From a virus (Duplodnaviria; Heunggongvirae; Uroviricota; Caudoviricetes), in the IMG/VR virus record IMGVR_UViG_3300032053_000031: 64,000 bases of DNA; one strand, 5' to 3'. The number at the start of each line of letters is the position of its first letter. The first letter of the stretch is position 1. Positions 1 to 64,000 of the stretch are shown here, one piece after another. The notes beneath the pieces were generated by a model. That model saw nothing but the letters and a program-made list of their open reading frames with translations, was not told the origin of the DNA and ran no database searches. The translations under genes were made by a program, and so were the position numbers.

Positions 1-264
1 GAGACGGGAACCTTCAAGTCGGCCAAGCATGACAAGGTGAAGGGAGCTCTCGTTGCACGACATGAGTTCGAAGTCTTTCAGGTTATACTATGGAAGCTAG
101 ATGGAAGATGTGCCCTCGACCGTATGCAGGAGATAGCATGTGCTGGATTAGATGGCACTCTCGACGAATTTATATTCGAGACCTATATCAACTTCCAGAA
201 GGCTCACAATAGATTTCATTACACTGTTGAAGTGTTCAGAGTAGTTTTGATACCAAAAGAATAA
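1..264 (+). CDS. hypothetical protein, 5'-truncated at window edge
   Basis: Open frame runs from nt 1 to the stop at 262-264; the internal Met at 37 is in the ORF track. Confidence 0.3.
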   Translation, partial: ETGTFKSAKHDKVKGALVARHEFEVFQVILWKLDGRCALDRMQEIACAGLDGTLDEFIFETYINFQKAHNRFHYTVEVFRVVLIPKE

Positions 265-265
265 C

Positions 266-418
266 ATGAAGCCAATCTTCAAGTGCCCACGATGCAAAGT
301 CAGTCTCGATAGAATGGCGCCCGAACTGACTACAATGGATCACGAAGGGGATAAAGAAGTAGGTTGTTATAACTGTGCCGCGAAGGTCTTTCTTGTAGTA
401 TGGGAGGAGAAGGAATGA
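266..418 (+). CDS. small zinc-ribbon protein (50 aa)
   Basis: Short ORF not in the track; translation MKPIFKCPRCKV...GCYNCAAK has two CxxC pairs. Confidence 0.3.
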   Translation: MKPIFKCPRCKVSLDRMAPELTTMDHEGDKEVGCYNCAAKVFLVVWEEKE

Positions 419-642
419 GTCTACATATAGGCGATTGGGTTAAGATTCATTGTCCTGATTGTGATAACCAAATGCATGTGGGACCAATAACCCATATATG
501 GGAAGATGGCTATGAGATATTTATGGGTGTCGAAGAAGGGCATGAAACCTTTGGCTCTCAATATGTTTTAGTCATAATGACTCCTGAAGAGATAAAGACA
601 GCAAAGTTCATTAACACTATTAAAGGGAGGTACGAAATCTAA
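415..642 (+). CDS. hypothetical Cys/His-rich protein
   Basis: GGAGG at 403-407 precedes ATG 415, which is internal to track ORF 400..642; HCPDCDNQMH motif. Confidence 0.4.
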   Translation: MSLHIGDWVKIHCPDCDNQMHVGPITHIWEDGYEIFMGVEEGHETFGSQYVLVIMTPEEIKTAKFINTIKGRYEI

Positions 643-836
643 TGAAGCGCATGAGCATGAGGGAGTCGCTCGTGATCGTCCTAACCGCTCTGAAGAAGGA
701 TGGAAAGACCTCCGGCGAAGCTTGGGACATTCTTAGCGGACTCTTTCATGAGAATCAACTATCATACAAAGAGACCGCAGAGCTCGTGGATACAGTCTTC
801 CATCCATCTCAGATGCCCCCGTATTCGAAGTCATGA
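642..836 (+). CDS. hypothetical protein
   Basis: ORF abuts the upstream stop and overlaps the next gene by 4 nt. Confidence 0.4.
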   Translation: MKRMSMRESLVIVLTALKKDGKTSGEAWDILSGLFHENQLSYKETAELVDTVFHPSQMPPYSKS

Positions 837-1108
837 ACGGGTTATGCTGTATCATTAATACAGATGTCGAGTGTAGAATCTGTAATGGAAAATTCTGTGA
901 GAACTGTTGGGTGGCAGATAAGGAGCATACCCTCGTCTTTACGGATCAGATATCTCCCTACAGATGTGGTAACGTAAGAGCCACTATGTCCTGCAATGTA
1001 GAAGGACCATACTGCATATTGAAACTCGACGACAATAATATCGGGCTTATCGAGGTCCCGAAGGGGACCTCACTCCGCGAGATCGGCAATAAGCAGAAAA
1101 GGAAATGA
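833..1108 (+). CDS. LCC-family small Cys-rich zinc-ribbon-like protein
   Basis: N-term MNGLCCIINTDVECRICNGKFCENCW; matches family pattern LCC-x7-9-CxxC-x4-CxxC. Confidence 0.65.
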   Translation: MNGLCCIINTDVECRICNGKFCENCWVADKEHTLVFTDQISPYRCGNVRATMSCNVEGPYCILKLDDNNIGLIEVPKGTSLREIGNKQKRK

Positions 1109-1359
1109 CTACACCCAATCAAAATCTTTGCTGTTCACTGAACGGCATTATGGTATGTATGTTCTGCGGACGTCGATACTGTGAGGATTGTTTGAGGGAA
1201 CTACATAAGCGAACGGACTATACACCCAAGCCAGAAGATTTCAATCATATTGTTTGCCTGTGTAATATTAGAGGAGCTAAGAGATGGATGGATCTCAACT
1301 CAAGACTTCTCACACCTAGCGGAATATATAGACCCGTTCTAAAGAAAAGGAAGAGATGA
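1105..1359 (+). CDS. LCC-family small Cys-rich protein
   Basis: N-term ...NQNLCCSLNGIMVCMFCGRRYCEDCL; 4-nt overlap with neighbours. Confidence 0.65.
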   Translation: MTTPNQNLCCSLNGIMVCMFCGRRYCEDCLRELHKRTDYTPKPEDFNHIVCLCNIRGAKRWMDLNSRLLTPSGIYRPVLKKRKR

Positions 1360-1595
1360 ACGCTTACAACCTTTGTTGTCGTATCCATACTCTTGTATAT
1401 TGTAATGTATGTAAGAATCTTCTTTGTGAGGAATGTCTTAATAAAACACATGTCAAAGATCGTCTTATGTATTGTTCGGTCCATTCTAAAGATATTAAAT
1501 GGAAGACTGGTGCACTCTATACGAGTGGCCACTACGAACTAATTCCCATTGAAGGAGAAGATCCCTCTTCACATTGGCGGACGACATATACATGA
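1356..1595 (+). CDS. LCC-family small Cys-rich protein
   Basis: MNAYNLCCRIHTLVYCNVCKNLLCEECL. Confidence 0.65.
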   Translation: MNAYNLCCRIHTLVYCNVCKNLLCEECLNKTHVKDRLMYCSVHSKDIKWKTGALYTSGHYELIPIEGEDPSSHWRTTYT

Positions 1596-1756
1596 AGCGA
1601 CTTCAACTACATAAGTTCAAGGTAAGAAAAGTAGTTATACAAGGTAAAGAGGAATCTGTCGTTGATGCTCAGTGCCTCAAGTGTGGTGTATACATCTATA
1701 CACATCAGGACGTAATAGATAATCTCTTCTGCAAGGGAAAGAGGAAAAAGAAATGA
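1574..1756 (+). CDS. hypothetical small basic protein
   Basis: Track ORF; CLKCG motif and a Lys-rich tail. Confidence 0.3.
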   Translation: MADDIYMKRLQLHKFKVRKVVIQGKEESVVDAQCLKCGVYIYTHQDVIDNLFCKGKRKKK

Positions 1757-1850
1757 CCTGTCCACGATGTAGATCCAAAGAATACTATCGAGGCCATTGC
1801 GAAGACTGCCACTTTAATGAACGTGATGAAGAGAAAGAGATAAGTAATAC

Positions 1851-2105
1851 TTGGTTCATATGACATTTAATCCAGGAGACTTTGTAGTAGTAGATAAATG
1901 TGTCTGTGAATCTTATGGATGTTATCCCACTGGTAAGGTGGGTATTTATAGAAGCATTCACAAGGACGGAGAGGTACAGGTTGACTATGGCAAACCGGGT
2001 ATATTTAATATCCGTGTAAGAAGTATCATAAGGTTGGCAACACAGGAAGAAAAGAATAAGGCTTTATTCTTCTATGCTACAACCGGATATTATAATGAAC
2101 ACTAG
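1851..2105 (+). CDS. hypothetical protein
   Basis: Track ORF with no recognisable motif. Confidence 0.4.
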   Translation: MVHMTFNPGDFVVVDKCVCESYGCYPTGKVGIYRSIHKDGEVQVDYGKPGIFNIRVRSIIRLATQEEKNKALFFYATTGYYNEH

Positions 2106-2307
2106 GCCATATGAAGGTGAGGAAGCCACATGTTAATCTCTTTCAGACACTTTCTCTTCGACCTTCTCTTCGAGGATATCATTGAGGAGAGGGACTGTAA
2201 TCTTACCGTCTGTGATAAGTCTATTCAAAAGATCCTTGCCGAGCATGAAGATAGACTAGCCGCTCTGCAGGATGAAGTAGAACAGCTTAAGAAGAGAGGG
2301 GGATAAC

Positions 2308-2838
2308 ATGTGCACAGAATGTCTAGCGGAAGGGATTAATACATTGGAAATGATAAAGAGACATGCAATGGTCCCCCTACCCAACCACCCAGGCGATCCG
2401 CCCGAGGTGCCGCACAACGAGCCTGAGCCGAAAGAAGACAGATGGATATACAAGATTGAGCAACGTCCCTCTCGTGATGAAGCGACCGTAATGATAAATG
2501 AATTGGTCGGGCAGAAATGGGAAGTAGTTGATATCCAAGGTTATGCTGGCTCCCCAGGCTATATACTAGTTGTCTTTAAGAAGAGAGCTTCCATCGTTGC
2601 GAAGGAGAAGGAAGAGGAATCTAAGCTTGACGCTCAGGAGAAAAGTCTTATCCAGCGGGAGAAGAGTTTGGTACTTACAGAGAAACTCCTTACGGAAAGA
2701 AATAAGACGCTCGAGGAAAAGGAACAGCGTCTCATTCTTCTAGAAGAGAAGCTTCGGAAGATTCATGCAGGAATGGTTAACGAAGGCGTTTATATATCTC
2801 CGGAGATGAAGGAGAAGATTGGTCCGTTAATGAAATAA
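2308..2838 (+). CDS. hypothetical protein with C-terminal coiled-coil (E/K-rich heptads)
   Basis: 176-aa ORF; GGGGATAA RBS-like sequence upstream; KEKEEESKLDAQEKSLIQREKSL repeats. Confidence 0.5.
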   Translation: MCTECLAEGINTLEMIKRHAMVPLPNHPGDPPEVPHNEPEPKEDRWIYKIEQRPSRDEATVMINELVGQKWEVVDIQGYAGSPGYILVVFKKRASIVAKEKEEESKLDAQEKSLIQREKSLVLTEKLLTERNKTLEEKEQRLILLEEKLRKIHAGMVNEGVYISPEMKEKIGPLMK

Positions 2839-2845
2839 TTTTGTC

Positions 2846-2932
2846 GGGTAGGAGGCCATACGGGAATTGGCGGCGGACTGTAAATCCGCTGGGCGAGAGC
2901 CCACGTGAGTTCGATTCTCACCCTACCCACCA
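2846..2932 (+). tRNA. tRNA-Tyr (anticodon GTA), long variable arm, CCA encoded
   Basis: Acceptor gggtagg/cctaccc; anticodon stem gcgga/tccgc with loop ctGTAaa; T-arm gtgag-ttcgatt-ctcac; ends a-cca. Confidence 0.85.
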
Positions 2933-2936
2933 ATTT

Positions 2937-3010
2937 AGGCCTGTGGTGTAATGGTAGCACAAGGGTCTTTGAAGCCCTTAGATAGAGTTCGAGTCTCTAC
3001 AGGCCTGCCA
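2937..3010 (+). tRNA. tRNA-Gln (anticodon TTG), CCA encoded
   Basis: Acceptor aggcctg/caggcct; anticodon stem agggt/gccct with loop ctTTGaa; T-arm tagag-ttcgagt-ctcta; 4 nt after tRNA-Tyr. Confidence 0.8.
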
Positions 3011-3012
3011 AT

Positions 3013-3222
3013 ATGACAATAGGATTTGGATATAGTGGTCCCGGTGATGGTCGGCCGTTTTGTGGAGACGAACATAAGGAACTCATCATTGAACAAGCTC
3101 TCCATCCTAAGTCTTACTATGAAACAATATGGGAGTGGTCGAAGCTAGCTAGTACAGAAGAGCAAGTCGCTTTGGTTATTAAACTCTTAGATGTAGATAA
3201 GATGACTAAGGAGAAACGCTAA
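3013..3222 (+). CDS. hypothetical protein
   Basis: Track ORF starting 2 nt after tRNA-Gln. Confidence 0.4.
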   Translation: MTIGFGYSGPGDGRPFCGDEHKELIIEQALHPKSYYETIWEWSKLASTEEQVALVIKLLDVDKMTKEKR

Positions 3223-3464
3223 TGATCGAGATCCTACAGTGTCCTCATGGTGGCGGCCCGCTCCATCTGTTGGTCGACCTCTGGTGGGTCTTCGTCATAT
3301 GTGTTCCAGGCTTAGGCTTATTTCTCACCAAGATGAAGATCAAAGTTCGTGACTGCTTCTGCTGTAAGGGTCACGACAAGAAGTGCTGCGATCACGAGTG
3401 TGAGAAGGTCGAGCCTAAGTGCAACTGCAATGGTGTGTGCAACCCTTGCAAGTGCAAGCATTAA
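3222..3464 (+). CDS. membrane-anchored metallothionein-like Cys-cluster protein
   Basis: Hydrophobic N-terminal helix, then CFCCKGHDKKCCDHECEKVEPKCNCNGVCNPCKCKH (15 Cys in 36 aa). Confidence 0.5.
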   Translation: MIEILQCPHGGGPLHLLVDLWWVFVICVPGLGLFLTKMKIKVRDCFCCKGHDKKCCDHECEKVEPKCNCNGVCNPCKCKH

Positions 3465-3629
3465 CGATTTGATGTGGGGTGTGTCGCGAGACACATTGCA
3501 AGACGGACTGGGCCATGAACTCCTTACGAAAACGGACCATCAATCCAAGTAGTAAGGAACTAGCGATAAGCCCATTGCGCTGGAGACATTGTTGGGGTGA
3601 TACCTGACATACTTCTCCTGCCCACATCT

Positions 3630-3704
3630 GCCCAGTTAGCTCAACGGTAGAGCACTCCCTTTACGTGGGATAGGTTGTAGGTTCAAATCCTACACTGGGC
3701 ACCA
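3630..3704 (+). tRNA. tRNA-Val (anticodon TAC), CCA encoded
   Basis: Acceptor gcccagt/actgggc; D-arm gctc-aacggta-gagc; anticodon loop ttTACgt; T-arm gtagg-ttcaaat-cctac; ends a-cca. Reading depends on the stem register; an Arg(ACG) reading is rejected. Confidence 0.7.
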
Positions 3705-3712
3705 ATTTAACT

Positions 3713-4141
3713 ATGAACTTCAACGAGATAGTCGATAGCCACCTAAGAAGGTACATAGGTGGACAAGTCTTCTTTACTAGCATAGACTCGTTCATAAAGA
3801 AGAATGTCCAGCTATTCATACCCTTAGTAGAGAAGGCGGAGAAGCTATTTCCCAATAATCCGTTAGTCTTATCGGGAGAGTTCGGCCGTAAGATAGGATT
3901 GGGAAGGAACAGAAACAGAATAATACTTCCTGGTGGCTTGCGTCATATGACAAAGTTCGACAGTATAAGACTCGATAGACCCTTTATATTCGTAGACGAT
4001 AGTTTCTTTTCGGGACGTACTCTAGACGCTATCGAAGTTATAACAGGACAAAGATGCCTTAAGTCCTTCGTCGTCTACAATGGTAATAGAGAGAAGAGAC
4101 CCAACGTACAAGCAATGTTCAGATACTACGACTGGAGATAA
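3713..4141 (+). CDS. phosphoribosyltransferase-domain-like protein
   Basis: FIFVDDSFFSGRTL resembles the PRTase PRPP-binding motif (hydrophobic run, DD, then x-S/T-G-x-T). Confidence 0.35.
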   Translation: MNFNEIVDSHLRRYIGGQVFFTSIDSFIKKNVQLFIPLVEKAEKLFPNNPLVLSGEFGRKIGLGRNRNRIILPGGLRHMTKFDSIRLDRPFIFVDDSFFSGRTLDAIEVITGQRCLKSFVVYNGNREKRPNVQAMFRYYDWR

Positions 4142-4142
4142 C

Positions 4143-4370
4143 ATGGAGAGTGTAGAACTAGTGGACCTTGGTTGGGTGATGGCTAGAGCTAGACGTAACC
4201 CTGAAGGAAGTATTCTATCTCTAGTATTAGTATCTCCCTCCGACGGCCAGGAGAATGGATTCGAACCAGCCCAGTCAGTATGTATATTTGGACATACCAA
4301 TGTCAAGAAGCTCTCTGACTTTCTCAACCAACTAATGCTTCTTAGCAACGTGAAAGGATCTGGGGCATGA
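4143..4370 (+). CDS. hypothetical protein
   Basis: ATG directly after the upstream stop; internal to track ORF 4080..4370. Confidence 0.35.
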   Translation: MESVELVDLGWVMARARRNPEGSILSLVLVSPSDGQENGFEPAQSVCIFGHTNVKKLSDFLNQLMLLSNVKGSGA

Positions 4371-4579
4371 GTCTCTGTTGTCAAATCAATCCTTATGTAG
4401 TCTGTTACGGATGCTTAGTACATATGTGTATGGACTGTCATCAAAAATATAGCAGGGATAATCAAGGAGGTAGACCATACCATCCTCTTTATAATATCTC
4501 AAGGTATGGAGCCGCTATCTACAAAGAGAAAAAGGGAATGAAATTTACGTACGGCATTAAAGATGGATGCATAGAATGA
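4367..4579 (+). CDS. LCC-family small Cys-rich protein
   Basis: MSLCCQINPYVVCYGCLVHMCMDCH. Confidence 0.65.
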   Translation: MSLCCQINPYVVCYGCLVHMCMDCHQKYSRDNQGGRPYHPLYNISRYGAAIYKEKKGMKFTYGIKDGCIE

Positions 4580-4773
4580 AACTCTGTTGCATGGTCAATC
4601 CTGTTGGACAGTGTAGCCATTGCAAAGGAAAGTTATGTTGGGATCATATAGTAGATAGTAATATGAGGCCTGATTGCCCTTATTGTAATTACAAGTGTAC
4701 TATATATTCTTATCCTTTACGAATTCGATCTGGATGGTATCCAGATAGACTAGAAGAAATAAATTGGTTTTAA
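4567..4773 (+). CDS. LCC-family small Cys-rich protein
   Basis: MHRMKLCCMVNPVGQCSHCKGKLCWDH. Confidence 0.65.
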   Translation: MHRMKLCCMVNPVGQCSHCKGKLCWDHIVDSNMRPDCPYCNYKCTIYSYPLRIRSGWYPDRLEEINWF

Positions 4774-4783
4774 TGGAGGTTAT

Positions 4784-5170
4784 ATGGAGTCCTGGATGTG
4801 GAAAGAAGTACTTAATGTAGAGCAAGACGGTTCTTGGGTTGAAATAACTTGTGGCGCCTTTTGTGTCGGATATGTCTATGACGCCGATGCAGACTACTCT
4901 CACTCCGAACATAGATTTTATATCAACCATGAAGGATATATTTACGTACACAGTAATGGTTGTTCCTGTTGGGATAAAGAAGATGCTATAGAAGAATGGA
5001 AAGATAAAGTAGTCTTTAAGACAAAGGAAGAGCTTGTTTCCTTTGTCAAGCACGGCGACTACAGCGGGTATACCATTCCGCAAGACATAGTAAAGAAGAT
5101 ATGTGAATGTCTTGTGGGTGTAGAACTTATTCAGGCTATGAAGCGGGTGGAGAATAGCACCATACACTAG
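4784..5170 (+). CDS. hypothetical protein
   Basis: 128-aa ORF; GGAGG upstream. Confidence 0.5.
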   Translation: MESWMWKEVLNVEQDGSWVEITCGAFCVGYVYDADADYSHSEHRFYINHEGYIYVHSNGCSCWDKEDAIEEWKDKVVFKTKEELVSFVKHGDYSGYTIPQDIVKKICECLVGVELIQAMKRVENSTIH

Positions 5171-5178
5171 GAGGACAA

Positions 5179-5322
5179 ATGAAAAAGGAACAGGAAGAAA
5201 TGATGACCGTTGAGTATCTCAAAGCGTATAACATCCTCGGATACTGTGGATCGCATCCCTGGGTGAACCTTATTGCCATCGCAGTCGTCATCGGACTGAT
5301 GGTAGTTCTAAATCTGATATGA
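5179..5322 (+). CDS. small membrane protein (47 aa)
   Basis: Short ORF not in the track; AGGAGG 8 nt upstream; hydrophobic C-terminus LIAIAVVIGLMVVL. Confidence 0.3.
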   Translation: MKKEQEEMMTVEYLKAYNILGYCGSHPWVNLIAIAVVIGLMVVLNLI

Positions 5323-5528
5323 ACATAATGAAGGATGTTTGTATGTGTGGCCACGCGCGATGGTGCCACATAGACAAAGAAGGAAAGTTCATTCCTTGCA
5401 CTGAATGCAAGAAATGTTCTAAGTTCATGTTCTCCTTTCTTAAACAGAGTCCGATCATTCGGGTAGAGACTCCAGAGAAAAAGGAAGACAAATCACAGCC
5501 TTGGTGCAATCTCGGTGGAACAGAATAA
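5319..5528 (+). CDS. small Cys/His-rich zinc-ribbon-like protein
   Basis: CMCGHARWCH...CTECKKC. Confidence 0.4.
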   Translation: MNIMKDVCMCGHARWCHIDKEGKFIPCTECKKCSKFMFSFLKQSPIIRVETPEKKEDKSQPWCNLGGTE

Positions 5529-5751
5529 CCTCTGCTGTCTTATACATCCATATACTAAATGTAAATTCTGTGGTATAGGATACTGCAGCAATTGTTATCT
5601 TATTGTATGGGGAGCATCTCCCATAAAGGATGACGCTGGTTATCCTATTGATCCTCATTCGAATAACATATGGGATAAAAGAATAATGCCCTGTACTGTT
5701 AGAACGACATATATTAATAAACTTAGTCACTGGTTTGGTCCTACAAAATGA
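5515..5751 (+). CDS. LCC-family small Cys-rich protein
   Basis: MEQNNLCCLIHPYTKCKFCGIGYCSNCY. Confidence 0.65.
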   Translation: MEQNNLCCLIHPYTKCKFCGIGYCSNCYLIVWGASPIKDDAGYPIDPHSNNIWDKRIMPCTVRTTYINKLSHWFGPTK

Positions 5752-7136
5752 TAATCTCTGGGTCGCCTCTTCACAAAGTAATCGTAGCCTTACGAGAAGC
5801 TGGTGGTCTGCCTTTAGTCGTAGGTGGTGCTGTTAGAGATACCATTCTCAACAAGTCTATAAAGGACTACGACATCGAGATTCATAAGCTGAATGCGGAA
5901 CAGATAGAAAGGATTCTATCTCAGTTTGGTTCCGTAGACAAAGTGGGAGCAGCTTTCGGAGTCTTCAAGATCGCGGGATGGGATGTCGACTTTAGTGTAC
6001 CTCGTAGGGATAACAAGATAGGGAAGGGTCATAAAGGATTTGATACTGAGTGTGACCCTTTCATGGGAATCGACGAAGCAGCTAAGCGACGTGATCTTAC
6101 TATCAATTCGATGGCATATGATCCCATCGACAATAAACTCTTTGACCCATTCGGTGGTAGAGCGGACCTGGAGAAGAAGGTCTTGAGAGCGACGGATCCT
6201 AAGTCGTTTCTTGAAGACCCTCTTCGAGCTCTCCGCGCAGCACAGTTCGCTGCAAGGTTTGAGATGTGGGCTGATGTAGAGCTCACCGAACTTTGTAAGG
6301 AAGCAGCCCTCTCCGAGCTTCCAGGGGAGAGGATCCTTCCGGAGTTTGAGAAACTTCTGGTGAAGGGAAAGACACCTTCCATTGGTCTTAAGTTTATGCG
6401 TCGTGCTAATCTGTTAAGGTTCTTTCCAGAACTAGAAGTTATGGTAGGTTGTGAACAGGAGTATGAGTGGCATCCCGAAGGGGATGTATGGGATCATACT
6501 CTCTTAGTAGTAGATGCCGCTAGAGGATTAACGGATGACTTTATCGTGATGATGTCTGCACTGTGTCACGATATGGGAAAGCCGTTAACAACGAAGTTCG
6601 AAGATGGAAGAATACGTTCTTTAGGACATGAGGATGCTGGAGTAGAACCAACAAAGAAGTTTCTGGAAAGACTTCGTGCTCCAATAGACTTTACCAAAGC
6701 GGTTACTTGTTTGGTGAAGTATCATCTATCACCTCATCACTTCTATACGAACGGTGCATCTTCGAAAGCAATTCGTAGACTCGCAAGACATCTCGCAGAG
6801 GCTAGTCTCACTCTGCGGGAGATAGAAATTCTAGCGAGGTCTGATCATTATGGAAGGCGTACACCTGATGCTTGGACAGGAGAGTATCCTGCGGGCGATT
6901 GGCTTCTGGAGAAGATGAAAACGTTAGATATAACTTCTGTTCAGAAGGCAAGTAACTGCGTAGTGCTAGGACGCCACGTTCTAAAGCGACCAGGATTCAA
7001 ACCGGGAAAAATTATAGGAGAGATCTTGAGAGCTTGCCAAGAATACGAAGACGAAACAGGAGAGAAAGATCCTGATAGGATACTAGATACAGTCCTCTCA
7101 AAATTCAACTTCCCTGACCATAGAAGCGAGATATGA
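5748..7136 (+). CDS. cca: tRNA nucleotidyltransferase (CCA-adding enzyme) with HD domain
   Basis: LVVGGAVRD head-domain motif of class II polyA polymerase/CCA enzymes; RDLTINS; C-terminal HD motif (ALCHDMGK); 462 aa. Confidence 0.85.
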   Translation: MIISGSPLHKVIVALREAGGLPLVVGGAVRDTILNKSIKDYDIEIHKLNAEQIERILSQFGSVDKVGAAFGVFKIAGWDVDFSVPRRDNKIGKGHKGFDTECDPFMGIDEAAKRRDLTINSMAYDPIDNKLFDPFGGRADLEKKVLRATDPKSFLEDPLRALRAAQFAARFEMWADVELTELCKEAALSELPGERILPEFEKLLVKGKTPSIGLKFMRRANLLRFFPELEVMVGCEQEYEWHPEGDVWDHTLLVVDAARGLTDDFIVMMSALCHDMGKPLTTKFEDGRIRSLGHEDAGVEPTKKFLERLRAPIDFTKAVTCLVKYHLSPHHFYTNGASSKAIRRLARHLAEASLTLREIEILARSDHYGRRTPDAWTGEYPAGDWLLEKMKTLDITSVQKASNCVVLGRHVLKRPGFKPGKIIGEILRACQEYEDETGEKDPDRILDTVLSKFNFPDHRSEI

Positions 7137-7417
7137 GACAGCTATGTTGTTTAGTTAAAGGAGAATGGTTAGATTACTTTTGTCCAAAATGTCCATATCA
7201 TAATAAGTTGTTTTGTGGAGAACATGCACTAGGTGATAAATCATTTAAGCGTTGTCCCGCCTGCCATCGTATAATGTATTCTTCTACCACTATACTAAAT
7301 AGAAAGTACCTTTCATGTGAGGGTAATGATTGCGAGCACTGTGAATTTAATGTACCAAAGTGTCTAAGGAAATGGAGAAATGAAACGAAAAAGACTTCCA
7401 AAGAAACTAAAGGTTAG
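7133..7417 (+). CDS. LCC-family small Cys-rich protein
   Basis: MRQLCCLVKGEWLDYFCPKCPYHNKLFCGEH. Confidence 0.6.
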   Translation: MRQLCCLVKGEWLDYFCPKCPYHNKLFCGEHALGDKSFKRCPACHRIMYSSTTILNRKYLSCEGNDCEHCEFNVPKCLRKWRNETKKTSKETKG

Positions 7418-7534
7418 ACGTAGTTGGGGTAACCTTAATCCGGCAACAAGAGTTATCCAATCCAAAAAGAACTACAGCCGAGCAGCGACGCGGAGACAAG
7501 CTCGTCTCGACGCGGAAAGAGACTTCCTAGATCT

Positions 7535-7717
7535 ATGAAACCGAAGCTATGTTGTATCGTTAATCGCAATATAGATCGGGAACGCAGCTGCACTCATTGC
7601 CATGTTAGTCTCTGTAAAGACTGTGGTCTTCGTCACGTAAAGAATAGTTGGATACATTGCGATGAATGTATAGTCAAGTGCAAAGCATCCCCTTGCTTAG
7701 GAAAGAGCACGTTATAA
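7535..7717 (+). CDS. LCC-family small Cys-rich protein
   Basis: MKPKLCCIVNRNIDRERSCTHCHVSLCKDCG; paralog of 7958..8143 along its full length (WIHC[DE]ECIV). Confidence 0.65.
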   Translation: MKPKLCCIVNRNIDRERSCTHCHVSLCKDCGLRHVKNSWIHCDECIVKCKASPCLGKSTL

Positions 7718-7721
7718 ATAT

Positions 7722-7961
7722 ATGTCCCATTATATTCTTAGGACCTATAAAGGTCCTACCAAATTATGTTGTCTAGTCAATTATAAAAGAATGTGTACTT
7801 CATGCGGTCTTCGTCAGTGTCGTGAGTGTGAACATGAAGAGTACACGCTGCACGATGGGACGGACTCATACCGCTTTATATGGGATGTAAGAACTAAGGA
7901 AACGAATACGACTCCAGAATACTATAGGGTATGTGACGGTGAATTAACCTTCTTAAAATGA
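7722..7961 (+). CDS. LCC-family small Cys-rich protein
   Basis: ...GPTKLCCLVNYKRMCTSCGLRQCRECEH. Confidence 0.6.
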   Translation: MSHYILRTYKGPTKLCCLVNYKRMCTSCGLRQCRECEHEEYTLHDGTDSYRFIWDVRTKETNTTPEYYRVCDGELTFLK

Positions 7962-8143
7962 AACAGAAACTGTGTTGTATATTAAACTGTAATGAGGGTA
8001 TAAGGTGTACCTGCGTTCATTGCAAATCAAAGTTGTGTTATGATTGTGGCAGTCAACATGCAAGGGATAACTGGATTCATTGTGAAGAATGTATTGTTAT
8101 ATGTAATACCAAAATTGTATGCTCAGGAATGTTACCAATCTAG
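7958..8143 (+). CDS. LCC-family small Cys-rich protein
   Basis: MKQKLCCILNCNEGIRCTCVHCKSKLCYDCG. Confidence 0.65.
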   Translation: MKQKLCCILNCNEGIRCTCVHCKSKLCYDCGSQHARDNWIHCEECIVICNTKIVCSGMLPI

Positions 8144-8154
8144 GTAGATAAACC

Positions 8155-8475
8155 ATGAAACTCTGTTGCCAGATACACCCGACCATATGGTGCTTTGATT
8201 GTTATAAAGTACTGTGCGGAGATTGTTCCTATCAACATAAGAGACATACTTTTAAGTATGGAGTAGCCTATATTGCTACTCATACTGGTAAGAGCCACCT
8301 CAAGAGGTGGGTTGCTTTCAATAAGATTCTAACCGATTTGCAGGTAGAAGACTATATAGATTTTGGATGGGTAGATACACATGGTGGCCCAGGGAAAGCT
8401 TTTAAGGATGTAGATCTATCTATCAAAAGGTCGAGGTCATGGACATTAGTATCTTACTTGGATAAGCAATGGTAA
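8155..8475 (+). CDS. LCC-family small Cys-rich protein
   Basis: MKLCCQIHPTIWCFDCYKVLCGDCS. Confidence 0.65.
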   Translation: MKLCCQIHPTIWCFDCYKVLCGDCSYQHKRHTFKYGVAYIATHTGKSHLKRWVAFNKILTDLQVEDYIDFGWVDTHGGPGKAFKDVDLSIKRSRSWTLVSYLDKQW

Positions 8476-8774
8476 TCAATACAGATCCCTCGGTAATGTG
8501 TGAATGCTATAAGTGTAAATCAAAAAGGAAGAAGACATCAACATCTAAGCTTTGCTGTATTGTAAATAGTGCATTCAGGTGTCCTAGATGTGCCAGAAGG
8601 TTCTGTATAGATTGTTTATACTCGGAACATACAATTCCTAATATAATTACAGGATGTTCTTTCGATGTAACTCTATATTTTTGTTGGAAATGTTTCCGTG
8701 AATATCAAGACACAACATCTGCTAGAGAGCTCTGCTTGCACGAAAGTCTACGAGCATTCCTCCACAACCCATGA
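8469..8774 (+). CDS. LCC-family small Cys-rich protein
   Basis: LCC motif at aa 27: ...TSKLCCIVNSAFRCPRCARRFCIDCL. True start uncertain. Confidence 0.55.
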   Translation: MVINTDPSVMCECYKCKSKRKKTSTSKLCCIVNSAFRCPRCARRFCIDCLYSEHTIPNIITGCSFDVTLYFCWKCFREYQDTTSARELCLHESLRAFLHNP

Positions 8775-9157
8775 AGAAAACAATTCTCCTAACAGGTTTG
8801 TTACTTCTAACGCCTTCAGAGTTAGGACATGCCTCGAGGATAAAATCTAGAATAGGATTAGCACATATCACTAATTACTCACATGAGGAGAGTAGTAGAC
8901 TAACCGCTTCAGGACATATTCTAAAGGATGAAGATAGCGGAAAGGTATGTGCTGTGGGAAGAGATTGGTGGAAGAAGATAATACATCCAAATGATATTCT
9001 CATTATAGGTAATGAAATTGTTTGTGTGGTGAAAGATACTATGGCACCACGTTTTACAAGACGAGTAGATGTATATCGCTCTAGCCGGCAGGAAGCTTTG
9101 ACATTAGGTATTACACAAAAAGACGTTATAATCATTGAGCAAATTGAACAACAATGA
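8771..9157 (+). CDS. secreted protein (signal-peptide-like N-terminus); possible 3D/DPBB-like domain
   Basis: MKKTILLTGLLLLTPSELGHA hydrophobic leader. The domain call is weak. Confidence 0.4.
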   Translation: MKKTILLTGLLLLTPSELGHASRIKSRIGLAHITNYSHEESSRLTASGHILKDEDSGKVCAVGRDWWKKIIHPNDILIIGNEIVCVVKDTMAPRFTRRVDVYRSSRQEALTLGITQKDVIIIEQIEQQ

Positions 9158-9405
9158 AACCTTGTCTGGCCTGTCTAATCAGGCCGAAACTCAAGTGTGT
9201 GAGATGTGGGAGACCCTGGTGTAAAGAATGTCTTAAGATTAGGACAGACAGCACTACAAACCCTCACACAGATGTAGAATGGGAATGTCTCCCATTAAAT
9301 AGGTGTTATGCTTCCATCCGAAGAGATGGTCACTTCTCTGGTAACTTACAGATTGAGATGATATCAGATAACGAAGCCTTTTTGAAGTGGGTACGATTAC
9401 TCTAG
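9154..9405 (+). CDS. LCC-family (CLxC variant) small Cys-rich protein
   Basis: MKPCLACLIRPKLKCVRCGRPWCKECL; close paralog of 42528 and 41368. Confidence 0.6.
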   Translation: MKPCLACLIRPKLKCVRCGRPWCKECLKIRTDSTTNPHTDVEWECLPLNRCYASIRRDGHFSGNLQIEMISDNEAFLKWVRLL

Positions 9406-9414
9406 GAGGCTAAA

Positions 9415-10503
9415 ATGTTCTTCTTAACAGTTCTGCTAATTCCAGTCTTCATCGCTCTCGGCGTTTACATATGCAGTGACAAGCGTATCACGTTCAAGGA
9501 GTTCCTCCTTCACATAGGAATTCAGATCGTGGTAGCGGCCATCAGTGGCGTCATCGTATACTATTCCAATACCTCAGACTATGAGATATGGAATGGAAGG
9601 ATCGCGGCGAAGTCTTCCCAGCACGTGAGCTGTGAACATAGCTACGATTGCTTCTGCTACAATAGCTGTTCGACGGATAGCAACGGGAATCAATCATGCC
9701 ATGAAGTGTGTCAGACCTGTTATGAACACACCTACGATATAGACTGGAACGCACGTACCACCAACGGAGAGTCAATCTATATCTCAAGGGTGGACAGACA
9801 AGGAACCACTGAGCCTCCGCGATGGACCTCTGTCAAAGTAGGAGAGCCTACAGCTGTCTCCCATCACTACGAGAACTATGTAGCAGCTGCTTCCGATTCC
9901 TTATTCAGGAAGGATGGGATAGATCCCAAGTATGCGAGCTCGCTTCTTCCTTATCCTGACTCTATCTACGATCTCTACAGGGTGGATCGCATCGTAGGAG
10001 CTAATACATTTTTAGACAAAGTCCTCTGGCAAAGAGATTTGGACGAACTCAATGCAGACCTTGGCGCAAAGAAACAATGCAACGTGATCCTTTCCTTCGT
10101 CAGGAATCAGCCTGAGGAATACTTCTATGCCCTAGAGAAGTTCTGGAAGAAGGGAAAGAAGAACGACATCGTTGTAGTCTTTGGTCTTGACCAGAAGAAC
10201 AATATTCAGTGGACCAATACGATGGCGTGGACCGATAAACAAATCTTCAAGGTCAAGTTACGTGACGACATCAAAGAGATAGGAGTAGTAGACCGCGAAG
10301 AGATATTCAAAGTCTTACGAAAGGACATAAGTGAATTCTTCGTTCGAAAGCCTATGTCTGATTTCGTCTATCTCCGAATGAGTATCACACCTACCTTCGG
10401 ACAGTGGCTCGTCACGATGATCATAGGTATACTTGTTGCCATAGGCTTAGCCTTCTTCCTGTACAACGAAGATCCCTTCGGAGATAGCTTTAGACAATAC
10501 TAA
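9415..10503 (+). CDS. membrane protein with N- and C-terminal TM helices and a Cys-rich central domain
   Basis: 362 aa; AGGAGG RBS; TM at aa 1-50 and 320-350; CEHSYDCFCYNSCSTDSNGNQSCHEVCQTCYEH. Confidence 0.55.
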   Translation: MFFLTVLLIPVFIALGVYICSDKRITFKEFLLHIGIQIVVAAISGVIVYYSNTSDYEIWNGRIAAKSSQHVSCEHSYDCFCYNSCSTDSNGNQSCHEVCQTCYEHTYDIDWNARTTNGESIYISRVDRQGTTEPPRWTSVKVGEPTAVSHHYENYVAAASDSLFRKDGIDPKYASSLLPYPDSIYDLYRVDRIVGANTFLDKVLWQRDLDELNADLGAKKQCNVILSFVRNQPEEYFYALEKFWKKGKKNDIVVVFGLDQKNNIQWTNTMAWTDKQIFKVKLRDDIKEIGVVDREEIFKVLRKDISEFFVRKPMSDFVYLRMSITPTFGQWLVTMIIGILVAIGLAFFLYNEDPFGDSFRQY

Positions 10504-10504
10504 G

Positions 10505-10741
10505 ATGACACAACAACTCTGTTGTCTGGTAAAAAGGACAGCCGTGTGTTGCAAATGTAGGAAAGCCTTTTGTCTTGAGTGTGCCCTTACAGAAAAAGTT
10601 TATGTCTGTTATAAGTGTGGTAAGGGATATTGCAATAGCTGTTGGATGAAAGATTCAACCACTGGACATGAAAGTTGTCCCGCGCAGGGGTTCTTGAGTG
10701 ATAGACATTCCTATTATATCATTATGGGAGGAGATGTATAA
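10505..10741 (+). CDS. LCC-family small Cys-rich protein
   Basis: MTQQLCCLVKRTAVCCKCRKAFCLECA. Confidence 0.65.
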   Translation: MTQQLCCLVKRTAVCCKCRKAFCLECALTEKVYVCYKCGKGYCNSCWMKDSTTGHESCPAQGFLSDRHSYYIIMGGDV

Positions 10742-10925
10742 CCTAGTGTCTTATCTGTATCGTTAACTCCTCTCAGAAGTGTCATGATTGTGATAGGAGG
10801 ATGTGTGAGGAACATACACTCATTCGTACAATATTTCGTACAAGCAAGTATGGTAATAGATATTGTATGTCTTGGACCCTATGCACGGCGTGTTCGCTGT
10901 TGTATCCTTCCAAAGAGATAAGAAA

Positions 10926-11159
10926 ATGAAATGTCTAATCTGTCTTATAAACCCAGCTCCCTGGGAAGGAAAGAAAAGAGCTGTCTGTGCCCAATGCAGA
11001 CTTACTATTTGCACAGAATGTTGTGGCAAGCTTCACATAAGAGTTCATCGTGAACGATCAATTAAACAATCTGTGGGATGGGTTCACGAAGATTGTCTCT
11101 CTGCTTTCGTAGGTAATTGTAAGTGGGAGCACTACAATAAAGGAGGCGTAAATGAATAA
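10926..11159 (+). CDS. LCC-family (CLxC variant, GW.HxEC subgroup) small Cys-rich protein
   Basis: MKCLICLINP...CAQCRLTICTECC...GWVHEDCL; start chosen at an internal Met of track ORF 10863..11159. Confidence 0.55.
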   Translation: MKCLICLINPAPWEGKKRAVCAQCRLTICTECCGKLHIRVHRERSIKQSVGWVHEDCLSAFVGNCKWEHYNKGGVNE

Positions 11160-11703
11160 GACGCTTGTCGGAGTCGGAGTCGTGACGGGAGTGCTGGGGG
11201 TGATCTTCCTCTTCAGCATCATCGGGGTCAACAACAACTGCATCACGCAGGAAGCCACCATCAAGGCTCAGTACGGTCAGAACCAGAACAACTACGACAA
11301 CATGTGGAAGAGGATCAAAGAGGTGGCGCAAGTCCCCTCGATGTACACGGAAGACCTGAAGAAGGTCTACGACAGCGCCATCAGCGGCCGCTACGGAGCG
11401 AACGGCTCGAAGGCGATGTTCAACTGGATCAAGGAGCACAATCCGAACTTCGACGGCACGCTGTACAAGCAGGTGCAGCAGGTGATCGAAAGCGGGAGGC
11501 TTTCCTTCGCGGACGATCAGAAGATCCTGCTGGACAAGAAGAGGGGCTACGAGACGTATCTAAATCAGTTCCCCACCAACGTCATCGGGAAAAATCTTTT
11601 AGGCTTCCCGAAGATTGAACTCGCAAAGTATGACATCGTCACCTCGGAAGAGACGACGACGGCGTTCGAGACGAAGAAGGTGGACGAGATCAAGCTGCGC
11701 TAA
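11152..11703 (+). CDS. LemA-family membrane protein
   Basis: N-terminal TM helix then AQYGQNQNNYDN...YLNQFPTNVIGKNLLGFP, a LemA-like signature; GGAGG RBS; in GC-rich island. Confidence 0.65.
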   Translation: MNKTLVGVGVVTGVLGVIFLFSIIGVNNNCITQEATIKAQYGQNQNNYDNMWKRIKEVAQVPSMYTEDLKKVYDSAISGRYGANGSKAMFNWIKEHNPNFDGTLYKQVQQVIESGRLSFADDQKILLDKKRGYETYLNQFPTNVIGKNLLGFPKIELAKYDIVTSEETTTAFETKKVDEIKLR

Positions 11704-11716
11704 GGAGGCACAACTG

Positions 11717-12307
11717 ATGGGCACGCTACTACTCGCCGCACTCCTCATCGCGATGGGGGTCATCGCGAAGACCAGCATAGCTATCACCGTAGCGGCCATA
11801 CTGGTAGTCGGTTCCTTAGGATTCTGGTTATTGCTTGCAATAGCCAGCATTGGCATCCTCGTCAGTCTCGAATACGATCATGAGGGAGAAGCCTTCATGT
11901 CGTTGCTGGTCATGCTGGCTGCTCTGCAACTCTTCAGCGGAGTGGACATCATCGGATTCTTCAGGAGCGATCTGAGAGTTCTCGCACTGCTGGCCATGCT
12001 ATACTTTGTGGTCGGCACGCTGTGGTCCTTCTTCAAATGGTTCCTGTTCGTGAAGGATCAGCGCAAGGCCTACGATGAGGATCTGGCGGAGTGGGACAAG
12101 ACAGGGGATAAGCGAAGCAAGCCAAAGCCGAATGTTCCCCAGGCCAAAGAGAACAAGAGCCGCATCACAGCCTGGATGTCCTTCTGGCCCTGGTCCTGCT
12201 TCTGGTTCCTCATCAACGACCCCATCAGGAGAGCCTTCCGAGCCATCTTCGATTACCTGCAAACGCGGTATCAGATGATCGCGGATAAGGCCTTCTCCGG
12301 AACCTAA
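11717..12307 (+). CDS. multi-pass membrane protein
   Basis: AAGGAGG RBS then ATG 11717, internal to track ORF 11615..12307; about 4 TM helices; GC-rich island. Confidence 0.55.
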   Translation: MGTLLLAALLIAMGVIAKTSIAITVAAILVVGSLGFWLLLAIASIGILVSLEYDHEGEAFMSLLVMLAALQLFSGVDIIGFFRSDLRVLALLAMLYFVVGTLWSFFKWFLFVKDQRKAYDEDLAEWDKTGDKRSKPKPNVPQAKENKSRITAWMSFWPWSCFWFLINDPIRRAFRAIFDYLQTRYQMIADKAFSGT

Positions 12308-12357
12308 CCGGCTAAGGAGATAGAAGGTTTTAACCCTTCATCTCTTTACAATTTCAT

Positions 12358-12570
12358 ATGAACACTTGTCTAGTTTGTAATATCAGACCAGCTTTGTTAT
12401 GCAAGGCTTGTGGGTGGAAAATGTGTATCATCTGTTCAGGAAAGCGAGAGAATTCTGCAATGGTTATACATAAGAAGGAATCTCCCAACTGTAAAGAAGG
12501 TCGTTACAGAGTAACAAAATATGGAACAATATGTGAAGATAACTGGCCTTCGTTTGAGGTGGTAGTATGA
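12358..12570 (+). CDS. LCC-family (CLxC variant) small Cys-rich protein
   Basis: MNTCLVCNIRPALLCKACGWKMCIICS. Confidence 0.55.
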   Translation: MNTCLVCNIRPALLCKACGWKMCIICSGKRENSAMVIHKKESPNCKEGRYRVTKYGTICEDNWPSFEVVV

Positions 12571-12764
12571 CTAAACTTTGTTGTCTCGTTAAGGCATTTG
12601 TGAAGTGTCTCTACTGCGGTAAGCGTTGGTGCTACGAATGCTACTTTGATAAACAGGAACATGCGCGCACCGAAGGATGTAAGGATTTACCAATAGTATG
12701 GCATCCTGATCTATTGATAGGTAATAGAAAGCGAAGACATATAATAGTCAAGGCAATAATATGA
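12567..12764 (+). CDS. LCC-family small Cys-rich protein
   Basis: MTKLCCLVKAFVKCLYCGKRWCYECY. Confidence 0.65.
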   Translation: MTKLCCLVKAFVKCLYCGKRWCYECYFDKQEHARTEGCKDLPIVWHPDLLIGNRKRRHIIVKAII

Positions 12765-13006
12765 ACTGTTCAATCTGCAAACTCCTAAGTGCCCTAGACA
12801 AAGTACAAGATGGGACGTGTGCCTATTGTAGTAAGGCGATCTGTGGAGAATGTAGAGTAAGAAATCATTTTCCAATTCCTAATTATCCTGACTCTACGGT
12901 AACGCAGGGATGGTTTCACGATGAGTGTATTCCCCAACGTCTATGGGGACCTCGGATTAGATGTCAACAGGCTAAGTGTCCTTGTCGAATAGGAATTCGT
13001 GGTTAA
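12761..13006 (+). CDS. divergent LCC-family-related Cys-rich protein (MNC.C / GW.HDEC subgroup)
   Basis: MNCSICKLL...CAYCSKAICGECRVRNH...GWFHDECIP; paralog of 30857..31084. Confidence 0.5.
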   Translation: MNCSICKLLSALDKVQDGTCAYCSKAICGECRVRNHFPIPNYPDSTVTQGWFHDECIPQRLWGPRIRCQQAKCPCRIGIRG

Positions 13007-13026
13007 TAGATTGAGGAGGTTATGCC

Positions 13027-13308
13027 GTGGAAAAGTTATGTTGTCTGGTTAATCCGTGCAATATTAATAACAAGCACAGTAAGAGATGTTCAGTATGTAC
13101 ATGCAAGTTATGTAAAGATTGTGTGGAGAACTTTCAGATGCCCACTTCAGATATAGACTTGTATAACGATGGAAGAATGTACCATTGTGAACAATGCTAT
13201 ACCGATGAGTTATGTGGGAGCACCATAAAGGTAGGATATAAGATGTGGATGACTGAGGACAAAGATATGGCTACCAGAATTGGTTCTTGGTATATAAATC
13301 AGGAATAA
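13027..13308 (+). CDS. LCC-family small Cys-rich protein
   Basis: MEKLCCLVNPCNINNKHSKRCSVCTCKLCKDCV. Confidence 0.65.
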   Translation: MEKLCCLVNPCNINNKHSKRCSVCTCKLCKDCVENFQMPTSDIDLYNDGRMYHCEQCYTDELCGSTIKVGYKMWMTEDKDMATRIGSWYINQE

Positions 13309-13320
13309 CAAAGGAAACAA

Positions 13321-13608
13321 ATGACTGCTAAGAAAGAACTATGTTGCATGATGCACAGCATCCCGAAGGCGAGATGTAACCAGTGCAGAGCAAAGGGATG
13401 TGAAGAACATCTTAAGTATTGTAGTGAATGTAGCAGGTACCTATGTACTAACTGTAATGACAAATGGAGCACTTGCGAGCAGTGTAACACATCCGATCTC
13501 TGTAAGAAGTGCACGAGAATCAATTCTGCGAGGCAGACAGTATGTCATACTTGCTTCGTAGAAGTAGAGTCGGGTGAAGATACTTGGATCGATTCCTCCT
13601 ATGAATAA
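13321..13608 (+). CDS. LCC-family small Cys-rich protein
   Basis: MTAKKELCCMMHSIPKARCNQCRAKGCEEHL. Confidence 0.6.
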   Translation: MTAKKELCCMMHSIPKARCNQCRAKGCEEHLKYCSECSRYLCTNCNDKWSTCEQCNTSDLCKKCTRINSARQTVCHTCFVEVESGEDTWIDSSYE

Positions 13609-13804
13609 ACTATGTTGCACCCTTAATACGTTCGCAATATGTCATACATGCAAAGGAAAGTTCTGTGTGGATCATTACATAGAGCAAGCATCTCCTATTC
13701 ATTCTAATAATCAAAGGTATAAAGATATCCTCCAGCAATATGCTAGGCTTAACACCGTAATTCCTAAATGTTTAACATGTAGAAAAGGAGATCCTCGTCT
13801 ATGA
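13601..13804 (+). CDS. LCC-family small Cys-rich protein
   Basis: MNKLCCTLNTFAICHTCKGKFCVDHY; internal Met of track ORF 13574..13804. Confidence 0.6.
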   Translation: MNKLCCTLNTFAICHTCKGKFCVDHYIEQASPIHSNNQRYKDILQQYARLNTVIPKCLTCRKGDPRL

Positions 13805-13992
13805 ATAATGGGGGGCCGGGCGAGAATCCCGCGTCCGACAATCTTATTTGCATGGTTAAAGGACATCGACCAGCTAGTAACTGGAGTTATAGTTCAGTAT
13901 GTTTACAATGTGGCTTAGATATATACTGGCAAAAACTTAGATGGAATGTCTACAAGAGGCAGCCATGTCGAAACCCAAACTGTGTTGTCTAG
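13801..13992 (+). CDS. divergent LCC-like (LIC) small Cys-rich protein
   Basis: ...DNLICMVKGHRPAS...CLQCG. Confidence 0.4.
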   Translation: MNNGGPGENPASDNLICMVKGHRPASNWSYSSVCLQCGLDIYWQKLRWNVYKRQPCRNPNCVV

Positions 13993-14153
13993 TTAATAAA
14001 CAGATGGAATGTGTCTACTGTAGTAGAGTCTTTTGTTCTTCATGTCGTCGTGAAATGATATTTAATGGTTGGGATAAATATACATGCCCCAGCCTCAAAG
14101 CTCAGCGGATATTAAAGAAACCAGTACACCGAATCAGATATCTATTCCTATGA
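13965..14153 (+). CDS. LCC-family small Cys-rich protein
   Basis: MSKPKLCCLVNKQMECVYCSRVFCSSCR. Confidence 0.6.
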   Translation: MSKPKLCCLVNKQMECVYCSRVFCSSCRREMIFNGWDKYTCPSLKAQRILKKPVHRIRYLFL

Positions 14154-14401
14154 ATGATCTTCCTGCCTTCCAAAAACGGCGACTGCGAAAGCACTGGCGT
14201 AAGATGGTAGAGACTAGAGGACGTAATAAACTTTGTTGTATCCTTAACATGTATGCCAAGTGTCGCTTTTGTGGGTTGAAGCAATGTGTAGATTGCGCTG
14301 GTAATAGAATTAATTGGGGTGAAAGAAATAACTTCGTCTGCTACCTATGTACTCAATTCATCAATAAGTCCATTACTCCGATCGACTGCGACAAACTATG
14401 A
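14150..14401 (+). CDS. LCC-family small Cys-rich protein
   Basis: MNDLPAFQKRRLRKHWRKMVETRGRNKLCCILNMYAKCRFCGLKQCVDCA; ATGA overlap with upstream stop. Start uncertain. Confidence 0.5.
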   Translation: MNDLPAFQKRRLRKHWRKMVETRGRNKLCCILNMYAKCRFCGLKQCVDCAGNRINWGERNNFVCYLCTQFINKSITPIDCDKL

Positions 14402-14604
14402 GCAAGTTCAAATCTAACCTCTGTTGTCTGTTGCATCCTTATTTGAGATGTAGGGTATGTGATGCTACGATATGTAGCACTTGCCAAACGATATTAGAGC
14501 AGTCAACAATATGGCCTTGTTCAACTTCTGATTTTCAACCAGGTGATTGTATATTCGAGGGAATAACAGATGCTAGAGGCCGACACTTTTGGGTATCCCC
14601 ATGA
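14398..14604 (+). CDS. LCC-family small Cys-rich protein
   Basis: MSKFKSNLCCLLHPYLRCRVCDATICSTCQ. Confidence 0.65.
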   Translation: MSKFKSNLCCLLHPYLRCRVCDATICSTCQTILEQSTIWPCSTSDFQPGDCIFEGITDARGRHFWVSP

Positions 14605-14819
14605 TCAATCTGTGTTGCACTCTCCACCCATACGTTGAATGTATATCATGCGGATGGAAGATATGTGAATATTGTAGGCGAAAGTGGTGGTCTGTTTCCA
14701 ATAGAGAACTTCATAGTTGGTATAAACCTCACTGCGGAGAAGCAAAGAATCTATATGGAAGTGTGGAAAGTGTTAATGGAAAGTGTCTAGACTGGCCTAG
14801 CTTTAGGTGGCACAAATGA
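14601..14819 (+). CDS. LCC-family small Cys-rich protein
   Basis: MINLCCTLHPYVECISCGWKICEYCR; ATGA overlap with upstream stop. Confidence 0.6.
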   Translation: MINLCCTLHPYVECISCGWKICEYCRRKWWSVSNRELHSWYKPHCGEAKNLYGSVESVNGKCLDWPSFRWHK

Positions 14820-15145
14820 AAATCACCTTCCTACTGATGTATAGTAAGCTATGGGACGAATATAATGTATCGTGTTATCATTATGGTACATGCAACGTCA
14901 TTAAGAGAAGAACACTTTCCTATAGACAGCTACGAAAACTTTGTGAAGTAAATGAAGCGGGAATATACTTTGCCCCGAAGCCGAAAAATCTCTTTCCGGT
15001 CTTACATGTGATGGCAATTAACTCGAAAGTGAAGGATCATACAGATGTATGTGGTCCTTGCCTGATGCGATTTCAAGCCAGTTCGGAAGAAGAAGGAGAG
15101 AAGCACGTAAGAAAATGGTACGAGGAGAAGCACTGGCAACCATGA
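14807..15145 (+). CDS. hypothetical protein
   Basis: 112-aa track ORF. Confidence 0.4.
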   Translation: MAQMKITFLLMYSKLWDEYNVSCYHYGTCNVIKRRTLSYRQLRKLCEVNEAGIYFAPKPKNLFPVLHVMAINSKVKDHTDVCGPCLMRFQASSEEEGEKHVRKWYEEKHWQP

Positions 15146-15309
15146 ACTACAAGAGGAAGAAGAGTCGTAAGAATGTAAGATGCAATATATGTACAGACGC
15201 TCGAATAGGTAATTCGAAGAAGGCTGAGGGAAGAAGCGCTAGGGTAGGAATGAGAGCATCTACCAAGAGCGAAAGGAAACGACAGTCCCAGAAAGACCTA
15301 TATGATTAA
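15142..15309 (+). CDS. small highly basic protein (Lys/Arg-rich)
   Basis: ATGA overlap with upstream stop; MNYKRKKSRKNVRCNICTDARIGNSKKAEGRSARVGMRAS... Confidence 0.35.
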   Translation: MNYKRKKSRKNVRCNICTDARIGNSKKAEGRSARVGMRASTKSERKRQSQKDLYD

Positions 15310-15664
15310 ACTGTTAATGATCATAGGTCTCATTAGTGTTATATCCTGTACCTATGCACTACTTAACTTAGCAGTAGGTGCCTTTATAGAAACGAAGTTT
15401 GGTTTCTTTCCTTGCCAGAATTTTCATTGCCCTTGTGGAAAAGTGCTTTCGTTGCAAACAGACCTACTGTTAGTACCCCATGAGATTATATGTATCTGGC
15501 ATATGAGGCACTGCTTGCCTTATATAATGAGTACGATGCATAGCTCATATGGTAAGTTAAATCCTTACCATCTTTCATGGGCTATAAAGGATAAGTTTCC
15601 TCCTAATAGACTTGATTGGCATATAGCTGAATCAGCAAAGAAATCGTACTGGAAGGTAATATGA
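15302..15664 (+). CDS. hypothetical membrane-associated protein
   Basis: 120-aa track ORF with hydrophobic N-terminus. Confidence 0.4.
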   Translation: MIKLLMIIGLISVISCTYALLNLAVGAFIETKFGFFPCQNFHCPCGKVLSLQTDLLLVPHEIICIWHMRHCLPYIMSTMHSSYGKLNPYHLSWAIKDKFPPNRLDWHIAESAKKSYWKVI

Positions 15665-15861
15665 GACCCGAAGCACCTCCTCCTTGTTGTATTCTGAATC
15701 CATATCGTAAGTGTAGAGCGTGTAGATGGGTATCATGCAGGAGTCATTGGTATGATATTGGGGATGAGGCTATTATGGATAAGTTTCATATACCCACTAT
15801 CGATGATGATACAGGCCAATGCTTCTGCGGATCTACAAAATGGGATATTCCCCTTCGATAA
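15661..15861 (+). CDS. LCC-family (PCC) small Cys-rich protein
   Basis: MRPEAPPPCCILNPYRKCRACRWVSCRSHW. Confidence 0.6.
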   Translation: MRPEAPPPCCILNPYRKCRACRWVSCRSHWYDIGDEAIMDKFHIPTIDDDTGQCFCGSTKWDIPLR

Positions 15862-15863
15862 TC

Positions 15864-16058
15864 ATGAATATTAACCTCTGTTGCATGATCAATGCTGTAG
15901 AGAGATGTCAGTTTCCTTATAGCTGCAACCGCGTATATTGTATAGACTGTCTCCAGAAGTTGAAGATAACCGGTCGGAGTAATTCACAAGGAGCAACCAG
16001 AGTTGAGTGTCTTTGTGGGAGAAACATATGGACATTACGCCTAAGTTGTGTTGCTTAG
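15864..16058 (+). CDS. LCC-family small Cys-rich protein
   Basis: MNINLCCMINAVERCQFPYSCNRVYCIDCL. Confidence 0.6.
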   Translation: MNINLCCMINAVERCQFPYSCNRVYCIDCLQKLKITGRSNSQGATRVECLCGRNIWTLRLSCVA

Positions 16059-16222
16059 TTAAACCTTTTCCAGCATGCTGCGGTAAGTTATGTAAGGTAT
16101 GTTGGATGGCTGAGATAACTAGTTCCGGGAAATGGAATGTATTACACTCTTGGGAAAAAGGAATAGAGTTTGTTTGTCCCATATGTAAGAAAGTCTCTTT
16201 CATAGAGGACTTAACTCCATGA
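16028..16222 (+). CDS. LCC-family small Cys-rich protein
   Basis: MDITPKLCCLVKPFPACCGKLCKVCW; overlaps the 3' end of the upstream gene in another frame. Confidence 0.5.
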   Translation: MDITPKLCCLVKPFPACCGKLCKVCWMAEITSSGKWNVLHSWEKGIEFVCPICKKVSFIEDLTP

Positions 16223-16428
16223 AAACAAAACTTTGTTGCATCGTTAATACATATGCCTTTTGTGTCTGTTGCAAAGAGCGATGGTGCTCTTCCTGTTGGT
16301 CTAAGGGAACATGGTCGCAGTGTCCCATACGCCACAGTTCTCTAAAAAGTCAAGGTAGACACTATACAGCTCCCTACATAGATTATATAGGAGCTGGCTG
16401 TGAAATTCATAGGCAATATATTATATGA
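16219..16428 (+). CDS. LCC-family small Cys-rich protein
   Basis: MKTKLCCIVNTYAFCVCCKERWCSSCW. Confidence 0.65.
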   Translation: MKTKLCCIVNTYAFCVCCKERWCSSCWSKGTWSQCPIRHSSLKSQGRHYTAPYIDYIGAGCEIHRQYII

Positions 16429-16643
16429 TTAAACTCTGCTGCGCGGTTAACACATTTGCTATCTGTACCATTTGTAATGCCATGTTCTGTGATGAGTGTT
16501 GGTTTTGTGATAGAACACATGATTCGGGGTATGCTTCACCTGGCGACGAATCAGAAGAAAGACGATGGTATTGTGCCGATAAAAAAGTAGCTTGGAGAAG
16601 AGGTGAAATAGAAGCACCCTATCATCTAGTAAGAGCAAAGTGA
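16425..16643 (+). CDS. LCC-family small Cys-rich protein
   Basis: MIKLCCAVNTFAICTICNAMFCDECW. Confidence 0.65.
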   Translation: MIKLCCAVNTFAICTICNAMFCDECWFCDRTHDSGYASPGDESEERRWYCADKKVAWRRGEIEAPYHLVRAK

Positions 16644-16652
16644 AGAAAGGAT

Positions 16653-16695
16653 CCAACCCCGCTTTTTTAAGATGGAAAAGGAGTATTATATTTAG
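16653..16695 (+). promoter_or_regulatory. conserved intergenic element (copy 1 of 3): CCCCGCTTTTTT...GGAAAAGGAGTATTATATTTAG
   Basis: Near-identical to 32461..32500 and 57211..57256; sits about 25 nt upstream of the next ATG. Reads as a terminator-like GC/T-run followed by a TATTATAT -10-like box. Confidence 0.5.
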
Positions 16696-16718
16696 CAGGC
16701 GAGCGAGCAATTAACTAC

Positions 16719-17135
16719 ATGACAATTGAAAAAGAACCGATTTGGCCTATGAGTGAAGAAGAACTTGTGCAATGGAAAAAGGAGCAAGCAGTTGCTTCCA
16801 AAGTCAAATCACAAGAAGTATCTATTCTCTCTGTGGCAGAAAAAGCAATGTATGAGAAAGAAAAAAAGACGTCCGCAGACACTTTTAAGGCTGAGATGAA
16901 AGCCTTACGTCATGAGCTCGCCCCTGTGAAGACCACAACAACTGCAGCGACAACCGAACAACCTCGACGGCAAAATCGGCTTGGACAGACTCATGAGATA
17001 GACATTCTAGTGAAAGAAGGAAAGAACGACCAAGAAATAGAAAAAATCCTTAGACAGAAGATACCAGCTTATCCCGCCGAAAAATGGCCCAAACTTATTA
17101 AACTTAGGAGGTATCACTTAAAGAATGACAAATGA
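16719..17135 (+). CDS. hypothetical protein
   Basis: 138-aa ORF downstream of the conserved element. Confidence 0.5.
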   Translation: MTIEKEPIWPMSEEELVQWKKEQAVASKVKSQEVSILSVAEKAMYEKEKKTSADTFKAEMKALRHELAPVKTTTTAATTEQPRRQNRLGQTHEIDILVKEGKNDQEIEKILRQKIPAYPAEKWPKLIKLRRYHLKNDK

Positions 17136-17223
17136 AGATATAGCATATATCGCCGGTATCATAGACGGTGACGGCTCAATAGTAGTCTACCGTGCAAGCT
17201 CGGAAGATCCTAAAGAGAGTTAG
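17125..17223 (+). pseudogene. LAGLIDADG homing-endonuclease remnant (32 codons, truncated)
   Basis: MTNEDIAYIAGIIDGDGSIVVYR matches the LAGLIDADG dodecapeptide; the ORF ends after 32 aa, and a +2 frame continues with IRNKTDQILICIKSS. Confidence 0.5.
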
Positions 17224-17348
17224 ACCTTTCATTAGAAATAAGACGGATCAGATTCTTATTTGTATTAAAAGTAGTCTCTCTAAAGAGGACTGGATTACTG
17301 TTAAAAGGCTACACCATTTGAGTAAGTAGTATCTCGGAGGCACCGCGA

Positions 17349-17603
17349 GTGACATCAAAGACACGTAAGCTTGTAACGTTGCTACTGAAGCAAGACAGCA
17401 AGCAGCGTATGGGTCTTCTTTCTTTCCTGCCACCTCAAGTCCTGAGCAGGTTAGGAAAAAGCCCCAAGCTCGTGAAGCAGATCCAGCAGGACTCGAAGTT
17501 GGCACTTCCTCTTCAAGTAGTCGAGGATAGCGCCCGGGAGTTCATCGCGCACCACCCTAAGAAGGCGGCGTCGCTGAAGATCGATCCCATCATGTACAAC
17601 TGA
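17349..17603 (+). CDS. hypothetical protein (GTG start) in GC-rich island
   Basis: GGAGG then GTG 17349; 84 aa; codon usage matches the GC-rich island. Confidence 0.4.
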   Translation: MTSKTRKLVTLLLKQDSKQRMGLLSFLPPQVLSRLGKSPKLVKQIQQDSKLALPLQVVEDSAREFIAHHPKKAASLKIDPIMYN

Positions 17604-17620
17604 CAGGAGGCACGTAAACC

Positions 17621-18682
17621 ATGAGACCCATGGAAGTGAAGGAGTTCTTGAAGGGATGCATCCTCAAGAACCTGAGGGTTCCCATCGTCATCAAGGGCGA
17701 AGCGGGAATCGGCAAGTCGCAGATCGTACAGCAGGCGGGCATCGATTGCGAACGCTTCGTCATCGATCTGCGCCTGGCTCAGATGGAACCGGGAGACCTT
17801 ATCGGTCTGCCGAGGACGGATCCGGAAAGCCGCCGAACGGTCTGGCTGGCTCCGGAGTGGTGGCCGACGAAAGAGAAGTACCCGAAGGGCTGCGTTGTCT
17901 TCCTCGACGAGCTCAACCGCGCACCGGTAGACGTGCGCCAGGCGATCTTCCAGGTTCTCACAGAGTGGAAGATGCACACGCACACGCTGCCAGATAACAC
18001 CTTCCTGATCGCCGCTATCAACCCTGAGGACGGCGGGAAGATGAACTACCAGGTCGAGCAATTCGACCCTGCCATGGTGAACCGCATGTGCTTCATCACC
18101 ATGGAGCCGGACACGCAGCAGTGGATCAACTGGGCCACGGAGAACGAGCTCGATGAGATGGTCATCAAGTTCATCGCGGTCCACAACGCCATGCTGCACG
18201 GCGCATGCGATACGGGACCGTTCCCGTCGCCGAGGACGTGGCACAAGCTGTCCGATCTGATGAAGGCTCAGGCGATCCCGTCGTTCGCTCAGAGCGAGGT
18301 CATCAGCGGACTCGTCGGCGAGAAGCCGGCGATCAGCTTCATCCGGTTCCTCGACAAGAACTACAAGAAGCCGGTCAGCGGCCGCGAGGTGCTGGACGAG
18401 TTCGTGAAGTACAAGGACAAGCTTGTCAAGCAGCGGAACGACGAGACATTCGCGACGATCACGGAGCTCGTCGGTCTCCTCGGCAACGGCGAGAAGCTGA
18501 AGAAGAACCAGCTGCAGAACGTCGTCGACTTCTCCCTGGCGATCAAGCAGGAAGAGAAGATGGCCTTCTTGAAGAAGCTGCCGAACCCCATCCTGAGCAA
18601 GCTCGGAAACGCTTCTCAGGAGCTGTGCAACGCGATCGCAGCCATCGCAACGGAGCTTGACAAGGAATTGCGAAAGAAGTAG
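17621..18682 (+). CDS. MoxR-like AAA+ ATPase
   Basis: Walker A GEAGIGKS; Walker B VVFLDELNRAP; sensor motifs; AGGAGG RBS; 353 aa. Confidence 0.85.
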   Translation: MRPMEVKEFLKGCILKNLRVPIVIKGEAGIGKSQIVQQAGIDCERFVIDLRLAQMEPGDLIGLPRTDPESRRTVWLAPEWWPTKEKYPKGCVVFLDELNRAPVDVRQAIFQVLTEWKMHTHTLPDNTFLIAAINPEDGGKMNYQVEQFDPAMVNRMCFITMEPDTQQWINWATENELDEMVIKFIAVHNAMLHGACDTGPFPSPRTWHKLSDLMKAQAIPSFAQSEVISGLVGEKPAISFIRFLDKNYKKPVSGREVLDEFVKYKDKLVKQRNDETFATITELVGLLGNGEKLKKNQLQNVVDFSLAIKQEEKMAFLKKLPNPILSKLGNASQELCNAIAAIATELDKELRKK

Positions 18683-18699
18683 TCAAAGCCGGCGATGAC

Positions 18700-18738
18700 A
18701 ATGCTGCCCACCCACCATAGAGGTGGGTGGGCAGCATT
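18700..18738 (+). terminator. perfect 17-bp inverted repeat (aatgctgcccacccacc-ataga-ggtgggtgggcagcatt) downstream of MoxR gene
   Basis: Seen directly in the sequence; GC-rich stem with no U-tract. Confidence 0.5.
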
Positions 18739-18947
18739 CGAGGAGGAGATGACAATGGAATTTCTAGAGTGGCGGTTTACAGAGCATTGGTTCTGGAGTA
18801 CCTTACTTACTCCCATGTTTTGTTTTGCCTGGGCTTGCTTCAAAGGATTATTCTGGCGGGGAGTGATTTCATTCATCTTGGCATTTTCAGTCACTGCGAA
18901 TTCAAATAGCTGACGGAAATGACATAGCGCCAATACGGGAGGGCCTA

Positions 18948-19145
18948 ATGCTTCTTGACCCGAAGACAAAGATGCGTATCGACCACATGACCTATGAGGA
19001 GCTTCTGCGCAAGTGGCGATTCGCTCCGGCCGGTGACATGATGTTTCAAGGCGAATCTGGTACATACTACTCTAAACGTATGGCAGAGCTGCGAGACCGA
19101 GAATCCAACCCTGCTGCTGTCTCCAAGACGGTAGGCTGGAAATGA
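18948..19145 (+). CDS. hypothetical protein
   Basis: 65-aa track ORF. Confidence 0.4.
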   Translation: MLLDPKTKMRIDHMTYEELLRKWRFAPAGDMMFQGESGTYYSKRMAELRDRESNPAAVSKTVGWK

Positions 19146-19146
19146 G

Positions 19147-19410
19147 ATGAATGAGAAACTTTGTTGTCTAGTCAAGTCACACGTGACATGCTATTACTGT
19201 CAAGAAATGTGGTGCGAGGAATGTTATAGCAAAGTTCTTCCTCCGTATTCCTGGAGAGAGGGGAGAGATGAAGAAAACATATGGAAAGGATCTTCTTGTC
19301 CTAAAGGAAACTTCCCAGGAAGGTGGGGAGGCCATTACACAATGGTGTTTGGAAAAGGTGTTTTAGAGCTGTCTAAGGTAGAGTCTTATAGGCGACGTGT
19401 TCTACCATGA
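19147..19410 (+). CDS. LCC-family small Cys-rich protein
   Basis: MNEKLCCLVKSHVTCYYCQEMWCEECY. Confidence 0.65.
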   Translation: MNEKLCCLVKSHVTCYYCQEMWCEECYSKVLPPYSWREGRDEENIWKGSSCPKGNFPGRWGGHYTMVFGKGVLELSKVESYRRRVLP

Positions 19411-19706
19411 TTACTCTTGAACAGCAACTCATCATAACACGTAATGTGGGAGATGTTGTTCGCACGTATGATGGTAACTATAATATCATTCTCGAGGTAC
19501 AACAATTTGTATATGTATTGAAAGTAATTGGTAAATGTCTTTGGGAAGGTAAATATATTTGGAATGACGTTCGAAAAGGCTATAATGTATCTAAGACCGA
19601 TATAAAACTTGTTTCATCGAAAGAAGCGTCATTAGCAAAGTATTTCGAAGCACTACGTCCCGGAAAATGGACTCGAAGAGACATAGAACTTGCTCAACTA
19701 GAATGA
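19407..19706 (+). CDS. hypothetical protein
   Basis: 99-aa track ORF; ATGA overlap. Confidence 0.45.
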   Translation: MITLEQQLIITRNVGDVVRTYDGNYNIILEVQQFVYVLKVIGKCLWEGKYIWNDVRKGYNVSKTDIKLVSSKEASLAKYFEALRPGKWTRRDIELAQLE

Positions 19707-19906
19707 AGAAACAACGATTATGTTGTGTAGTGAATACATTATTCAAGTGTAAAGGTTGTAAGGAATTTGTATGTAGGGAATGTTACTTAAAACAAATCTT
19801 TCCGAAAGATGTCAAACTCCAGGAAAAACTTCTAAGGATGGGCTTTCTAGAAAGTTTGGTTGGCGAGATAAATAATTATCGATGCGTGAACTGTTGCTCA
19901 GATTAA
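19703..19906 (+). CDS. LCC-family small Cys-rich protein
   Basis: MKKQRLCCVVNTLFKCKGCKEFVCRECY. Confidence 0.6.
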   Translation: MKKQRLCCVVNTLFKCKGCKEFVCRECYLKQIFPKDVKLQEKLLRMGFLESLVGEINNYRCVNCCSD

Positions 19907-19909
19907 TGT

Positions 19910-20206
19910 ATGAACGTAAAACAAAGAAAGTTATGTTGCATAGTCAATAAGTTCTATAGGTGTGTCTTTTGTAAGGAATACATTTGTATCACATGTAATA
20001 GCGGATCTAATAATCAAAGTGATAGATTCGCCTTTGAGTGTATTAACCCATCAGTCAAAAGAAGGGGAAGCTTCCATCCAAGTTGTGATAATCATTGGGT
20101 GATTCCATATGGAGCATTCAATAGCTACATAGAAGAGTTGCAAGGTTTAGACTTAGAAATCTACGAGGAGGTAGTAAAATGGGATGGGACCAATCGTACT
20201 CAGTAG
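19910..20206 (+). CDS. LCC-family small Cys-rich protein
   Basis: MNVKQRKLCCIVNKFYRCVFCKEYICITCN. Confidence 0.65.
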   Translation: MNVKQRKLCCIVNKFYRCVFCKEYICITCNSGSNNQSDRFAFECINPSVKRRGSFHPSCDNHWVIPYGAFNSYIEELQGLDLEIYEEVVKWDGTNRTQ

Positions 20207-20595
20207 AGGGAGTAGATTCTTTGCGTCTCCGGCTTTCAGACATAGATGTCAAAGAGCTTATCCAGAAAGCACTCGATGAGAAAGGAATCAAAGTGGTCTC
20301 CGAAGAGGAATTCTGGATCGACGAGTTCTATGACCAAAAGGGAAAGAAGATCGTCCTCTCAGACGGAAGAGTCTTCGAACACAAACTCGTCCGCAGCGAT
20401 CGGTGGGATGACGAAGGTCAGGACTACTACGAACTTCGTCCTCAGCAGGAAGAGGTACATACAAAGATAATCAACCACGAGATCGAATACTTCGACCCCA
20501 AAGTAGAAGAGGGGGTCATAGAAGATGTACCACAACTTCCTCCAGCGGCATTAGACCAACTGCGTAGAGAAGAACTTCCGCCAGAGCTTCTCTAG
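20179..20595 (+). CDS. hypothetical acidic protein
   Basis: 138 aa, E/D-rich. Confidence 0.45.
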   Translation: MGWDQSYSVEGVDSLRLRLSDIDVKELIQKALDEKGIKVVSEEEFWIDEFYDQKGKKIVLSDGRVFEHKLVRSDRWDDEGQDYYELRPQQEEVHTKIINHEIEYFDPKVEEGVIEDVPQLPPAALDQLRREELPPELL

Positions 20596-20600
20596 GAGGA

Positions 20601-20819
20601 GTGATGCTCAACTATATTCTCAAAATCATGGCAGCGTGTTTGGAAAATCTACCTTGCCGCTTCGGGCTCCATACCGGCAAGTGGAATGCTCCTACTAAGG
20701 AATCCTGGGCTAGATGGCTAGCTGGATCAAAGGTACCAGGAAGTGATCAAACTCGTCTGACTCAGTCCCGTACTTGTTCCCTTTGTGGCTTAGTACAGAA
20801 AAGATACATTGAGAATTAA
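20601..20819 (+). CDS. hypothetical protein
   Basis: Track ORF. Confidence 0.3.
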   Translation: MMLNYILKIMAACLENLPCRFGLHTGKWNAPTKESWARWLAGSKVPGSDQTRLTQSRTCSLCGLVQKRYIEN

Positions 20820-20834
20820 CTCTAGGAGGAGCAG

Positions 20835-21257
20835 ATGCCTTGTGAGGGAGATAAGGTCCTTGGACAGAACACCGAAGCTCAATGCTATCGGGTTGATGCT
20901 TGCATGGGATGCGACAAGTGCACCATCATGTGTCCCGGTTGTGAGAACTGCAACGTCGAGCCAGCGAAGCCTCGCGAGCTGGAAGTAGGCGACTACATCG
21001 TAGTTGCCTCGAGTCTGATCACCGATCCTAACTGGACGGAGAAGTGGACTCCGCTGATGGATATGGCTATCGGACGCGTCGGCTACATCGAGGAGATGCA
21101 GGTGCAGAAAGGCTATCGGGTTCGCTTCAAGACAACGAAGAACGACTCCCTTTCGGATCTTTGGTTCCCGAGAGGCTCACTGAAGCTGGCAATGCCCAAC
21201 GACAACTCGACCGACAAAATGATTAAGGAAGTGAAGAAGGGCAACGAAGCTATATAG
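20835..21257 (+). CDS. hypothetical protein with Cys-rich N-terminus
   Basis: GGAGG RBS; CYRVDACMGCDKCTIMCPGCENC. Confidence 0.45.
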   Translation: MPCEGDKVLGQNTEAQCYRVDACMGCDKCTIMCPGCENCNVEPAKPRELEVGDYIVVASSLITDPNWTEKWTPLMDMAIGRVGYIEEMQVQKGYRVRFKTTKNDSLSDLWFPRGSLKLAMPNDNSTDKMIKEVKKGNEAI

Positions 21258-21310
21258 ATTGTCGGAGGGGGATTGGAGAATTCCCACTCCCAACCAACGG
21301 AGGCACACAA

Positions 21311-21469
21311 ATGGCTATCTTGTACAAAGAGGTAGTTATCGAACTCGACCCTGGCGAAAAAGAAAGGATTGTAGTACTTCTTAAAGGGTCGCAAGCGAGT
21401 CCATACATCATCAATGTTAAGATGTCTATGGGCGGAAACGTTATCGTCGATAGCGAGGATGCTGACTAA
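21311..21469 (+). CDS. small hypothetical protein (52 aa)
   Basis: Short ORF not in the track; ACGGAGG RBS 7 nt upstream. Confidence 0.35.
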   Translation: MAILYKEVVIELDPGEKERIVVLLKGSQASPYIINVKMSMGGNVIVDSEDAD

Positions 21470-21484
21470 ACGGAGGCAAAAGCA

Positions 21485-22693
21485 ATGGCGGACATGGATA
21501 AGGTCCAGAAGGCGATCATCAGCCTGTTGAACGGAGAAGGTGTGTTCTATGCCTCTCTGATCATGCAGATGAGAAGAATTCATGCCCCTGACTTACCTAA
21601 GGGTGCCCTGATGGGAGTATCAGTAGAGAACGGACGTATCGTCCTTCACGTCGATCCCCCAAGGCTCGAGGAGCATTCCATCGAGTCGGTTGCAAGAATC
21701 TTGGAGCACGAGTGTCTCCACTTGGTTCTCGAACACTTAACGAGGAAAGAAAGTAAGCATCACCTCGTCTGGAACTACGCGACTGACCTCGCGGCGAACA
21801 GTCTGATCAACGGGATGGACGTAGGACTCATTCCTGGAAAGGCTCCTTTCGCTGACTTCCCAGCGAAAAAGACTTCCGAGTTCTACTACGCGAAGTTGAA
21901 AGATAAGTTCGAAATGCATACGATCACCGTCAACGCCGATGGGTCCGTAACCATCAAGGACGATAAGACGGGAAAAGAAATCACGGTGCATCCTTCCGGA
22001 GACCACAGCGGCTGGAAGGAACTCGATGCGGGGAAGGACTCTCTGACGAGGGAAGTCATCAAACAGGCGGTGGCGGAAGCTTACTCCCATGCGAAGCAGC
22101 AGGGCAGATTCCCTGGAGGCTTGCAGGAGATCATCGAGGAGCTTCTCGGGAAGGAGAAGTTCAACTGGAAGAGGGTGCTGAAGCAGTACATCGGCAACGC
22201 GGTGAAGGCGGACAGCAAGTACTCCTGGAAGAGGGAGAGCAAGAGGTTCGGAGACACCCAGAAGGGGAAGGTCCGGAACAGAACCATCGATCTGGCGATA
22301 GCCATCGACACCTCAGGTTCCATCTCCACGGAAGAGTTTCAGGAGTTCATCACCGAGATCAAAGGGATCATGTCGTCGTACAAGACGAGCGTGAACGTCA
22401 TCGAGTGTGACGCCGAAGTGCAGAAGGTGTATTCGCTGAAGAAGCATGCGAAGGTCGATACGAAGTTCAAGGGACGTGGAGGTACGGACTTCAGGCCGGT
22501 CTTCAAGTGGTTCGAAGACAAAAAGAAGTTCCCGGGACTGCTGGTCTTCTTCACAGATGGAGAAGGAGCGTTTCCTGAAAAGGAACCCGCGAAGATGAAG
22601 ACACTCTGGGTGATCACATCCCGAAGCTACGTCGACAAGGTACCCTTTGGGAAACTATTAAAGATCCCCAAGGATAAGGGGAATAACGACTAA
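21485..22693 (+). CDS. VWA-domain protein with N-terminal HExxH putative metallopeptidase domain (partner of MoxR ATPase)
   Basis: HECLH (HExxH); MIDAS DxSxS motif in DLAIAIDTSGSIS; FTDGEG; ACGGAGG RBS; 402 aa. Confidence 0.7.
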   Translation: MADMDKVQKAIISLLNGEGVFYASLIMQMRRIHAPDLPKGALMGVSVENGRIVLHVDPPRLEEHSIESVARILEHECLHLVLEHLTRKESKHHLVWNYATDLAANSLINGMDVGLIPGKAPFADFPAKKTSEFYYAKLKDKFEMHTITVNADGSVTIKDDKTGKEITVHPSGDHSGWKELDAGKDSLTREVIKQAVAEAYSHAKQQGRFPGGLQEIIEELLGKEKFNWKRVLKQYIGNAVKADSKYSWKRESKRFGDTQKGKVRNRTIDLAIAIDTSGSISTEEFQEFITEIKGIMSSYKTSVNVIECDAEVQKVYSLKKHAKVDTKFKGRGGTDFRPVFKWFEDKKKFPGLLVFFTDGEGAFPEKEPAKMKTLWVITSRSYVDKVPFGKLLKIPKDKGNND

Positions 22694-22875
22694 TGGAAAT
22701 AGTTTTAGTCACAAACGGAAACATCGTAAAGACTTGGAAGGTGACCTCCGATAAGGAATCGGAGTATATCCTTTCAACGCCAGAGGGCCAACAGAAGCTT
22801 ATAGAAGAGATAAAGAATTCAGCCTTCTGGACAGAGAAAGCAGAAGAGAAGATCAGGGGAATGAAGTGGATATAA
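22693..22875 (+). CDS. hypothetical protein
   Basis: Track ORF. Confidence 0.35.
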   Translation: MEIVLVTNGNIVKTWKVTSDKESEYILSTPEGQQKLIEEIKNSAFWTEKAEEKIRGMKWI

Positions 22876-23123
22876 TTGGACCTCCTTCAAGGTTTGATGG
22901 AACTAAACTTTGTTGGTGGTGTAAATACTTCTACTACGACCAGGGAAGTCAAGGTTATTCAGACATGACTCCAGGGTGGGAAGGACGCTTCGAGTGCACT
23001 AAGGATCATTGGAAAATGAACTTAGTGGACACTTCAGAAGAATCGTTTAGAAACAATATCCACCACGCCGTAGACTGTTCTGACTTCGAATCAGTACTAC
23101 TTCAAAAGACACTAGGAGGCTGA
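22866..23123 (+). CDS. hypothetical protein (weak LCC-like KLCWWC)
   Basis: Track ORF; GTKLCWWCKYFYY. Confidence 0.3.
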   Translation: MDIIGPPSRFDGTKLCWWCKYFYYDQGSQGYSDMTPGWEGRFECTKDHWKMNLVDTSEESFRNNIHHAVDCSDFESVLLQKTLGG

Positions 23124-23124
23124 C

Positions 23125-23274
23125 ATGGCAAGAGAAATAAGCCAGAAGGAGTGGATCGCGGAGCTGAAAGATCGGAAGGCAAAGGGAACCCTCCACGAAG
23201 TGGGCTTCTCGGAGAAGGATGCCAACATCCTCATTCCGTATCTCGAGGAACTGGAACAGGGAGGAAAGAAGTGA
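23125..23274 (+). CDS. small hypothetical protein (49 aa)
   Basis: Short ORF not in the track; AGGAGG 8 nt upstream of ATG 23125. Confidence 0.3.
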   Translation: MAREISQKEWIAELKDRKAKGTLHEVGFSEKDANILIPYLEELEQGGKK

Positions 23275-23612
23275 TCGCGACAGCGGAACTCACCAAGACG
23301 GACTTAGCGCAGAAGATCCAGGACGGCTGGGTTCAGAAGAACTTCGAGCTCGCGAAGCTGGCAGAGTACGCCTATGGACTTCCTGCGGAGAAGGCCTTCG
23401 TCTTCGCCCGAGTATGTCCGAAGCCCTTACTGGAGGACATCATGAAAGGGCAACGAGGAAATGGCTTCTGCGACAAGGTTCTGAACTTCACGGACTCCTT
23501 GGATAAGGATCCGTTGAAGTCGACAACTCAAGTCATCGACGTCGAGAAGAGGTATCTGTTAACTTGCACTCGACTGATCGTGCTGGCGGAAGGAAGGACG
23601 GTAGAGGAATAA
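23271..23612 (+). CDS. hypothetical protein (GTG start)
   Basis: GGGAGGAAAG then GTG 23271; in-frame 3' part of track ORF 23151..23612. Confidence 0.35.
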   Translation: MIATAELTKTDLAQKIQDGWVQKNFELAKLAEYAYGLPAEKAFVFARVCPKPLLEDIMKGQRGNGFCDKVLNFTDSLDKDPLKSTTQVIDVEKRYLLTCTRLIVLAEGRTVEE

Positions 23613-23649
23613 ACTTACAGCCTACCATTAGAATAGATGGTAGGCCGAT

Positions 23650-23955
23650 TTGTGTATCATCCGAAGAGGTAATATGAATCATAAGCAAGTATTTACAGAA
23701 TTAGATGAGGCTCTTAAGAAGTTTGGTACCTATAACTATTATGACAAGGGAGTTGATGAAGTATTTGATGCGTCCGAAATTGAAGAGTTCATAAGAACTT
23801 TCCCCTCAGGAACGGAAGCCGGAAAGTGGATGAAAGGATTAGCGTCACATGAGCATGGTCAACACCTTATAGATCATCTCGCGAGCTGCCTCGATAATGT
23901 GGCTGACGATAAGTGGTTTGAAGAAATGGTGGAAGAATCCGGAGCAGACTACTAA
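23650..23955 (+). CDS. hypothetical protein
   Basis: Track ORF. Confidence 0.45.
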   Translation: MCIIRRGNMNHKQVFTELDEALKKFGTYNYYDKGVDEVFDASEIEEFIRTFPSGTEAGKWMKGLASHEHGQHLIDHLASCLDNVADDKWFEEMVEESGADY

Positions 23956-23966
23956 GGAGGAACTAA

Positions 23967-24308
23967 ATGAGCACCGTCCTACTCATCGCGGCAGGTTCGT
24001 TCATATCTTTGATAGCCATGGGTTTAATAGTGGGCCTCGCCATCGTTTCTTTGGGTAAGGCGTTCATAATCAGAACAACCGAGACCCTCAACAACCGTGC
24101 TGAGGAGGAAGGTAAGAAGATAGCCGTCGAGCAGGCCGCTCTCTTCTCGGAGAAGGTGGTTGTACTAGAACAGTTCGCTCAGCTGAAGAAGACTCAGGAC
24201 CAAATTGAGAAGCAGCTCGACACCATCGAGTTGCTAAAGTCGAGGATGTTGGATCCCGAATGGGCTTCTCAGTTTGAAAAGGGTCGCGATCAGGCTAAGT
24301 GGAACTAG
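23967..24308 (+). CDS. membrane-anchored coiled-coil protein
   Basis: AAGGAGG RBS; N-terminal TM helix. Confidence 0.45.
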   Translation: MSTVLLIAAGSFISLIAMGLIVGLAIVSLGKAFIIRTTETLNNRAEEEGKKIAVEQAALFSEKVVVLEQFAQLKKTQDQIEKQLDTIELLKSRMLDPEWASQFEKGRDQAKWN

Positions 24309-24309
24309 C

Positions 24310-24528
24310 GTGGAAACTCGTCACCCTTGTTGTGTAGCACAGCCTCTTCACATCTGTAGTCTCTGTAAGCAACCTTCTGAATGTCAGGAGCACTTCCAGA
24401 AGAAGCTGAAGAAGCGTAAAGGTAGTCACTGGTATACTACCATAGGCGATAGAGGTCCTCAACAGGTACCTCTATGTAATCAGTGCTACAACAAATGGCT
24501 TGATGCTCTATTGAGGAATAGAATATAA
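24310..24528 (+). CDS. LCC-family (PCC variant) small Cys-rich protein
   Basis: GTG start directly after the upstream stop; ...HPCCVAQPLHICSLCKQPSECQEHF. Confidence 0.45.
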   Translation: METRHPCCVAQPLHICSLCKQPSECQEHFQKKLKKRKGSHWYTTIGDRGPQQVPLCNQCYNKWLDALLRNRI

Positions 24529-24585
24529 TTTATCCGCGAGGTAGCCGCCCTCCTGAAGTGCCTCCACGGCTACCTCGCCTAATTT

Positions 24586-24828
24586 ATGAAATGTCTAATA
24601 TGCTACGTGAAAGCAACACACTCATGCGTTATATGCGGCCGAAAGAAATGTGCCGAGTGTCGTAAGAAGGAAAAGATAGCCTGGTGGAATCCTACGTTAT
24701 GTTTTAAGATCCATGAAGATAAAGAACACTTCGAATACTGGGCACAAGAATATCCCGGCTACGCCACGGAAGAAAAGGAGTTAAAGTGGAAAAAGGTTCA
24801 ACAGCCGTCATCGAAAAACCCGGCGTGA
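24586..24828 (+). CDS. LCC-family (CLxC variant) small Cys-rich protein
   Basis: MKCLICYVKATHSCVICGRKKCAECR. Confidence 0.55.
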   Translation: MKCLICYVKATHSCVICGRKKCAECRKKEKIAWWNPTLCFKIHEDKEHFEYWAQEYPGYATEEKELKWKKVQQPSSKNPA

Positions 24829-25079
24829 CAGATGGCACGAAGAAGGATAGCTTCTTCGGCTGGCGTACTGTTCTTTTTAATTGCAACTGTCACAGCTTCG
24901 ATCAAGTCGAATGGCAACTGATCAAGGCTATCCGTTGCTCCCCTGAGAAGGCACATCAGTACGCCTTGGCAGTTCATACCAAAGGAAAGGTTGAGGTATA
25001 TGAGGGGTACAAAGAGAAAGCGGAGGCGATCGCCGATGTCCTTGGAACAATCGGTCTCAGAGTCACAGTCTCTCAGTAA
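24786..25079 (+). CDS. clpS: ClpS-like ATP-dependent Clp protease adaptor (GTG start)
   Basis: AAGGAG then GTG 24786; sequence fits the ClpS consensus up to 5-residue windows (...FDQVEWQLIKAIRCSPEKAHQYALAVHTKGKVEVYEGYKEKAE...); about 97 aa. Confidence 0.55.
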   Translation: MEKGSTAVIEKPGVTDGTKKDSFFGWRTVLFNCNCHSFDQVEWQLIKAIRCSPEKAHQYALAVHTKGKVEVYEGYKEKAEAIADVLGTIGLRVTVSQ

Positions 25080-25251
25080 CCTCTGCTGTATAGTACATCC
25101 TTACGTACAATGTGCGTTCTGCGAAAAGAAGTTATGTCGACCCTGTCTGAACAAAAGGGACATACAAGTTTGTGCGGATGGGAAGGCCACACCATGCACT
25201 TCAAGAAAGCACTGGATCATGAGTGATGGTCATTGGATGTCGAGAGGATAA
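25036..25251 (+). CDS. LCC-family small Cys-rich protein
   Basis: ...SNLCCIVHPYVQCAFCEKKLCRPCL. The start lies inside the clpS 3' end in another frame and is uncertain. Confidence 0.45.
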   Translation: MSLEQSVSESQSLSNLCCIVHPYVQCAFCEKKLCRPCLNKRDIQVCADGKATPCTSRKHWIMSDGHWMSRG

Positions 25252-25479
25252 TTATGTGACACTAAAACACTCGGGTAGACGAGTATAGTATAGAAATTAT
25301 ATACCTGAGAACCCGAGCAGGAAGTACACTTAATGTTTGCTACATATATAGTAGGTTAAAAGTATGTAAATGGGTAGAATATCGCCTGGTCAATGAATTA
25401 TGTAGGGCTTACCTACGTACTAAGTCGTCAGTGGTAATCGTAGGAGGTGCCTCTGAATCCTAAGGAGGTTAACTTTAAC

Positions 25480-25668
25480 ATGACTAAACTGTGCTGCATC
25501 ATAAGGCCATTCATCCACTGTTGCGATTGTCGAGCACCTATGTGTAAGGAACACTTCTTCATTAAAAGAAGTCCCGCAAGATATAGATGCTTGCAATGCT
25601 TTCGCAGGCAGATCAAGCCGCATCGTACCGGTAAGTATAACAAAAACCTTAACTGGTTGGAGGGGTAA
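25480..25668 (+). CDS. LCC-family small Cys-rich protein
   Basis: AAGGAGG RBS; MTKLCCIIRPFIHCCDCRAPMCKEHF. Confidence 0.65.
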   Translation: MTKLCCIIRPFIHCCDCRAPMCKEHFFIKRSPARYRCLQCFRRQIKPHRTGKYNKNLNWLEG

Positions 25669-25868
25669 GATGCCGCAGATGATAAGAGGTCCCTAAAGAA
25701 ACATTACCCAGACAGACGAGTTTATACTACGGAATAATATTCATCGGGTTAGTTTAACCTATAATTATATTATTCCAGCTAAAGGTTATAAAGGGTATAA
25801 GAGTCTGGGATACCCTTTCTTTAGTTCTTTAGATGTTATTAGTCATGGGATACTACAGGAGGACGAAC

Positions 25869-26111
25869 ATGGCTAAGCTCTGTTGCACCATCAACACGCG
25901 TATAGAAAAGTGTAACTACTGCGGAGAGCCCGTATGTGAAACCTGTTGGCTTAGTGGTTTCCATTGGATCGCTCCCATAGAGAAGAAGACGCTGGACATA
26001 TGGGGTACGCCTCATGTGTTCGAAATCATCGGAGCGAGAAAGGAAATACCTGACTGCTGCAACCCTTGGAAGGTAAAGTTATCCAAACTGCATGGGAAGA
26101 TAGATGAATAA
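25869..26111 (+). CDS. LCC-family small Cys-rich protein
   Basis: AGGAGG RBS; MAKLCCTINTRIEKCNYCGEPVCETCW. Confidence 0.65.
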   Translation: MAKLCCTINTRIEKCNYCGEPVCETCWLSGFHWIAPIEKKTLDIWGTPHVFEIIGARKEIPDCCNPWKVKLSKLHGKIDE

Positions 26112-26427
26112 TTGTCTGTGTTGTATAATCAACCCTCAGAAGGTTAAATGTGAGTTATGTGGAAGACACCTTTGTGCTACCTGTCAAAAGAAGGCAAGAA
26201 GGTTGTATAACTTCAAGCTCGACGAGGCAAGAAGACTTCTTCGGAAGAGTGGAAGAGGTTTTTATTCCGATCCAGTAGTAGGAGGGATATCAATAAAGGC
26301 TTCACGATATACTCTGGAAGTAAAAAAACTTGCAGATCCTAATCCAAGGATAGCAACGTATAGACTTTTCTTTAAGGCTCCGTATGTATGTGCTACATGT
26401 TGTAGAGAGAGGAAGGGTCATGTCTAA
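26104..26427 (+). CDS. LCC-family (CLCC) small Cys-rich protein
   Basis: MNNCLCCIINPQKVKCELCGRHLCATCQ. Confidence 0.6.
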   Translation: MNNCLCCIINPQKVKCELCGRHLCATCQKKARRLYNFKLDEARRLLRKSGRGFYSDPVVGGISIKASRYTLEVKKLADPNPRIATYRLFFKAPYVCATCCRERKGHV

Positions 26428-26544
26428 TTATGAAAAATACGTGATGGACTGTGACTTCGAAGGAGTAAGTCCAACAGTTATTGGTTTTATTCAAACGGAA
26501 CTTCTAATACTGTGGAACAAAATAACTAGGTCATCGGATGATAG

Positions 26545-26805
26545 ATGATTCATATGAATCTGTGTTGCTATGTCAAATCATATAAGAAGTGTCCCTTCTG
26601 CGATACGCGACTGTGTCAGGAACATACCGCAGAAGAAACCATCTACTACAATAAATGGCATGGAGATAAAGTGGATATAAGAGGTGGATGGATATATATG
26701 TGTTGGGCTTGTTGGGCAGCAGCTGATGAATACGGCAAGAGGAACGATCAAACTATATATGAAGCTGTCGAAGGTTTTGGCCTTTATAATGGTAACCTAT
26801 GTTAA
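26545..26805 (+). CDS. LCC-family small Cys-rich protein
   Basis: MIHMNLCCYVKSYKKCPFCDTRLCQEH. Confidence 0.6.
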   Translation: MIHMNLCCYVKSYKKCPFCDTRLCQEHTAEETIYYNKWHGDKVDIRGGWIYMCWACWAAADEYGKRNDQTIYEAVEGFGLYNGNLC

Positions 26806-26847
26806 GTACTTTATTCTGAGGATCGTTTCATTTGTCGGAGGAATCTA

Positions 26848-28227
26848 ATGAAAAGGTATCAACTTCAATATTTACGATTGGGCTTCGCAAATAACTCGTC
26901 GTCGTCCCATTCAGTCATCATTGTCGATCCGAAGTACAAAGGGATAGATAATGGACCCGATTCCGACAACTATGGATGGGAACATTTTCTTTGTGCGACA
27001 AAAGAAGCAAAGAAGGACTACGTAAAGGCTCAGATCAAAGCGGCATTTGAAGAGCCGCTTGCTTCTTTAATCTGCGGTCAGATATTTAATGAACCTCTTT
27101 CGGAAAAGGGTATTGATCATCAATCTATATGGAATCTTCCCATAGGTAGAGACGGGGCAAGAAATATAGAATACTTCAAGGAGATGGTCAAACAAATTCT
27201 AGAAGATGACAACATCGCTATAGAAGGTGGAAATGATAATGGTGATGACGACATCGTCTACGGGAAGAGACGAATGGATAAAGCACCTCATGGCACTTGC
27301 GTCCGAAAAGAAAAGAATGGAGTCTGGACCTTCTTTAGCAAAGTAGATGGAACTAAAGTTAGGTTGTCTCCCGAATTCCAGGGGCTTGAGAAGAATAGAA
27401 AAGCCGACACTCCTGAATTAGTGGATGTAAAAATAACAGACTACTGCAACGCAGGATGTAGCTTCTGTTATCAAAATTCTAGTCCGAAAGGAAAACATGC
27501 GGACTACAATGATTTCGTTCGTTTGATGGAGACTCTAGATAAGTTAAACGTCTTCGAGGTTGTTCTTGGAGGAGGAGAACCTACATCTCATCCAAGATTC
27601 GCGGATATGTTAAAAGTTGCACACGATCATAATATGGTCCCGAACTTCACGACCAGAACAACTGACTGGGTACAGGATGAGAAGATTCGGAAATCAGTCA
27701 CCGATTATGTCGGAAGTATAGCATTATCGTGTAATAACTTTACTGACCTCCTACCTAAGCTACAGCTGGTAGAAAAGGTAATGGGAAAGGAAGATAGATA
27801 TAATCTGGCCTATAAGATCATTCCTCAATTTATAGTGGGAATAACTCCCATAGAACAGATCGCGGGATGCATGAAGGAATTAACCAAACGAGCCAGAGAA
27901 GATGAGCTCGGTTATCATCGATCACTTTCTTTGGTAGGCTTTAAACCTGCGGGGAGAGCGAAGGATATAAAACCTCTTCCTGTGGGTAATGTAGAAGAGG
28001 CTCTCGACAAAGTAGTGTATCGCATGTCAGTTGATACCGCTCTCCTGAAGCAATGTCCGGAACTAAAAGCGGGAAGGGATTTAGAGATAGAAACAAAAGA
28101 AGGACTCAATTCGTTGTACATTGATCTCGTGGAGAAGACAATGTGTGAATCAAGTTATACTGGTAAGGCAGTACCGGTTAACGTCGACGACCATGAGGCA
28201 ATCAACAAGTACTTCGAATCGTTGTAA
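26848..28227 (+). CDS. radical SAM domain protein (459 aa)
   Basis: CNAGCSFC is the CxxxCxxC radical SAM cluster motif; GGGEPT; CGGAGG RBS. Substrate unknown. Confidence 0.65.
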   Translation: MKRYQLQYLRLGFANNSSSSHSVIIVDPKYKGIDNGPDSDNYGWEHFLCATKEAKKDYVKAQIKAAFEEPLASLICGQIFNEPLSEKGIDHQSIWNLPIGRDGARNIEYFKEMVKQILEDDNIAIEGGNDNGDDDIVYGKRRMDKAPHGTCVRKEKNGVWTFFSKVDGTKVRLSPEFQGLEKNRKADTPELVDVKITDYCNAGCSFCYQNSSPKGKHADYNDFVRLMETLDKLNVFEVVLGGGEPTSHPRFADMLKVAHDHNMVPNFTTRTTDWVQDEKIRKSVTDYVGSIALSCNNFTDLLPKLQLVEKVMGKEDRYNLAYKIIPQFIVGITPIEQIAGCMKELTKRAREDELGYHRSLSLVGFKPAGRAKDIKPLPVGNVEEALDKVVYRMSVDTALLKQCPELKAGRDLEIETKEGLNSLYIDLVEKTMCESSYTGKAVPVNVDDHEAINKYFESL

Positions 28228-28557
28228 CTCAGCAGTTCCGTAAGTCCTGTGGATAGTGTGCTGGGCAAGGTAACCATAACCTGTGGATGGCTTAGGTAGC
28301 CTCCCACGCTCCGTTCAAGAAATGGGATCTCCTAACGGACCCGAACATCAATAACGTTAGAGCCTGAAAGGAGATTTGGCACACACAGCTTGGTAGGGAC
28401 AGAGGATGGGTTAAGGAGGAACATCTACTACTTTAACTACTTGGAGCTACGAGATAAGATTATATTAAATCAAACTACGAAGGTTACTGGAGGCTATACA
28501 GAGTAGGGCTGAACAACTCCAAGACAGTCCAAAATGTATAGTCTCCAGTCAATTTCA

Positions 28558-28806
28558 ATGAAAAATAATCTATGTTGTTCACTTAACCCTTATTGCTATT
28601 GTACAATTTGTAATATACGATTCTGTATGAAGTGTTTTATTAAGTCGAAACATATCAGAATTATTTCGGGTACTTCAGAAGAGGAATTTCCTTTGTGTGA
28701 CTGGGGAAAATGTAAGGAACATAATTTACAATGGGATCCTGACAGACCTGGAGCAGCGGGCACAATGTACTTTATTATTCCAGAAAGGAGTAAGCATGTC
28801 AACTAG
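28558..28806 (+). CDS. LCC-family small Cys-rich protein
   Basis: MKNNLCCSLNPYCYCTICNIRFCMKCF. Confidence 0.6.
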   Translation: MKNNLCCSLNPYCYCTICNIRFCMKCFIKSKHIRIISGTSEEEFPLCDWGKCKEHNLQWDPDRPGAAGTMYFIIPERSKHVN

Positions 28807-29026
28807 ATGTTTAGTTTGTCTTATTCATCCTAAGAGGGCTGGTTTTGTTAATTCTCAATGTGCTAAGTGCAATGAGCCTCTTTGTGAAGACTGCTCCCGT
28901 CTTAACCACATCATACCTATATCTAACAATTATGATAACACATTAAATTGGAATCATTATCATAAGGAATGCTTTCCGCAAGAGTATGAAAGTCAACGAT
29001 CTGGAAAGTTAGGGAGGACAATATGA
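28796..29026 (+). CDS. LCC-family (CLxC variant, GW.HxEC subgroup) small Cys-rich protein
   Basis: AAAGGAG RBS; MSTRCLVCLIHPKRAGFVNSQCAKCNEPLCEDCS...NWNHYHKECFP. Confidence 0.55.
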   Translation: MSTRCLVCLIHPKRAGFVNSQCAKCNEPLCEDCSRLNHIIPISNNYDNTLNWNHYHKECFPQEYESQRSGKLGRTI

Positions 29027-29250
29027 GTAAGTGGTCAAAGAAGTGGTACAAGAATGAGGAAGAGAAGCTTGCCGCGGAGAAGACGGAAAAGTCTAATAGG
29101 ACTCCTGGCAAGCAGAACCGCAACACGAGCTTCATGAACACCAAGAGAGAACTGAAAGAAGCTCTTCAGAGAAGGGAAGTAAGGATGCAGAAGCATCTCG
29201 AACTCATGTCGAAGCAGCCGAAGAATGAGAAGAAGGAGGCTGCGGCATGA
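29023..29250 (+). CDS. hypothetical basic/coiled-coil protein
   Basis: Track ORF; K/E-rich. Confidence 0.4.
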   Translation: MSKWSKKWYKNEEEKLAAEKTEKSNRTPGKQNRNTSFMNTKRELKEALQRREVRMQKHLELMSKQPKNEKKEAAA

Positions 29251-29360
29251 TCGCTGACATAGTAGTATTGTGTCTGTTAGCGTTGATCTTCCGTAAGGCC
29301 ATCATTAAGGCTGCAGCATACGTAATAGGTCAAATCAAACAAACAGGCAAAGACCTGTAA
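29247..29360 (+). CDS. small hydrophobic peptide (37 aa)
   Basis: Short ORF not in the track; ATGA overlap with upstream stop; MIADIVVLCLLALIF... Confidence 0.3.
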   Translation: MIADIVVLCLLALIFRKAIIKAAAYVIGQIKQTGKDL

Positions 29361-29374
29361 AAGGAGATGAACGA

Positions 29375-30256
29375 ATGGCGACGAATGACGAACTGACCTT
29401 CGCGAAGAAGGTACTGAAGGCGATCGTGGGAGGCATCCTACTGATCACTTTCTTCACGTGCTGGGTGACCATCCAGCAAGGTGAGGTAGGAGTAGTGTTT
29501 AACAAGTATCACGGCGGCGTATCTCCCGTGATCCTGAATCAGGGATGGCACCTCCGGATTCCTCTCGTACAGAGGATCACAGCGTATCCAGTGGCACTCC
29601 GAACGTATTCGAAGATAGGTCAGGGCGAAGGAACCAATACAGAGAATGGTCTAGTGACATTACCTACGACGGGCGGCCAGCATATCGACCAGCAGATGTC
29701 GATCACGTATCACGTGCAGCCTGATAAGGCAGCGATGGTGTTCGATAGGTTCAAGGGCGCAGACATCGAGACCATCGAAGAGGACTTCATCCGAAGGAAT
29801 GTCCAAGGCGTTGCTACGTCGGTAACGGGTACGTATGACCTGATGGAAGTCCTTGGACCGAAGAAGAATGAGATCCAGGAGAAGATACTGCAAGGCGTGA
29901 AGGAGCGGCTGGAGCCATTTGGTTTTGTTGTTGACCAAGTGAATTTAGGATACGCCAAACCTCCAGAAACGATCGAGGTGGCGCTACAGACGAAGATGAA
30001 GGCCGAACAAGAAGCAGATCAAGCTAAGTATAAACTTATCGAACAAGAGACCTTAGCAAAAGCTAAGATAGCTGCAGCAGAAGGTGAAGCCAAAGCGAAC
30101 TCGTTAGTTCGCCAGCAACTGTCTCCTGAGTTCTTACAGTTCAAGTCGTTACAGGTACGTGAAGCCGCTATCGCGAAATGGGATGGACAATTGCCGACGC
30201 AATTTGTTCCGGGCTCGGCAATTCCGTTCATCAACCTCAACAACACGAAGGAATAA
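29375..30256 (+). CDS. SPFH/band-7 (prohibitin/HflK-like) membrane protein
   Basis: AAGGAG RBS; N-terminal TM; EVGVVFNKYHGG...GWHLRIPLVQRI band-7 core; C-terminal coiled-coil. Confidence 0.7.
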   Translation: MATNDELTFAKKVLKAIVGGILLITFFTCWVTIQQGEVGVVFNKYHGGVSPVILNQGWHLRIPLVQRITAYPVALRTYSKIGQGEGTNTENGLVTLPTTGGQHIDQQMSITYHVQPDKAAMVFDRFKGADIETIEEDFIRRNVQGVATSVTGTYDLMEVLGPKKNEIQEKILQGVKERLEPFGFVVDQVNLGYAKPPETIEVALQTKMKAEQEADQAKYKLIEQETLAKAKIAAAEGEAKANSLVRQQLSPEFLQFKSLQVREAAIAKWDGQLPTQFVPGSAIPFINLNNTKE

Positions 30257-30303
30257 TCAAAGTCGACAGAGAAGGTTCTACTCCTTCTCTGTCGCACAAT
30301 TTT

Positions 30304-30510
30304 ATGGCAAAGGGCAAACTATGCTGTCTCGTAAATACATTCGTTGAATGTCCTCGTTGTCACAAGAAGCAGTGTCCCCAATGTCACTTTGGAGATAGAT
30401 TATGGACACAGTTAAGTAAGATGCCTTCTTCTGTGATGAAAGAATGGCTTGATCCCCTAGAAGGCAATATACACCACCTAGCATGTGATGAGTGTCGGAA
30501 GATTAAATGA
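30304..30510 (+). CDS. LCC-family small Cys-rich protein
   Basis: MAKGKLCCLVNTFVECPRCHKKQCPQCH. Confidence 0.6.
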   Translation: MAKGKLCCLVNTFVECPRCHKKQCPQCHFGDRLWTQLSKMPSSVMKEWLDPLEGNIHHLACDECRKIK

Positions 30511-30860
30511 ATACACTTCTACTACTCATAATCTATATAGTACTGTATGTGTTGAGTATAGCAACAATAAGATATGGATGGTGCCCTTTCGACAAGGTTG
30601 GCCGCCTCACAGACTGTGCTTGTGGCTTTCCTTATAGTTTTACAGAAGGCTGGTGTAATGTAGAGAAGTGTGATAAATGCCACTTGAAATTCTTATGTGA
30701 GCTTCCCAAATGGACACATCCTATTCTGGATAAGCTAGGGGCCGCTATAATATTATCACTACTCCCGCTTATTGTTACCCTCTTCATATGTGTAGCCCTT
30801 TATGTAAAATGGCATAAGAAGAGATGTCTGGTGAATATACTTAGCAGGGTTAAAGCATGA
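30507..30860 (+). CDS. membrane protein with Cys-rich loop
   Basis: N- and C-terminal TM helices; CPFDKVGRLTDCACGFPYSFTEGWCNVEKCDKCH. Confidence 0.45.
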   Translation: MNTLLLLIIYIVLYVLSIATIRYGWCPFDKVGRLTDCACGFPYSFTEGWCNVEKCDKCHLKFLCELPKWTHPILDKLGAAIILSLLPLIVTLFICVALYVKWHKKRCLVNILSRVKA

Positions 30861-31084
30861 ACTGTCGAATGTGTAATTTCTTTGAGAACGTAGGAAGGGA
30901 ACTTTATAAGTGTGCCAAGTGTTGGAAGCAGATATGTGATGACTGCCGGAAGAAGAACCATCTAGTTGCATACCAAGAAGACATTAGAATACCTTCTTTA
31001 GGGTGGTATCATGATGAGTGTCTTCCTTCAGAACCTTATCCTAGATGTGATAGCAATTCTACATGTGATTGCCAAATTAGTTAA
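30857..31084 (+). CDS. divergent LCC-family-related Cys-rich protein (MNC.C / GW.HDEC subgroup)
   Basis: MNCRMCNFF...CAKCWKQICDDCRKKNH...GWYHDECLP; paralog of 12761..13006. Confidence 0.5.
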   Translation: MNCRMCNFFENVGRELYKCAKCWKQICDDCRKKNHLVAYQEDIRIPSLGWYHDECLPSEPYPRCDSNSTCDCQIS

Positions 31085-31085
31085 T

Positions 31086-31156
31086 GCCGGCGTAGCTCAA
31101 TGGTAGAGCAGCGGTTTTGTAAACCGCCTACGGGGGTTCGATTCCTCTCGCCGGCT
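31086..31156 (+). tRNA. tRNA-Thr (anticodon TGT), CCA not encoded
   Basis: Acceptor gccggcg/cgccggc; D-arm gctc-aatggta-gagc; anticodon stem gcggt/accgc with loop ttTGTaa; T-loop ttcgatt. Confidence 0.7.
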
Positions 31157-31164
31157 AACAATTT

Positions 31165-31377
31165 ATGAAGACAAAGTTATGTTGCATTGTTAATCCTTAT
31201 TTTAAGTGTACTGACTGTGAGTGGAGGCTGTGTTACACCTGCTTTATGATTCAACCATCGCATGGAGAGACATATATTGAAGAATGTAATGCCTACAAAA
31301 GTAGTGCTATGTGGATACACTTCAAGGAATGTAGAGACTGTTTCCTTAAAAATAGAAGAAGTGTAGCAGTAGCTTAA
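31165..31377 (+). CDS. LCC-family small Cys-rich protein
   Basis: MKTKLCCIVNPYFKCTDCEWRLCYTCF. Confidence 0.65.
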   Translation: MKTKLCCIVNPYFKCTDCEWRLCYTCFMIQPSHGETYIEECNAYKSSAMWIHFKECRDCFLKNRRSVAVA

Positions 31378-31381
31378 CTGT

Positions 31382-31609
31382 ATGTATCATAACGACAACC
31401 ATCCATTATGTTGTTTGATTCACGGAGATAAACATGACAGATGTGGATTCTGTCATCTTCCTGCTTGTAGCTGGCAATGTAAGGATCACTTTGTGACATT
31501 AAAGAATGGGAGGGTTCTCTGTCGCAAGCGTCCGGAAGAAAATCTCTTAGCCATAGAACAATTAAGAGAAGGAGCTGTTCCTGAAGAACTACTACAACCA
31601 AGTCAATGA
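31382..31609 (+). CDS. LCC-family small Cys-rich protein
   Basis: MYHNDNHPLCCLIHGDKHDRCGFCHLPACSWQC. Confidence 0.6.
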   Translation: MYHNDNHPLCCLIHGDKHDRCGFCHLPACSWQCKDHFVTLKNGRVLCRKRPEENLLAIEQLREGAVPEELLQPSQ

Positions 31610-31899
31610 AACAATTTAAGAAAGGCGATTGGGTATTTCACATTAAATGTAAATGTGACTTTGAAGGAGTATTAGGTCAAGTGATATTTGATGATGCAGT
31701 TCGGTGTCGAGCCGCTGCCGTTGATGGTCAAGACTATGTCATCGTCAAGTTCTTTTCTAAGAGGCTGCATGGGTTAGGCTACTGTAAGGAATCGCCAATT
31801 CTTACAGGGGAACTGCGTCATGCGACACTCAAAGAAGTAAAAGATAGTGTACTGCCTATAGCAGTACACGGAGAATACAGAATCAAAGGGAGGAACTAA
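31606..31899 (+). CDS. hypothetical protein
   Basis: Track ORF; ATGA overlap. Confidence 0.4.
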   Translation: MKQFKKGDWVFHIKCKCDFEGVLGQVIFDDAVRCRAAAVDGQDYVIVKFFSKRLHGLGYCKESPILTGELRHATLKEVKDSVLPIAVHGEYRIKGRN

Positions 31900-31900
31900 A

Positions 31901-32200
31901 ATGAGCAATGTACCAAGTCTCCAAGAACTGAAGAAGAAGTTCTCGAGAGTCATAGTAAAGCATCTTCGCCAAGAGAAACCCGAAGAGACGTGCGTCGTGC
32001 TGATCAAAGATCGAGCCGTATACGTCGGACGATCTCGTTGTTCGAAAGGGGATCAGTTCTGCAAGAAGAGGGGTCGAATAATCGCCATCGGCCGAGCTTG
32101 GAGGATGTATGAACTCGGCGGCGCCGATCTCCTCGGCAGTCAGCAGGAAGAGGAGTTCAAGACTCAGGTGGGAGAGATCCTCAACGGGAGAATGACCTAA
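31901..32200 (+). CDS. hypothetical protein
   Basis: Track ORF; GGAGG upstream. Confidence 0.45.
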   Translation: MSNVPSLQELKKKFSRVIVKHLRQEKPEETCVVLIKDRAVYVGRSRCSKGDQFCKKRGRIIAIGRAWRMYELGGADLLGSQQEEEFKTQVGEILNGRMT

Positions 32201-32457
32201 TGGCCGCTCACAAAGCAGACATCCAAGGATGGCTCGAAAGGGGGAAGAAGGAAGGTGCCACACACGTCATTGTAGTATGTGATACCTTCGACTGGGATGA
32301 CTATCCGGTATCAGTCATGCCTGGAGAGAACGCAAAGGAAAAGGCAGTTGAATACAGTGGAAAAAACATGCAACAGGTTATGGAGGTCTACTCCTTAACG
32401 GGCAAGTATTCCATTGAGAGTCAGCTGGATGAGAGGAGAGCTCATCACTACGACTAG
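32200..32457 (+). CDS. hypothetical protein
   Basis: Track ORF; 1-nt overlap. Confidence 0.45.
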   Translation: MAAHKADIQGWLERGKKEGATHVIVVCDTFDWDDYPVSVMPGENAKEKAVEYSGKNMQQVMEVYSLTGKYSIESQLDERRAHHYD

Positions 32458-32460
32458 ACT

Positions 32461-32500
32461 CCACCCCGCTTTTTTGTTGGGGAAAAGGAGTATTATATTA
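32461..32500 (+). promoter_or_regulatory. conserved intergenic element (copy 2 of 3)
   Basis: ccaccccgcttttttgttggggaaaaggagtattatatta; 19-nt core identical to copy 1. Confidence 0.5.
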
Positions 32501-32514
32501 AGGGAGGGAGTCTA

Positions 32515-32790
32515 ATGAATACCAAAGCGTTCACATTAATTGAATTAATGATAGTCGTGGCTATAGTAGGCATACTCTTAGCTATTGCCGCTCCTAAGAT
32601 AGCTCAGGTTGTTCACTGTGGCGGCTCCAAGAAGAAAAGCCTCGAGTGTTCAGAGTTCATGAGGAAGCAGGGAATGGAAAATAATTCTCAGTCTCAGCCT
32701 GTGAAACAAACGACAAACAACACCAACTGCGAACAGCTTGACGAGCTGATCGTGAAGTGCAGTGGACATGTATACAAGCGCCTCGACTAA
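32515..32790 (+). CDS. type IV pilin-like protein (prepilin-type N-terminus)
   Basis: MNTKAFTLIELMIVVAIVGILLAIAAPK matches the class III signal/N-methylation motif (FTLIE with E+5); GGGAGGGAG RBS. Confidence 0.55.
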   Translation: MNTKAFTLIELMIVVAIVGILLAIAAPKIAQVVHCGGSKKKSLECSEFMRKQGMENNSQSQPVKQTTNNTNCEQLDELIVKCSGHVYKRLD

Positions 32791-32975
32791 TGAAAAAGAA
32801 GTGGTGTCCAAATCTTTGCTGCCGGGTAAAACCTGTCATAGGCTGTTATGAATGCGACCGCTTCGTCTGTGAAGATTGTTACAGGAAATACTTCGGAGGA
32901 TGCTTCTTCTCCAAAATAGACGGTCACGATAGTCATTCTCTATGGTATGGAGAAGACTGGTACTCCTCCGAATGA
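32790..32975 (+). CDS. LCC-family small Cys-rich protein (MKKKW subgroup)
   Basis: MKKKWCPNLCCRVKPVIGCYECDRFVCEDCY; start overlaps the upstream stop by 1 nt. Confidence 0.55.
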   Translation: MKKKWCPNLCCRVKPVIGCYECDRFVCEDCYRKYFGGCFFSKIDGHDSHSLWYGEDWYSSE

Positions 32976-33220
32976 AAAAGAAGTGGGACCCTTGGCAGTG
33001 TATGGCGTTGGGGCACAAGTGGAGGAACTCTCGTTCCTACTGCTTTAGATGTAAAGCCCCTGCTCCAAGCACTCATATATCAACCGACAGATATGAATGG
33101 ATAAAAAAGAAACATCTCTGTTGTGAGATAAACAATATAGGTAAGTATTATGATAGACCTATCTGCGGAGACTGCTTAAAGAAACTTCGCCTCTCAGGTT
33201 CACCTAGAATACAACCATGA
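32972..33220 (+). CDS. LCC-family-related protein with internal LCC module (MKKKW subgroup)
   Basis: MKKKWDPWQC...CFRCKAP...KKKHLCCEINNIGKYYDRPICGDCL; its 5' end duplicates that of the upstream gene. Confidence 0.5.
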   Translation: MKKKWDPWQCMALGHKWRNSRSYCFRCKAPAPSTHISTDRYEWIKKKHLCCEINNIGKYYDRPICGDCLKKLRLSGSPRIQP

Positions 33221-33378
33221 AAGAAGAACTAAAAATAGATTGGAAAAAGATATTCAGAGGATACTTTTCATGGAAGTTTGTTGAGGAGTTTGCTCTACGG
33301 AAAGGAATAGGTTACTCTTTCTGGACCGCACTGAAGCATGCACTAGATGCTACCCTCGTTAGTCAACGGGATAACTAA
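33217..33378 (+). CDS. small hypothetical protein (53 aa)
   Basis: Short ORF not in the track; ATGA overlap; ends at the start of the radical SAM gene. Confidence 0.3.
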   Translation: MKEELKIDWKKIFRGYFSWKFVEEFALRKGIGYSFWTALKHALDATLVSQRDN

Positions 33379-34221
33379 ATGAAAATACAGACTATGTCGA
33401 TCGTGGTAGGGACCGAAGCTTGTAATGCCAAGTGCCCCTTCTGTGTAAGTAAGATGACCGGCAAGTATGATCTTCCCATTCCCACGTTTAAGAACTTCGA
33501 TAAGGCTTGTCAGTTCGCAAAGGATAGTGGAGTGTCAACTGTGCTACTCACAGGGAAAGGGGAACCTACTTTATATCCTTCACACATCACAACCTATCTG
33601 CACAGTCTCGAGAGGTATAAGTTTCCCTTCGTTGAACTGCAAACCAACGGGATCATATTAAACGATGGACTTCCTACGACCCTTTGGAATCAACTAGGGT
33701 TATCATTAATATGTCTATCCCTAGTTCACTATGAACAGAAAAAGAATAAAGCCATCTACGGAAAGTCTTACGACTTAGCTGAGAAGATAAAATGGTTACA
33801 CTCTCAGGGATTCTCCGTAAGAATGTGTATTATGATGCTTAAAGATTACGTTGACAACATGGAGGAAGTCTGGAAGATGATAGACTTCTGTAAGACAAAT
33901 GAAGTAGAGCAACTAACCATCCGCGCCGTAGAACAGCCTGCTGTATCTGCAGATAAGACCATCAGTGACTGGGTGACAGCGAATAGTCCTGATCGTGCCG
34001 AGATGGAACGTGTAGAGTTGACTCTTCATGATAAGGGTTCTCTACTAATGGAACTCCCTCATAGCGCAAAGGTCTTTGACGTAGAAGGTCAGAACGTTTG
34101 TTTTAGTACGTGTCTTACAATACGTCCTCAAGAGGGAACGGATAATATACGACAAATTATTTACTACCCCGACGGCCACATACGCTATGACTGGCGCTAC
34201 AAGGGAGCGATTCTTCTATGA
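33379..34221 (+). CDS. radical SAM domain protein (280 aa; activase/QueE-like architecture)
   Basis: N-terminal CNAKCPFC (CxxxCxxC) and GKGEPTLYP (GGEP-like) motifs. Confidence 0.65.
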   Translation: MKIQTMSIVVGTEACNAKCPFCVSKMTGKYDLPIPTFKNFDKACQFAKDSGVSTVLLTGKGEPTLYPSHITTYLHSLERYKFPFVELQTNGIILNDGLPTTLWNQLGLSLICLSLVHYEQKKNKAIYGKSYDLAEKIKWLHSQGFSVRMCIMMLKDYVDNMEEVWKMIDFCKTNEVEQLTIRAVEQPAVSADKTISDWVTANSPDRAEMERVELTLHDKGSLLMELPHSAKVFDVEGQNVCFSTCLTIRPQEGTDNIRQIIYYPDGHIRYDWRYKGAILL

Positions 34222-34394
34222 ACATTGATGAAAATGATAAGGAGACTGTCAAGCGTCTCAGAGAGTTTGTACAGGCGTTTGATGACATGGCCTTCTCATT
34301 TTTAGTATCGAGCGGAGGTCATCTTGATTCCGTCAAGCAGAGAGGATATGATAAAGCATTAGCGGCCCGTGTGAAAATAAACGACATAACATAG
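34218..34394 (+). CDS. small hypothetical protein (58 aa)
   Basis: Short ORF not in the track; ATGA overlap with the radical SAM stop. Confidence 0.35.
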   Translation: MNIDENDKETVKRLREFVQAFDDMAFSFLVSSGGHLDSVKQRGYDKALAARVKINDIT

Positions 34395-34396
34395 AT

Positions 34397-34597
34397 ATGA
34401 ATGTGATATCTCAAAGACTTTGTTGCTCCTTAAGAGGGGATATGTTATGTCTGAAGTGTTGGAGACGCTATTGTCTCTCCTGTATGGAACAGCTTCATCA
34501 TTCATCTCATTGTGAGGACAGTCACATAGTCTGTTATTGTGGCGCAACGGGAAAGCAAAGATGGCGAAATATTAAATGGAACGAAGTCTACCCCTAA
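34397..34597 (+). CDS. LCC-family small Cys-rich protein
   Basis: MNVISQRLCCSLRGDMLCLKCWRRYCLSCM. Confidence 0.6.
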   Translation: MNVISQRLCCSLRGDMLCLKCWRRYCLSCMEQLHHSSHCEDSHIVCYCGATGKQRWRNIKWNEVYP

Positions 34598-34791
34598 TGA
34601 AATTACATCGTCTACTTTGTAAGGCACTAGGCCACGAAAGATTTTATACTCCTGGGTTTGGTTTTAATCTTAAGTGTCTCCGGTGTAGTCAATCTCTTTG
34701 TAGAGACTGCGGATGTAATACAAGACCAGGCCAAGGAAGTGCTAGATGTAAATCCTGTTGGAATGATCGCCGAGCAGAGAAATGTCTGTGA
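34576..34791 (+). CDS. divergent LCC-family-related Cys-rich protein
   Basis: ...LLCKALGHERFYTPGFGFNLKCLRCSQSLCRDCG. Confidence 0.4.
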   Translation: MERSLPLMKLHRLLCKALGHERFYTPGFGFNLKCLRCSQSLCRDCGCNTRPGQGSARCKSCWNDRRAEKCL

Positions 34792-34982
34792 ACCTCATCA
34801 ATCAATCTAATGTACGAGCTCTTCTCCGTAATCTTCAAAAGAGAACGAGCCAAGAGTTCTTAGAACAACTCAATAGCGAAGTTGCTAGAATGGTGAAGAG
34901 GGCTTCGCGTAACGCAACGAAGAAACACAAACGGTCTCATCATACCGTTAAAGCGGAAGACCTTAGATGGGAGTGGGCGTAA
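34782..34982 (+). CDS. hypothetical basic protein
   Basis: Track ORF. Confidence 0.35.
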   Translation: MSVNLINQSNVRALLRNLQKRTSQEFLEQLNSEVARMVKRASRNATKKHKRSHHTVKAEDLRWEWA

Positions 34983-35099
34983 CATGTCTTACACAGATAA
35001 GTCTCTTCCTTTTGTACGTAGCCATTTAATAGTCACTCTTAAGAGAATAGTTCTCTTAAAGAGAGGACGGATGTGTCCTGAATGTAAACAACCGGAGAT

Positions 35100-35345
35100 A
35101 TGGTCATGACGACTCTCAAAGAACAAATCAGGAAAGTCATTATAGATATTATCTCTAAAAGACAGCGACTATGTTGCACAATTCATCCAGAGCATGTTTG
35201 TAACAAATGTAACTATACACTGTGCAATTTATGTTGTAGTGCCTTACGGGGAATAGATTCTGCTAATGAAGGAAAAAACTTGGTATATGACGACCATCTT
35301 TTGCACACCCCCAACTGTAAGGGACAGGTGAGGTCTAAGATATGA
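35100..35345 (+). CDS. LCC-family small Cys-rich protein
   Basis: ...KRQRLCCTIHPEHVCNKCNYTLCNLCC. Confidence 0.6.
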   Translation: MVMTTLKEQIRKVIIDIISKRQRLCCTIHPEHVCNKCNYTLCNLCCSALRGIDSANEGKNLVYDDHLLHTPNCKGQVRSKI

Positions 35346-35599
35346 TCATCGAATCCAGAGGAGATGGTACCGATCTTTGTTGTATGATACATCCTTTTGG
35401 GATATGTGTTAAGTGTAAACTCACTGTCTGTTTAGAACACTGGGGTGATGAAGTACGCAGAGAGCAAGGTCTGCTATCATTATCAATGTCTACCTTAAAC
35501 AGAGAAATAGGTATAGCTATTTGTCCTGAATGCAGTGTTGGTATGTGTCAGCTGGAATATTCAAAAGATTTCATCCCAAAGGACTTTAAAGTTAAATAA
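35342..35599 (+). CDS. LCC-family small Cys-rich protein (GDGTDLCC subgroup)
   Basis: MIIESRGDGTDLCCMIHPFGICVKCKLTVCLEHW; shares an identical 36-nt stretch with 40488. Confidence 0.65.
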   Translation: MIIESRGDGTDLCCMIHPFGICVKCKLTVCLEHWGDEVRREQGLLSLSMSTLNREIGIAICPECSVGMCQLEYSKDFIPKDFKVK

Positions 35600-35600
35600 C

Positions 35601-36719
35601 ATGCAAAACTTAAACGCTTACTTTATCGATCATATGTTCTGGGACTTCCCTAAGCTTCTTGAAGCTCATGCGGAAAGGAATCTGGTTAAGCTAAAGCAGT
35701 CCAAAAGGTTCCCTCATCTGTCTATACTTCATTATTCCGATGAGATAATCTACAGCAGAGCTACATGGACTCCCTTTGCGAAGGCGTGTCGAGGCGTTAT
35801 AATCGATCGGAAGAACAAGAAGATTCTAGCTAAGCCATTCTCTAAGTTCTTTAATTTAGGGGAAAAGGAAGCCCCTTCTATAAAGGATTTGGAAAAAAAG
35901 TCCGGATACACGGTTACCGAAAAGTTAGACGGCTCCATGATCATAGCCTACTATGATGAAGAAACCAATAAGTTTTATATGTCCACGAAGGGAGATCTTG
36001 ACTCTGAGCATGGTCAGTATGCAACGCCGTTGTTTCCTCCGCAGTTAATGGATAAGAAATTAATAACTTCTCATACTCTGATGTTCGAACTGATATGTAA
36101 AAAGTATCAGATCGTTATTCCTTATGATAAGAAAGGCTATGAAGAGGGGCTTTATCTTATTGGCATAAGAGAAAATACATCTGAGAAGTTATTCTCTCCC
36201 AAGGAAGTACAGGCCTTTGCGAAAGAATTTGGTCTGCGAACGTATAAGACGTACGACTATCCTACTCTCGATTCTATAGTCGAAGGAGTAAAGACTCTCC
36301 CCTTTACCGAAGAGGGCTTCGTTGTCAGATTCGATGGCGACGAGACTATGGTAAAGATAAAGTCACCTGAATATTTACGAGTACACAGGTTCGTTTCTAA
36401 TCTTACATCTCGCAACCTTTTAGATATCGTTATCGAAGGCGAAGAGAAAAATGTACTAGACAATCTATATCTAGTACCTGAAGAGTACCGTGAAGATGTT
36501 AGGAACGCTATAGAAGGCTATGTCAAGGATGCTTACATCTTTAGAAAAGAGTGTTACGACCTCTTTGCCAAAGCCCCTAAGGGGAGCAGAAAAGAATATG
36601 CTCTTTGGGTAGCTCATTCAACTCCTACGGACTATAAAAAGTTTTTGTTCAACATCTTTGATAACGAACCGATAGAACTAAAGGACATCTACATTCACTT
36701 CAGAAAGACAAAGCGATGA
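35601..36719 (+). CDS. ATP-dependent RNA/DNA ligase-family nucleotidyltransferase (Rnl2-like)
   Basis: Motif I KLDGS (KxDG); motif IV-like EGFVVR; motif V VKIKS; 372 aa; start is an internal Met of track ORF 35535..36719. Confidence 0.55.
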   Translation: MQNLNAYFIDHMFWDFPKLLEAHAERNLVKLKQSKRFPHLSILHYSDEIIYSRATWTPFAKACRGVIIDRKNKKILAKPFSKFFNLGEKEAPSIKDLEKKSGYTVTEKLDGSMIIAYYDEETNKFYMSTKGDLDSEHGQYATPLFPPQLMDKKLITSHTLMFELICKKYQIVIPYDKKGYEEGLYLIGIRENTSEKLFSPKEVQAFAKEFGLRTYKTYDYPTLDSIVEGVKTLPFTEEGFVVRFDGDETMVKIKSPEYLRVHRFVSNLTSRNLLDIVIEGEEKNVLDNLYLVPEEYREDVRNAIEGYVKDAYIFRKECYDLFAKAPKGSRKEYALWVAHSTPTDYKKFLFNIFDNEPIELKDIYIHFRKTKR

Positions 36720-37000
36720 ACAAGTGGAAAGATGATGGAACGGACTTATGTTGTCTTATGAGTCCGATACGTGTATGTTTAAATTGTGGAAGGAGATTTT
36801 GTAATATTCATTGGTGGGATCCACATAGAGAGAAGGAAGGACTACATACAATACCTCAACTAACAAAAGACTATTTTAGTCATAATAGTAACGACGTATT
36901 TAAGAATGATAACTACAGCTACTCCGTTATATGTCCAAATTGTCACTACCATGGAGATTCTTCCTTCTCTAAGAGGTTCAAATACGTTACGGAAAACTAA
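36716..37000 (+). CDS. LCC-family small Cys-rich protein (GDGTDLCC subgroup)
   Basis: MNKWKDDGTDLCCLMSPIRVCLNCGRRFCNIHW. Confidence 0.65.
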   Translation: MNKWKDDGTDLCCLMSPIRVCLNCGRRFCNIHWWDPHREKEGLHTIPQLTKDYFSHNSNDVFKNDNYSYSVICPNCHYHGDSSFSKRFKYVTEN

Positions 37001-37311
37001 TGAAAAACAACCTCTGCTGCCAAGTAAATCCTAAGAAGAAGTGTTTGTTCTGCAAAAAGATGGTCTGCGAAGAGCATGAGTTCTGTACAGACAAATGCAG
37101 CGCTTCCTACAATGAACGAGTAAGGGTTCGTGTTTCATATAGAAAGTGGAAGAGAATGTGTGAACTTCTTCAGAAAGGAATATCACCCAAAATAGTGCTT
37201 AGGTTGATACACTCCCAACTGGATAACGCACGTGCCTTTAAGTCTCAAAGAAATTCAGATTGGTCTCTAGAGAGTCTGGATTTAGTCTGTGAAGATCTCG
37301 GAGTGAAATAA
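37000..37311 (+). CDS. LCC-family small Cys-rich protein
   Basis: MKNNLCCQVNPKKKCLFCKKMVCEEHE. Confidence 0.65.
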   Translation: MKNNLCCQVNPKKKCLFCKKMVCEEHEFCTDKCSASYNERVRVRVSYRKWKRMCELLQKGISPKIVLRLIHSQLDNARAFKSQRNSDWSLESLDLVCEDLGVK

Positions 37312-37844
37312 TGAGTATAACACCTGAACAAATTAAGTTCGCAGAGTGTAATTACTTCGGGAAGAGAAACGTTGAGGAACTCTCTGCAGAGAGGGAATGT
37401 ATTAAAAGAAGTGAGCGCGTCATCAAAAGGTCATTGAAGAAACAAAAAATGTGTGAAACAAATATCGAAGAGATGAGTCGTCCAGAGTTCGTCGCAGAGA
37501 CGAAGAAAAAGATCGAGACTGTACTCGATGAAGCTGTTAAGATGGGTATTAAGATCCATGGTAAGAAAGATTTCTTTGGAGATAAGAGCATCTGGAATAT
37601 TGGAAATATAATGCTAGCTACCTATAATAAGGGCGAAGTTAATATACCTTTAGAAGGGGATTTGTTAGTCTCTAAGAAAGGAGAGGTAGCTCTTATTTTC
37701 ATAAAGGAAAGGAAAGAAGGGGGATACTACTACTATCGTCGTAGTGCACGTTCTGCAGGAGACTTTGTCATCTTTAGTTTTAACTATGCCAAAAAGCTTT
37801 CTGTTAGGAATAATGTTCTTCGATATCTAATGAAGAGGGATTAA
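37311..37844 (+). CDS. hypothetical protein
   Basis: 177-aa track ORF. Confidence 0.45.
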   Translation: MSITPEQIKFAECNYFGKRNVEELSAERECIKRSERVIKRSLKKQKMCETNIEEMSRPEFVAETKKKIETVLDEAVKMGIKIHGKKDFFGDKSIWNIGNIMLATYNKGEVNIPLEGDLLVSKKGEVALIFIKERKEGGYYYYRRSARSAGDFVIFSFNYAKKLSVRNNVLRYLMKRD

Positions 37845-38330
37845 ATGGAAAAGGCGATAGACGTAGTTATTTCTTCCGCTGTTCAGAATAATGAATATCT
37901 TCTTAAACGTAATAAGGAACAACTTATCTATTTAGAAAGTAGAGTTATCAGGATCAACAAGAGGATAGAGGGATGTAAGAAACATATAGAGGCCTTGGAG
38001 AAGCCGGAACTAACTTCCCTTCTTAAGGAGAGGGCTAAGAGGGTCTTTGATAAGGCTGCTAAAGAAGGTATAGAGTTAAAGGAGAAGATAGGATCTTCTC
38101 ATTTGTTTGATGGTACATATAAGAAAGACAACGTTAGTGTACAACTTCATTGTAACTTAAATGTAGACTGTGAAGATGGAATAGTTTCTTTAAGTTGTAC
38201 AGCGGTACTTCCTATTTCCAAGGAAAGATATTACCGACAACATAAAGAGGTATTTCGTATAACCGCTGGGAAGAACTTTATCTTTAAGAATCAAGTTCTT
38301 CAGTTTCTACTTGAAAGTGCAAGGACATGA
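37845..38330 (+). CDS. hypothetical coiled-coil protein
   Basis: 161-aa track ORF. Confidence 0.45.
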   Translation: MEKAIDVVISSAVQNNEYLLKRNKEQLIYLESRVIRINKRIEGCKKHIEALEKPELTSLLKERAKRVFDKAAKEGIELKEKIGSSHLFDGTYKKDNVSVQLHCNLNVDCEDGIVSLSCTAVLPISKERYYRQHKEVFRITAGKNFIFKNQVLQFLLESART

Positions 38331-38515
38331 CAAAATTAGAAATGACAATATTACTAGACAAGATTCTTAAAGAGAAACGACTCTGCTGTCTAGTAAAAGC
38401 CTATCTGAAATGTACTGGATGCAATGCAGTCATTTGTGAGGAATGTAATAAACCTGTCGTATATGTTCAAGGAAAATGTAACCCAGAACTGTGGCATGAT
38501 TGGAGGATGGTATGA
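38327..38515 (+). CDS. LCC-family small Cys-rich protein (LKEKRLCC subgroup)
   Basis: ...[30 protein letters not shown]. Confidence 0.6.
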   Translation: MTKLEMTILLDKILKEKRLCCLVKAYLKCTGCNAVICEECNKPVVYVQGKCNPELWHDWRMV

Positions 38516-38769
38516 TTTGCAATTGCAAGTACTGCAAAGTAGCCTCAGGTGTTCGTAGATATGATGTGAACAAAGAGTACGCGCACGAAGTAGCGCGCAT
38601 CCATCAATTTCGTTCAAAGTCTAAAGACGACGGACACTTCCGGCAATTGCTGATAACAAGAGCTGGAAGGTGCTCAGAGCCGAAGCTTCGTCGGTTTATT
38701 GGAGCTCTTGAGGATATGGGTCTTCCCGAAGTTTCGGGTTTTGTTAGAATGATAATGTTAAACAAATGA
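38500..38769 (+). CDS. hypothetical protein
   Basis: Track ORF; CNCKYCK. Confidence 0.4.
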   Translation: MEDGMICNCKYCKVASGVRRYDVNKEYAHEVARIHQFRSKSKDDGHFRQLLITRAGRCSEPKLRRFIGALEDMGLPEVSGFVRMIMLNK

Positions 38770-39005
38770 ATAATCTATGTTGTCTTGTGCATCCATTTGT
38801 TTGGTGTTACAAATGTCAGATGATACTCTGCTGGGAATGTTGGAGTAGAATCTACGGCGATATATTCAGGTCCAGTGATGATAATTGTGAACCCTCAATA
38901 CCTGGAGATATGCCAAGTGGCTATTGGTTTCATTCTAACTTTAGTCCCAATTGTTGGTTAAAGGGTAATGATATTGATGTGAATGAAAGTGGGAGAACTA
39001 AATGA
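38766..39005 (+). CDS. LCC-family small Cys-rich protein
   Basis: MNNLCCLVHPFVWCYKCQMILCWECW. Confidence 0.65.
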   Translation: MNNLCCLVHPFVWCYKCQMILCWECWSRIYGDIFRSSDDNCEPSIPGDMPSGYWFHSNFSPNCWLKGNDIDVNESGRTK

Positions 39006-40108
39006 CAATGTCAAACTGGCCCGTACTATATAAGCAAACAAGCACTGGAAAAGTACAACAGTGGAAGGTTTCCGTTGAAGAGAGTGTGGTCTTCACTGAA
39101 TATGGACTAGTAGATGGTAAACTTCAAACGACAGTTGATAGAGTTAAAGAAGGAAAGAACCTTGGAAGATCTAATGAGACCACTCCGGATTCTCAAGCTC
39201 TTCTTCAAGCTCAGCAGTGCTTCGACGGCAAGCTGAAAGAGGGCTACGTTGAGAATAAAGACGTAGCTGCGACGACAAAGAATACGCTTGATGCGATCGA
39301 GCCCATGTTAGCTCATCCCATTGAGAAGAAAGAAAAGTATGTAACCTATCCGGCTCTTGGCCAGCCGAAGTTAGATGGTCTTCGGTGTATCGCCATAATG
39401 AAGAATGGAAAGGTTCGATTATTCTCTAGGACGCAGAAGGAATATAAGACTCTTCCTCACATCATTGCTGAGATAGAGAAGTTGTTCGGAGGACATAAGA
39501 ATTTAATTCTCGACGGAGAACTATACAATCACAGTCTGAAGAAAGACTTTAACAAGATCACTTCTCTCATTAAAAGAGATGAGGTACATCCATCTCATAA
39601 AGATATTCAGTATCACATCTACGACGTAGTCGCTAAGGGTTCATATCCCGTAAGAACAAATCCACTTCAAGTCCTTTCCGGAGACTTCTGTAAGAAAGTC
39701 GAAACGGTCCTCATTGAGTCGAGGGTGGAGTTGGAAAAGTATCAAGCTCTGTGCGTCGAGAAAGGTTATGAAGGGTGTATGTACCGCCGCATGGACGCAG
39801 AGTATGAGCACAAGAGGAGCTCTGGACTTTTAAAGGTAAAGTCATTCGTTGACGCAGAGTTCAAAATAGTTGACATGGAGGAGGGTTGTGGTAAGCTGAT
39901 GGGTAAGGTTGGAGCTTTCTACTGTGAAATAGGTGGACAGCGATTTAAGGCGAAACCAGCCTGTACCGAAGAACAATCCCAGGACTATTGGATTCGCAAG
40001 ACTGATTGTATTGGTAAAATGGCTACTATCAAATATCAGAATCTAACTCCGGCAGGAATTCCTCGTTTTCCTATATTAAAGACTATAATAGATTATGATT
40101 ACAGATAA
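39002..40108 (+). CDS. ATP-dependent DNA ligase
   Basis: Motif I KLDGLR (KxDGxR); motif III ILDGELY; motif V LLKVK; 368 aa. Confidence 0.7.
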   Translation: MTMSNWPVLYKQTSTGKVQQWKVSVEESVVFTEYGLVDGKLQTTVDRVKEGKNLGRSNETTPDSQALLQAQQCFDGKLKEGYVENKDVAATTKNTLDAIEPMLAHPIEKKEKYVTYPALGQPKLDGLRCIAIMKNGKVRLFSRTQKEYKTLPHIIAEIEKLFGGHKNLILDGELYNHSLKKDFNKITSLIKRDEVHPSHKDIQYHIYDVVAKGSYPVRTNPLQVLSGDFCKKVETVLIESRVELEKYQALCVEKGYEGCMYRRMDAEYEHKRSSGLLKVKSFVDAEFKIVDMEEGCGKLMGKVGAFYCEIGGQRFKAKPACTEEQSQDYWIRKTDCIGKMATIKYQNLTPAGIPRFPILKTIIDYDYR

Positions 40109-40128
40109 ATACCGCCTCGGGTGCGACC

Positions 40129-40491
40129 ATGAATCAGTCACAGAACTTTAAAGAAACTATCTGTAAAGCCGTAGGACACAATCCTATTTCGGGACATCCC
40201 GGAATATGTGACAGATGTTTTAAAGTAGATGAGATACAAATAATTAAGGCTATAGCAGAATTTAGTAAGATAGATCTTCTTATAACAAAAGATTCTAGAC
40301 TAAAAGATCTGAAAGTAGATGGCATTGATTTTTTGGAAATTGTAATGGCTCTTGAGGAGTCATTAGACATTGAGATACCTGATGAAGCTTTTGGCATAGT
40401 CTTAGATGGAGACGTTGTTCCTGATTTGTCTGTTCAGGACATAGCTAATAGACTTAATAATCTAGTGGATAGCTGGAGGATATCCCAATGA
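40129..40491 (+). CDS. hypothetical protein (TICKxVGH motif)
   Basis: ETICKAVGHNPISGHPGICDRC; motif shared with 60162. Confidence 0.4.
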   Translation: MNQSQNFKETICKAVGHNPISGHPGICDRCFKVDEIQIIKAIAEFSKIDLLITKDSRLKDLKVDGIDFLEIVMALEESLDIEIPDEAFGIVLDGDVVPDLSVQDIANRLNNLVDSWRISQ

Positions 40492-40757
40492 AAGGAGATG
40501 GTACCGATCTTTGTTGTATGATACATCCCATTCGAAAGTGTATCTATTGTGGAATAGGCCATTGTAATGATCATTGGTGGGACTGTTGCCGAACTAGTCA
40601 AGGACTAAACATTCTACCGGGTCATGGAAGTAATTGTATTAAATGTGGGAAAGCTACTCCTTATAAAGCAATCAGTAGTGGTCTCACCTACAGTGTAGTA
40701 CATTCTCTTGTATGTCAGCAGCGGCAAGCGCAAGGATGGATCACAAATGACCAGTGA
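40488..40757 (+). CDS. LCC-family small Cys-rich protein (GDGTDLCC subgroup)
   Basis: MKGDGTDLCCMIHPIRKCIYCGIGHCNDHW. Confidence 0.65.
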   Translation: MKGDGTDLCCMIHPIRKCIYCGIGHCNDHWWDCCRTSQGLNILPGHGSNCIKCGKATPYKAISSGLTYSVVHSLVCQQRQAQGWITNDQ

Positions 40758-41253
40758 TGAAGCGGCGTCTTTAAGAAAGTGGGATAAGATAAAGTATATA
40801 GGACCTATCTACAAGAAGAATGGTGACTACCGCCACGCCTATACTACCGTTAAAAGAAGAGTAGTTCATGTAGCTAGACCTCCCTATATGCAAGCAGCAG
40901 CTCCAGAATTATCTAATATGTTACGCTTATGGATTGATATAAGTCCCCTCTATCTTGAAAGTATGTGGTTCAATCCTAAGGATTGGGAATTAGTAGAAAG
41001 ATGGGCTGTATCTAAAGATGTAGCATATGCCCGCAAGTATGTACCAAGAGCCATTAAGGGCTTAGTAAAAGCAGTCAAGGCACAACAAGAATCTTATAAA
41101 GGAAGGATCGACGAGTGGCTTAATAAGATATCTCTTCATGAGAAGATGCAAATACTTACAGGGCTTACTGCTGAGGAACGAAGAATATTTGATTTCATGT
41201 ACAGTGATGTAGAGGGGATGTTAAAAGAAAATGAAACTAACCAAGGAGAATAA
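40747..41253 (+). CDS. hypothetical protein
   Basis: Internal Met of track ORF 40708..41253. Confidence 0.4.
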   Translation: MTSDEAASLRKWDKIKYIGPIYKKNGDYRHAYTTVKRRVVHVARPPYMQAAAPELSNMLRLWIDISPLYLESMWFNPKDWELVERWAVSKDVAYARKYVPRAIKGLVKAVKAQQESYKGRIDEWLNKISLHEKMQILTGLTAEERRIFDFMYSDVEGMLKENETNQGE

Positions 41254-41367
41254 AATGTGGTACTTAGTTACTTTTGTAGCAGGGATGATAGCCGGAGGTG
41301 CAGTAATCTTCTTACGCGGTAAGATCATGAAGTCGGCCGCAGACGCTCTTAACAAAGCATCGGACAA

Positions 41368-41589
41368 ATGAAAAAGTGTCTGTCCTGTCTCGTGAAGCCT
41401 CATGTCACATGCTCTATATGTACAGAGAGATGGTGTAGACACTGTTGGGATCACGAAGGGGCCCCTCGACACTTTCCGGATGATCTCTGGGCCATCAACA
41501 TCTTGGACAGGAGTATTCACGGGGCAGTCGAATGGAAAGGAACAAACCCGTACATATTAGTTTTAAGGGAAGGAGATACGAAACGCTAG
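41368..41589 (+). CDS. LCC-family (CLxC variant) small Cys-rich protein
   Basis: MKKCLSCLVKPHVTCSICTERWCRHCW. Confidence 0.6.
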   Translation: MKKCLSCLVKPHVTCSICTERWCRHCWDHEGAPRHFPDDLWAINILDRSIHGAVEWKGTNPYILVLREGDTKR

Positions 41590-41665
41590 ACAACGAAGAC
41601 AATCCTAGGTCGTCTTCTAGAGCTAATGGTCCCCGTAAGGGCGTATCTTCTCCCCTTCTAATCTT

Positions 41666-41854
41666 ATGAATGAAAGAACACTACTTGCTAGAGTCTTAAA
41701 GGAAAAAAGACTGTGCTGCTACCTTCATCCTAAAGTAAGATGCACTGCATGTAATGTAATGCTCTGTGATGATTGTGATAAAGAAACAGGGCCAGAAGTA
41801 GGTTTTTGTAATGGAATTATTAAGCATCATTGGTCTTATTCTATGGAACTATAG
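41666..41854 (+). CDS. LCC-family small Cys-rich protein (LKEKRLCC subgroup)
   Basis: ...[30 protein letters not shown]. Confidence 0.6.
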
Positions 41855-41862
41855 GAGGCGAA

Positions 41863-42471
41863 ATGGGTGTATTCATACCGCAGGTAATCGAGAAGTCAAA
41901 TCAGTCTTCGGTAATCGGTTATGATATTTATTCCCGATTACTTAAGGACCGTATCATCTTCGTAGGAGGTTATGAAGGAGAGATAGCGACGGACTCAGCT
42001 AATAGCTTAATCGCTCAGCTTCTCTATTTAGATGCAGAGGATTCTGGTAGGGATATCAACCTCTACATTAATAGTCCAGGAGGTATGGTAACCGCTGGTC
42101 TTGCGGTATATGATACCATGCAGTACATCAAGTCGCCTATTACAACCATCTGCATGGGCATGGCGATGTCGTTCGGCGCGGTTCTTCTTGCTGCGGGAAC
42201 AAAGGGAAAGAGGTTCGCTCTTCCTCAGTCACGCATCATGATCCACCAGCCCTTAATCTATGGCGGCGGGATTTCTGGACAGGCTACAGAAATCGAGATC
42301 GAAGCGAACGAGATGAAGAAGACCAAGCAAATTCTCAATGGAATCATTGCTAAGCATACTGGACAGACTCCGGAGAAGGTAGAACATGACATGGAGAGAA
42401 ACTATTACATGTCTGCGGAAGAAGCCAAGGCATACGGCATCATTGACATAGTCTTAACGACACGGAAATAA
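41863..42471 (+). CDS. clpP: ClpP ATP-dependent protease proteolytic subunit
   Basis: GGAGG RBS then ATG 41863; catalytic Ser in [14 protein letters not shown]; catalytic His in MIHQP; overall ClpP fold signature. Confidence 0.85.
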
Positions 42472-42527
42472 GTATCAGGGAGGTTAGCTCAACATAGGTT
42501 CTATCCCTATACCTCCCATACAATTTT

Positions 42528-42743
42528 ATGAAAGAGTGTCTAGCCTGTCTCATACATCCTATTGTCAAATGTAACGTCTGCGGGGAAAGATGGTGTGAAA
42601 AATGTTGGTACTCACGGAAATATCAAGATCATTTTCCAGGAGAAGATTCAAGTAAAGGAATGCATGGCCTAATGAAATGGGGCAAATCAGAGGAAGATGT
42701 TCTCACGGTAGAATTATTCGAAGAAATAAGGAAGGAAAAATAG
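42528..42743 (+). CDS. LCC-family (CLxC variant) small Cys-rich protein
   Basis: MKECLACLIHPIVKCNVCGERWCEKCW. Confidence 0.6.
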   Translation: MKECLACLIHPIVKCNVCGERWCEKCWYSRKYQDHFPGEDSSKGMHGLMKWGKSEEDVLTVELFEEIRKEK

Positions 42744-42744
42744 T

Positions 42745-43755
42745 ATGGCGACCTTCAAAGCTGAAGTAGTAAAAGTAGAAGTAACTAATCATCCGAATGC
42801 AGATCGCCTTGACTTAATCAAGGTAAAGGGCTGGCAGTGTGTCAGTCAGAAGGGTCAGTTCAAGACGGGCGATTTAGCAGTCTATCTACCTATCGATTCA
42901 GTATTACCCGAAGCATTAGTAAAGGCTCTCGGCATTGAAAAGATGTATCACAAGAAGCTTCGTACCATTAAGCTTCGTGGATCCATCTCTCAGGGGATAG
43001 TCGCCAAGTTAGACATCAATCCTTCATATCCTACAATGTACGAGGGCGGTGTCACTGAGGGTATTGACTTCACTCAAGATCTAGGTATCACTAAATGGGA
43101 AGAGCCCATCCCCGTGCAAATGAGGGGAAAGGTTAGGCAGACTGATCCTAACTTTATTCGTTATACGGACATTGAGAACTACAAGAACTACCCCAATTCT
43201 TATTCAGAAGGTATAATGGTAGTCGCAACGGAAAAGATACATGGAACTAACTTCCGAGTAGCTAACATAGATGGAGTGATCCATGTAGGTAGCCATCGGA
43301 TGGATCTCTGCGAGGAAGAAAACAATCTCTATTGGAGAGCTGCAGAAATTCTAAAGGCCAAAGAGAAGCTTCTTCCTGGAGAGCAAGTCTTTGCGGAGGT
43401 ATATGGTTCTGGTGTTCAAGATTTGAACTACGGATTAAAGAGTGGACAGATAAATGTTGCTATCTTTGATATTTGGAAGGACTCAAAGTTCTTAGACTAC
43501 ACTGACTACATACAATATCTTCTAGCTAAAGGCTGGCAAGATCTAGCGACACCTGTTGTCTACATGGGAGAATGGAATTTAGATCTTCCCAAGATGTCGG
43601 ATGGTCAATCAATTCTTTGTCCTGATCAAATTCGGGAAGGAATTGTTATTCGTCCAATGCAAGAAGCATGGAGTCCTTATTTAAACGGGAGACTTATTAT
43701 TAAATGTGTAAGTGACACTTACCTTTTAAGAAAAGAAGGAACAGAGAGGCACTAA
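42745..43755 (+). CDS. RNA ligase-family protein with N-terminal tRNA-binding-like OB domain (Rnl5/DraRnl-like)
   Basis: N-terminal OB-fold signature VVKVEVTNHPNADRLDLIKV...GDLAVYLP; nucleotidyltransferase motif I-like EKIHGTN (Kx[DHN]G). Confidence 0.5.
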   Translation: MATFKAEVVKVEVTNHPNADRLDLIKVKGWQCVSQKGQFKTGDLAVYLPIDSVLPEALVKALGIEKMYHKKLRTIKLRGSISQGIVAKLDINPSYPTMYEGGVTEGIDFTQDLGITKWEEPIPVQMRGKVRQTDPNFIRYTDIENYKNYPNSYSEGIMVVATEKIHGTNFRVANIDGVIHVGSHRMDLCEEENNLYWRAAEILKAKEKLLPGEQVFAEVYGSGVQDLNYGLKSGQINVAIFDIWKDSKFLDYTDYIQYLLAKGWQDLATPVVYMGEWNLDLPKMSDGQSILCPDQIREGIVIRPMQEAWSPYLNGRLIIKCVSDTYLLRKEGTERH

Positions 43756-43756
43756 A

Positions 43757-44731
43757 ATGTCCATGGAAGAATTTGGAAAAGATCTTGCTGGCAAAGAGGA
43801 GAACACCAAAGCTGCAGCTGCTACTCCTACTCCACCCCTTTTGGCTACAGTAGTTAATGATGGCCTTCAACAGTGGACTGCACACGGGGATTGTTATAAG
43901 GCAGTTGGTAAAACACAAGCTAAACTTCCAGCAGGTAGCTACTTACTGGGTGAGAATAATCAGGGGGAGATACTCTTCACTCGCAGAGAGATTGTGGTAG
44001 ATGAATTACTGGAATTTCCTGATTCAGTTAGCGCGGCTATACTTCAAGAGATTGATGACTTCTGGGCGAAAGGTTCTCTCTTCAAGGAGTATAAGTTCCT
44101 TCACCGCCGAGGTTATTTATTGTATGGTCCCGCTGGTGGAGGTAAAACTTGTATAGTACAATCTGTTATTCATAGAATTATATCTGCTGGAGATATAGTT
44201 TTATCAGGACAAATCCCCTGGCTTCTAACAAGAGCTTTAGTGGTTCTTCGAACAGTCGAGCCTCGTAGACGTGTCGTCTGCGTCTATGAAGACATAGATG
44301 CTATTCTAAAAGAGAGAGGAGAAGAAAGTCTCTTAGCCGTCTTGGATGGCGAAAATCAGATCGACAAAGTATTAAATATTGCTACGACAAACTATCCGGA
44401 ACGTTTGGATAAAAGGCTTGTAGCCCGTCCTCGTAGATTTGATAGGGTAATTAAAATAGGTATGCCGGGAGCTGCTGTAAGGGAATTATATCTCAAAAAG
44501 AAGCTAGGTATTGGTAACCCTGAATTAGACAAATGGGTAACTCATACAGAAGGATTTTCCTTTGCATCACTAGCTGAGTTAGTTATCAGCGTCAAGTGTT
44601 TAGGAAATGACTTTAGTCAAGTGGTTAAGATCCTCTCTGAGATGCAAACAAAGAAAGTATCTAGCGGAGAGTTTGATGCAATACCTGTAGGGGGATTCAA
44701 AGCTAATGGGGAAAAAATCCTTAGCAACTAA
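43757..44731 (+). CDS. AAA+ ATPase
   Basis: Walker A GPAGGGKT; Walker B VCVYEDIDA; 324 aa. Confidence 0.7.
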   Translation: MSMEEFGKDLAGKEENTKAAAATPTPPLLATVVNDGLQQWTAHGDCYKAVGKTQAKLPAGSYLLGENNQGEILFTRREIVVDELLEFPDSVSAAILQEIDDFWAKGSLFKEYKFLHRRGYLLYGPAGGGKTCIVQSVIHRIISAGDIVLSGQIPWLLTRALVVLRTVEPRRRVVCVYEDIDAILKERGEESLLAVLDGENQIDKVLNIATTNYPERLDKRLVARPRRFDRVIKIGMPGAAVRELYLKKKLGIGNPELDKWVTHTEGFSFASLAELVISVKCLGNDFSQVVKILSEMQTKKVSSGEFDAIPVGGFKANGEKILSN

Positions 44732-44969
44732 TTTATGTTGTCTCATACATGGAGACTCTTTAGATGGATTCTGCCCTCGATGTCCCAACTACGGAAAGAT
44801 ATTTTGTGAGGATCATAGCGACAGCTTCTGTCCGATATGTAAAGCATTACTCTATTCACGAGGGGCTAATCTGCGAGATATAGCATGTCAGACGACTCCT
44901 ACTATAAAAGATTGTAAGAATTGTGCAGTATGGAAACGTATTAAAAATGAAACTAAAAAACAACTGTAG
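44706..44969 (+). CDS. LCC-family small Cys-rich protein
   Basis: ...LATNLCCLIHGDSLDGFCPRCPNYGKIFCEDH. Confidence 0.6.
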   Translation: MGKKSLATNLCCLIHGDSLDGFCPRCPNYGKIFCEDHSDSFCPICKALLYSRGANLRDIACQTTPTIKDCKNCAVWKRIKNETKKQL

Positions 44970-45171
44970 ATATGCTACGTGTGAAAACGTTCCGAGATGT
45001 AGAAGAAAGAATCCGGACTATTGTCCTTATGACGGACATAGTGAAGATATAAGAGATGGGTGCAACCCATTCAAAGAGTATGAGTGGGAAGATCACTGCT
45101 GGATCTGCGACGAACACTATAGACTTTTAGAATTTATTCGTAACCATGTGAATGATGAAAAGGTAATATGA
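44923..45171 (+). CDS. hypothetical Cys-rich protein
   Basis: Track ORF. Confidence 0.35.
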   Translation: MQYGNVLKMKLKNNCRYATCENVPRCRRKNPDYCPYDGHSEDIRDGCNPFKEYEWEDHCWICDEHYRLLEFIRNHVNDEKVI

Positions 45172-45380
45172 AAGATAATCTATGCTGTATGGTTCATAGA
45201 GCCGTGAGATGTACTTTTTGTGGTGCATCTTATTGCAACATGTGTTATGGCAAAACATTCGGAATGGACTACAGACAAAGACCTCCTTGTCAGAAACGCC
45301 CTCTAGGTGAAGAGGATATGGTTAACTTCACAGGACATTGGTTTCAATTCTATCGGGGAGCCTTAATCACCACAAAATGA
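45168..45380 (+). CDS. LCC-family small Cys-rich protein
   Basis: MKDNLCCMVHRAVRCTFCGASYCNMCY. Confidence 0.65.
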   Translation: MKDNLCCMVHRAVRCTFCGASYCNMCYGKTFGMDYRQRPPCQKRPLGEEDMVNFTGHWFQFYRGALITTK

Positions 45381-45628
45381 AAAGATTTCCTACGGGAAGG
45401 ATGTATGGTAGCTCTCGCGTTGAAGTGTTACATCCTGATCTTTGCTGTATAGTAAATCCATTCGTCAGATGTATCTATTGTCGTAATGTAGTATGTGAAG
45501 AATGTCTCGCTAAATGTTGGCCTCCCCGAACTGTTGGAATGTGTTGTGTCTGGTCCTCAAAGAAAACTCCGGGGTTAGCAGATAGAGAGGGTTGTATTGT
45601 TTGTTCATGGGAGTTTCTATATCAATGA
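45377..45628 (+). CDS. LCC-family small Cys-rich protein
   Basis: ...HPDLCCIVNPFVRCIYCRNVVCEECL; ATGA overlap. Confidence 0.6.
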   Translation: MKRFPTGRMYGSSRVEVLHPDLCCIVNPFVRCIYCRNVVCEECLAKCWPPRTVGMCCVWSSKKTPGLADREGCIVCSWEFLYQ

Positions 45629-45885
45629 AAATAACTTTCACAGAAAAGGAAATAGCCTTTCTTCATGACGTTCTTCATGGATATATGTCCCGAGATGAAT
45701 TTGAGGGTCATTGGAAAGCTCTCCAATTCAAATTTGATAGACTCGCTGAGAAATATGTCTTAGGAGGCAAAGATGGAACTCACCCTAAAGGATGCTCGTG
45801 CGGCAGCGCTGAAGAGAGTTGCTCGACTAAAGAAGTTAAAAAAGAAGGATCAGGAACAGATACGTCTAGCAGCATACTCCCTTAA
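45625..45885 (+). CDS. hypothetical protein
   Basis: Internal Met of track ORF 45592..45885; ATGA overlap. Confidence 0.4.
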   Translation: MKITFTEKEIAFLHDVLHGYMSRDEFEGHWKALQFKFDRLAEKYVLGGKDGTHPKGCSCGSAEESCSTKEVKKEGSGTDTSSSILP

Positions 45886-45949
45886 GTGGCTTGAAGACTT
45901 AGATGAAGCCACCTATCATAGTATCTTAGAAGAGACCCTCTAACCATTT

Positions 45950-46282
45950 ATGCGAAACAATTGTTTAGTATGTGCAATAAATCCTCGTGTTAGATGTTTA
46001 ACTTGCAATGCAGGTCTCTGCACAGAGTGTAGAGATAAAGAATTGCTATCTCCTGGACAAAGGCGTAAACGCGCTGGAGGGGATGAATACTCTCAATGTC
46101 CAATGTGTAAGACGTGGGGAGGTTGGATTGATCCAGAATACAACGCAAGAGAGAAACTTCCCTCATATGGTATACACACCTGTGATTGTGGTATTACAAT
46201 GGTAATAACTTTTGCAGGTGAACAACCTTGTCTATGTAATAAACTATTTAAAGGGGAATATACCCATGCCCGTCAAAGGTGA
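45950..46282 (+). CDS. LCC-family (CLxC variant) small Cys-rich protein
   Basis: MRNNCLVCAINPRVRCLTCNAGLCTECR. Confidence 0.55.
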   Translation: MRNNCLVCAINPRVRCLTCNAGLCTECRDKELLSPGQRRKRAGGDEYSQCPMCKTWGGWIDPEYNAREKLPSYGIHTCDCGITMVITFAGEQPCLCNKLFKGEYTHARQR

Positions 46283-47447
46283 GTTAAAAGGAAATGGCGT
46301 TCCGGTTAAACTTTGGACTGAACTTGCTTCGGTAGAGTCTGAAGCGTTAACCCAGTTAAAGAATGTATCAGGACTACCCTTCGTAATGAATCACGTTGCG
46401 GTCATGCCCGATTGTCATGTGGGAAAAGGAGCTACAGTTGGCTCGGTTATTGCTACCCAGGGAGCAGTCATTCCTTCAGCGGTCGGAGTAGATATAGGTT
46501 GTGGAATGTCGGCTGTTAAGCTAAAAGGGATTACGGTTAGTAGTCTTGGAGACTTAGCTGTCCTTCGCCATTCGATTGAGAGATCAGTTCCTACTGGCTT
46601 TAGCGGTAATAGTCGTGTGGGTAAGGATGTTAAGGGTTGGGAAGGTTGGGATGAATTCTCAAAGCTTCATCCTGACATTCAGAAGGAAATGAGTGACGCT
46701 CAGACTAAACTTGGTTCTCTGGGTGGAGGCAATCACTTTATTGAAATCTGTAAGGACCCTACTGATAATGTATGGGTTATGTTACATTCCGGTTCTCGTA
46801 ACATAGGATTGAAGATTGCTAACATCTATATCAAGAAGGCGAAAGAATTAATGTCACAGATGTATATTCAACTTCCCGATAGAGAATTAGCATATTTGCC
46901 TGCAACTGATATTTCGTATAGTAATTATCTCCGGGATCTTAACTGGGCTCAGTCTTATGCATTCAAGAATAGAGAACTGATGCGTGAAAGGATCTTGAAA
47001 GATATCTTCTTCGCCGTTGGAAAAGAGCCCTTCGACTTAGAGATGGAAGTAAACTGTCATCATAACTTTGCCGCAATGGAGCATCATTATGGACAGAATG
47101 TCCTTATCACTCGTAAGGGCGCAATTCGGGCTCGCGTTGGTGAGTTGGGTATTATTCCTGGGTCTATGGGTACTAAATCGTTCATCGTGCGTGGTCTGGG
47201 CAATCCCTTGTCTTTTGAGTCTAGCTCACATGGTGCTGGCCGGAGAATGTCTAGATCGGCAGCAAAGAGGACTTTCACGGAAGAAGATATCGCGAAACAA
47301 TTAGCTGGTATCGAGTGTCGTAAGGACAAAGGTATCATCGATGAACTTCCTGGAGCTTACAAAGATGTGGATGTAGTAATGGCTAACCAGAACGATCTGG
47401 TAGAAGTAGTAACGGAACTGAAGCAGATCATGTGTATCAAGGGATAA
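46266..47447 (+). CDS. rtcB: RtcB RNA-splicing/repair ligase
   Basis: Metal-site motifs PDCHVGKG, GGGNHFIEI, HNFAA, SSSHGAGRR (C-terminal His); start is an internal Met of track ORF 46212..47447; 393 aa. Confidence 0.9.
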   Translation: MPVKGELKGNGVPVKLWTELASVESEALTQLKNVSGLPFVMNHVAVMPDCHVGKGATVGSVIATQGAVIPSAVGVDIGCGMSAVKLKGITVSSLGDLAVLRHSIERSVPTGFSGNSRVGKDVKGWEGWDEFSKLHPDIQKEMSDAQTKLGSLGGGNHFIEICKDPTDNVWVMLHSGSRNIGLKIANIYIKKAKELMSQMYIQLPDRELAYLPATDISYSNYLRDLNWAQSYAFKNRELMRERILKDIFFAVGKEPFDLEMEVNCHHNFAAMEHHYGQNVLITRKGAIRARVGELGIIPGSMGTKSFIVRGLGNPLSFESSSHGAGRRMSRSAAKRTFTEEDIAKQLAGIECRKDKGIIDELPGAYKDVDVVMANQNDLVEVVTELKQIMCIKG

Positions 47448-47449
47448 AG

Positions 47450-48007
47450 ATGAGTATTGAAACCACCTTAACTTTATTTCCTGAGATACTGAAGAGGCTG
47501 TGGAAAGAATCGCCTCTGCGTCAGGGGCAGGTTTTAAAACTACATCCAGGACAGGCCTCTATCATAGATATACCTTCTCCAGTTTCATATCATGGAATTT
47601 CAAATTCTGACCGGAGACATGTTGAATCCTACGAAATATCTGCACAGGTACACTCTCATTATCTTTTCAAAAGAGAGGAGATAGTAGATATATTAGTGGA
47701 AAAACTAATAAAGGCCGAGAAGGATTACTTCTATAAAATACTGTTCGGAAGTAATGAAATACTTTTTGTTCCCGATAAAAAAGTCCAACAAACTAAAGCC
47801 CTTTTTGAGGGACTCAGAAGGGATGTAGCAGTAATTCCCGAGTCCTATAAAGACTGTGCGGCACCATTATATCCAAAGACAATTTGTCTCGTAAGAAATG
47901 ACTATGAATTAATGGTCACAGGAAATATAGTAGTACTATGGGAAGTCGTTGGTATTGCTATTCAACATTCAGAATGGCATCGAAATATTCCTTTTGTTGT
48001 AAAATGA
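47450..48007 (+). CDS. hypothetical protein
   Basis: Internal Met of track ORF 47432..48007, just after the rtcB stop. Confidence 0.45.
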   Translation: MSIETTLTLFPEILKRLWKESPLRQGQVLKLHPGQASIIDIPSPVSYHGISNSDRRHVESYEISAQVHSHYLFKREEIVDILVEKLIKAEKDYFYKILFGSNEILFVPDKKVQQTKALFEGLRRDVAVIPESYKDCAAPLYPKTICLVRNDYELMVTGNIVVLWEVVGIAIQHSEWHRNIPFVVK

Positions 48008-48228
48008 AAAACAAACTCTGCTGTATCGTAAAAACGAGAAAGTATTGTGACAACTGTAGATTGCTTCTTTGCGAAGAGCACGGCAAAAACATATCATGGA
48101 GCTGTCCTAATTGTTCAAAGAAGACAATGCTCTACTATCTTCCAAAGGACGGATGGTATCCTGGTAGTAATAGTTATTCCAGAGAATTTAAACCCCACCT
48201 CGCAGTGCAGAGCTTTAGCTTATGTTAG
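48004..48228 (+). CDS. LCC-family small Cys-rich protein
   Basis: MKNKLCCIVKTRKYCDNCRLLLCEEHG; ATGA overlap. Confidence 0.6.
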   Translation: MKNKLCCIVKTRKYCDNCRLLLCEEHGKNISWSCPNCSKKTMLYYLPKDGWYPGSNSYSREFKPHLAVQSFSLC

Positions 48229-48254
48229 ATATCATCTCATATTAGAGGATCCTT

Positions 48255-48770
48255 ATGACTAAAGAAGAATTTCTCGGATTACAGCAACATGACCGAATCA
48301 AGTTCACCGGGAAGGTTGCTCCTAAAAATAGATATACCGCAGAGATAATTACGATAGGTAAGACCTATACCATAACAAACGTAATAGATTATTCATCTTC
48401 TAGATGGGGTGACTATAAAGGAATATCAGTTTCCTTTTATGGAAAAGGTTCTTATCCTGTAGAGAATCCTGATGACTGGGAAGTGGTTGCTCATAGACAT
48501 GATAGAGTTGTGGCTGTCACTTCCAACAAGAGAGCTATCTCCAATTCCAGAATCACCTTAGCTAAGTGTAAAACAGCTTTAAATGAGAGTATTACACGTA
48601 GTCGTAGTAATTTCGATTACTATCTCAATAGAGCTAACTTATCAAGCAAGCTAGAGTTTCTTCGTAATCTTAGTCCAGCGGAGAAGCGATTAGCTGAATT
48701 CCTCTTTGAGTTTAAAGACGTAGATACATTCTTATGTTCATGGGAGAAAGGAAAAGATGCATCAGAGTAA
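48255..48770 (+). CDS. hypothetical protein
   Basis: 171-aa track ORF. Confidence 0.45.
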   Translation: MTKEEFLGLQQHDRIKFTGKVAPKNRYTAEIITIGKTYTITNVIDYSSSRWGDYKGISVSFYGKGSYPVENPDDWEVVAHRHDRVVAVTSNKRAISNSRITLAKCKTALNESITRSRSNFDYYLNRANLSSKLEFLRNLSPAEKRLAEFLFEFKDVDTFLCSWEKGKDASE

Positions 48771-48797
48771 GACGGGATAGGAGTTTAAGGAGGGTAC

Positions 48798-49610
48798 ATG
48801 CAGAGATCAAGATTTTTCATTACAGCGTTTCGTCTTCAAAGGAATCCCTCATTCTATAAGACTGTCGCAATGATGAGGTCCCTGAATAAGGACCAAGGGG
48901 TATTAATTCCCCCAAAGGAAGAAGGTTGGATATCATCTAATTGGTCTTCCCTTTCTGTGGGTAATGCTTTAATGTGTCTGCACTATCTTAATAGGGGGTT
49001 TACCTGGTCACACAATTCTACCGCAGCAAGGAAGATATTCGATGCCCTTCTACTGGAAGATTCAGATCAGATAATGCATGCTTTAGGTAGTAGCTTAGTC
49101 GAAGAAAATTCTCTTACTACCTATATAGAACAGAAGCTCCCTAAGTATCTTAAGGAAAATCCTGAAGACGCGAAGAAGGGATATTGGAAACCGCGAGATG
49201 AGGGTAGAGTAAGACATCTCACACGTAACGAATCTCTTAAGACATATCAGTTTGAAATGATTTGGAATCTAATTCCAGTACGGGATAGAATAAGGCGTCT
49301 TGATGAGTTAGCTAATTTTCCTTTGATGAAAACACCCGATTATATACTCAAAGGTTTATTTGAGTGTATTTGGTGTGACGCAGACTCTTCTAAGGAAGAG
49401 GATCGTTATTATGGTTATGGTCGTTCTGAAATGCCTATCATAAATGAAGTTATTAGGCGGGGCATGATAAAGAAAATAGATGTACCTGTAGTGATACCTT
49501 CTCAACCGAAACCCGTGACAGCTAAAACTCCTTTAGTAGCTTTGGTCTCCAAAGCGGAAGTAAAGACAATAAAAACAGGAGCGAGAGAGATAATTAGGAT
49601 CACCATATGA
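48798..49610 (+). CDS. hypothetical protein
   Basis: 270-aa track ORF; AGGAGGG RBS. Confidence 0.45.
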   Translation: MQRSRFFITAFRLQRNPSFYKTVAMMRSLNKDQGVLIPPKEEGWISSNWSSLSVGNALMCLHYLNRGFTWSHNSTAARKIFDALLLEDSDQIMHALGSSLVEENSLTTYIEQKLPKYLKENPEDAKKGYWKPRDEGRVRHLTRNESLKTYQFEMIWNLIPVRDRIRRLDELANFPLMKTPDYILKGLFECIWCDADSSKEEDRYYGYGRSEMPIINEVIRRGMIKKIDVPVVIPSQPKPVTAKTPLVALVSKAEVKTIKTGAREIIRITI

Positions 49611-49843
49611 AAACCAAAAAGAAGAGGCGGCTCCGAGTAGTGAACGACGGCGACACGATCGAACTGACCGTCCGGCGTACATCTAATGGTATAGTGGCAA
49701 ATCTTCCTAGGAAGATTCTACGCTATATGCATCTGGGCGCTGGAGATAAGGTTTATGTGACTGCGCGCGATGGAACACTAGCAGTACGCCCTAGTATGTC
49801 TTTGGAAGAAGAAATCAATAACTACGTTTCCCATAAGAGGTAA
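49607..49843 (+). CDS. AbrB/MazE (SpoVT-AbrB) fold DNA-binding protein-like
   Basis: IELTVRRTSNGIVANLPRKILRYMHLGAGDKVYV resembles swapped-hairpin AbrB/MazE domains. Confidence 0.4.
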   Translation: MKTKKKRRLRVVNDGDTIELTVRRTSNGIVANLPRKILRYMHLGAGDKVYVTARDGTLAVRPSMSLEEEINNYVSHKR

Positions 49844-49846
49844 TTC

Positions 49847-50707
49847 ATGAAAGTCCCTTCCATAGGTGCTGATCCGGAATTCTCCTTTAAGAGTAAAGGT
49901 GGGAGAATGATTCATGCGGATTCTATTATCCAACGAAACACTGGTCATGAATATTTCGGGACTGATGGATGCAGTGCGATAGCTGAGATAAGACCTCTTC
50001 CAGCTAAAGAGCCTAGACAGCTAGTGGATAATATCCGAAGTGTTCTTCAGGTAGGTCTGTCTGACTATCCTGCGCTTAGGGATGTTTACTGGAAGGCGGG
50101 AAGCTGCACGGGCAATGAATATGCCCTAGGTGGACATATTCATTTCGGAACACGTGGACTAAATGTAAAAGGCATCGCCCCTGTTGTGAAGCATCTCGAT
50201 ACTTACGTAGCTCAGATCATATCTCTTCTGGAAGATGAAAACGAGAGTAGCAATCGCAGATATGGCGATTATGGTGGTTTGAACGATTATCGTACAAACG
50301 ATCATGGATTTGAATGGCGCACTCCTTCAAGTTGGTTAACATCCCCGCGTGTTGCAGAAGGAGTCTTATGTCTCAGCCATGCATGCGTCGTCGATTCCAT
50401 AAATGGTAGGATGAAGAGACTTCCAGAAAGATTAAGTCTTCCTTACGACGACGACTGGAATGAAATAGTAAGGGAAGACCAGAAAAGAAAGGTTCCTGGT
50501 CTGAAGAAGGCTATTAAGAAGTTTAGACTATACAAGAAGTATCAGGAGCCTATTGAGTTCATCTTCAAACTCATTAATGAAAATAAGACGTGGTTCCCAA
50601 AAGGTGACATGAAAGAAGCTTGGGGATTAGTTCCTAAGAAAGAACATCGCCTCGATAGACTCCAGATAGTAAATGTAAAGGCAATCTGGGATGGAGTATC
50701 CAAATGA
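49847..50707 (+). CDS. hypothetical protein; possible amidoligase (GCS2-like) family
   Basis: N-terminal IGADPEFSF loosely resembles the GxExEF motif of phage amidoligases; this is a weak call. Confidence 0.25.
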   Translation: MKVPSIGADPEFSFKSKGGRMIHADSIIQRNTGHEYFGTDGCSAIAEIRPLPAKEPRQLVDNIRSVLQVGLSDYPALRDVYWKAGSCTGNEYALGGHIHFGTRGLNVKGIAPVVKHLDTYVAQIISLLEDENESSNRRYGDYGGLNDYRTNDHGFEWRTPSSWLTSPRVAEGVLCLSHACVVDSINGRMKRLPERLSLPYDDDWNEIVREDQKRKVPGLKKAIKKFRLYKKYQEPIEFIFKLINENKTWFPKGDMKEAWGLVPKKEHRLDRLQIVNVKAIWDGVSK

Positions 50708-51258
50708 TATCCTTTAAGATGAAAGACTATAACATATGTAAGATTGCAGAGGGTGCTGACTTCCTGAATCAGTATGAAACTCAGAACTACGAAATTGTAG
50801 GGCTGAAATTAGAAGGGCGCCCTCACATAAGAATAGTAATACCTGCTGATGGCCATGTCAAGACGAATAAGGTAACTCAATTATTCAATAACAATAAGAT
50901 AAACCCGAAGGGATATGTATGTGAAATTGTTAAGAATGATGACCTTAAAAACAAAATAGTCATTTGCTTGAGAAAGGATGTAAGGGAAGATGTCAGGGTA
51001 GCAAAGAAGTTAATTCAAACCATTATATTCTTAATGGAAGGTAGACTCTATATCCCCAAAGGGTTTAAATTAAACTTAGGGTCCAAGATAAAGCCTTACA
51101 AGAAGAAGAAGTTAGTAGTAAAGAAGTTATTATCTCTTGAACTCCAACTGCCAGATAACATTCCAGTGAGGCCAGAAGTGAGTCTAACTCTGGCGGATGC
51201 TCTTCGGGTTAATGAGTTCGTCTGCGACGATCGAGATGGATCCCGTCGGATCCGCTAA
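50704..51258 (+). CDS. hypothetical protein
   Basis: 184-aa track ORF. Confidence 0.4.
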   Translation: MISFKMKDYNICKIAEGADFLNQYETQNYEIVGLKLEGRPHIRIVIPADGHVKTNKVTQLFNNNKINPKGYVCEIVKNDDLKNKIVICLRKDVREDVRVAKKLIQTIIFLMEGRLYIPKGFKLNLGSKIKPYKKKKLVVKKLLSLELQLPDNIPVRPEVSLTLADALRVNEFVCDDRDGSRRIR

Positions 51259-51269
51259 GGAGACACTAC

Positions 51270-52070
51270 ATGTGTAGGTTAATAGCATTACCGCCTGGAA
51301 CAACTAAGAAAGAAGCTCTTGAAGTCGTTAAAGATTTCTACATAGGCAACGATGATGGTACAGGAAGTGTCTATGCAAAGGATGGTCAGTTTGTCGTTAA
51401 TAAGTGGCCACTGAGCTTCAAAGAAGTAATCAAGAAAAGGCTGCCTCTTGTTGATCATATGCCTTATGAAGGATGGACTTTGATTCACGTGAGAGCGGCA
51501 TCCCACGGAAAGAATAATTACGAAAATACTCATCCGATCGTTCGTGGGAAGTGGGCTGTGTGTCATAATGGAATCTTCCATGAACATGCTCCTGTTAGGG
51601 CTGCTCTTAATTTAGTAACAGAGTTCAAGGGGCAAACTGATACAGAAGTGGCTGCTGCACTCTGGCAGCTTGCGGGGCCCAAAGTCTTTATGAAGACCGT
51701 GTCAACTTCAGGAGTCTTTCTCTTCTTGAAGAATAATGGACAGCTGCATGTTGTTTGTACAAGCGGAGATCTTCTCTTTAAGGCAAGGGAAAATAGTTTC
51801 ACGTTCGCTTCGGAATTTCCTCTTGATTATAAGAAGACAACCCGAGTGGATGAAGGTTATTTCAAGATGAGTAAAAAGGGTAAGGTTTTAAAGTCCTTCT
51901 TTGAGAAGAGCAAAACCTATTCTTACAGCTCTGCTAAGAGGAGTATTCAATCTTATTCTAAGTCCTTCAAGTCTTACTATTCTAAGAATTGGGACTCAGA
52001 AGATGAATGTAGCGATGACTCCTGGTACTATGAGGACGGCTTCCTAAAGAGGAAGGGAACTCACAAATGA
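51270..52070 (+). CDS. class II glutamine amidotransferase-like Ntn hydrolase
   Basis: Cys at position 2 (MCRLIALPPG), typical of the N-terminal Cys nucleophile in GAT-II/YafJ-like proteins. Confidence 0.45.
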   Translation: MCRLIALPPGTTKKEALEVVKDFYIGNDDGTGSVYAKDGQFVVNKWPLSFKEVIKKRLPLVDHMPYEGWTLIHVRAASHGKNNYENTHPIVRGKWAVCHNGIFHEHAPVRAALNLVTEFKGQTDTEVAAALWQLAGPKVFMKTVSTSGVFLFLKNNGQLHVVCTSGDLLFKARENSFTFASEFPLDYKKTTRVDEGYFKMSKKGKVLKSFFEKSKTYSYSSAKRSIQSYSKSFKSYYSKNWDSEDECSDDSWYYEDGFLKRKGTHK

Positions 52071-52240
52071 AACCTTGTCCCTTCTGCGGTTCTAAGAAGC
52101 TAAGAGCTAGTCACGATGAAGAGTATTTCTTCATTGAATGTATTAAGTGTGGAGCTCAAGGCCCAAGTACCTTAGCGTTTGGTGAAGAAGATCCGCGAGC
52201 ACAAAAGAAGTGGAATGAAAGAGAGGGAGGAGTAACATGA
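52067..52240 (+). CDS. Lar-family restriction-alleviation zinc-ribbon protein (57 aa)
   Basis: Short ORF not in the track; MKPCPFCGS...IECIKCGAQGPS...KKWNER matches the Lar family pattern (KPCPFCG ... CGAxGP ... WNxR). Confidence 0.65.
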   Translation: MKPCPFCGSKKLRASHDEEYFFIECIKCGAQGPSTLAFGEEDPRAQKKWNEREGGVT

Positions 52241-52824
52241 ACGTAAGCGATGTCCTTAAACAGGCTTCTTCAAGTAAAAAGAGAGCCACAGCTACGGACA
52301 TGGTAGAGATTCCAGTTCCTCCAGAACTGTTAATCAAGCACGCCATGAAGTATGAAGCACATAAGTCAGCGAAGGCTGATCTCGCACTGTCTGAAGAGGA
52401 GTTGCTTAACGAAGTGAAGCCTCGGTACATCGAGGCTGTTAAGAAGAATTACGTTAACTCCGCGAGACTTCGAGCAGGGGATGTAGAAGCTACTGTCTCT
52501 TGGAAAGATGCATATAAGAAAATTCCAATTGAAAAGAGAGCCGATATTGAAAATATCGTAGGGGATAAGTATCATGACTTCTTTCAAGAGATCAATGATA
52601 TTCATGTGAAGTCAGATATTGCGGCAGATCCAAAAGCATTAGAAGAGCTGATCGAGGCAATCGGTCCTGACAACTTCTCAAAGTACTTCGATGTCGAACA
52701 AGTAATCAAACCTACTTCTCGGTTCACACAAGAGAGATATAGGTCGTTAACTGAAGAAGTAAATCAGGATCTTCAGACTGTAGGAGTACAGCAACACTCA
52801 CCAGCCATCCGCGTAAAGAGTTAA
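52237..52824 (+). CDS. hypothetical protein
   Basis: 195-aa track ORF; GGGAGG RBS. Confidence 0.45.
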   Translation: MNVSDVLKQASSSKKRATATDMVEIPVPPELLIKHAMKYEAHKSAKADLALSEEELLNEVKPRYIEAVKKNYVNSARLRAGDVEATVSWKDAYKKIPIEKRADIENIVGDKYHDFFQEINDIHVKSDIAADPKALEELIEAIGPDNFSKYFDVEQVIKPTSRFTQERYRSLTEEVNQDLQTVGVQQHSPAIRVKS

Positions 52825-52825
52825 G

Positions 52826-52978
52826 ATGAAAATTGTAATTACCGCTACCATAAATAAAGAAGTACATCCTTCTCGAATGAAAGAATTAGCAAGTCATTTG
52901 AGTCAAGCGGTAGAGACAGCTGGAGAAACGATAACGCTCAATGCTGTAGTTTCAACGAAGACTCATATAAAGCACTGA
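52826..52978 (+). CDS. small hypothetical protein (50 aa)
   Basis: Short ORF not in the track; immediately follows the upstream stop. Confidence 0.3.
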   Translation: MKIVITATINKEVHPSRMKELASHLSQAVETAGETITLNAVVSTKTHIKH

Positions 52979-52979
52979 G

Positions 52980-53354
52980 CTATAGAGGTAGCGGCAGCGG
53001 CTGATTGAGTTGCTGACCGCTACCTCTCTTGTAGCTTCGTATGCGGTGACAATTTGAACAAACAAGGTCACACTTCTTAGTCTCTTTAAGAATAGTTCTC
53101 TTGGTTCTCTTGGAGAGTTCAGTAGGATTGAACTTCTTGGCTTTGCCATTTCTATGGTCGAAGTCCATTACATAATAAGGATAGCTCATACCACAATCCA
53201 TACAAGGTTTATCTTTAAGGGACCGATAAAAGCGTTTGTGATTCTCAATACGAATCTTACGACGTTTTGCCGACTTACGATATGGTATATGTTCTTTCAT
53301 ATCTTTGTAATCAAACCATAATAAAGGTCCTTGGGGGGTTCGTGGAGAACCCAC
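52980..53354 (-). CDS. HNH endonuclease (free-standing, opposite strand)
   Basis: CMDCGMSYPYYVMDFDHRNGKAKKFNPTELSKR...CSNCH HNH/zinc-finger motif; one of only two minus-strand genes. Confidence 0.7.
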   Translation of the reverse strand: MGSPRTPQGPLLWFDYKDMKEHIPYRKSAKRRKIRIENHKRFYRSLKDKPCMDCGMSYPYYVMDFDHRNGKAKKFNPTELSKRTKRTILKETKKCDLVCSNCHRIRSYKRGSGQQLNQPLPLPL

Positions 53355-53374
53355 ACTCCGACCAATGGAGAGTT

Positions 53375-53524
53375 ATGAAAATGGTCGCCAGCCTAATTAA
53401 ATCAGTTGCCTTCTATTTGTTAATCATTCTAATAGTTATTGTAGCGGCGACGTTGTGGGTCGCTGGTATAATAGTACAACTCTTTGCGAAGGTCTTGAGG
53501 AGAATAAATGACAAAAGTAAATGA
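53375..53524 (+). CDS. small hydrophobic membrane protein (49 aa)
   Basis: GGAGAG then ATG 53375, internal to track ORF 53267..53524; LLIILIVIVAATLWVAGIIV TM helix. Confidence 0.35.
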   Translation: MKMVASLIKSVAFYLLIILIVIVAATLWVAGIIVQLFAKVLRRINDKSK

Positions 53525-53756
53525 TATGAGTGTTGTTATATGGCATGAATGTACTGAGGAAGGGTACGACAAAGAGCTCCTAGCTAAGATAGATGTCATA
53601 AAAGGGAAGTCTCATGACAAAAAGAAAAAGAATCCACGTAACTCTTAGATGTACGTTTTGTAATAAGTATGCGACTAGAAGAGAAATCATTGCCGGTTCT
53701 ATAGGAACCAAAGTTCCTCTGTGTGAGAATCATTGGAATTCCATATAGGAGAATAA

Positions 53757-54425
53757 ATGAAGATTGTAGCGATTGCTGATATCCATTGTCAGTTTGACAA
53801 GATAACAATTCCTCCCTGCGACTTATTAATAAATGCAGGAGATCTTACGTGGGAGGGAACATTACAACAGATCGCCCAATTTAATTATTGGGCTGGTACC
53901 TTACAGCATGTTAAACATTTTGTAACAATCGCAGGCAATCATGACTTCTTATTTCAGGATCAACCTAGTCTAGCTAGGAGCTTAATAACTAATTGTGACT
54001 ACATTGAGGACCAGACTATCATAGTAAATGGAATCAAGATATATGGAGCACCGTGGACTCCTAGGTTCCACGACTGGGCATTTAATGCAGATAGAGGTGA
54101 AGTAATTAAGAAACATTGGGATAAAATTCCTGAGGGGATAGATATACTCTTAACACATGGTCCTGCATATGGATACGGCGACAAAGTAATTCGTGGAAGT
54201 GGTGAACGTTGGGAAGATGGAGAAGACTTCGCTATCGGAGTAGAATATCTAGGATGTAAGGATCTGTATGATGCGCTCGTAAGAGTAAAGCCTAAGTATC
54301 ATATCTTTGGGCATATACACCAAGGTTTCGGCATCTGGAGAAATGACTTCACAACATTCATCAATGCTTCCGTATGTACTAAGGAATATAATCCTATCAA
54401 CCCTCCGATAATGTTTGAAATATGA
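53757..54425 (+). CDS. calcineurin-like metallophosphoesterase
   Basis: Motifs DIHCQ (D-x-H), GDLTWEG (GD), GNHD, GHIH; AGGAG RBS. Confidence 0.8.
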   Translation: MKIVAIADIHCQFDKITIPPCDLLINAGDLTWEGTLQQIAQFNYWAGTLQHVKHFVTIAGNHDFLFQDQPSLARSLITNCDYIEDQTIIVNGIKIYGAPWTPRFHDWAFNADRGEVIKKHWDKIPEGIDILLTHGPAYGYGDKVIRGSGERWEDGEDFAIGVEYLGCKDLYDALVRVKPKYHIFGHIHQGFGIWRNDFTTFINASVCTKEYNPINPPIMFEI

Positions 54426-54655
54426 AACTCTGTTGCTTAGTTAAAGGGTCCTGTCTTTGTTATCACTGTGGTTGGAAAATATGCGAGGAGTGTTACTCTC
54501 AAATGTTCAAGCAGAGTAAACGTTCTTATTCTAGATTAGTATTTGTCTTGGACGATAGTCATTTTGAATATAGTTATAAGTGTAAAGAGAGATATGAACT
54601 TCAAAGTAAAAGCGCTGCAAGAAGGAAAGACAATAGTTTCAAGAGAACCAGGTAA
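54422..54655 (+). CDS. LCC-family small Cys-rich protein
   Basis: MKLCCLVKGSCLCYHCGWKICEECY. Confidence 0.65.
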   Translation: MKLCCLVKGSCLCYHCGWKICEECYSQMFKQSKRSYSRLVFVLDDSHFEYSYKCKERYELQSKSAARRKDNSFKRTR

Positions 54656-54887
54656 CTCAATGACTCCGGTTCTCAAGTCACGACAACCTGTACGAATAGC
54701 TCCAGCCACTTGGGATCAAGTAGATGTGGGTGATATAGTCTACTGTAAGGTTGGTGGATATTATTACACCCATATTGTTAAAGCTAAAGGCTTGAGAGGT
54801 TGTCAAATAGGTAATAATCATGGGCATATTAACGGATGGACTAAATATGTCTATGGTAAAGTAATTGAAATACTTCCTAACATATGA
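54594..54887 (+). CDS. S24/S26-like peptidase domain protein (tentative)
   Basis: EPGNSMTPVL...VDVGDIVYCKV resembles the LexA/signal-peptidase Ser motif. The start overlaps the upstream LCC gene, so the boundaries are uncertain. Confidence 0.3.
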   Translation: MNFKVKALQEGKTIVSREPGNSMTPVLKSRQPVRIAPATWDQVDVGDIVYCKVGGYYYTHIVKAKGLRGCQIGNNHGHINGWTKYVYGKVIEILPNI

Positions 54888-55066
54888 AGAAACATAGAGA
54901 TAAGATTCCTTTTTGTTGTATGGTTAAGGGAGATGTACCTTGTGTATACTGTGGTTTTAAAATATGTAAAGGTTGTCGAGAGGAAGATAATAGTGAACAT
55001 TACTGGGGAGGTATGTGTAGACTTCGACCAGAGGAAGATCTTAAACGACAGCTAGATCAGATATGA
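54884..55066 (+). CDS. LCC-family (FCC) small Cys-rich protein
   Basis: ...KIPFCCMVKGDVPCVYCGFKICKGCR. Confidence 0.55.
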   Translation: MKKHRDKIPFCCMVKGDVPCVYCGFKICKGCREEDNSEHYWGGMCRLRPEEDLKRQLDQI

Positions 55067-55371
55067 AACAAAAACTTTGTTGTCAAATTCATAAAGACTT
55101 GATTTGCTGTACATGTGGATTAGTGATATGTGAAGATTGTTACAACTTGTGTGGACCCGCTACTACCAATAAAGCAGCTTTCCATCTGGAGATTCGATCT
55201 CAGGAGAGATGGTGTCCTCAATGCCTGGAAAAAAGAAAATTAACAGTCAACTGGTTGGATTACAATTACTGTAAGGGATGTTGGACAGGTAAGATATTCG
55301 GGTGTTTTAAATTCCCATTAAAAGACAAAGATCGGCCTAAGTGGGCCAAGAAGAAAAAAACATGGAAGTAA
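55063..55371 (+). CDS. LCC-family small Cys-rich protein
   Basis: MKQKLCCQIHKDLICCTCGLVICEDCY. Confidence 0.65.
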   Translation: MKQKLCCQIHKDLICCTCGLVICEDCYNLCGPATTNKAAFHLEIRSQERWCPQCLEKRKLTVNWLDYNYCKGCWTGKIFGCFKFPLKDKDRPKWAKKKKTWK

Positions 55372-55943
55372 TTGATTCTAATTTCTGTTATCCTCCAAAG
55401 CCTTTATATGTACCACCCAGTTCATCTATATTTGATGAATTAGATTCTAACGAAGAGTGGGTGGCTGAAGTAAAAAAGAATGGTTGGCGCTGTATGATTA
55501 GGGTAACAGTTAACGGAGATATAATTTTATGGACAAGAAGAAAGACAGTGGAGAGAAGTCCATTACCGAATCTTCGCATCGAATTGAAAAAGTTATCACT
55601 GCCACAGGATACTATTTTAGATGGAGAACTTCTTGAACATCGAGGGATGACAAAAGAAACGATTATGATATGGGGGATGTTTCGTTGGGCTGGCAAATGG
55701 ACTAACACCATTCCTTATAAAGAAATTCGCGAACGGATTGAAAAGATTGTTCCAGAAAACAACCCTTATATTATAAAGCCCAAATTCTGTTTCACAGGAA
55801 AGAAGAAGTTCTACTATGATGTCTTAAAAGAAAGTGAAGAGAATGAAGGTATTGTGATAAAGAAATTAGCTGCACCGGTTCCTTTTTCTTGGAATGATTC
55901 TGAGAAGATACGCACATGGATCAAAATTAAAGAGAATATGTAA
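55362..55943 (+). CDS. minimal ligase-like nucleotidyltransferase (adenylyltransferase domain only, about 193 aa)
   Basis: Motif I KKNGWR (Kx[DN]GxR); motif III ILDGELL; motif IV EGIVIK; motif V WIKIK. No OB domain. Confidence 0.5.
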   Translation: MEVIDSNFCYPPKPLYVPPSSSIFDELDSNEEWVAEVKKNGWRCMIRVTVNGDIILWTRRKTVERSPLPNLRIELKKLSLPQDTILDGELLEHRGMTKETIMIWGMFRWAGKWTNTIPYKEIRERIEKIVPENNPYIIKPKFCFTGKKKFYYDVLKESEENEGIVIKKLAAPVPFSWNDSEKIRTWIKIKENM

Positions 55944-56034
55944 TGTTATAGACCGGGTAATTTAAGATGGGCAACAGCTAAAGAACAGGCACATAATCGA
56001 CGTAGGAGAGTTAAACCGTCAATATAGGTGAAAC

Positions 56035-56268
56035 ATGAAACAGATGAGTCCTGAGATGGCACAAATAGTACAAGCGTTCGCAACGGCTGATTTTCGTTTC
56101 GAGATTCTTATTGCAGCCATAATCGAAACACTTCTGGAAAAGAAGGATGTAGCTGGTCAACCCTTCCTTACGCGGGAAGAGCTTGATAAGAAAGCCGAGG
56201 AGATTAAGAATAAGCTTCTCGAAGAGGCGCGCAAGCAGTCAAACATTATTATTCCTGGTCAACCATAA
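56035..56268 (+). CDS. hypothetical protein
   Basis: Track ORF. Confidence 0.4.
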   Translation: MKQMSPEMAQIVQAFATADFRFEILIAAIIETLLEKKDVAGQPFLTREELDKKAEEIKNKLLEEARKQSNIIIPGQP

Positions 56269-56368
56269 TGACCAAAAGGAAAAAGAAGGAGAAGGTAAAA
56301 CCAAAGTTGCTAGTGGAACAAAAATTCCACCCCATTGAATGGATGAAAAGAATACTTGGTAAATTCTA

Positions 56369-56776
56369 ATGACAAATATATTTGTCTATGGAACATTACG
56401 AAAGGGAGGTCCTTTACACAGATACTTTGAAGACAAGGAGATATCTCCTATTGGTATGTTTCATACTCATCCCATATATACATTATACGACTGCGGGTGT
56501 CCATGTCTAGCGGAGGGTGGTACTACTAGTGTAGTCGGAGAGATATATAAGACGGACTTAGAAGATGTAATGGATGTTCATTCAATGGAGCTATATGCGG
56601 GCTATAAGTTTAAACCCGTTGCGCTTGCAGACTTCGAAGAGCTTACCTATGCATACTTTCAAAGTCCAAAAGAATATGGATTAACTCCAATAGTAATAGA
56701 AAGCGGCGACTATATAGCATATAGATATGAAGATAAAGATAGAGAAGCATACAAAGAACGACCTGATAACGGATAA
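56369..56776 (+). CDS. gamma-glutamyl cyclotransferase (AIG2/GGCT)-like protein
   Basis: N-terminal IFVYGTLRKGGPLHRYF matches the GGCT-fold YGTL motif. Confidence 0.45.
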   Translation: MTNIFVYGTLRKGGPLHRYFEDKEISPIGMFHTHPIYTLYDCGCPCLAEGGTTSVVGEIYKTDLEDVMDVHSMELYAGYKFKPVALADFEELTYAYFQSPKEYGLTPIVIESGDYIAYRYEDKDREAYKERPDNG

Positions 56777-57002
56777 AGACTTATTTCAGGTTGGAGCTCC
56801 CTATCAAATTATCTCTGGCGAAGACACAGGTAAAATCTTTACATTATCTAAGATCTACTGGGATGAAAAGGATAAGGCCTATATCTTAGACTTTGAGGGA
56901 GAACATCTTGTGAATGCTAACTTCGCCGATTCCTTTATCAAAAAAGAAAGCGAAGCGAACCTAATAAGCTGTCCACATTGTAAGAAATGGATTTGCAGAT
57001 GA
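56727..57002 (+). CDS. hypothetical protein
   Basis: Track ORF; C-terminal CPHCKKWIC. Confidence 0.35.
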   Translation: MKIKIEKHTKNDLITDKDLFQVGAPYQIISGEDTGKIFTLSKIYWDEKDKAYILDFEGEHLVNANFADSFIKKESEANLISCPHCKKWICR

Positions 57003-57211
57003 ATCGAAAGCTCTGTTGTTTAGTAGCTGCTTACTGTATTTGTCCAGCTTGTAGATTTAGAATGTGTTATCCCTGCTTTGAAACTCATGTAAATGGCGGC
57101 GCTGAAAAGTGGGGTGAAATAAATAACAATGGGCTGTCACGAATGGCTATGATTTGTCCCGAGTGTGAAGTTCCTGTAGCGTGGCTTCAATCGGATTATG
57201 ATCGATTCTAG
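56987..57211 (+). CDS. LCC-family small Cys-rich protein
   Basis: MDLQMNRKLCCLVAAYCICPACRFRMCYPCF. Confidence 0.65.
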   Translation: MDLQMNRKLCCLVAAYCICPACRFRMCYPCFETHVNGGAEKWGEINNNGLSRMAMICPECEVPVAWLQSDYDRF

Positions 57212-57256
57212 ACCCCACCTCGCTTTTTAAAGATGGAAAAGGAGTATTTAATTTAG
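57211..57256 (+). promoter_or_regulatory. conserved intergenic element (copy 3 of 3)
   Basis: gaccccacctcgctttttaaagatggaaaaggagtatttaatttag; shares ttttaa(a)gatggaaaaggagtat with copy 1. Confidence 0.5.
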
Positions 57257-57265
57257 GGAGAAAAT

Positions 57266-57529
57266 ATGATAAGAGACATAACTTCCAGCGTTTCTATAGA
57301 AGAAGCTTTCGATGAATTTGGTCAGATGTTAGATCAACGCCTGGCAGAAAAAGGTGAGGGTCTCTTTGTATCTGCCCATGAATCTTTAGGCGTTGTCGAA
57401 GAAGAACATATTGAACTTATAGAAGCAGTCAAGGAAAATAATGAAGACAAGATAGCAAAGGAACTGCTAGACGTAGCCATTGCAGCTTTTTGGGGATACG
57501 TTTCAATAAAGAACAAACCACACGACTAG
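57266..57529 (+). CDS. MazG-like nucleotide pyrophosphohydrolase domain protein (tentative)
   Basis: EExxE-type acidic motifs (VVEEEHIELIEAVKE) in a small helical protein; AGGGAG RBS. Confidence 0.35.
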   Translation: MIRDITSSVSIEEAFDEFGQMLDQRLAEKGEGLFVSAHESLGVVEEEHIELIEAVKENNEDKIAKELLDVAIAAFWGYVSIKNKPHD

Positions 57530-57550
57530 AAAATCAAACAGGAGAAATAA

Positions 57551-57703
57551 ATGAAGTTACTGACAGACAGGAGTGTACGTACCATTCGTAATCGTTACGA
57601 CAGAGGAAATGTAACGCAATACCAGTTAGCGGATACTTATAAGGTGTCTCAGGCGCATATCAGCAGGATCGTGAATTACGAGCGGCGCGCTAACGTTAAC
57701 TAA
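57551..57703 (+). CDS. small HTH DNA-binding protein (50 aa)
   Basis: Short ORF not in the track; GGAGAAATAA RBS; QYQLADTYKVSQAHISRIVN resembles a helix-turn-helix. Confidence 0.35.
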   Translation: MKLLTDRSVRTIRNRYDRGNVTQYQLADTYKVSQAHISRIVNYERRANVN

Positions 57704-57713
57704 GGAGAAAGTA

Positions 57714-58166
57714 ATGTCGAAGACGACAAGGCATTTCGTTGCGTGGAATCCTACAACGCAGAACCAATTCGTAAGGGACTTCGACTCTTTTAAGAATAGG
57801 GAGATTACACTTACTACTCTTAAGGGGAAGTATGGCAATCACACGAAGGCTGCATTCTACACGAAGTATAGTAGGGTTACTCGTGGCGTTATCACCACTA
57901 CTGGTAGGTGTGAGTTTAAGTCTAATACTACTACAGTAGTCGAAACCACCACAAGGAAGATCCCTAACTTCCTGAAGGGTGTTGCCACGAGGCTCGCGAA
58001 CACGAGGAAGTTCAATACCATCGAGCTGCAAAACATCTTATTGGGCAGCGCAACGTTTGATAAGAAGACGTTAACATCTCTTGCGAATGCTGTCAATACG
58101 CGAGGAATGATTAACGTGAAGCTGGCTATCGATGGCGGTCGTATCGTAGCGCAGGGTCTCAATTAA
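57714..58166 (+). CDS. hypothetical Thr-rich protein, possibly abundant or structural
   Basis: AAGGAG RBS; 150 aa; followed by a perfect 18-bp hairpin. Confidence 0.45.
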   Translation: MSKTTRHFVAWNPTTQNQFVRDFDSFKNREITLTTLKGKYGNHTKAAFYTKYSRVTRGVITTTGRCEFKSNTTTVVETTTRKIPNFLKGVATRLANTRKFNTIELQNILLGSATFDKKTLTSLANAVNTRGMINVKLAIDGGRIVAQGLN

Positions 58167-58173
58167 GCCTGCA

Positions 58174-58212
58174 AGTAGATAGCCTCCGAGGTTACCTCGG
58201 AGGCTATCTACT
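58174..58212 (+). terminator. perfect 18-bp inverted repeat (agtagatagcctccgagg-tta-cctcggaggctatctact)
   Basis: Seen directly in the sequence; no U-tract follows. Confidence 0.5.
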
Positions 58213-58274
58213 GTAGAGGTAAGAATTTGAAAAAGTCGGTGTAAGATATCTACTCAAGCATAAAGGGGAAAGAA

Positions 58275-58829
58275 ATGGCGACATTAACTATAGTAGAAGC
58301 ATTAAAGTTAAAGAAGAGGCTCAACAAGAAGTTAGAAGATCTACGGGAGAAGATCGGTGAGTACTGCGCTCATTACGACAATGAGAAGCCTGTATACGGC
58401 TCGGAGGAGAAGCAGAAGGCGACGGTGGATGGGTGGGTTCAAGCCCACCATGACATTGTAAAGAAGATTGAGGATGTCTCTATCGCTATCCAGAAGACCA
58501 ATCTGGTTACCGAAGTGGAGATTCATCTGGGTGGCATCCCTGTGAAGAAGACCATCTCACAGTGGATTATCCGTCGGCAAGCTCTTGCTCAGCAGGAAGC
58601 AGCTTGCTATAGTGTCCTTACCGATCGGAAGCTACGGGACAAGGAGATCATGGCTTCTGATGGAAAGACAAAGCAAACAATTCGCGTAGTGAGATATTAT
58701 GACCCCACTGAGAAGGACCTTAAGCTCGATACGTACAAGAACGAGCCCAGTATGATCGATTCGAAGTTAGAGGTTGTGAATGCTACGACCCAACTCGTGG
58801 AGGATGTAAACATCCCTCTCGATCTGTAA
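58275..58829 (+). CDS. hypothetical protein
   Basis: 184-aa track ORF; GGGGAAAG RBS-like. Confidence 0.45.
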   Translation: MATLTIVEALKLKKRLNKKLEDLREKIGEYCAHYDNEKPVYGSEEKQKATVDGWVQAHHDIVKKIEDVSIAIQKTNLVTEVEIHLGGIPVKKTISQWIIRRQALAQQEAACYSVLTDRKLRDKEIMASDGKTKQTIRVVRYYDPTEKDLKLDTYKNEPSMIDSKLEVVNATTQLVEDVNIPLDL

Positions 58830-59185
58830 TTTAGGAGATATAATCGCTACGCAGAGAGCGAAAACTGGTAAAGTGAGACTCTACCTATAGAGTATATAGG
58901 AAATACCATTAAAGGTAAATTGACTCAGGTTAGTCATCTAATGATGATTCGCCTCAAGGCTAAAGTTTTAAGGCATTAAGTGTTAAGCTTTTAAGACTAA
59001 AGACCAAAGAGTCAAGGTTAATCCTAGTGGTAGCACACTAGAAAATCCTGTTCCGAGTTATGTTTTCTCATTTCTCATCCAGACCTCAGCAGGCTTCCTT
59101 TTCGGGAGCGATTATCTCTTAAACTTGTCTCGGGTGTACTTTAGCAACTTCGTTACAAGACAAAATGAAATCTTCCTGAGATAAG

Positions 59186-59578
59186 ATGAATAAACAAGAC
59201 GAAGAAATCGCGAAGGCTCTCAAAGTAAGACCTTACATCTTAGCTGTAGACGTAGACGGTTGTCTAGCTGAGAAAATTGAATGGCAAGGCTTTGAAGTAA
59301 TAGGTAAGCCTATCCCTTCGGTAGTCGAATACGTCCGTGAGGCTAAAGCTCGTGGATGTTATATTACTATTAACACCTGCAGAGTTACTACATTACATAA
59401 TAAAATTAGTCCAGAGTCCTTAGATGCTCTGCGTAAGTGGCTTAAGGATAATGATGTTCCTTACGATGAAATCTGGGCGGCCGCCGGAAAGCCTTATGCA
59501 AATGAATACGTAGACGACCGTGCATTGAATCCATTCTGTTCTGAATGTCAGAAGAAAAAGTTCACCTTCACTACTTAA
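59186..59578 (+). CDS. HAD-superfamily phosphatase-like small protein
   Basis: ILAVDVDGCL carries the DxDG motif I of HAD phosphatases, as in polynucleotide 3'-phosphatases; 130 aa. Confidence 0.4.
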   Translation: MNKQDEEIAKALKVRPYILAVDVDGCLAEKIEWQGFEVIGKPIPSVVEYVREAKARGCYITINTCRVTTLHNKISPESLDALRKWLKDNDVPYDEIWAAAGKPYANEYVDDRALNPFCSECQKKKFTFTT

Positions 59579-59593
59579 CAGGCAAGGATTTAT

Positions 59594-60190
59594 ATGACTG
59601 AGACATTCTTTACATCAGATACACATTACTATCATAAAAATATTATTAAGTATTGTAAACGACCATTTCAGGACGTAGCTGAAATGAATCAAGTAATGGT
59701 TGATCGTTGGAATAGTCGCGTGAATGAAAACGATACAGTTTTTCATCTTGGCGATTTTGGTTTCGTTCATAAAGGTGAAGGATCCAATATCCTTCAAATG
59801 CTTAAAGGAAAGAAGATTCTTATCCTCGGTAGCCACGATAGGAAAGCTTCTTATATGTCTGAAATGGGATTTGATGAGGTCTATACCCAATTCGATTGGA
59901 AAGGATGGTTACTTCATCATGTACCCATCAAAGTAAAACAACCTCTTCTTTGTGGACACGTCCACGAGAAGTGGTGCCGCCTCGGCAAGTTTATAATCAA
60001 CGTTGGCGTTGACCAATGGAATTTCACACCTCAAACAATAGACGAATTAATTAAAGCGCCTGAAGAATCATTTGAAATACATTGCCCGAATTGTAATGCT
60101 ATTATCCGACGTATGGAAGATAACCGCGAACATTGGTCCGGGAGATGCCTTCACGCTTTAAATGAACAGCTTACTAAAGACGATATGTAA
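59594..60190 (+). CDS. calcineurin-like metallophosphoesterase
   Basis: Motifs TSDTHYYH, GDFGF, GSHD, GHVHE. Confidence 0.75.
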   Translation: MTETFFTSDTHYYHKNIIKYCKRPFQDVAEMNQVMVDRWNSRVNENDTVFHLGDFGFVHKGEGSNILQMLKGKKILILGSHDRKASYMSEMGFDEVYTQFDWKGWLLHHVPIKVKQPLLCGHVHEKWCRLGKFIINVGVDQWNFTPQTIDELIKAPEESFEIHCPNCNAIIRRMEDNREHWSGRCLHALNEQLTKDDM

Positions 60191-60602
60191 GATTGTTGGT
60201 CATCAACCCGACAATGACGGTAAGCTCGGAAAGTGTGGACTAGGTCGTATTCCTCTATATTGTGAAAGATGCAAAGAGTCTATCTACAATAGAAGATGGC
60301 GCATCCTATTCCATATTACTCTAAATGGTATACATTTCATGTTACTGTTTATGACTAGTACACCAAAGAGACAATTCCTAATGGGAATTGATCACACAGA
60401 CGCCGACGCCTATCTAAATGTAGATCTTCCTCCTCTAAGCCTACAGCTAATGTTAAATTGGTATTGGATTAAACATGCTGTATTAATGCCAAAATCTAAT
60501 ATATCTTTAGATATTCTGAGAGAATTTTATACAGAGGATCATACATTAATTCGTCCGCACATTTGGTCAAGAAGCTACAACTGGGAGAAAAAGAATGTTT
60601 AA
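60162..60602 (+). CDS. hypothetical protein (TICKxVGH motif)
   Basis: KTICKIVGHQPDNDGKLGKCGLG...CERC; overlaps the 3' end of the upstream gene. Confidence 0.35.
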   Translation: MNSLLKTICKIVGHQPDNDGKLGKCGLGRIPLYCERCKESIYNRRWRILFHITLNGIHFMLLFMTSTPKRQFLMGIDHTDADAYLNVDLPPLSLQLMLNWYWIKHAVLMPKSNISLDILREFYTEDHTLIRPHIWSRSYNWEKKNV

Positions 60603-60993
60603 AGAAGGTGATTGGATAATTCATAATAGAGAGATTGCGCAGGTGGTACATGTAGATGGTGAACGGATAACAGAACTGACATCGGGAATGTTTTCTACAT
60701 CCGGTCATGATCTGGATTGTCGTCCTCTAACGCCAACGAACAAAGTAATAATGGAAGGTATTAATTATTACTTTGACAAGATGGATAAACTTCCAGGATC
60801 GAGAACTCTTAACTGGCCTGACATTAATAGATACTTCGAAGAGTTAATTATTAATGCTATAGATGATATACATAGCGGATCCGCGAAGAATGCGGAGAAA
60901 CAATACACTCAAGCGGGAAGATTCTATAATGAAGTTAAGGAAAAGTTAGATAATCTTAACACAAAAATAGATGGTGTTCGTCTTGTTAGATAA
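60595..60993 (+). CDS. hypothetical protein
   Basis: 132-aa track ORF. Confidence 0.45.
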   Translation: MFKEGDWIIHNREIAQVVHVDGERITELTSGMFSTSGHDLDCRPLTPTNKVIMEGINYYFDKMDKLPGSRTLNWPDINRYFEELIINAIDDIHSGSAKNAEKQYTQAGRFYNEVKEKLDNLNTKIDGVRLVR

Positions 60994-60997
60994 TAAT

Positions 60998-61204
60998 ATG
61001 AACTGCATCAAGTGTAAGAAAGCTATCCCTGAAGCAAGGATACAAGCACTCCCTGAAACAAAGACATGTGTTCAATGTTCAAATGTTCAGCCTTATAGAG
61101 CTATTATTTCTGGTTCCTACAAGCATAAGATGACCGAAACTCATATTATAAAATCAGACGATCCTATCTTAGATTACTACGAGGAACAATGGCAAGGAAG
61201 GTAA
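60998..61204 (+). CDS. DksA/TraR-family C4 zinc-finger protein
   Basis: CIKCKKAIPEARIQALPETKTCVQC matches the TraR/DksA C4 finger (CxxC-x17-CxxC around the IP.aRl..lP motif). Confidence 0.5.
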   Translation: MNCIKCKKAIPEARIQALPETKTCVQCSNVQPYRAIISGSYKHKMTETHIIKSDDPILDYYEEQWQGR

Positions 61205-61452
61205 GGAGAAAGAAAATGGAAACGATGCTGGTTAGAATGGAGAGGGACTTTAAAGTCCCTGGTACTAATGAAATTCTTTTAGAGGGGACAGTTGGTTCCG
61301 TTGTAGATGGTAAGATAGTTTTCTATGCAGCTCAGGTAATTAATTTACCTAACGGCGAACTTCCTGTCTATTCTTTTAATCTATTCAACAAGGCAATGTA
61401 TAGCCCCGTCGATCCTCCAGAGCCTCATATTAGAGAGGCGGGATGGATGTAA
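61189..61452 (+). CDS. hypothetical protein
   Basis: Track ORF. Confidence 0.4.
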   Translation: MARKVRRKKMETMLVRMERDFKVPGTNEILLEGTVGSVVDGKIVFYAAQVINLPNGELPVYSFNLFNKAMYSPVDPPEPHIREAGWM

Positions 61453-61658
61453 TGGAAGAAAAAATTGTTACAGACTTCTTCGGTACACCTATCGGTAGAA
61501 TGGTAAAGAGTGGTGAACGTTGGGAAGTAAGTGACTTTACTGGAAGACCTTTGGGGAGTGCTGATGAGAATGGTACAAGAGATTACTTCGGTGTTCCTAT
61601 TGCACAAGGAAGTCATCCTGAGTTGTTATTTGACCCTGAGTATAACTCAAACTTATGA
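61443..61658 (+). CDS. hypothetical protein with internal duplicated segment
   Basis: DFFGTPIGRMVKSGERWEVSDFTGRPLGSADENGTRDYFGVPIAQG contains [DF]F.G.P[IL]G-type repeats. Confidence 0.4.
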   Translation: MDVMEEKIVTDFFGTPIGRMVKSGERWEVSDFTGRPLGSADENGTRDYFGVPIAQGSHPELLFDPEYNSNL

Positions 61659-61915
61659 ATGATATAAAACCCGATCTTCGGTCTATTTCAGATAAGGAAA
61701 GACATAAGAAGATGCGAAAGAGATCTGGTGATGTAACTTCAAGGTCTAAATTAGTGTCGTTTCTCTATATACTAATGAGAGATCATCTACCTGCGGGAGA
61801 GGTTGAAGATATTATGCTTCACGATGTCGATGTACTTCCCAAGGACGAAAATTGTAGTTATACAAATGGTTGGCTGGCTAGGTATGCAGAGGACCTAGCA
61901 AAGAGATTAAAATGA
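61655..61915 (+). CDS. hypothetical protein
   Basis: Track ORF. Confidence 0.4.
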   Translation: MNDIKPDLRSISDKERHKKMRKRSGDVTSRSKLVSFLYILMRDHLPAGEVEDIMLHDVDVLPKDENCSYTNGWLARYAEDLAKRLK

Positions 61916-62151
61916 ACAAGCTTCAATCAGAGTATGCACACGCACAATGGCGGGCTCACGAACGTTATGGTATAACTCTGACTAAGGAACTTCATAACAC
62001 CCTCAGAGGTAAGATAAAGAGACAAGCAGCTAAGTTTCTTTATAGACGCACGTTACGCGTTACTATCTGGGAGGTGGAACACGAAGGAGAAACGTATAAA
62101 GTAGCCTACGACAAAATAAGACATTGTATTATTACGTTTCTCCCGAAATAG
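61912..62151 (+). CDS. hypothetical protein
   Basis: Track ORF. Confidence 0.4.
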   Translation: MNKLQSEYAHAQWRAHERYGITLTKELHNTLRGKIKRQAAKFLYRRTLRVTIWEVEHEGETYKVAYDKIRHCIITFLPK

Positions 62152-62330
62152 GAGGGAATATGCTTCTTTGGGGACTTAAAGACGAAAAAGGAAGATTAGT
62201 AAGTAAGGAAGGGGTACCTATGCTTTTTAAGACAAAAGTGTGGGCAAACAAATACTATATGTCTTGCATACCTCAGGGCATTGAATGTAAGATGGTTAGG
62301 GTAGTGGTAGAAGAGCTAGTAGGAGGATAA
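62124..62330 (+). CDS. hypothetical protein
   Basis: Track ORF. Confidence 0.35.
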   Translation: MYYYVSPEIGGNMLLWGLKDEKGRLVSKEGVPMLFKTKVWANKYYMSCIPQGIECKMVRVVVEELVGG

Positions 62331-62332
62331 TT

Positions 62333-63091
62333 ATGTCTAGGGACGATTTAGGTTGTCGTATGAAAGAGCAGTATGAGGATAGAACTCGCTTCTTTGTCCC
62401 TCGTAGGACCTGGACTATCGTTCGTGTAGATGGTAAAGCTTTTCATACCTTAACTAGAAACTGTGCTCGGCCATATGACGAAAAGCTTATGGATGTGATG
62501 AGGGACACAGCTATCGAGATGGTAAAGGAAATGCAGGGAGCTAACCTTGCATATGTTCAGTCCGATGAGATATCCATTCTTCTAACCGACTTTGCAAAAG
62601 AGACTACATCTGCGTGGTTTGATGGTAACATACAGAAGATATCATCTGTCTCTGCATCTATGGCTACTGCTTTTTTTAATGAAAAAGCCGGCGATGAGAG
62701 TGAAGCATTATTTGATGACGTAGCCTTCTTTGATGGAAGATGTTTCACAATTCCAGACCCTATCGAAGTAGAAAACTATTTTATCTGGCGACAGGTAGAT
62801 GCTACGAGAAACAGTATTCAAATGGCTGCTCAAGCTATCTTTAGTCATAAGGAACTTCTTAATAAAAATAATGCAGACATGCAGGAAATGTTATTCCAAA
62901 AAGGAATTAACTGGAATGACTATTCCTCCAGGTGTAAGAGGGGTCAAGTTATTGTAAAAGTTCCTTGCATCATAACTACTCCTCAGGGCTTACAAGCGGA
63001 TGGTACAAGATGGGACACTCCAGAAACGCCTATCTTCACACAGGATAGAGACTTTCTCAGAAAGCATATACCAGTACAAGCGTCATGGTAA
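62333..63091 (+). CDS. Thg1-like protein (tRNA-His guanylyltransferase family; 3'-5' polymerase / tRNA 5'-end repair)
   Basis: VRVDGKAFH, YVQSDEISILL and FIWRQVDATRNS correspond to conserved Thg1/TLP blocks (VRxDGxxFH, QSDExS, SWRQxD); 252 aa. Confidence 0.7.
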   Translation: MSRDDLGCRMKEQYEDRTRFFVPRRTWTIVRVDGKAFHTLTRNCARPYDEKLMDVMRDTAIEMVKEMQGANLAYVQSDEISILLTDFAKETTSAWFDGNIQKISSVSASMATAFFNEKAGDESEALFDDVAFFDGRCFTIPDPIEVENYFIWRQVDATRNSIQMAAQAIFSHKELLNKNNADMQEMLFQKGINWNDYSSRCKRGQVIVKVPCIITTPQGLQADGTRWDTPETPIFTQDRDFLRKHIPVQASW

Positions 63092-63094
63092 TTT

Positions 63095-63415
63095 ATGAAA
63101 ATGCTGGAATATCTTCCGTGGATGTGTATGGGTCTTCTCTCATTTACTGGAGGAGAATATTTTAGTAAACTTTATCAATTAAATCCACAACGGGATACAG
63201 CATTAGCCGCAATACTTATATACAGCTGCGGAGTTTACTTCTGGCTAAGAATGCTATATATTGTAGGAAGTTTAACTATAGCGGGAACAATATGGGGTGT
63301 GCTTACGTCTCTAATTACAATAATAATGGGTGTATTGATTTTTGGTGAACAATTAACCTGTGTTCAATGGATTGGAGTCATACTGGCATTTACATCATCA
63401 TTACTACTATTATAA
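63095..63415 (+). CDS. small multi-pass membrane protein (3-4 TM)
   Basis: 106 aa, highly hydrophobic. Confidence 0.45.
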   Translation: MKMLEYLPWMCMGLLSFTGGEYFSKLYQLNPQRDTALAAILIYSCGVYFWLRMLYIVGSLTIAGTIWGVLTSLITIIMGVLIFGEQLTCVQWIGVILAFTSSLLLL

Positions 63416-63517
63416 TTTGGTGACAATATGAAAGAAAGAGAAATGGCTGAAAAAAATTGACACCAATATTAAGTTGATTCAACGACGTATGACTTCGTTG
63501 TTGATGGCAAATGGATA

Positions 63518-63964
63518 TTAAAGAAGTTTTCTTAATTCGTCAGGATAATTGTCAATGACAAACTTAAGCAGGTCTTCTACGCGCTGGCCGTATGGATGAG
63601 AAGATGTCCAGAGTTCTAAGTTGTCAATTCGGTTGTCGTCACGAATACCGTTCTTATGATGAACAGTCTCGTTAGGTTTAAGGTGGCGACCAAGATGCTT
63701 TTCCATAACAATGATATGTTCTGGTACATTAAAACTTCCACCGGTTGCTTTGGGATGAGAATATTGACCACTAAGAATAATATATCCATGAATACTTTTA
63801 GTGCGACCTTTTTTTGTAGGAGGGGCCGAAGGTACCTCGTCGCTTAGGACACTTGCTACAGCATATGGTAGCTTCTTTCCTTGCAGAGTAGAAAACTTGT
63901 CCGCAAGCAATACACAGACCACTATATTTAGAAGGATACCAGTAGTGAATGCCCTTGGCCGCAA
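63518..63964 (-). CDS. HNH endonuclease (free-standing, opposite strand); N-terminus likely continues in another frame (63798..63989)
   Basis: HHKNGIRDDNRIDNLELW HNH motif. The overlapping minus-strand ORF 63798..63989 has a zinc-finger-like CIACG...CCSKC segment, suggesting a frameshifted single gene. Confidence 0.65.
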   Translation of the reverse strand: MRPRAFTTGILLNIVVCVLLADKFSTLQGKKLPYAVASVLSDEVPSAPPTKKGRTKSIHGYIILSGQYSHPKATGGSFNVPEHIIVMEKHLGRHLKPNETVHHKNGIRDDNRIDNLELWTSSHPYGQRVEDLLKFVIDNYPDELRKLL

Positions 63965-64000
63965 ACTTTAACATTTGTTCTTCTGTCATAAAATATTATA

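Follow-up and report, generated by a model that had tools for sequence, protein, structure and literature searches.

The window, that is, the whole 64-kb stretch of DNA analysed here (64,000 nucleotides of the tailed-phage record IMGVR_UViG_3300032053_000031), is part of a contig of at least 117 kb on which nearly all genes lie on the same strand. Four tRNA genes lie in it, together with genes for at least five intact enzymes of RNA repair, namely three RNA ligases, a CCA-adding enzyme and a reverse tRNA polymerase; the genes do not form one operon, being scattered across 58 kb amid dozens of small ORFs. All ten ORFs that a sequence-only reading had assembled into a tRNA/RNA repair toolkit are unbroken frames at the positions given below, most of them with plausible ribosome-binding sites, and every feature given with coordinates is encoded on the plus strand.

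tRNA genes and tRNA end enzymes

ARAGORN and Rfam agree on the four tRNAs already recognised: tRNA-Tyr (GTA; 2846..2932; RF00005, 49 bits), tRNA-Gln (TTG; 2937..3010), which lies 4 nt 3' of tRNA-Tyr, tRNA-Val (TAC; 3630..3704) and tRNA-Thr (TGT; 31086..31156). The first three have an encoded CCA (tRNA-Tyr ends in ACCA), whereas in tRNA-Thr the discriminator U is followed by AACA and no CCA is encoded.

The ORF at 5748..7136 encodes, as had been proposed, a class II tRNA nucleotidyltransferase of the CCA-adding type whose C-terminal part is an HD phosphohydrolase domain, both the head (PF01743, 3.4e-20) and the HD domain (PF01966) being matched. The protein also matched PHROG 2244 (3.9e-75) and CCA enzymes in the PDB (1.9e-20), its top NCBIfam model was NF008137, 'multifunctional CCA addition/repair protein' (2e-59, under the equivalog cutoff), and it contains the motifs GGAVRD, DYD, RRD, EDPLR and H...HD. 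Such an enzyme would rebuild trimmed 3' ends, and its HD domain could strip blocking phosphates. Because tRNA-Thr has no encoded CCA, the enzyme would also mature this phage tRNA, a plain maturation role that the earlier reading had missed.

The ORF at 62333..63091 encodes a Thg1-like protein (TLP) of the bacterial type, an RNA polymerase that works 3'-5' and depends on a template (PF04446, 9.1e-30; PHROG 4717, 5e-81). It matched BtTLP (4KGK) at 8.6e-59, compared with 1e-12 to 1e-16 for eukaryotic Thg1, which bears out the family assignment, and the carboxylate motifs RVDGKAF and QSDE were found. Bacterial and archaeal Thg1-like proteins prefer 5'-truncated tRNAs as repair substrates in vitro (PMC6471195), and the phage polymerase would fill in acceptor stems that have lost their 5' part by copying the 3' strand. 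For this protein and the CCA-adding enzyme alike, ordinary maturation roles would also account for their presence.

A sixth enzyme, the nucleotidyltransferase RlaP, begins 19 bp beyond the end of the window and had been overlooked. It was assigned by family membership and has intact catalytic residues; its predicted role is to put back nucleotides lost by excision at a break, ahead of ligation.

RNA ligases

The RtcB assignment at 46266..47447 (a 3'-P/2',3'-cyclic-P to 5'-OH RNA ligase) held, with a match to PF01139 over the full model (6.8e-121), a match to PHROG 1075 (5e-136) and, in an alignment to TTHA1785, the catalytic motifs GVDIGCG, GNHF, HSGSR, HN and SSHGAGR all kept. RtcB would directly join the 2',3'-cyclic-phosphate or 3'-phosphate ends to the 5'-OH ends that cleavage by metal-independent anticodon nucleases produces, and for these end healing is unnecessary.

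The protein encoded at 35601..36719 had been described as an Rnl2-like ligase. It is an ATP-dependent RNA ligase, but one of the Rnl1 family (T4 RnlA/gp63 type), as indicated by PF09511 (4.9e-27), TIGR02308 (1.4e-22) and PHROG 562 (1.4e-57, profile positions 12-352 of 377). No Rnl2 model matched it, and T4 Rnl1 family models did. The motifs TEKLDGS, FEL, EGFVV and KIKS are present, and motif I aligns with that of fungal Trl1. This ligase would seal tRNA-loop breaks with 3'-OH and 5'-phosphate ends.

The third ligase (42745..43755), for which an OB-domain Rnl5/DraRnl type had been suggested correctly, combines an N-terminal PHA02142 OB domain (PF21189) with an RNA_ligase nucleotidyltransferase domain (PF09414). 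It scored 196 bits against TIGR02306 (RNA_lig_DRB0094), above the cutoff of 151, and matched NgrRnl (5COT, 2.2e-25) across both domains, with EKIHGTN as motif I. DraRnl and NgrRnl seal nicks in which RNA is the 3'-OH strand (PMC4408790, PMC1807946), and the phage enzyme would similarly seal 3'-OH/5'-phosphate nicks in duplex RNA.

Phosphoesterases, HAD protein and DNA-ligase-type proteins

Two metallophosphoesterases and a HAD DxDG phosphatase had been counted among the healing enzymes. Both phosphoesterase assignments held, the HAD typing is weak, and the proposed part of all three in RNA repair stands less well. The first metallophosphoesterase (MPE1, 53757..54425; PF00149, 6.7e-12) is a class III enzyme and a close homologue of rat MPPED2 (3RL4, 3.7e-51). 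Since cAMP and cGMP are the substrates hydrolysed by the MPPED family (PMC10547211), a cyclic-nucleotide phosphodiesterase activity is more likely for MPE1 than a part in RNA healing. The second, smaller one (MPE2, 59594..60190) is of the PHROG 547/aq_1665 type (5.5e-42, and 1.4e-11 for PDB 1XM7; the Pfam match was sub-threshold) and has the motifs SDTH..H, GD, GSHD and GHVH. Its homologue in another viral contig is located between RtcB and RlaP, and this gene neighbourhood makes MPE2 a candidate for 3'-end healing. The small HAD-like protein (59186..59578), encoded 16 bp upstream of MPE2, has a DVDGC motif and matched PHROG 1238 (7.6e-22), with weak matches to PDB 1XPJ (1e-7), HAD-IIIA (1e-4) and the 'polynucleotide kinase' PHROG 415 (7e-7) and none in Pfam; it is weakly typed, and a healing role for it is not supported.

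Neither the window nor the 9 kb beyond its downstream end yielded a 5'-OH polynucleotide kinase, a 2H phosphoesterase, KptA or an archease. Classical 'heal and seal' repair, as had been envisaged, requires a 5'-kinase, and the healing arm is therefore unsupported for the ATP-dependent ligases. This leaves unexplained where the Rnl1 and Rnl5 enzymes would get 5'-phosphate ends once a classical anticodon nuclease has cut, which counts against reading the genes as a kit.

Two further proteins are a ligase and a ligase-like protein, as named before, with features that point to DNA. The 368-aa protein encoded at 39002..40108 is an ordinary ATP-dependent DNA ligase with nucleotidyltransferase (PF01068) and OB (PF14743) domains, as shown also by PHROG 114 (1.1e-78) and NF006592 (8e-30), and belongs to DNA metabolism. 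The 193-aa protein (55362..55943) is a stand-alone nucleotidyltransferase domain of the DNA-ligase type, without an OB domain. It has 50 homologous clusters of approximately 190-207 aa, and the ligase motifs ExKxxGWR, DGEL, EGxVxK and WxKxK are all invariant in a family of 35 sequences. Its AF2 model (pLDDT 95.7) gave DNA ligase adenylation domains as top Foldseek matches (TM ~0.74), and its family lies next to a DNA ligase, or else next to PC4, DNA pol III beta and ParB; a part in RNA repair is not supported for it. The DNA ligase and the 193-aa domain, like the MPPED2-like phosphodiesterase and the HAD protein, are best explained as neighbours with other or unassigned roles.

Discussion

The locus is probably an accessory-gene region in which a large tailed phage, as yet uncultured, carries a repair complement of several enzymes for RNA (mainly tRNA) beside its tRNA genes. 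RtcB, the Rnl1-family and Rnl5/DraRnl-type ligases, the class II CCA/HD enzyme and the Thg1-like protein are, judging from their sequences, credible RNA-repair proteins with intact catalytic motifs, and the occurrence in one phage of the RtcB pathway, 5'-P/3'-OH ATP-dependent RNA ligases and restoration of 3'-CCA and 5' ends is supported at that same level. We infer a counter-defence role, in which the repair enzymes and replacement tRNAs would allow translation to continue while host defences cut tRNAs. Particular nucleases had been named as the opponents (PrrC, RloC, colicins, VapC and HEPN); nothing ties the kit to them, that link being drawn from the roles of the families elsewhere.

Among the 50,697 phage records of INPHARED, RtcB was found in 695, Rnl1-like proteins in 801, Rnl5-like in 300 and Thg1-like in 162. 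With every core family present in 0.3-1.6% of records, five of them within 64 kb are non-random, and in this respect the complement may be called unusually complete; the absence of a polynucleotide kinase from the window and the 9 kb downstream and the comparable combinations reported for jumbo phages speak against the phrase. Within 10 kb of Thg1-like genes on other viral contigs, we found Rnl5-like genes at 11 of 80 loci, RlaP at five, CCA-adding enzymes at three and Rnl1 at two. A DNA ligase is about as frequent there as Rnl5 (12/80), so that proximity supports shared function weakly.

That the set serves not to repair damage but to keep house for the phage's own tRNAs is unlikely. The CCA enzyme would then mature CCA-less phage tRNAs, as the 3' end of tRNA-Thr would suggest, the ligases would process intron-containing or permuted transcripts, and the Thg1-like protein would finish 5' ends or provide G-1 for a tRNA-His that the phage encodes elsewhere. 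However, a CCA-adding enzyme is normally available from the host, ARAGORN and Rfam found neither a tRNA-His nor an intron-containing tRNA in the window, bacterial-type Thg1-like proteins favour truncated tRNAs over G-1 addition in vitro (PMC6471195), and a handful of tRNAs hardly justifies three different RNA ligases and RlaP.

It is quite improbable that these are unconnected accessory genes, acquired independently of one another and doing different jobs without coordination, of which the DNA ligase, the 193-aa domain and the PdeM-like phosphoesterase serve DNA repair or replication, the MPPED2-like phosphodiesterase degrades cyclic-nucleotide immune signals and the rest are miscellaneous RNA enzymes. 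The wide spread of the genes is in keeping with this, as are the HNH homing endonuclease gene that adjoins the Thg1-like gene, the DNA-ligase fold and replication neighbours of the 193-aa protein, the MPPED2 homology of MPE1 and the calcineurin-like phosphodiesterases among jumbo-phage counter-nucleotide systems (PMC7824862, section 3.4.8). Moreover, an approximately 60%-identical relative (L087), syntenic over window positions 48.8-62.1 kb, has in the stretch examined no Thg1-like gene, HAD gene or either phosphoesterase, which indicates that these genes were gained or lost singly and not as one unit. On the other side, five or six RNA-end enzymes, each rare in phages, lie with tRNAs in a single stretch, and subsets recur in unrelated viral contigs, for example as a tight RtcB–phosphoesterase–RlaP cassette.

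A non-viral origin (a cellular RNA-repair island on a bacterial chromosome or on a plasmid or another mobile element) is very improbable, for although capsid, tail and terminase genes were not found in the window or the 9 kb downstream, the contig is absent from INPHARED and the nearest IMG/VR Thg1-like or RtcB homologues show at most ~60% identity, the DNA is approximately 90% coding with 158 plus-strand ORFs, mainly tiny and without database matches, cellular housekeeping genes are absent, RtcB, Thg1-like and Rnl5 match phage genomes best, matches to PHROG families are strong, and HNH_3 endonucleases, a phiEco32-type COOH-NH2 ligase and tRNA genes are traits of large phages.

Comparison with known systems

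Phage T4 mends tRNA breaks caused by a host anticodon nuclease. Its Pnkp and Rnl1 repair PrrC-cleaved tRNA-Lys, as described in PMC2610378, and the repair complement proposed here would follow the same logic and shares with T4 an Rnl1-family ligase of gp63 architecture. In contrast to T4, the window has no Pnkp (there is no P-loop kinase, and the stand-alone HAD protein is weakly typed), and it adds RtcB, which bypasses end healing, as well as end-rebuilding polymerases absent from T4.

The nearest Thg1-like matches in cultured phages (46-48% identity) are in Bacillus phages of the BM10/BM15, Bc431v3 and PK-3 type, with genomes of about 140-165 kb. Such phages unite an RtcB and a tRNA nucleotidyltransferase with a Thg1-like protein (PMC6292376), and PK-3 has a Thg1-like protein and an RnlA-family ligase. 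The present phage belongs to an unrelated, uncultured lineage (identity at most 48%) and adds Rnl5 and RlaP. In the viral contig L095 (IMG/VR UViG_3300036795_000133), homologues of RtcB, MPE2 and RlaP (45%, 27% and 36%, respectively) abut on one strand in an operon-like cassette, whereas in our phage MPE2 is separated by ~4 kb from RlaP and by 12 kb from RtcB, which lies upstream of it. Bacterial RNA repair operons (RtcBA; Pnkp-Hen1) have the RtcB chemistry in common with the window, and in CthPnkp a metallophosphoesterase heals 3' ends, according to PMC2190708 and PMC7790460; RtcA, RtcR, Hen1 and a fused kinase-phosphatase-ligase were not found here, and the setting is viral rather than cellular.

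The same cast is known from jumbo phages (Iyer, Anantharaman, Krishnan, Burroughs & Aravind 2021, Viruses 13:63), in which Thg1 is sporadic. Building on Burroughs & Aravind 2016, section 3.4.9 of that study (PMC7824862) treats RtcB, Rnl1/Rnl2, RlaP, the CCA-adding enzyme, Thg1 and tRNAs as counter-measures against host tRNA cleavage, and proposes that several ligases may coexist since each serves different RNase effectors. Our phage differs in its second ATP-dependent ligase, which is Rnl5/DraRnl rather than the Rnl2 highlighted there, and in having ATP-dependent ligases but no polynucleotide kinase in 73 kb, whereas kinases and phosphoesterases were generally congruent with them in jumbo phages (Iyer et al. 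2021). The set of pathways fits this published picture, and the set is rich, but it is a putative phage counter-defence kit of a kind already described.

RNA ligases

All ten ORFs that a sequence-only reading had gathered into an unusually complete tRNA/RNA repair toolkit (2846-63091) are present at the positions it assigned to them. As an observation this proved largely right, and the core enzymes, judged from their sequences, belong to recognised families and have intact active sites; the interpretation, in which repair roles are inferred from established family properties, holds in outline, although the list was over-inclusive.

The clearest case is RtcB (46266-47447), which matches PF01139 over model positions 1-426 (6.8e-121) and PHROG 1075 (5e-136), as expected from the earlier assignment. 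The protein keeps the Asp/Cys/His metal ligands and the GMP-accepting His (SSHGAGR), and its GVDIGCG, GNHF, HSGSR, HN and SSHGAGR motifs align to the same residues in T. thermophilus RtcB (2EPG). Such an enzyme would join 3'-phosphate or 2',3'-cyclic-phosphate ends to 5'-OH ends without healing. A 185-aa ORF (47450-48007) starts 2 nt past the RtcB stop codon; because it is an ORFan, with no homologue but itself among 5.8 billion proteins, the idea that it could be a conserved RtcB partner was dropped.

The ligase at 35601 had been typed as Rnl2-like, an assignment that has to be changed, as the protein shows no match to TIGR02307 and scores only 27.2 bits with PF09414, against 95.7 bits (4.9e-27; cutoff 28.3) with the Rnl1 model PF09511. 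Its family is that of T4 Rnl1 (gp63/RnlA), whose C-terminal domain it shares, and it matches PHROG 562 (1.4e-57) over profile positions 12-352 of 377. Its score with the TIGR02308 equivalog model falls below the cutoff (80 against 242 bits), and it is therefore an Rnl1-family member and not a T4 orthologue. Nucleotidyltransferase motifs I, III, IV and V (TEKLDGS, MFELI, EGFVVRF and VKIKS) are all found, motif I aligning to motif I of the fungal Trl1 ligase. Since Rnl1 is the classical anticodon-loop repair ligase, the new typing suits the tRNA repair thesis better than the old one, and the enzyme would be expected to seal 3'-OH/5'-P breaks in tRNA loops.

For the third ligase (42745) the Rnl5 architecture that had been proposed is borne out by an N-terminal OB domain (PF21189) followed by a C-terminal adenylyltransferase domain (PF09414). 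The protein scores 196 bits with TIGR02306, the D. radiodurans DRB0094 family, over the curated NCBIfam cutoff of 151, and residues 12-318 align with Naegleria NgrRnl across both domains, keeping the motif I lysine nucleophile, with EKIHGTN at the K170 position. Ligases of the DraRnl and NgrRnl type seal nicks with an RNA 3'-OH strand (PMC4408790, PMC1807946), and nick sealing of this kind, where the 3'-OH strand is RNA, would be the predicted role of the window enzyme.

tRNAs and enzymes of tRNA ends

The four tRNAs, Tyr(GTA), Gln(TTG), Val(TAC) and Thr(TGT), were found by two methods and all fold as cloverleaves; tRNA-Tyr and tRNA-Gln are spaced by 4 nt. The 3' CCA is encoded in tRNA-Tyr, tRNA-Gln and tRNA-Val and is not encoded in tRNA-Thr (31086-31160), so that the CCA-adding enzyme has at least one plain maturation substrate, a point that had been overlooked. 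This enzyme (5748) is, as read, a class II nucleotidyltransferase with the head motifs GGxVRD, DxD, RRD and EDxxR and an HD domain. Among NCBIfam models it fits NF008137 best (2e-59), the 'multifunctional CCA addition/repair protein' of E. coli type, and its PDB neighbours include CCA-adding, A-adding and poly(A) enzymes with similar E-values. Because the match to the best curated model lies under the equivalog cutoff, as it does for all equivalog models (201 against 451 bits), CCA specificity is likely and we put it no higher; an enzyme with this specificity would restore tRNA 3' ends. Yakunin et al. are said to have reported, in 2004, phosphoesterase activities for the HD domain of the E. 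coli enzyme.

At the other end of the tRNA, the ORF at 62333 could be confirmed as a bacterial-type Thg1-like protein (PF04446, 9.1e-30), matching the B. thuringiensis Thg1-like protein (4KGK) at 8.6e-59 against 1e-12 to 1e-16 for eukaryotic Thg1, the strongest match to a Thg1 protein being 2.7e-16, with both metal-binding carboxylate motifs (RVDGKAF and QSDE) in place. Bacterial Thg1-like proteins refill 5'-truncated tRNAs via templated 3'-5' synthesis (PMC6471195), and we predict the same activity here.

A further nucleotidyltransferase, RlaP, had been overlooked; its gene (window-equivalent 64019-64954) begins just outside the window, 19 bp past its end. The protein matches PHROG 388 (1e-62) and scores 69.6 bits (4.5e-19; cutoff 23) with PF10127, a Pol-beta family labelled 'RNA repair pathway'. 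RlaP is predicted to put back nucleotides removed at a break (PMC7824862), and replacement of nucleotides lost at the break is likewise the predicted role for the present protein. Only a small ORF and an HNH endonuclease separate the Thg1-like gene from RlaP. A truncated EamA-like ORF lies with the Thg1-like gene and an HNH_3 endonuclease of the opposite strand at 62333-64000 (L001 10001-12622). In L087, a syntenic relative of about 60% identity, the genes that flank this stretch, RlaP and the homologue of 61912-62151, adjoin each other (18323-19394), which suggests that the Thg1-like gene is a recent mobile insertion.

Co-occurrence and arrangement of repair genes

Homologues are rare among the 50,697 phage records of INPHARED (RtcB 695, Thg1-like 162, Rnl5-like 300, Rnl1-like 801). 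The presence of four such families together in 64 kb cannot be put down to independent chance, although all four are enriched in large genomes. In 80 IMG/VR contigs, the 10 kb around a Thg1-like gene were found to hold Rnl5-like genes in 11, RlaP in 5, CCA-type genes in 3 and Rnl1 in 2. A DNA ligase is about as frequent there as Rnl5 (12 of the 80), and proximity alone is therefore not specific.

The genes considered here form two loose groups and no operon, one of Rnl1, Rnl5 and RtcB inside 12 kb and one of the HAD gene, the second metallophosphoesterase, the Thg1-like gene and RlaP inside 6 kb. The stretch of L087 examined has neither phosphoesterase, nor the HAD gene, nor the Thg1-like gene, so that the set is assembled gene by gene and differs between related phages. 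A tighter arrangement is seen in L095 (IMGVR_UViG_3300036795_000133), where RtcB, a small metallophosphoesterase and RlaP abut on the same strand (9983-12555) in what looks like a compact RNA-repair cassette of an unrelated high-GC viral contig. Retrieval of viral loci through RtcB gave 5 distant loci only, and nothing could be learned from the RtcB neighbourhoods of Stenotrophomonas phage ANB28 and Pseudomonas phage Psa21.

Candidate healing enzymes

The T4-type route of Pnkp and Rnl1, in which cleaved tRNAs are healed and then sealed, is not supported, because no 5'-OH polynucleotide kinase is present in the window or the 9 kb downstream. Pfam and PHROG scans of every plus-strand ORF of 85 aa or more in these sequences, together with a Walker-A regular expression, found no polynucleotide kinase, archease, 2H phosphoesterase, KptA, RtcA or Hen1; among ORFs longer than 75 aa, Walker-A motifs are confined to two AAA ATPases. 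The lack of a kinase in this region suggests a division of labour, on which we can only speculate, in which RtcB would take the breaks left by metal-independent nucleases, while those with 5'-P/3'-OH ends, left by metal-dependent nucleases, would go to the ATP-dependent ligases; other parts of the genome may still encode a kinase.

The 130-aa HAD protein (59186) carries DVDGC and the downstream HAD motifs, and had been put forward as a repair phosphatase. Its matches are weak and generic (PHROG 415, 7e-7; HAD-IIIA, 1e-4; 1XPJ, 1e-7) and do not establish that role; the protein may be a 3'-phosphatase of the DxDxT HAD type. The metallophosphoesterase at 59594 has dinuclear metallophosphoesterase motifs and matches PHROG 547 (5.5e-42) as well as an uncharacterised Aquifex protein. 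Its sole tie to RNA repair is neighbourhood, a homologue lying between RtcB and RlaP in L095, which makes it a candidate RNA end-healing enzyme.

Listed genes with other probable roles

Three of the listed proteins, the DNA ligase, the 193-aa nucleotidyltransferase and an MPPED2-like phosphoesterase, were rejected as parts of tRNA repair, although their biochemical classes had been recognised correctly. The first (39002-40108) has the nucleotidyltransferase and OB domains (PF01068 and PF14743) of a standard ATP-dependent DNA ligase. The metallophosphoesterase at 53757 has a close mammalian homologue in MPPED2 (3.7e-51). The MPPED family hydrolyses cAMP and cGMP (PMC10547211), and by analogy the phage enzyme would fit the 'counter-nucleotide' class (PMC7824862, section 3.4.8) no less well than a role in healing RNA ends.

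The 193-aa protein (55362-55943) is indeed ligase-like, with a DNA-ligase fold and neighbours from DNA metabolism. It is not a gene fragment, since it belongs to a conserved family of about 190-207 aa (50 clusters), with members also at L087 10001-10576, L089 6001-6618 and L090 2897-3481. The family keeps ligase motifs I, III, IV and V invariant, and its proteins end just past motif V and have no OB domain (motif VI). While a sequence-only PDB search returned noise (neuroglobin) and weak DNA-ligase matches, the AF2 model forms a single adenylation-domain fold (pLDDT 95.7), and its best Foldseek superpositions are with the adenylation domains of the DNA ligases Lig1, archaeal, ASFV and LigD (TM about 0.74). 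A homologue adjoins a full-length DNA ligase in the relative of about 60% identity, and a distant one adjoins PC4, the DNA polymerase III beta clamp and ParB. Everything in the comparisons and the model thus points to the DNA, and not the tRNA, substrate side. A literature search found no published description of a stand-alone, OB-less adenylation-domain family of DNA-ligase type.

A bolder reading would keep some of these proteins in the toolkit as a kinase-independent, 'all-round' tRNA rebuilding system, in which three distinct ligases and the CCA, Thg1-like and RlaP polymerases, the CCA-adding enzyme serving the 3' end, the Thg1-like protein the 5' end and RlaP internal breaks, are joined by the second metallophosphoesterase, the HAD protein and the 193-aa protein as new healing or sealing parts. 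The 193-aa family would then be the smallest known ligase-like enzyme family, with a substrate not yet described. We regard this as improbable.

Genomic setting

About 90% of the window is coding, with 158 plus-strand ORFs, mostly small and without a database match; G+C ranges from 39 to 49% and GC skew is positive throughout. An identical overlap of 11.7 kb was found with ENA metagenome contig ERZ27247916 k141_6164802 (117,657 bp), and other assemblies in ENA, JGI and Logan hold the same genes. When 13 kb of the window were compared with INPHARED by megablast, nothing matched, and hence there is no close cultured relative at the DNA level; structural genes were not seen in 73 kb (the window and 9 kb downstream). 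We treat the window as belonging to the accessory genes of a large uncultured phage because the best matches of the RNA enzymes are phage genomes (30-54% identity), its proteins match PHROG families strongly, and its neighbouring genes are of large-phage type, including HNH_3 endonucleases, a phiEco32-type COOH-NH2 ligase with GATase and GGACT, MoxR/VWA, ClpP, ClpS and radical-SAM enzymes.

Several of these neighbours form sets of their own. The phiEco32-type COOH-NH2 ligase, a class II glutamine amidotransferase and a gamma-glutamyl cyclotransferase-like gene (49847-52070 and 56369-56776), with synteny kept in L087, are predicted to form a peptide or amide-bond modification system. ClpP (41830-42471; 7e-75), between the DNA ligase and the Rnl5 ligase, could make up a phage-borne proteolysis module with a separate AAA ATPase (43757-44731) and a ClpS-like adaptor (24786-25079). 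A MoxR-type AAA_5 ATPase and a DUF2201 (metallopeptidase plus VWA-like) protein (17621-18682 and 21485-22693) are a recurrent pair. There are also two radical-SAM enzymes (26848-28227 and 33379-34221), one weakly QueE-like, an SPFH/band-7 protein (29375-30256), a protein resembling type IV pilins that carries a methylation motif at its N-terminus (32515-32790) and an acyl-carrier-like protein (40129-40491).

About a quarter of the window genes encode paralogous small proteins (about 60-110 aa) with the N-terminal motif M-x(2-6)-LCC-x-V-N/K/H-x(3-9)-C-x2-C-x4-C-x2-C; a strict form of the pattern finds 36 copies and a relaxed form 42. Copies frequently flank RNA-repair genes; examples lie at 833-1108, 8155-8475, 13321-13608, 19147-19410, 26104-26427, 35342-35599, 36716-37000, 37000-37311, 40488-40757, 45338-45628, 47938-48228 and 55063-55371. 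The family has no match in Pfam or PHROG, and a profile of its domain, probably a zinc-binding module, retrieved 162 representatives from 1.84 billion proteins, nearly all short and with the domain N-terminal. These paralogues and the OB-less DNA-ligase-like family are the most unusual items of the window.

Comparison with known systems

If the repair roles are as proposed, one phage would carry several non-redundant routes for mending tRNA, namely direct 3'-P/5'-OH joining, two 5'-P/3'-OH joinings, and the rebuilding of both 3' and 5' ends and of nucleotides that have been excised, from which it would follow that its hosts deploy several different RNA-cutting defences. This would be one more well-documented case of the arms race around the translation machinery, and the divergent RtcB, Rnl1, Rnl5 and Thg1-like proteins are possible tools for RNA ligation and 5' extension. 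No new question is opened, as both the concept and the enzyme set have been published for jumbo phages. Iyer et al. (2021; PMC7824862, section 3.4.9) describe jumbo phages with tRNAs, RtcB and ATP-dependent ligases in any combination, among them BcepSaruman and BcepSauron with RtcB, Rnl1 and Rnl2. In the same account RlaP is the commonest accompanying nucleotidyltransferase, CCA-adding enzymes occur in several jumbo phages and Thg1 sporadically, and kinases and phosphoesterases are congruent with the ligases (PMC7824862). Cultured Bacillus phages encode RtcB, a tRNA nucleotidyltransferase and a Thg1-like protein together (PMC6292376), a combination that the window has too. Compared with the jumbo-phage kits, the window set is of the same kind and lies at the rich end of the spectrum, with an Rnl5-type ligase where Rnl2 is more usual.

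Follow-up and report, generated by a model that had tools for sequence, protein, structure and literature searches.

A MoxR-class ATPase and HExxH-VWA gene pair with an unusual codon signature: probably a long-resident module of a large phage

Introduction

Is the sharply GC-rich stretch around a MoxR-class ATPase gene in this tailed phage an island brought in from a GC-rich donor, or is it a resident part of the phage genome? The question was addressed using a window of 64,000 nucleotides (IMG/VR record IMGVR_UViG_3300032053_000031), which is the whole stretch of DNA analysed here, together with homologous loci of other phages. We conclude, with a probability of roughly 0.7, that the region is a two-gene module long resident in a large phage (at least 118 kb) and not an imported island.

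The ATPase gene and its VWA partner

The two genes of the module and the features between them are as follows:

17621–18682 (+), MoxR-class (AAA_5, NorQ/CbbQ-like) AAA+ ATPase, homologue of N4 gp24, 353 aa
18691–18703 and 18745–18757 (+), direct repeat GG(C/A)GATGACAATG, family D6, bracketing the hairpin
18700–18738 (+), perfect hairpin, 17-nt arms (18700–18716 and 18722–18738) and 5-nt loop
19147–19410, 19667–19906 and 19910–20206 (+), three small Cys-rich (CCxxN...CxxC...CxxC) paralogues
19407–19706 (+), small ORF with no assigned family
21485–22693 (+), HExxH putative metallopeptidase (DUF2201_N) joined to a VWA/MIDAS domain (DUF2201), homologue of N4 gp25, 402 aa

The product of 17621–18682 matches Pfam AAA_5 (30.8 bits, cut-off 22), phrog_1297 (E 3.7e-65) and N4 gp24, in agreement with the MoxR-class AAA+ ATPase named in the initial annotation. 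Walker A and Walker B are conserved, with E97 invariant and D96 nearly so, and a Foldseek search with the structure model (pLDDT 87) retrieved NorQ (E 3e-11) and CbbQ2 (E 6e-9). The same annotation had placed a protein with an N-terminal HExxH and a C-terminal VWA domain about 2.7 kb downstream as the partner of the ATPase. This gene starts 2802 nt past the ATPase stop, and its product matches DUF2201_N (E 1.5e-22), DUF2201 VWA-like (E 2.4e-27) and phrog_1314 (E 4.3e-77). The HExxH motif occupies residues 75–79 and the MIDAS motif DTSGS residues 275–279; among 59 sequences, H75, E76, H79, D275, S277, S279 and D358 are invariant, and H84 and T334 are at least 95% conserved. In the structure model, integrin I domains are matched over the C-terminal half, and residues 54–97 give a weak Pfam SprT-like match (E 0.028). 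The expected partnership is reflected in gene linkage: of 83 phage loci, 70 have the two genes linked in the same orientation, all 13 exceptions being truncated contigs. In L007 and L008 they are 0.3–0.6 kb apart; in the window they are separated by small genes that include three of its 40 Cys-rich paralogues. Some relatives carry two divergent VWA paralogues (~50% identical) per one ATPase, which suggests several targets.

The hairpin, first noted as a perfect 17-bp GC stem at the end of the region, begins 18 nt past the ATPase stop. Its arms are 100% complementary, it folds with an energy of -36.3 kcal/mol (z = -7.0 relative to shuffled sequences), it has no U tract, and a terminator scan did not report 18700–18738. 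It is probably an mRNA 3' stem-loop for termination, processing or stabilisation. Similar hairpins follow genes at 58174, 30264 and 24536 in the window, and a search of IMG/VR returned no copy of this one. The likely start of the next small ORF (ATGACAATGGAA, preceded by GAGGAGGAG) lies in the second copy of the repeat.

The variable slot upstream of the ATPase gene

Upstream of the ATPase gene the following features were found:

16719–17135 (+), conserved gene, 138 aa, no assigned function, left syntenic edge of the variable slot
17125–17223 (+), LAGLIDADG stub, pseudogene of an I-CreI-type single-motif homing endonuclease, 32 codons and stop
17186–17329 (+), open stretch after the stub (QARKILKRVRPFIRNKTDQ...), in the +1 frame
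17349–17603 (+), ORF84, small lineage-specific gene just 5' of the ATPase gene, GC3 (third-position GC) 0.67

The homologues of the 138-aa protein in L001 (143 aa) and L004 (195 aa) both end in ...KLIKLR.YH..., and blastn homology to L001 ends at 17136. The stub, for which the source annotation calls no gene, reads MTNEDIAYIAGIIDGDGSIVVYRASSEDPKES and then a stop. The peptide stays below Pfam thresholds; it does match the phage endonuclease family phrog_5046 (E 6.4e-7, residues 3–25 to profile positions 5–27 of 161) and the chains of I-CreI and I-MsoI (E ~1e-4), so that the 32-codon LAGLIDADG fragment originally taken for a decayed endonuclease keeps that reading. Intact relatives are 133–143 aa long and 74% identical to the stub over residues 1–23. 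The N-terminal helix motif IAYIAGIIDGDGSI is common to the stub, I-CreI/I-MsoI and the free-standing family phrog_5046; unlike I-CreI and I-MsoI, the stub has only 32 in-frame codons and lacks the beta-sheet DNA-binding core. The fragment had also been said to continue in another frame. The stretch 17186–17329 is indeed open, and it weakly and colinearly resembles the I-CreI helix LHNFLTQLQPFLKLKQKQ (sub-significant domains); that it is the frame-shifted C-terminal remainder of the same endonuclease is possible.

The stub is what is left of a free-standing homing endonuclease that lodged in a variable slot next to a resident core gene. In the same slot of L006 an intact HNH endonuclease lies 141 bp upstream of the ATPase gene, and in L004 an endonuclease or remnant lies between the VWA paralogues. 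An intact relative in L090 sits directly upstream of a DNA polymerase I gene, the usual lodging beside conserved genes. Of 56 upstream neighbours of the ATPase gene in phage loci, one is an endonuclease. ORF84 has a homologue in L001 (9678–10004, BLASTP E 9e-13), and none was found in L004, L006, L007 or L008. As a separate observation, ORF84 residues 10–38 resemble ATPase residues 305–331 (E 0.002).

Comparison with known systems

Judged by its sequence, the pair belongs to an already described family, that of N4 gp24/gp25 and the jumbo-phage MoxR-peptidase-vWA genes. The ATPase matches N4 gp24 (AAA ATPase) directly (tblastn, 28% identity, E 1e-13), the VWA protein matches genes like gp25 (vWFA), and in phage Pokken a gp24 homologue is followed immediately by a 'putative metallopeptidase' gene. 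Both gp24 and gp25 are core genes of the N4-like phages (Schitoviridae), with functions listed as unknown (PMC2784036). Identity to gp24/gp25 is, however, only 25–30%, the window genes are 2.8 kb apart with small genes between them, the phage is of a different and much larger type, and the GC3 outlier that is extreme here is moderate in Pokken. The architecture, with an N-terminal metallopeptidase fused to vWA in the second gene, is identical to that of the MoxR AAA+ and metallopeptidase-vWA 'chaperone-cochaperone' pair of jumbo-phage group 2.2, for which a role in virion assembly was proposed (Iyer et al., 2021, PMC7824862). Homologues are present in GAP32, CBB and AR9.

Structurally, the ATPase model comes closest to NorQ (TM 0.64 on the target) and CbbQ2, and the NorQ/NorD and CbbQ/CbbO systems likewise encode a separate VWA/MIDAS partner nearby. 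Sequence identity to NorQ/CbbQ is only 14–18%, and the phage ATPase, as modelled, has an extra C-terminal helical extension of ~100 residues (~255–353), NorQ chains being ~254–257 residues long. NorD and CbbO are not known to carry the HExxH domain that is present in the phage VWA partner. As a tentative parallel, FtsH, and Wss1/SPRTN with Cdc48, also combine an AAA+ unfoldase with a zinc HExxH peptidase; here, in contrast, the two activities lie on separate proteins bridged by VWA, and the homology seen is confined to the zincin motif.

In Bas54 (Vequintavirus), the MoxR ATPase 0063 is reported to be required against the defence system DS-28 (HIDEN-SEQ preprint, 10.1101/2025.11.20.689424), and beyond Bas54 no experimental phenotype for a phage MoxR was found. 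The sister phage Bas55 encodes a tblastn homologue of the window ATPase, bas55_0062 ('MoxR ATPase', 26% identity, E 3e-16), of which bas54_0063 would be the orthologue. No DUF2201 VWA gene adjoins bas55_0062, and Escherichia phages give about half as many VWA matches as ATPase matches. Since Vequintavirus MoxR genes seemingly lack a DUF2201 partner, the defence precedent may not transfer.

Proposed function of the module

The biochemical mechanism suggested here is borrowed wholly from NorQ/NorD and CbbQ/CbbO. By this analogy, a hexamer of the ATPase would dock the VWA protein, whose MIDAS site would grip a target protein by one of its acidic residues; the target would be remodelled at the expense of ATP, and the HExxH domain would cut it or process itself. 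We tentatively suggest that the target may be a host protein, in takeover or counter-defence, rather than a part of the virion.

That the module is instead a virion-assembly chaperone with a maturation peptidase is a view we consider unlikely. It has been put forward for the identical domain architecture, as cited above, it has a precedent in Acidianus two-tailed virus, where a role in tail development was shown, and it would agree with the place of the module in the conserved core of N4-like phages; a stoichiometric assembly factor would also be well served by high expression, if that is true. However, the genes share an early or auxiliary region here with ClpS, ClpP and genes for RNA repair, and both here and in Pokken their neighbours have early/middle, replication and auxiliary roles, the structural genes being far away. 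The two VWA paralogues per ATPase of some relatives also speak against assembly, as does the homologous MoxR of Bas54, which the phage can do without in the laboratory host but needs under certain conditions, against a defence system.

GC profile and codon usage

The GC content of 17621–18682 is 0.588, that of the whole window 0.425. Compared with the 1-kb windows outside it (mean 0.422, sd 0.035, maximum 0.547) the ATPase gene stands at z = 4.8, with a step up at ~17330 and down at ~18750, close to the limits of 17349–18740 first given for the GC-richer region. With a GC3 of 0.856 (window mean 0.412, sd 0.112) the gene is the extreme outlier of the window, and its GC12 of 0.453 is at the backbone level; the excess is purely synonymous and confined to third codon positions. 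The long spurious ORFs in other frames that had been attributed to this composition are three, and their extents are not conserved in relatives:

17513–18244 (-), ORF inside the ATPase gene, 243 aa
17656–17997 (+), ORF inside the ATPase gene, 113 aa
18205–18660 (+), ORF inside the ATPase gene, 151 aa

The preferred codons of the ATPase gene are ATC, TTC, AAC, AAG, CAG, CTG, CCG and CGC. Ile is encoded by ATC (24/24), Phe by TTC (16/16) and Asn by AAC (17/17), and TAC and CAC also reach 100%, while AAG accounts for 31 of 32 Lys codons, CAG for 16 of 17 Gln codons and GAG for 21 of 28. The phage encodes tRNAs Gln-TTG, Val-TAC and Thr-TGT. Of the corresponding codons, CAA supplies 6% of Gln in the ATPase gene (background 54%), GTA 8% of Val (38%) and ACA 12% of Thr (33%). 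The VWA gene (GC3 0.72) retains backbone-type AGA/AGG, GGA and CCT codons, so the two partners are biased differently. Other conserved long genes are not rich in GC3 (RtcB 0.41, DNA ligase 0.43, Rnl1 0.44); the small genes flanking the ATPase gene are AT-rich, and the GC3 excess ends at the gene borders.

Persistence of the GC3 excess in relatives

In each of five related large-phage loci (L001, L004, L006, L007 and L008; genomes 37–46% GC, background GC3 0.30–0.45) the ATPase gene lies at the equivalent place, with 57–78% protein identity, and has the highest GC3. Its mean GC3 z over 80 loci is +2.2. In 62 non-redundant loci its GC3 exceeds that of the other ORFs of at least 200 aa (sd among them 0.055) by 0.149 (98% positive, Wilcoxon p 4e-12), and the GC3 of the VWA gene exceeds that of the same ORFs by 0.089 (95% positive), although p-values from these loci overstate independence because the loci are phylogenetically related. 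The same force towards G/C-ending codons thus acts, more weakly, on the VWA partner.

Identical amino acids of ATPase orthologues share the identical codon at fractions of 0.66, 0.58, 0.56, 0.38 and 0.58, where codon usage alone predicts 0.58, 0.51, 0.51, 0.34 and 0.50, respectively; synonymous sites are near saturation and nearly randomised. The bias is therefore actively maintained and not left from a recent transfer, its persistence at randomised silent sites implying a continuing force. The homologous DNA shared with the closest relative is exactly the ATPase gene (17599–18666). In all orthologues GC3 is slightly lower over the first 50 codons. In an Akashi-type test, G/C-ending codons were not enriched at conserved residues (pooled OR 0.96, p 0.8), and there is thus no sign of selection on translational accuracy.

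What keeps the G/C-ending codons

The force that we infer is selection on expression. The ATPase gene uses what are presumably host-type codons and avoids the A-ending codons read by the phage tRNAs, and would thus be translatable efficiently from host tRNAs alone; the ATPase is probably made early and in quantity. In Pokken (N4-like, 55% GC), whose host genus is GC-rich, the genes with the highest GC3 are those of SSB and the major capsid protein, which indicates that GC3 can track abundance in such phages; the gp24 homologue ranks 12th of 45 genes and gp25 is average.

It is rather improbable that the selection is for robustness of mRNA or tRNA instead of speed, with a transcript that resists AU-directed endoribonucleases, or a translation that avoids the U34 tRNAs (Lys, Gln, Glu) targeted by anticodon nucleases, so that the module could be produced even while the host attacks. 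The gene-wide shift without a link to residue conservation, the AAG, CAG and GAG counts, the strong 3' stem-loop and the RNA-repair load of the phage (RtcB, two RNA ligases, CCA-adding enzyme and Thg1, with PNKP in relatives) would all fit. However, this explanation is here indistinguishable from ordinary expression-linked codon selection, and avoidance of U34 tRNAs does not explain the complete preference for TTC, AAC, TAC, CAC and ATC.

GC-biased gene conversion is very unlikely. In this view recombination would be concentrated in the module, for example because neighbouring homing endonucleases cut both strands there in co-infection, and repair would favour G/C alleles. It is true that endonucleases or remnants adjoin the module in the window and L006 and that one lies between the L004 paralogues, that related phages occur together, sample ERZ27247916 having yielded both the window contig and L001, and that GC3 unlinked to residue conservation fits a translation-blind process. 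Yet GC3 shows no decrease with distance from the endonuclease side, the first 50 codons being the lowest; the excess stops at the gene borders and occurs in dozens of loci with no adjoining endonuclease; and the preference for CGC rather than AGA involves more than the third position.

Origin of the region

The initial annotation read the region as a GC-rich island mobilised by the LAGLIDADG endonuclease. The GC difference is real and the LAGLIDADG peptide is not part of an intact ORF, but the reading fails on other grounds. A recent acquisition of the ATPase gene, with or without flanks, from a GC-rich donor could draw on the sharp GC steps, the endonuclease remnant on the left edge, the hairpin on the right and the HNH endonuclease of L006, but is scarcely credible given a GC12 equal to the backbone (a gene native to a genome with GC3 ~0.86 is expected to have GC12 ~0.55 from GC1/GC2 versus GC3 trends), a gene present and GC3-rich in all clade relatives, saturated silent sites, nearest homologues outside the clade at most 47% identical, no repeats flanking the GC-rich region beyond chance level and the single endonuclease among the 56 upstream neighbours.

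With the module as a long-term resident, the free-standing homing endonuclease would have settled later in the variable slot beside the conserved ATPase gene and then decayed, as a separate event. The region would accordingly represent an ordinary phage module with an unusual codon signature.

Base composition of the ATPase gene

The initial annotation had described the GC-rich stretch around a MoxR-class ATPase gene as an island mobilised by a decayed homing endonuclease. The features that bear on this are:

17125-17223, remnant (stub) of a LAGLIDADG endonuclease
17349-17603, small gene (ORF84)
17621-18682 (+), ATPase gene, 353 aa, homolog of N4 gp24
18700-18738, hairpin
21485-22693 (+), VWA gene, 402 aa, homolog of N4 gp25

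The GC peak is real. GC content is 58.8% in 17621-18682 compared with 42.5% for the whole window, and the ATPase peak, the maximum of the window, lies 4.8 sd above the 1-kb windows elsewhere (mean 0.422, sd 0.035, max 0.547), with GC climbing from ~17330 and dropping at ~18750. Division of the gene by codon position placed the deviation at third positions only, with GC at third positions (GC3) of 0.856 and at first and second positions (GC12) of 0.453, the GC12 of neighboring genes being 0.42-0.45. The deviant composition at all codon positions expected of an island was not found, and the GC excess of the ATPase gene is synonymous. Among 165 plus-strand ORFs (mean GC3 0.412, sd 0.112) the ATPase gene has the most extreme value, followed by the VWA gene (0.72).

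The codons of the ATPase gene are almost uniform: Ile is ATC in 24 of 24 cases, Phe TTC (16/16), Asn AAC (17/17), Tyr TAC (4/4), His CAC (5/5), Lys AAG (31/32) and Gln CAG (16/17), with CTG, CCG, ACG, CGC and GGC also favored. The protein is itself rich in Lys, Ile and Asn, which is the amino-acid composition of a low-GC genome. As GC at first and second positions follows that at third positions, a native gene of a genome with GC3 near 0.86 is expected to have GC12 near 0.55, and both the amino acids and the lower GC12 count against a foreign origin. Conservation alone does not explain the high GC3, since other well-conserved long genes of the window lack it (RtcB 0.41, DNA ligase 0.43, Rnl1 0.44, ClpP 0.51).

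The ORFs nested in the ATPase gene, one of 243 aa antisense and two of 113 and 151 aa on the plus strand, were rejected as overlapping genes. Their extents differ in the related loci L001 and L004, which indicates that they are by-products of composition, as had initially been held for long ORFs in the other frames.

Third-position GC in related phages

An identical ATPase protein was found on a 117,657-bp contig, and proteins of 57-78% identity on contigs of 23-210 kb with RNA ligases, PNKP, ClpP, ClpS and HNH endonucleases, which are related large phages. Five such loci, with a genomic GC of 0.37-0.46 and 31-47 ORFs each, all have the ATPase gene as their top ORF by GC3 (0.82, 0.76, 0.72, 0.45, and 0.66, where the local means are 0.43, 0.45, 0.43, 0.30, and 0.40, respectively). 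Across 80 loci, a set which takes in more distant IMG/VR phages with 29-43% identity, its GC3 has a mean z of +2.2 and ranks first in 40%. A stricter control used the other ORFs of at least 200 aa (sd 0.055) within 62 non-redundant loci. The GC3 excess over these long ORFs was +0.149 for the ATPase gene (98% positive; Wilcoxon p 4e-12, a value that overstates independence as the loci are mutually related, the direction of the excess being uniform) and +0.089 for the VWA gene (95% positive). Across many phages both genes are consistently outliers in GC3, to the greatest degree in this clade, a property which seems to have gone unreported.

At residues identical between the window and its closest orthologue, the same codon is used at 0.66 of positions, compared with 0.58 predicted from codon usage, and codon sharing with each of the orthologues is only slightly above such a prediction. 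This indicates that silent sites have turned over with the bias retained in each lineage, which excludes a recent, unameliorated import and requires a standing force. The ATPase gene is also present in all five clade relatives, with the VWA partner downstream on the same strand, and so does not show the patchy presence of an island, although the left-flank gene is recognizably conserved in L001 and L004 only. A blastn search of GenBank phages with 16500-23000 gave no match. The imported GC island is therefore not upheld, as the excess is synonymous, the gene is GC3-rich in all five relatives and its silent sites have been replaced.

The endonuclease remnant and its slot

The stub consists of 32 codons ending in TAG, with the next frame open to 17329, as first described, and no longer intact LAGLIDADG ORF is present. 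It carries the LAGLIDADG helix motif. In phrog_5046 it aligns with profile positions 5-27 of 161 (E 6.4e-7), I-CreI and I-MsoI are matched at E about 1e-4, and the Pfam scores of 14-16 bits fall under the cut-offs of 22.5-23.1. It lacks a complete single-frame domain, which would span about 130-165 aa. Over stub residues 1-23 there is 74% identity to intact relatives, which are 133-143 aa long; one of these lies just upstream of the gene for DNA polymerase I. The stub is a pseudogene. The frame-shifted tail weakly resembles the I-CreI PFL helix; if this resemblance is real, a deletion has removed the beta-sheet core, about 55-60 residues in length. The frame-corrected peptide yielded no candidates in a large protein search and no tblastn match in GenBank phages.

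DNA homology with L001 stops at 17136, the end of a 138-aa conserved gene, and restarts at 17599, leaving 22 nt to the start of the ATPase gene. The content of this slot varies:

Window, stub and ORF84
L001, two small membrane-like ORFs and an ORF84 homolog (E 9e-13)
L004, three Cys-rich genes
L006, an intact HNH_3/NUMOD4 endonuclease, 141 bp from the ATPase gene

On other contigs of the same phage the slot lies outside the region covered. With a LAGLIDADG stub in the window and an HNH gene in L006, two endonuclease families have landed beside the ATPase gene within one clade; across phage loci an endonuclease is its upstream neighbor in only one of 56. This is the ordinary habit of free-standing homing endonucleases near conserved genes, and their adjacency does not show that an endonuclease brought the ATPase gene; the proposed mobilisation was accordingly abandoned. 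The ATPase region has a dead endonuclease on its left and a single 12-mer as flanking repeat, and this exact repeat (GCAAGCTCGGAA), at the LAGLIDADG break point and the ATPase 3' end, was judged to be due to chance (1 seen, about 0.2 expected).

Residues 10-38 of ORF84 (17349-17603; TLLLKQDSKQRMGLLSFLPPQVLSRLGKS) resemble ATPase residues 305-331 (18533-18613; SLAIKQEEKMAFLKKLPNPILSKLGNA) with a BLASTP E of 0.002, a similarity that is not significant in L001. From this alignment ORF84 could be a mimic of a C-terminal helix or, with weak support, a partial duplicate.

The ATPase and its VWA partner

The ATPase (phrog_1297, E 3.7e-65) possesses Walker A (GEAGIGKS, residues 26-33; motif sought GxxGxGK[ST]) and Walker B (VFLDE, 93-97; hhhhDE) sequences, in which 26 homologs share G26, G29, G31, K32, S33, and E97 without exception and D96 almost without exception. 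It passed the Pfam AAA_5 cut-off (30.8 bits, cut-off 22) and fell below that of AAA_3, MoxR proper (20.6 bits, cut-off 27). A PDB sequence search with the single protein gave nothing; its sequence profile matches the AAA domains of midasin (E 1.4e-27), NorQ (E 1e-4), CbbQ, and McrB. Foldseek with the predicted model (pLDDT 87) returned NorQ as best match (E 3e-11) and CbbQ2 (E 6e-9), from which the phage protein differs by an additional C-terminal helical extension of roughly 100 residues. The MoxR-class assignment holds in the AAA_5, NorQ/CbbQ/midasin sense, and not in the narrower AAA_3 sense.

The VWA protein matches phrog_1314 over its full length (E 4.3e-77) and contains the DUF2201_N putative metallopeptidase (80.9 bits, cut-off 23.2) and DUF2201 VWA-like (95.9 bits, cut-off 26.4) domains of Pfam, bearing out the HExxH and VWA partner described downstream. 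Among 59 sequences the HExxH and MIDAS (DxSxS...T...D) residues H75, E76, H79, D275, S277, S279, and D358 are invariant, with T334 conserved in 95% and H84 in 98%. In the predicted model (pLDDT 85) the C-terminal half resembles I domains and VWA domains (E 3e-5 to 1e-3), an integrin-I-type VWA fold; no specific structural match was found for the N-terminal domain, and PDB sequence searches, singly or as a profile, gave nothing meaningful. The phrog_1314 family is tagged 'HNH endonuclease' in PHROGs and many phage records. An HNH domain was undetectable in the protein with Pfam, and the label is probably a propagated mis-annotation.

The supposed partnership is supported by gene order. Of 83 loci, 70 have a DUF2201 VWA gene on the same strand, 40 bp to 3 kb from the ATPase homolog; the contigs of the remaining 13 end <1.5 kb downstream. 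The spacing is 0.3-0.6 kb in L007 and L008, and in the window the gap comprises 2.8 kb of small genes, three Cys-rich paralogues among them. For one ATPase, three relatives possess two VWA paralogues that are ~50% mutually identical, of which the window has the distal type only:

L004, 14103-15371 and 18397-19602
L006, 13443-14651 and 16596-17807
L007, 11606-12826 and 13600-14793

Of 50,697 sequenced phage records, 754 contain the ATPase and 537 the VWA protein. N4 gp24 is a direct match of the ATPase (E 1e-13), and N4 gp25-like genes are matches of the VWA protein. In the N4-like phage Pokken the gp24 homolog is followed by a 'putative metallopeptidase.' N4 gp24 and gp25 are listed as an AAA ATPase and a vWFA protein of unknown function (PMC2784036), and the same MoxR and metallopeptidase-vWA pair has been described in jumbo phages (Iyer et al., 2021; PMC7824862). 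The module adds one member to a known phage gene pair that is still functionally uncharacterized. Neither protein was matched by PADLOC or NCBIfam, which leaves the pair unconnected to any catalogued defense system or named bacterial family.

Neighborhood of the module

Forty small plus-strand ORFs (about 60-110 aa; none on the minus strand) occur across 845-55100, for example at 16219-16428, 19147-19410, and 19910-20206, and share the starting motif CC-x2-[N/H/K]-x3-9-C-x2-C-x3-12-C-x2-4-C. Judged by this motif they form a very large paralogous expansion of putative Cys-rich, zinc-ribbon-like proteins. Such paralogues are also found in the relatives L001 (8671-8916), L004 (9196-9795), and L006 (8324-8680), and one relative's gene has a weak Pfam Phage_zn_bind_8 match.

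The window encodes a CCA-adding/poly(A) polymerase with an HD domain, a T4 Rnl1-type ligase, a second RNA ligase, RtcB and a Thg1-like tRNA-His guanylyltransferase (genes at 5748-7136, 35535-36719, 42745-43755, 46212-47447, and 62333-63091), as well as a DNA ligase and two radical SAM proteins, with PNKP in relatives. This unusually full RNA/tRNA-repair set suggests pressure from tRNA-cleaving host defenses. A ClpS homolog (24786-25079) follows the VWA gene at a distance of 2.1 kb, ClpS is also found near the VWA genes of L007 and L008, and ClpP is at 41830-42471, giving a proteolysis-themed neighborhood. The 10 kb past the window end hold auxiliary genes only and the start of an 856-aa minus-strand gene. 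A search with a gene close to the other end of the window gave just one contig, of 4.1 kb and from a different sample.

Other genes observed in the window are:

49847-50707, phiEco32-like COOH-NH2 ligase
50704-51258, 184-aa ORF between the ligase and the amidotransferase
51270-52070, class-II glutamine amidotransferase
63518-63922 (-), HNH_3 endonuclease, corresponding to 11186-11590 of locus L094

The ligase-amidotransferase pair recurs in L008 (7273-9555). Around the HNH_3 gene the ORFs of at least 150 aa are almost all plus-strand, and it is the only minus-strand gene noted.

Stem-loops

The perfect 17-bp hairpin reported after the ATPase gene was located as described (arms 18700-18716 and 18722-18738, 5-nt loop, -36.3 kcal/mol, z -7.0). 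Its tail, CGAGGAGGAG, does not have the U tract of an intrinsic (rho-independent) terminator, and the hairpin was not listed in a terminator scan of the window nor conserved in L001 or L004. It was rejected as a repeated element, with no further copy in the window or IMG/VR. It is one of at least four strong stem-loops that occur 8-18 nt past stop codons (-24 to -42 kcal/mol with flanks), all without U tracts, the others including perfect stems of 19, 12, and 12 bp at 58174-58212, 30264-30294, and 24536-24578, each 8 nt past a stop codon. In this phage they may represent one class of 3' RNA element. A 13-nt direct repeat, GG(C/A)GATGACAATG, flanks the hairpin at 18691-18703 and 18745-18757, and the start codon of the following small ORF probably lies in its second copy, so that the hairpin together with the Shine-Dalgarno sequence may represent an insertion or duplication of 54 bp.

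Origin of the codon bias and proposed function

The phage carries four tRNA genes (Tyr-GTA, Gln-TTG, Val-TAC, and Thr-TGT), located at 2846-3010, 3630-3704, and 31086-31156, with nothing further in an Rfam scan, and the last three read A-ending codons. These codons make up 6, 8, and 12% of the respective choices in the ATPase gene compared with 54, 38, and 33% in the backbone, which is the pattern expected where an AT-leaning phage infects a host with a preference for G/C-ending codons and one phage gene has been tuned to the host tRNA pool. In Pokken (55% GC), whose host genus Stenotrophomonas is GC-rich, the SSB and major capsid protein have the highest GC3, indicating that GC3 can track abundance in such phage-host pairs; the Pokken gp24 homolog ranks only 12th of 45. 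The best explanation of the GC3 is gene-specific, expression-linked selection, by which the ATPase gene would be translated from host tRNAs, probably early and in quantity.

Selection for mRNA or tRNA robustness is a live variant of this explanation. Selection for translational accuracy is unsupported, as G/C-ending codons were not in excess at conserved residues in an Akashi-type test (OR 0.96). Biased gene conversion is unlikely. GC3 varies little along the gene, with a slight dip over the first 50 codons in every orthologue, which argues against a conversion gradient from the upstream endonuclease. An imported ATPase cassette is likewise unlikely, given the turnover of silent sites.

By analogy with NorQ/NorD and CbbQ/CbbO, it can be inferred that the ATPase hexamer would bind the VWA protein, that the MIDAS site would capture an acidic residue of a target protein and that ATP hydrolysis would remodel it. 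The HExxH site would then cut the target or the adaptor itself, as its strict conservation suggests.

We favor a host-directed role in takeover or counter-defense, with a probability of about 0.4, on account of the early/auxiliary neighborhood (RNA repair, ClpS, and ClpP), the host-type codons and the paralogous adaptors. A MoxR ATPase of Bas54 is needed against a predicted defense system (preprint 10.1101/2025.11.20.689424), and its sister gene bas55_0062 is homologous to the window ATPase (E 3e-16), although, unlike the module, it has no DUF2201 gene beside it. A machine for virion assembly or maturation, as proposed by Iyer et al. (2021; PMC7824862) with Acidianus two-tailed virus as precedent, appears to us rather unlikely in view of that same neighborhood. 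The host-directed role can be extended to a module selected clade-wide, and largely family-wide, for host-type G/C codons, which would allow immediate synthesis from host tRNAs, independent of the phage's own A-codon tRNAs and robust to RNA/tRNA-directed host defenses, of a first-wave ATP-driven protease or remodeller disabling a host, possibly a defense, protein; this extension is a long shot.

A sharp GC peak beside a mobility-gene remnant can thus be the codon-usage signature of a resident gene, and a GC3/GC12 split together with a look at relatives quickly decides the island question. The gene pair is widespread and core to N4-like phages, yet without a demonstrated function, and the GC3 outlier status of both partners points to unusual expression demands which may guide experimental priorities, for example N4 gp24/gp25. 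If the extended reading is true, the codon signature would be usable as a marker of early counter-defense genes in uncultured phages.
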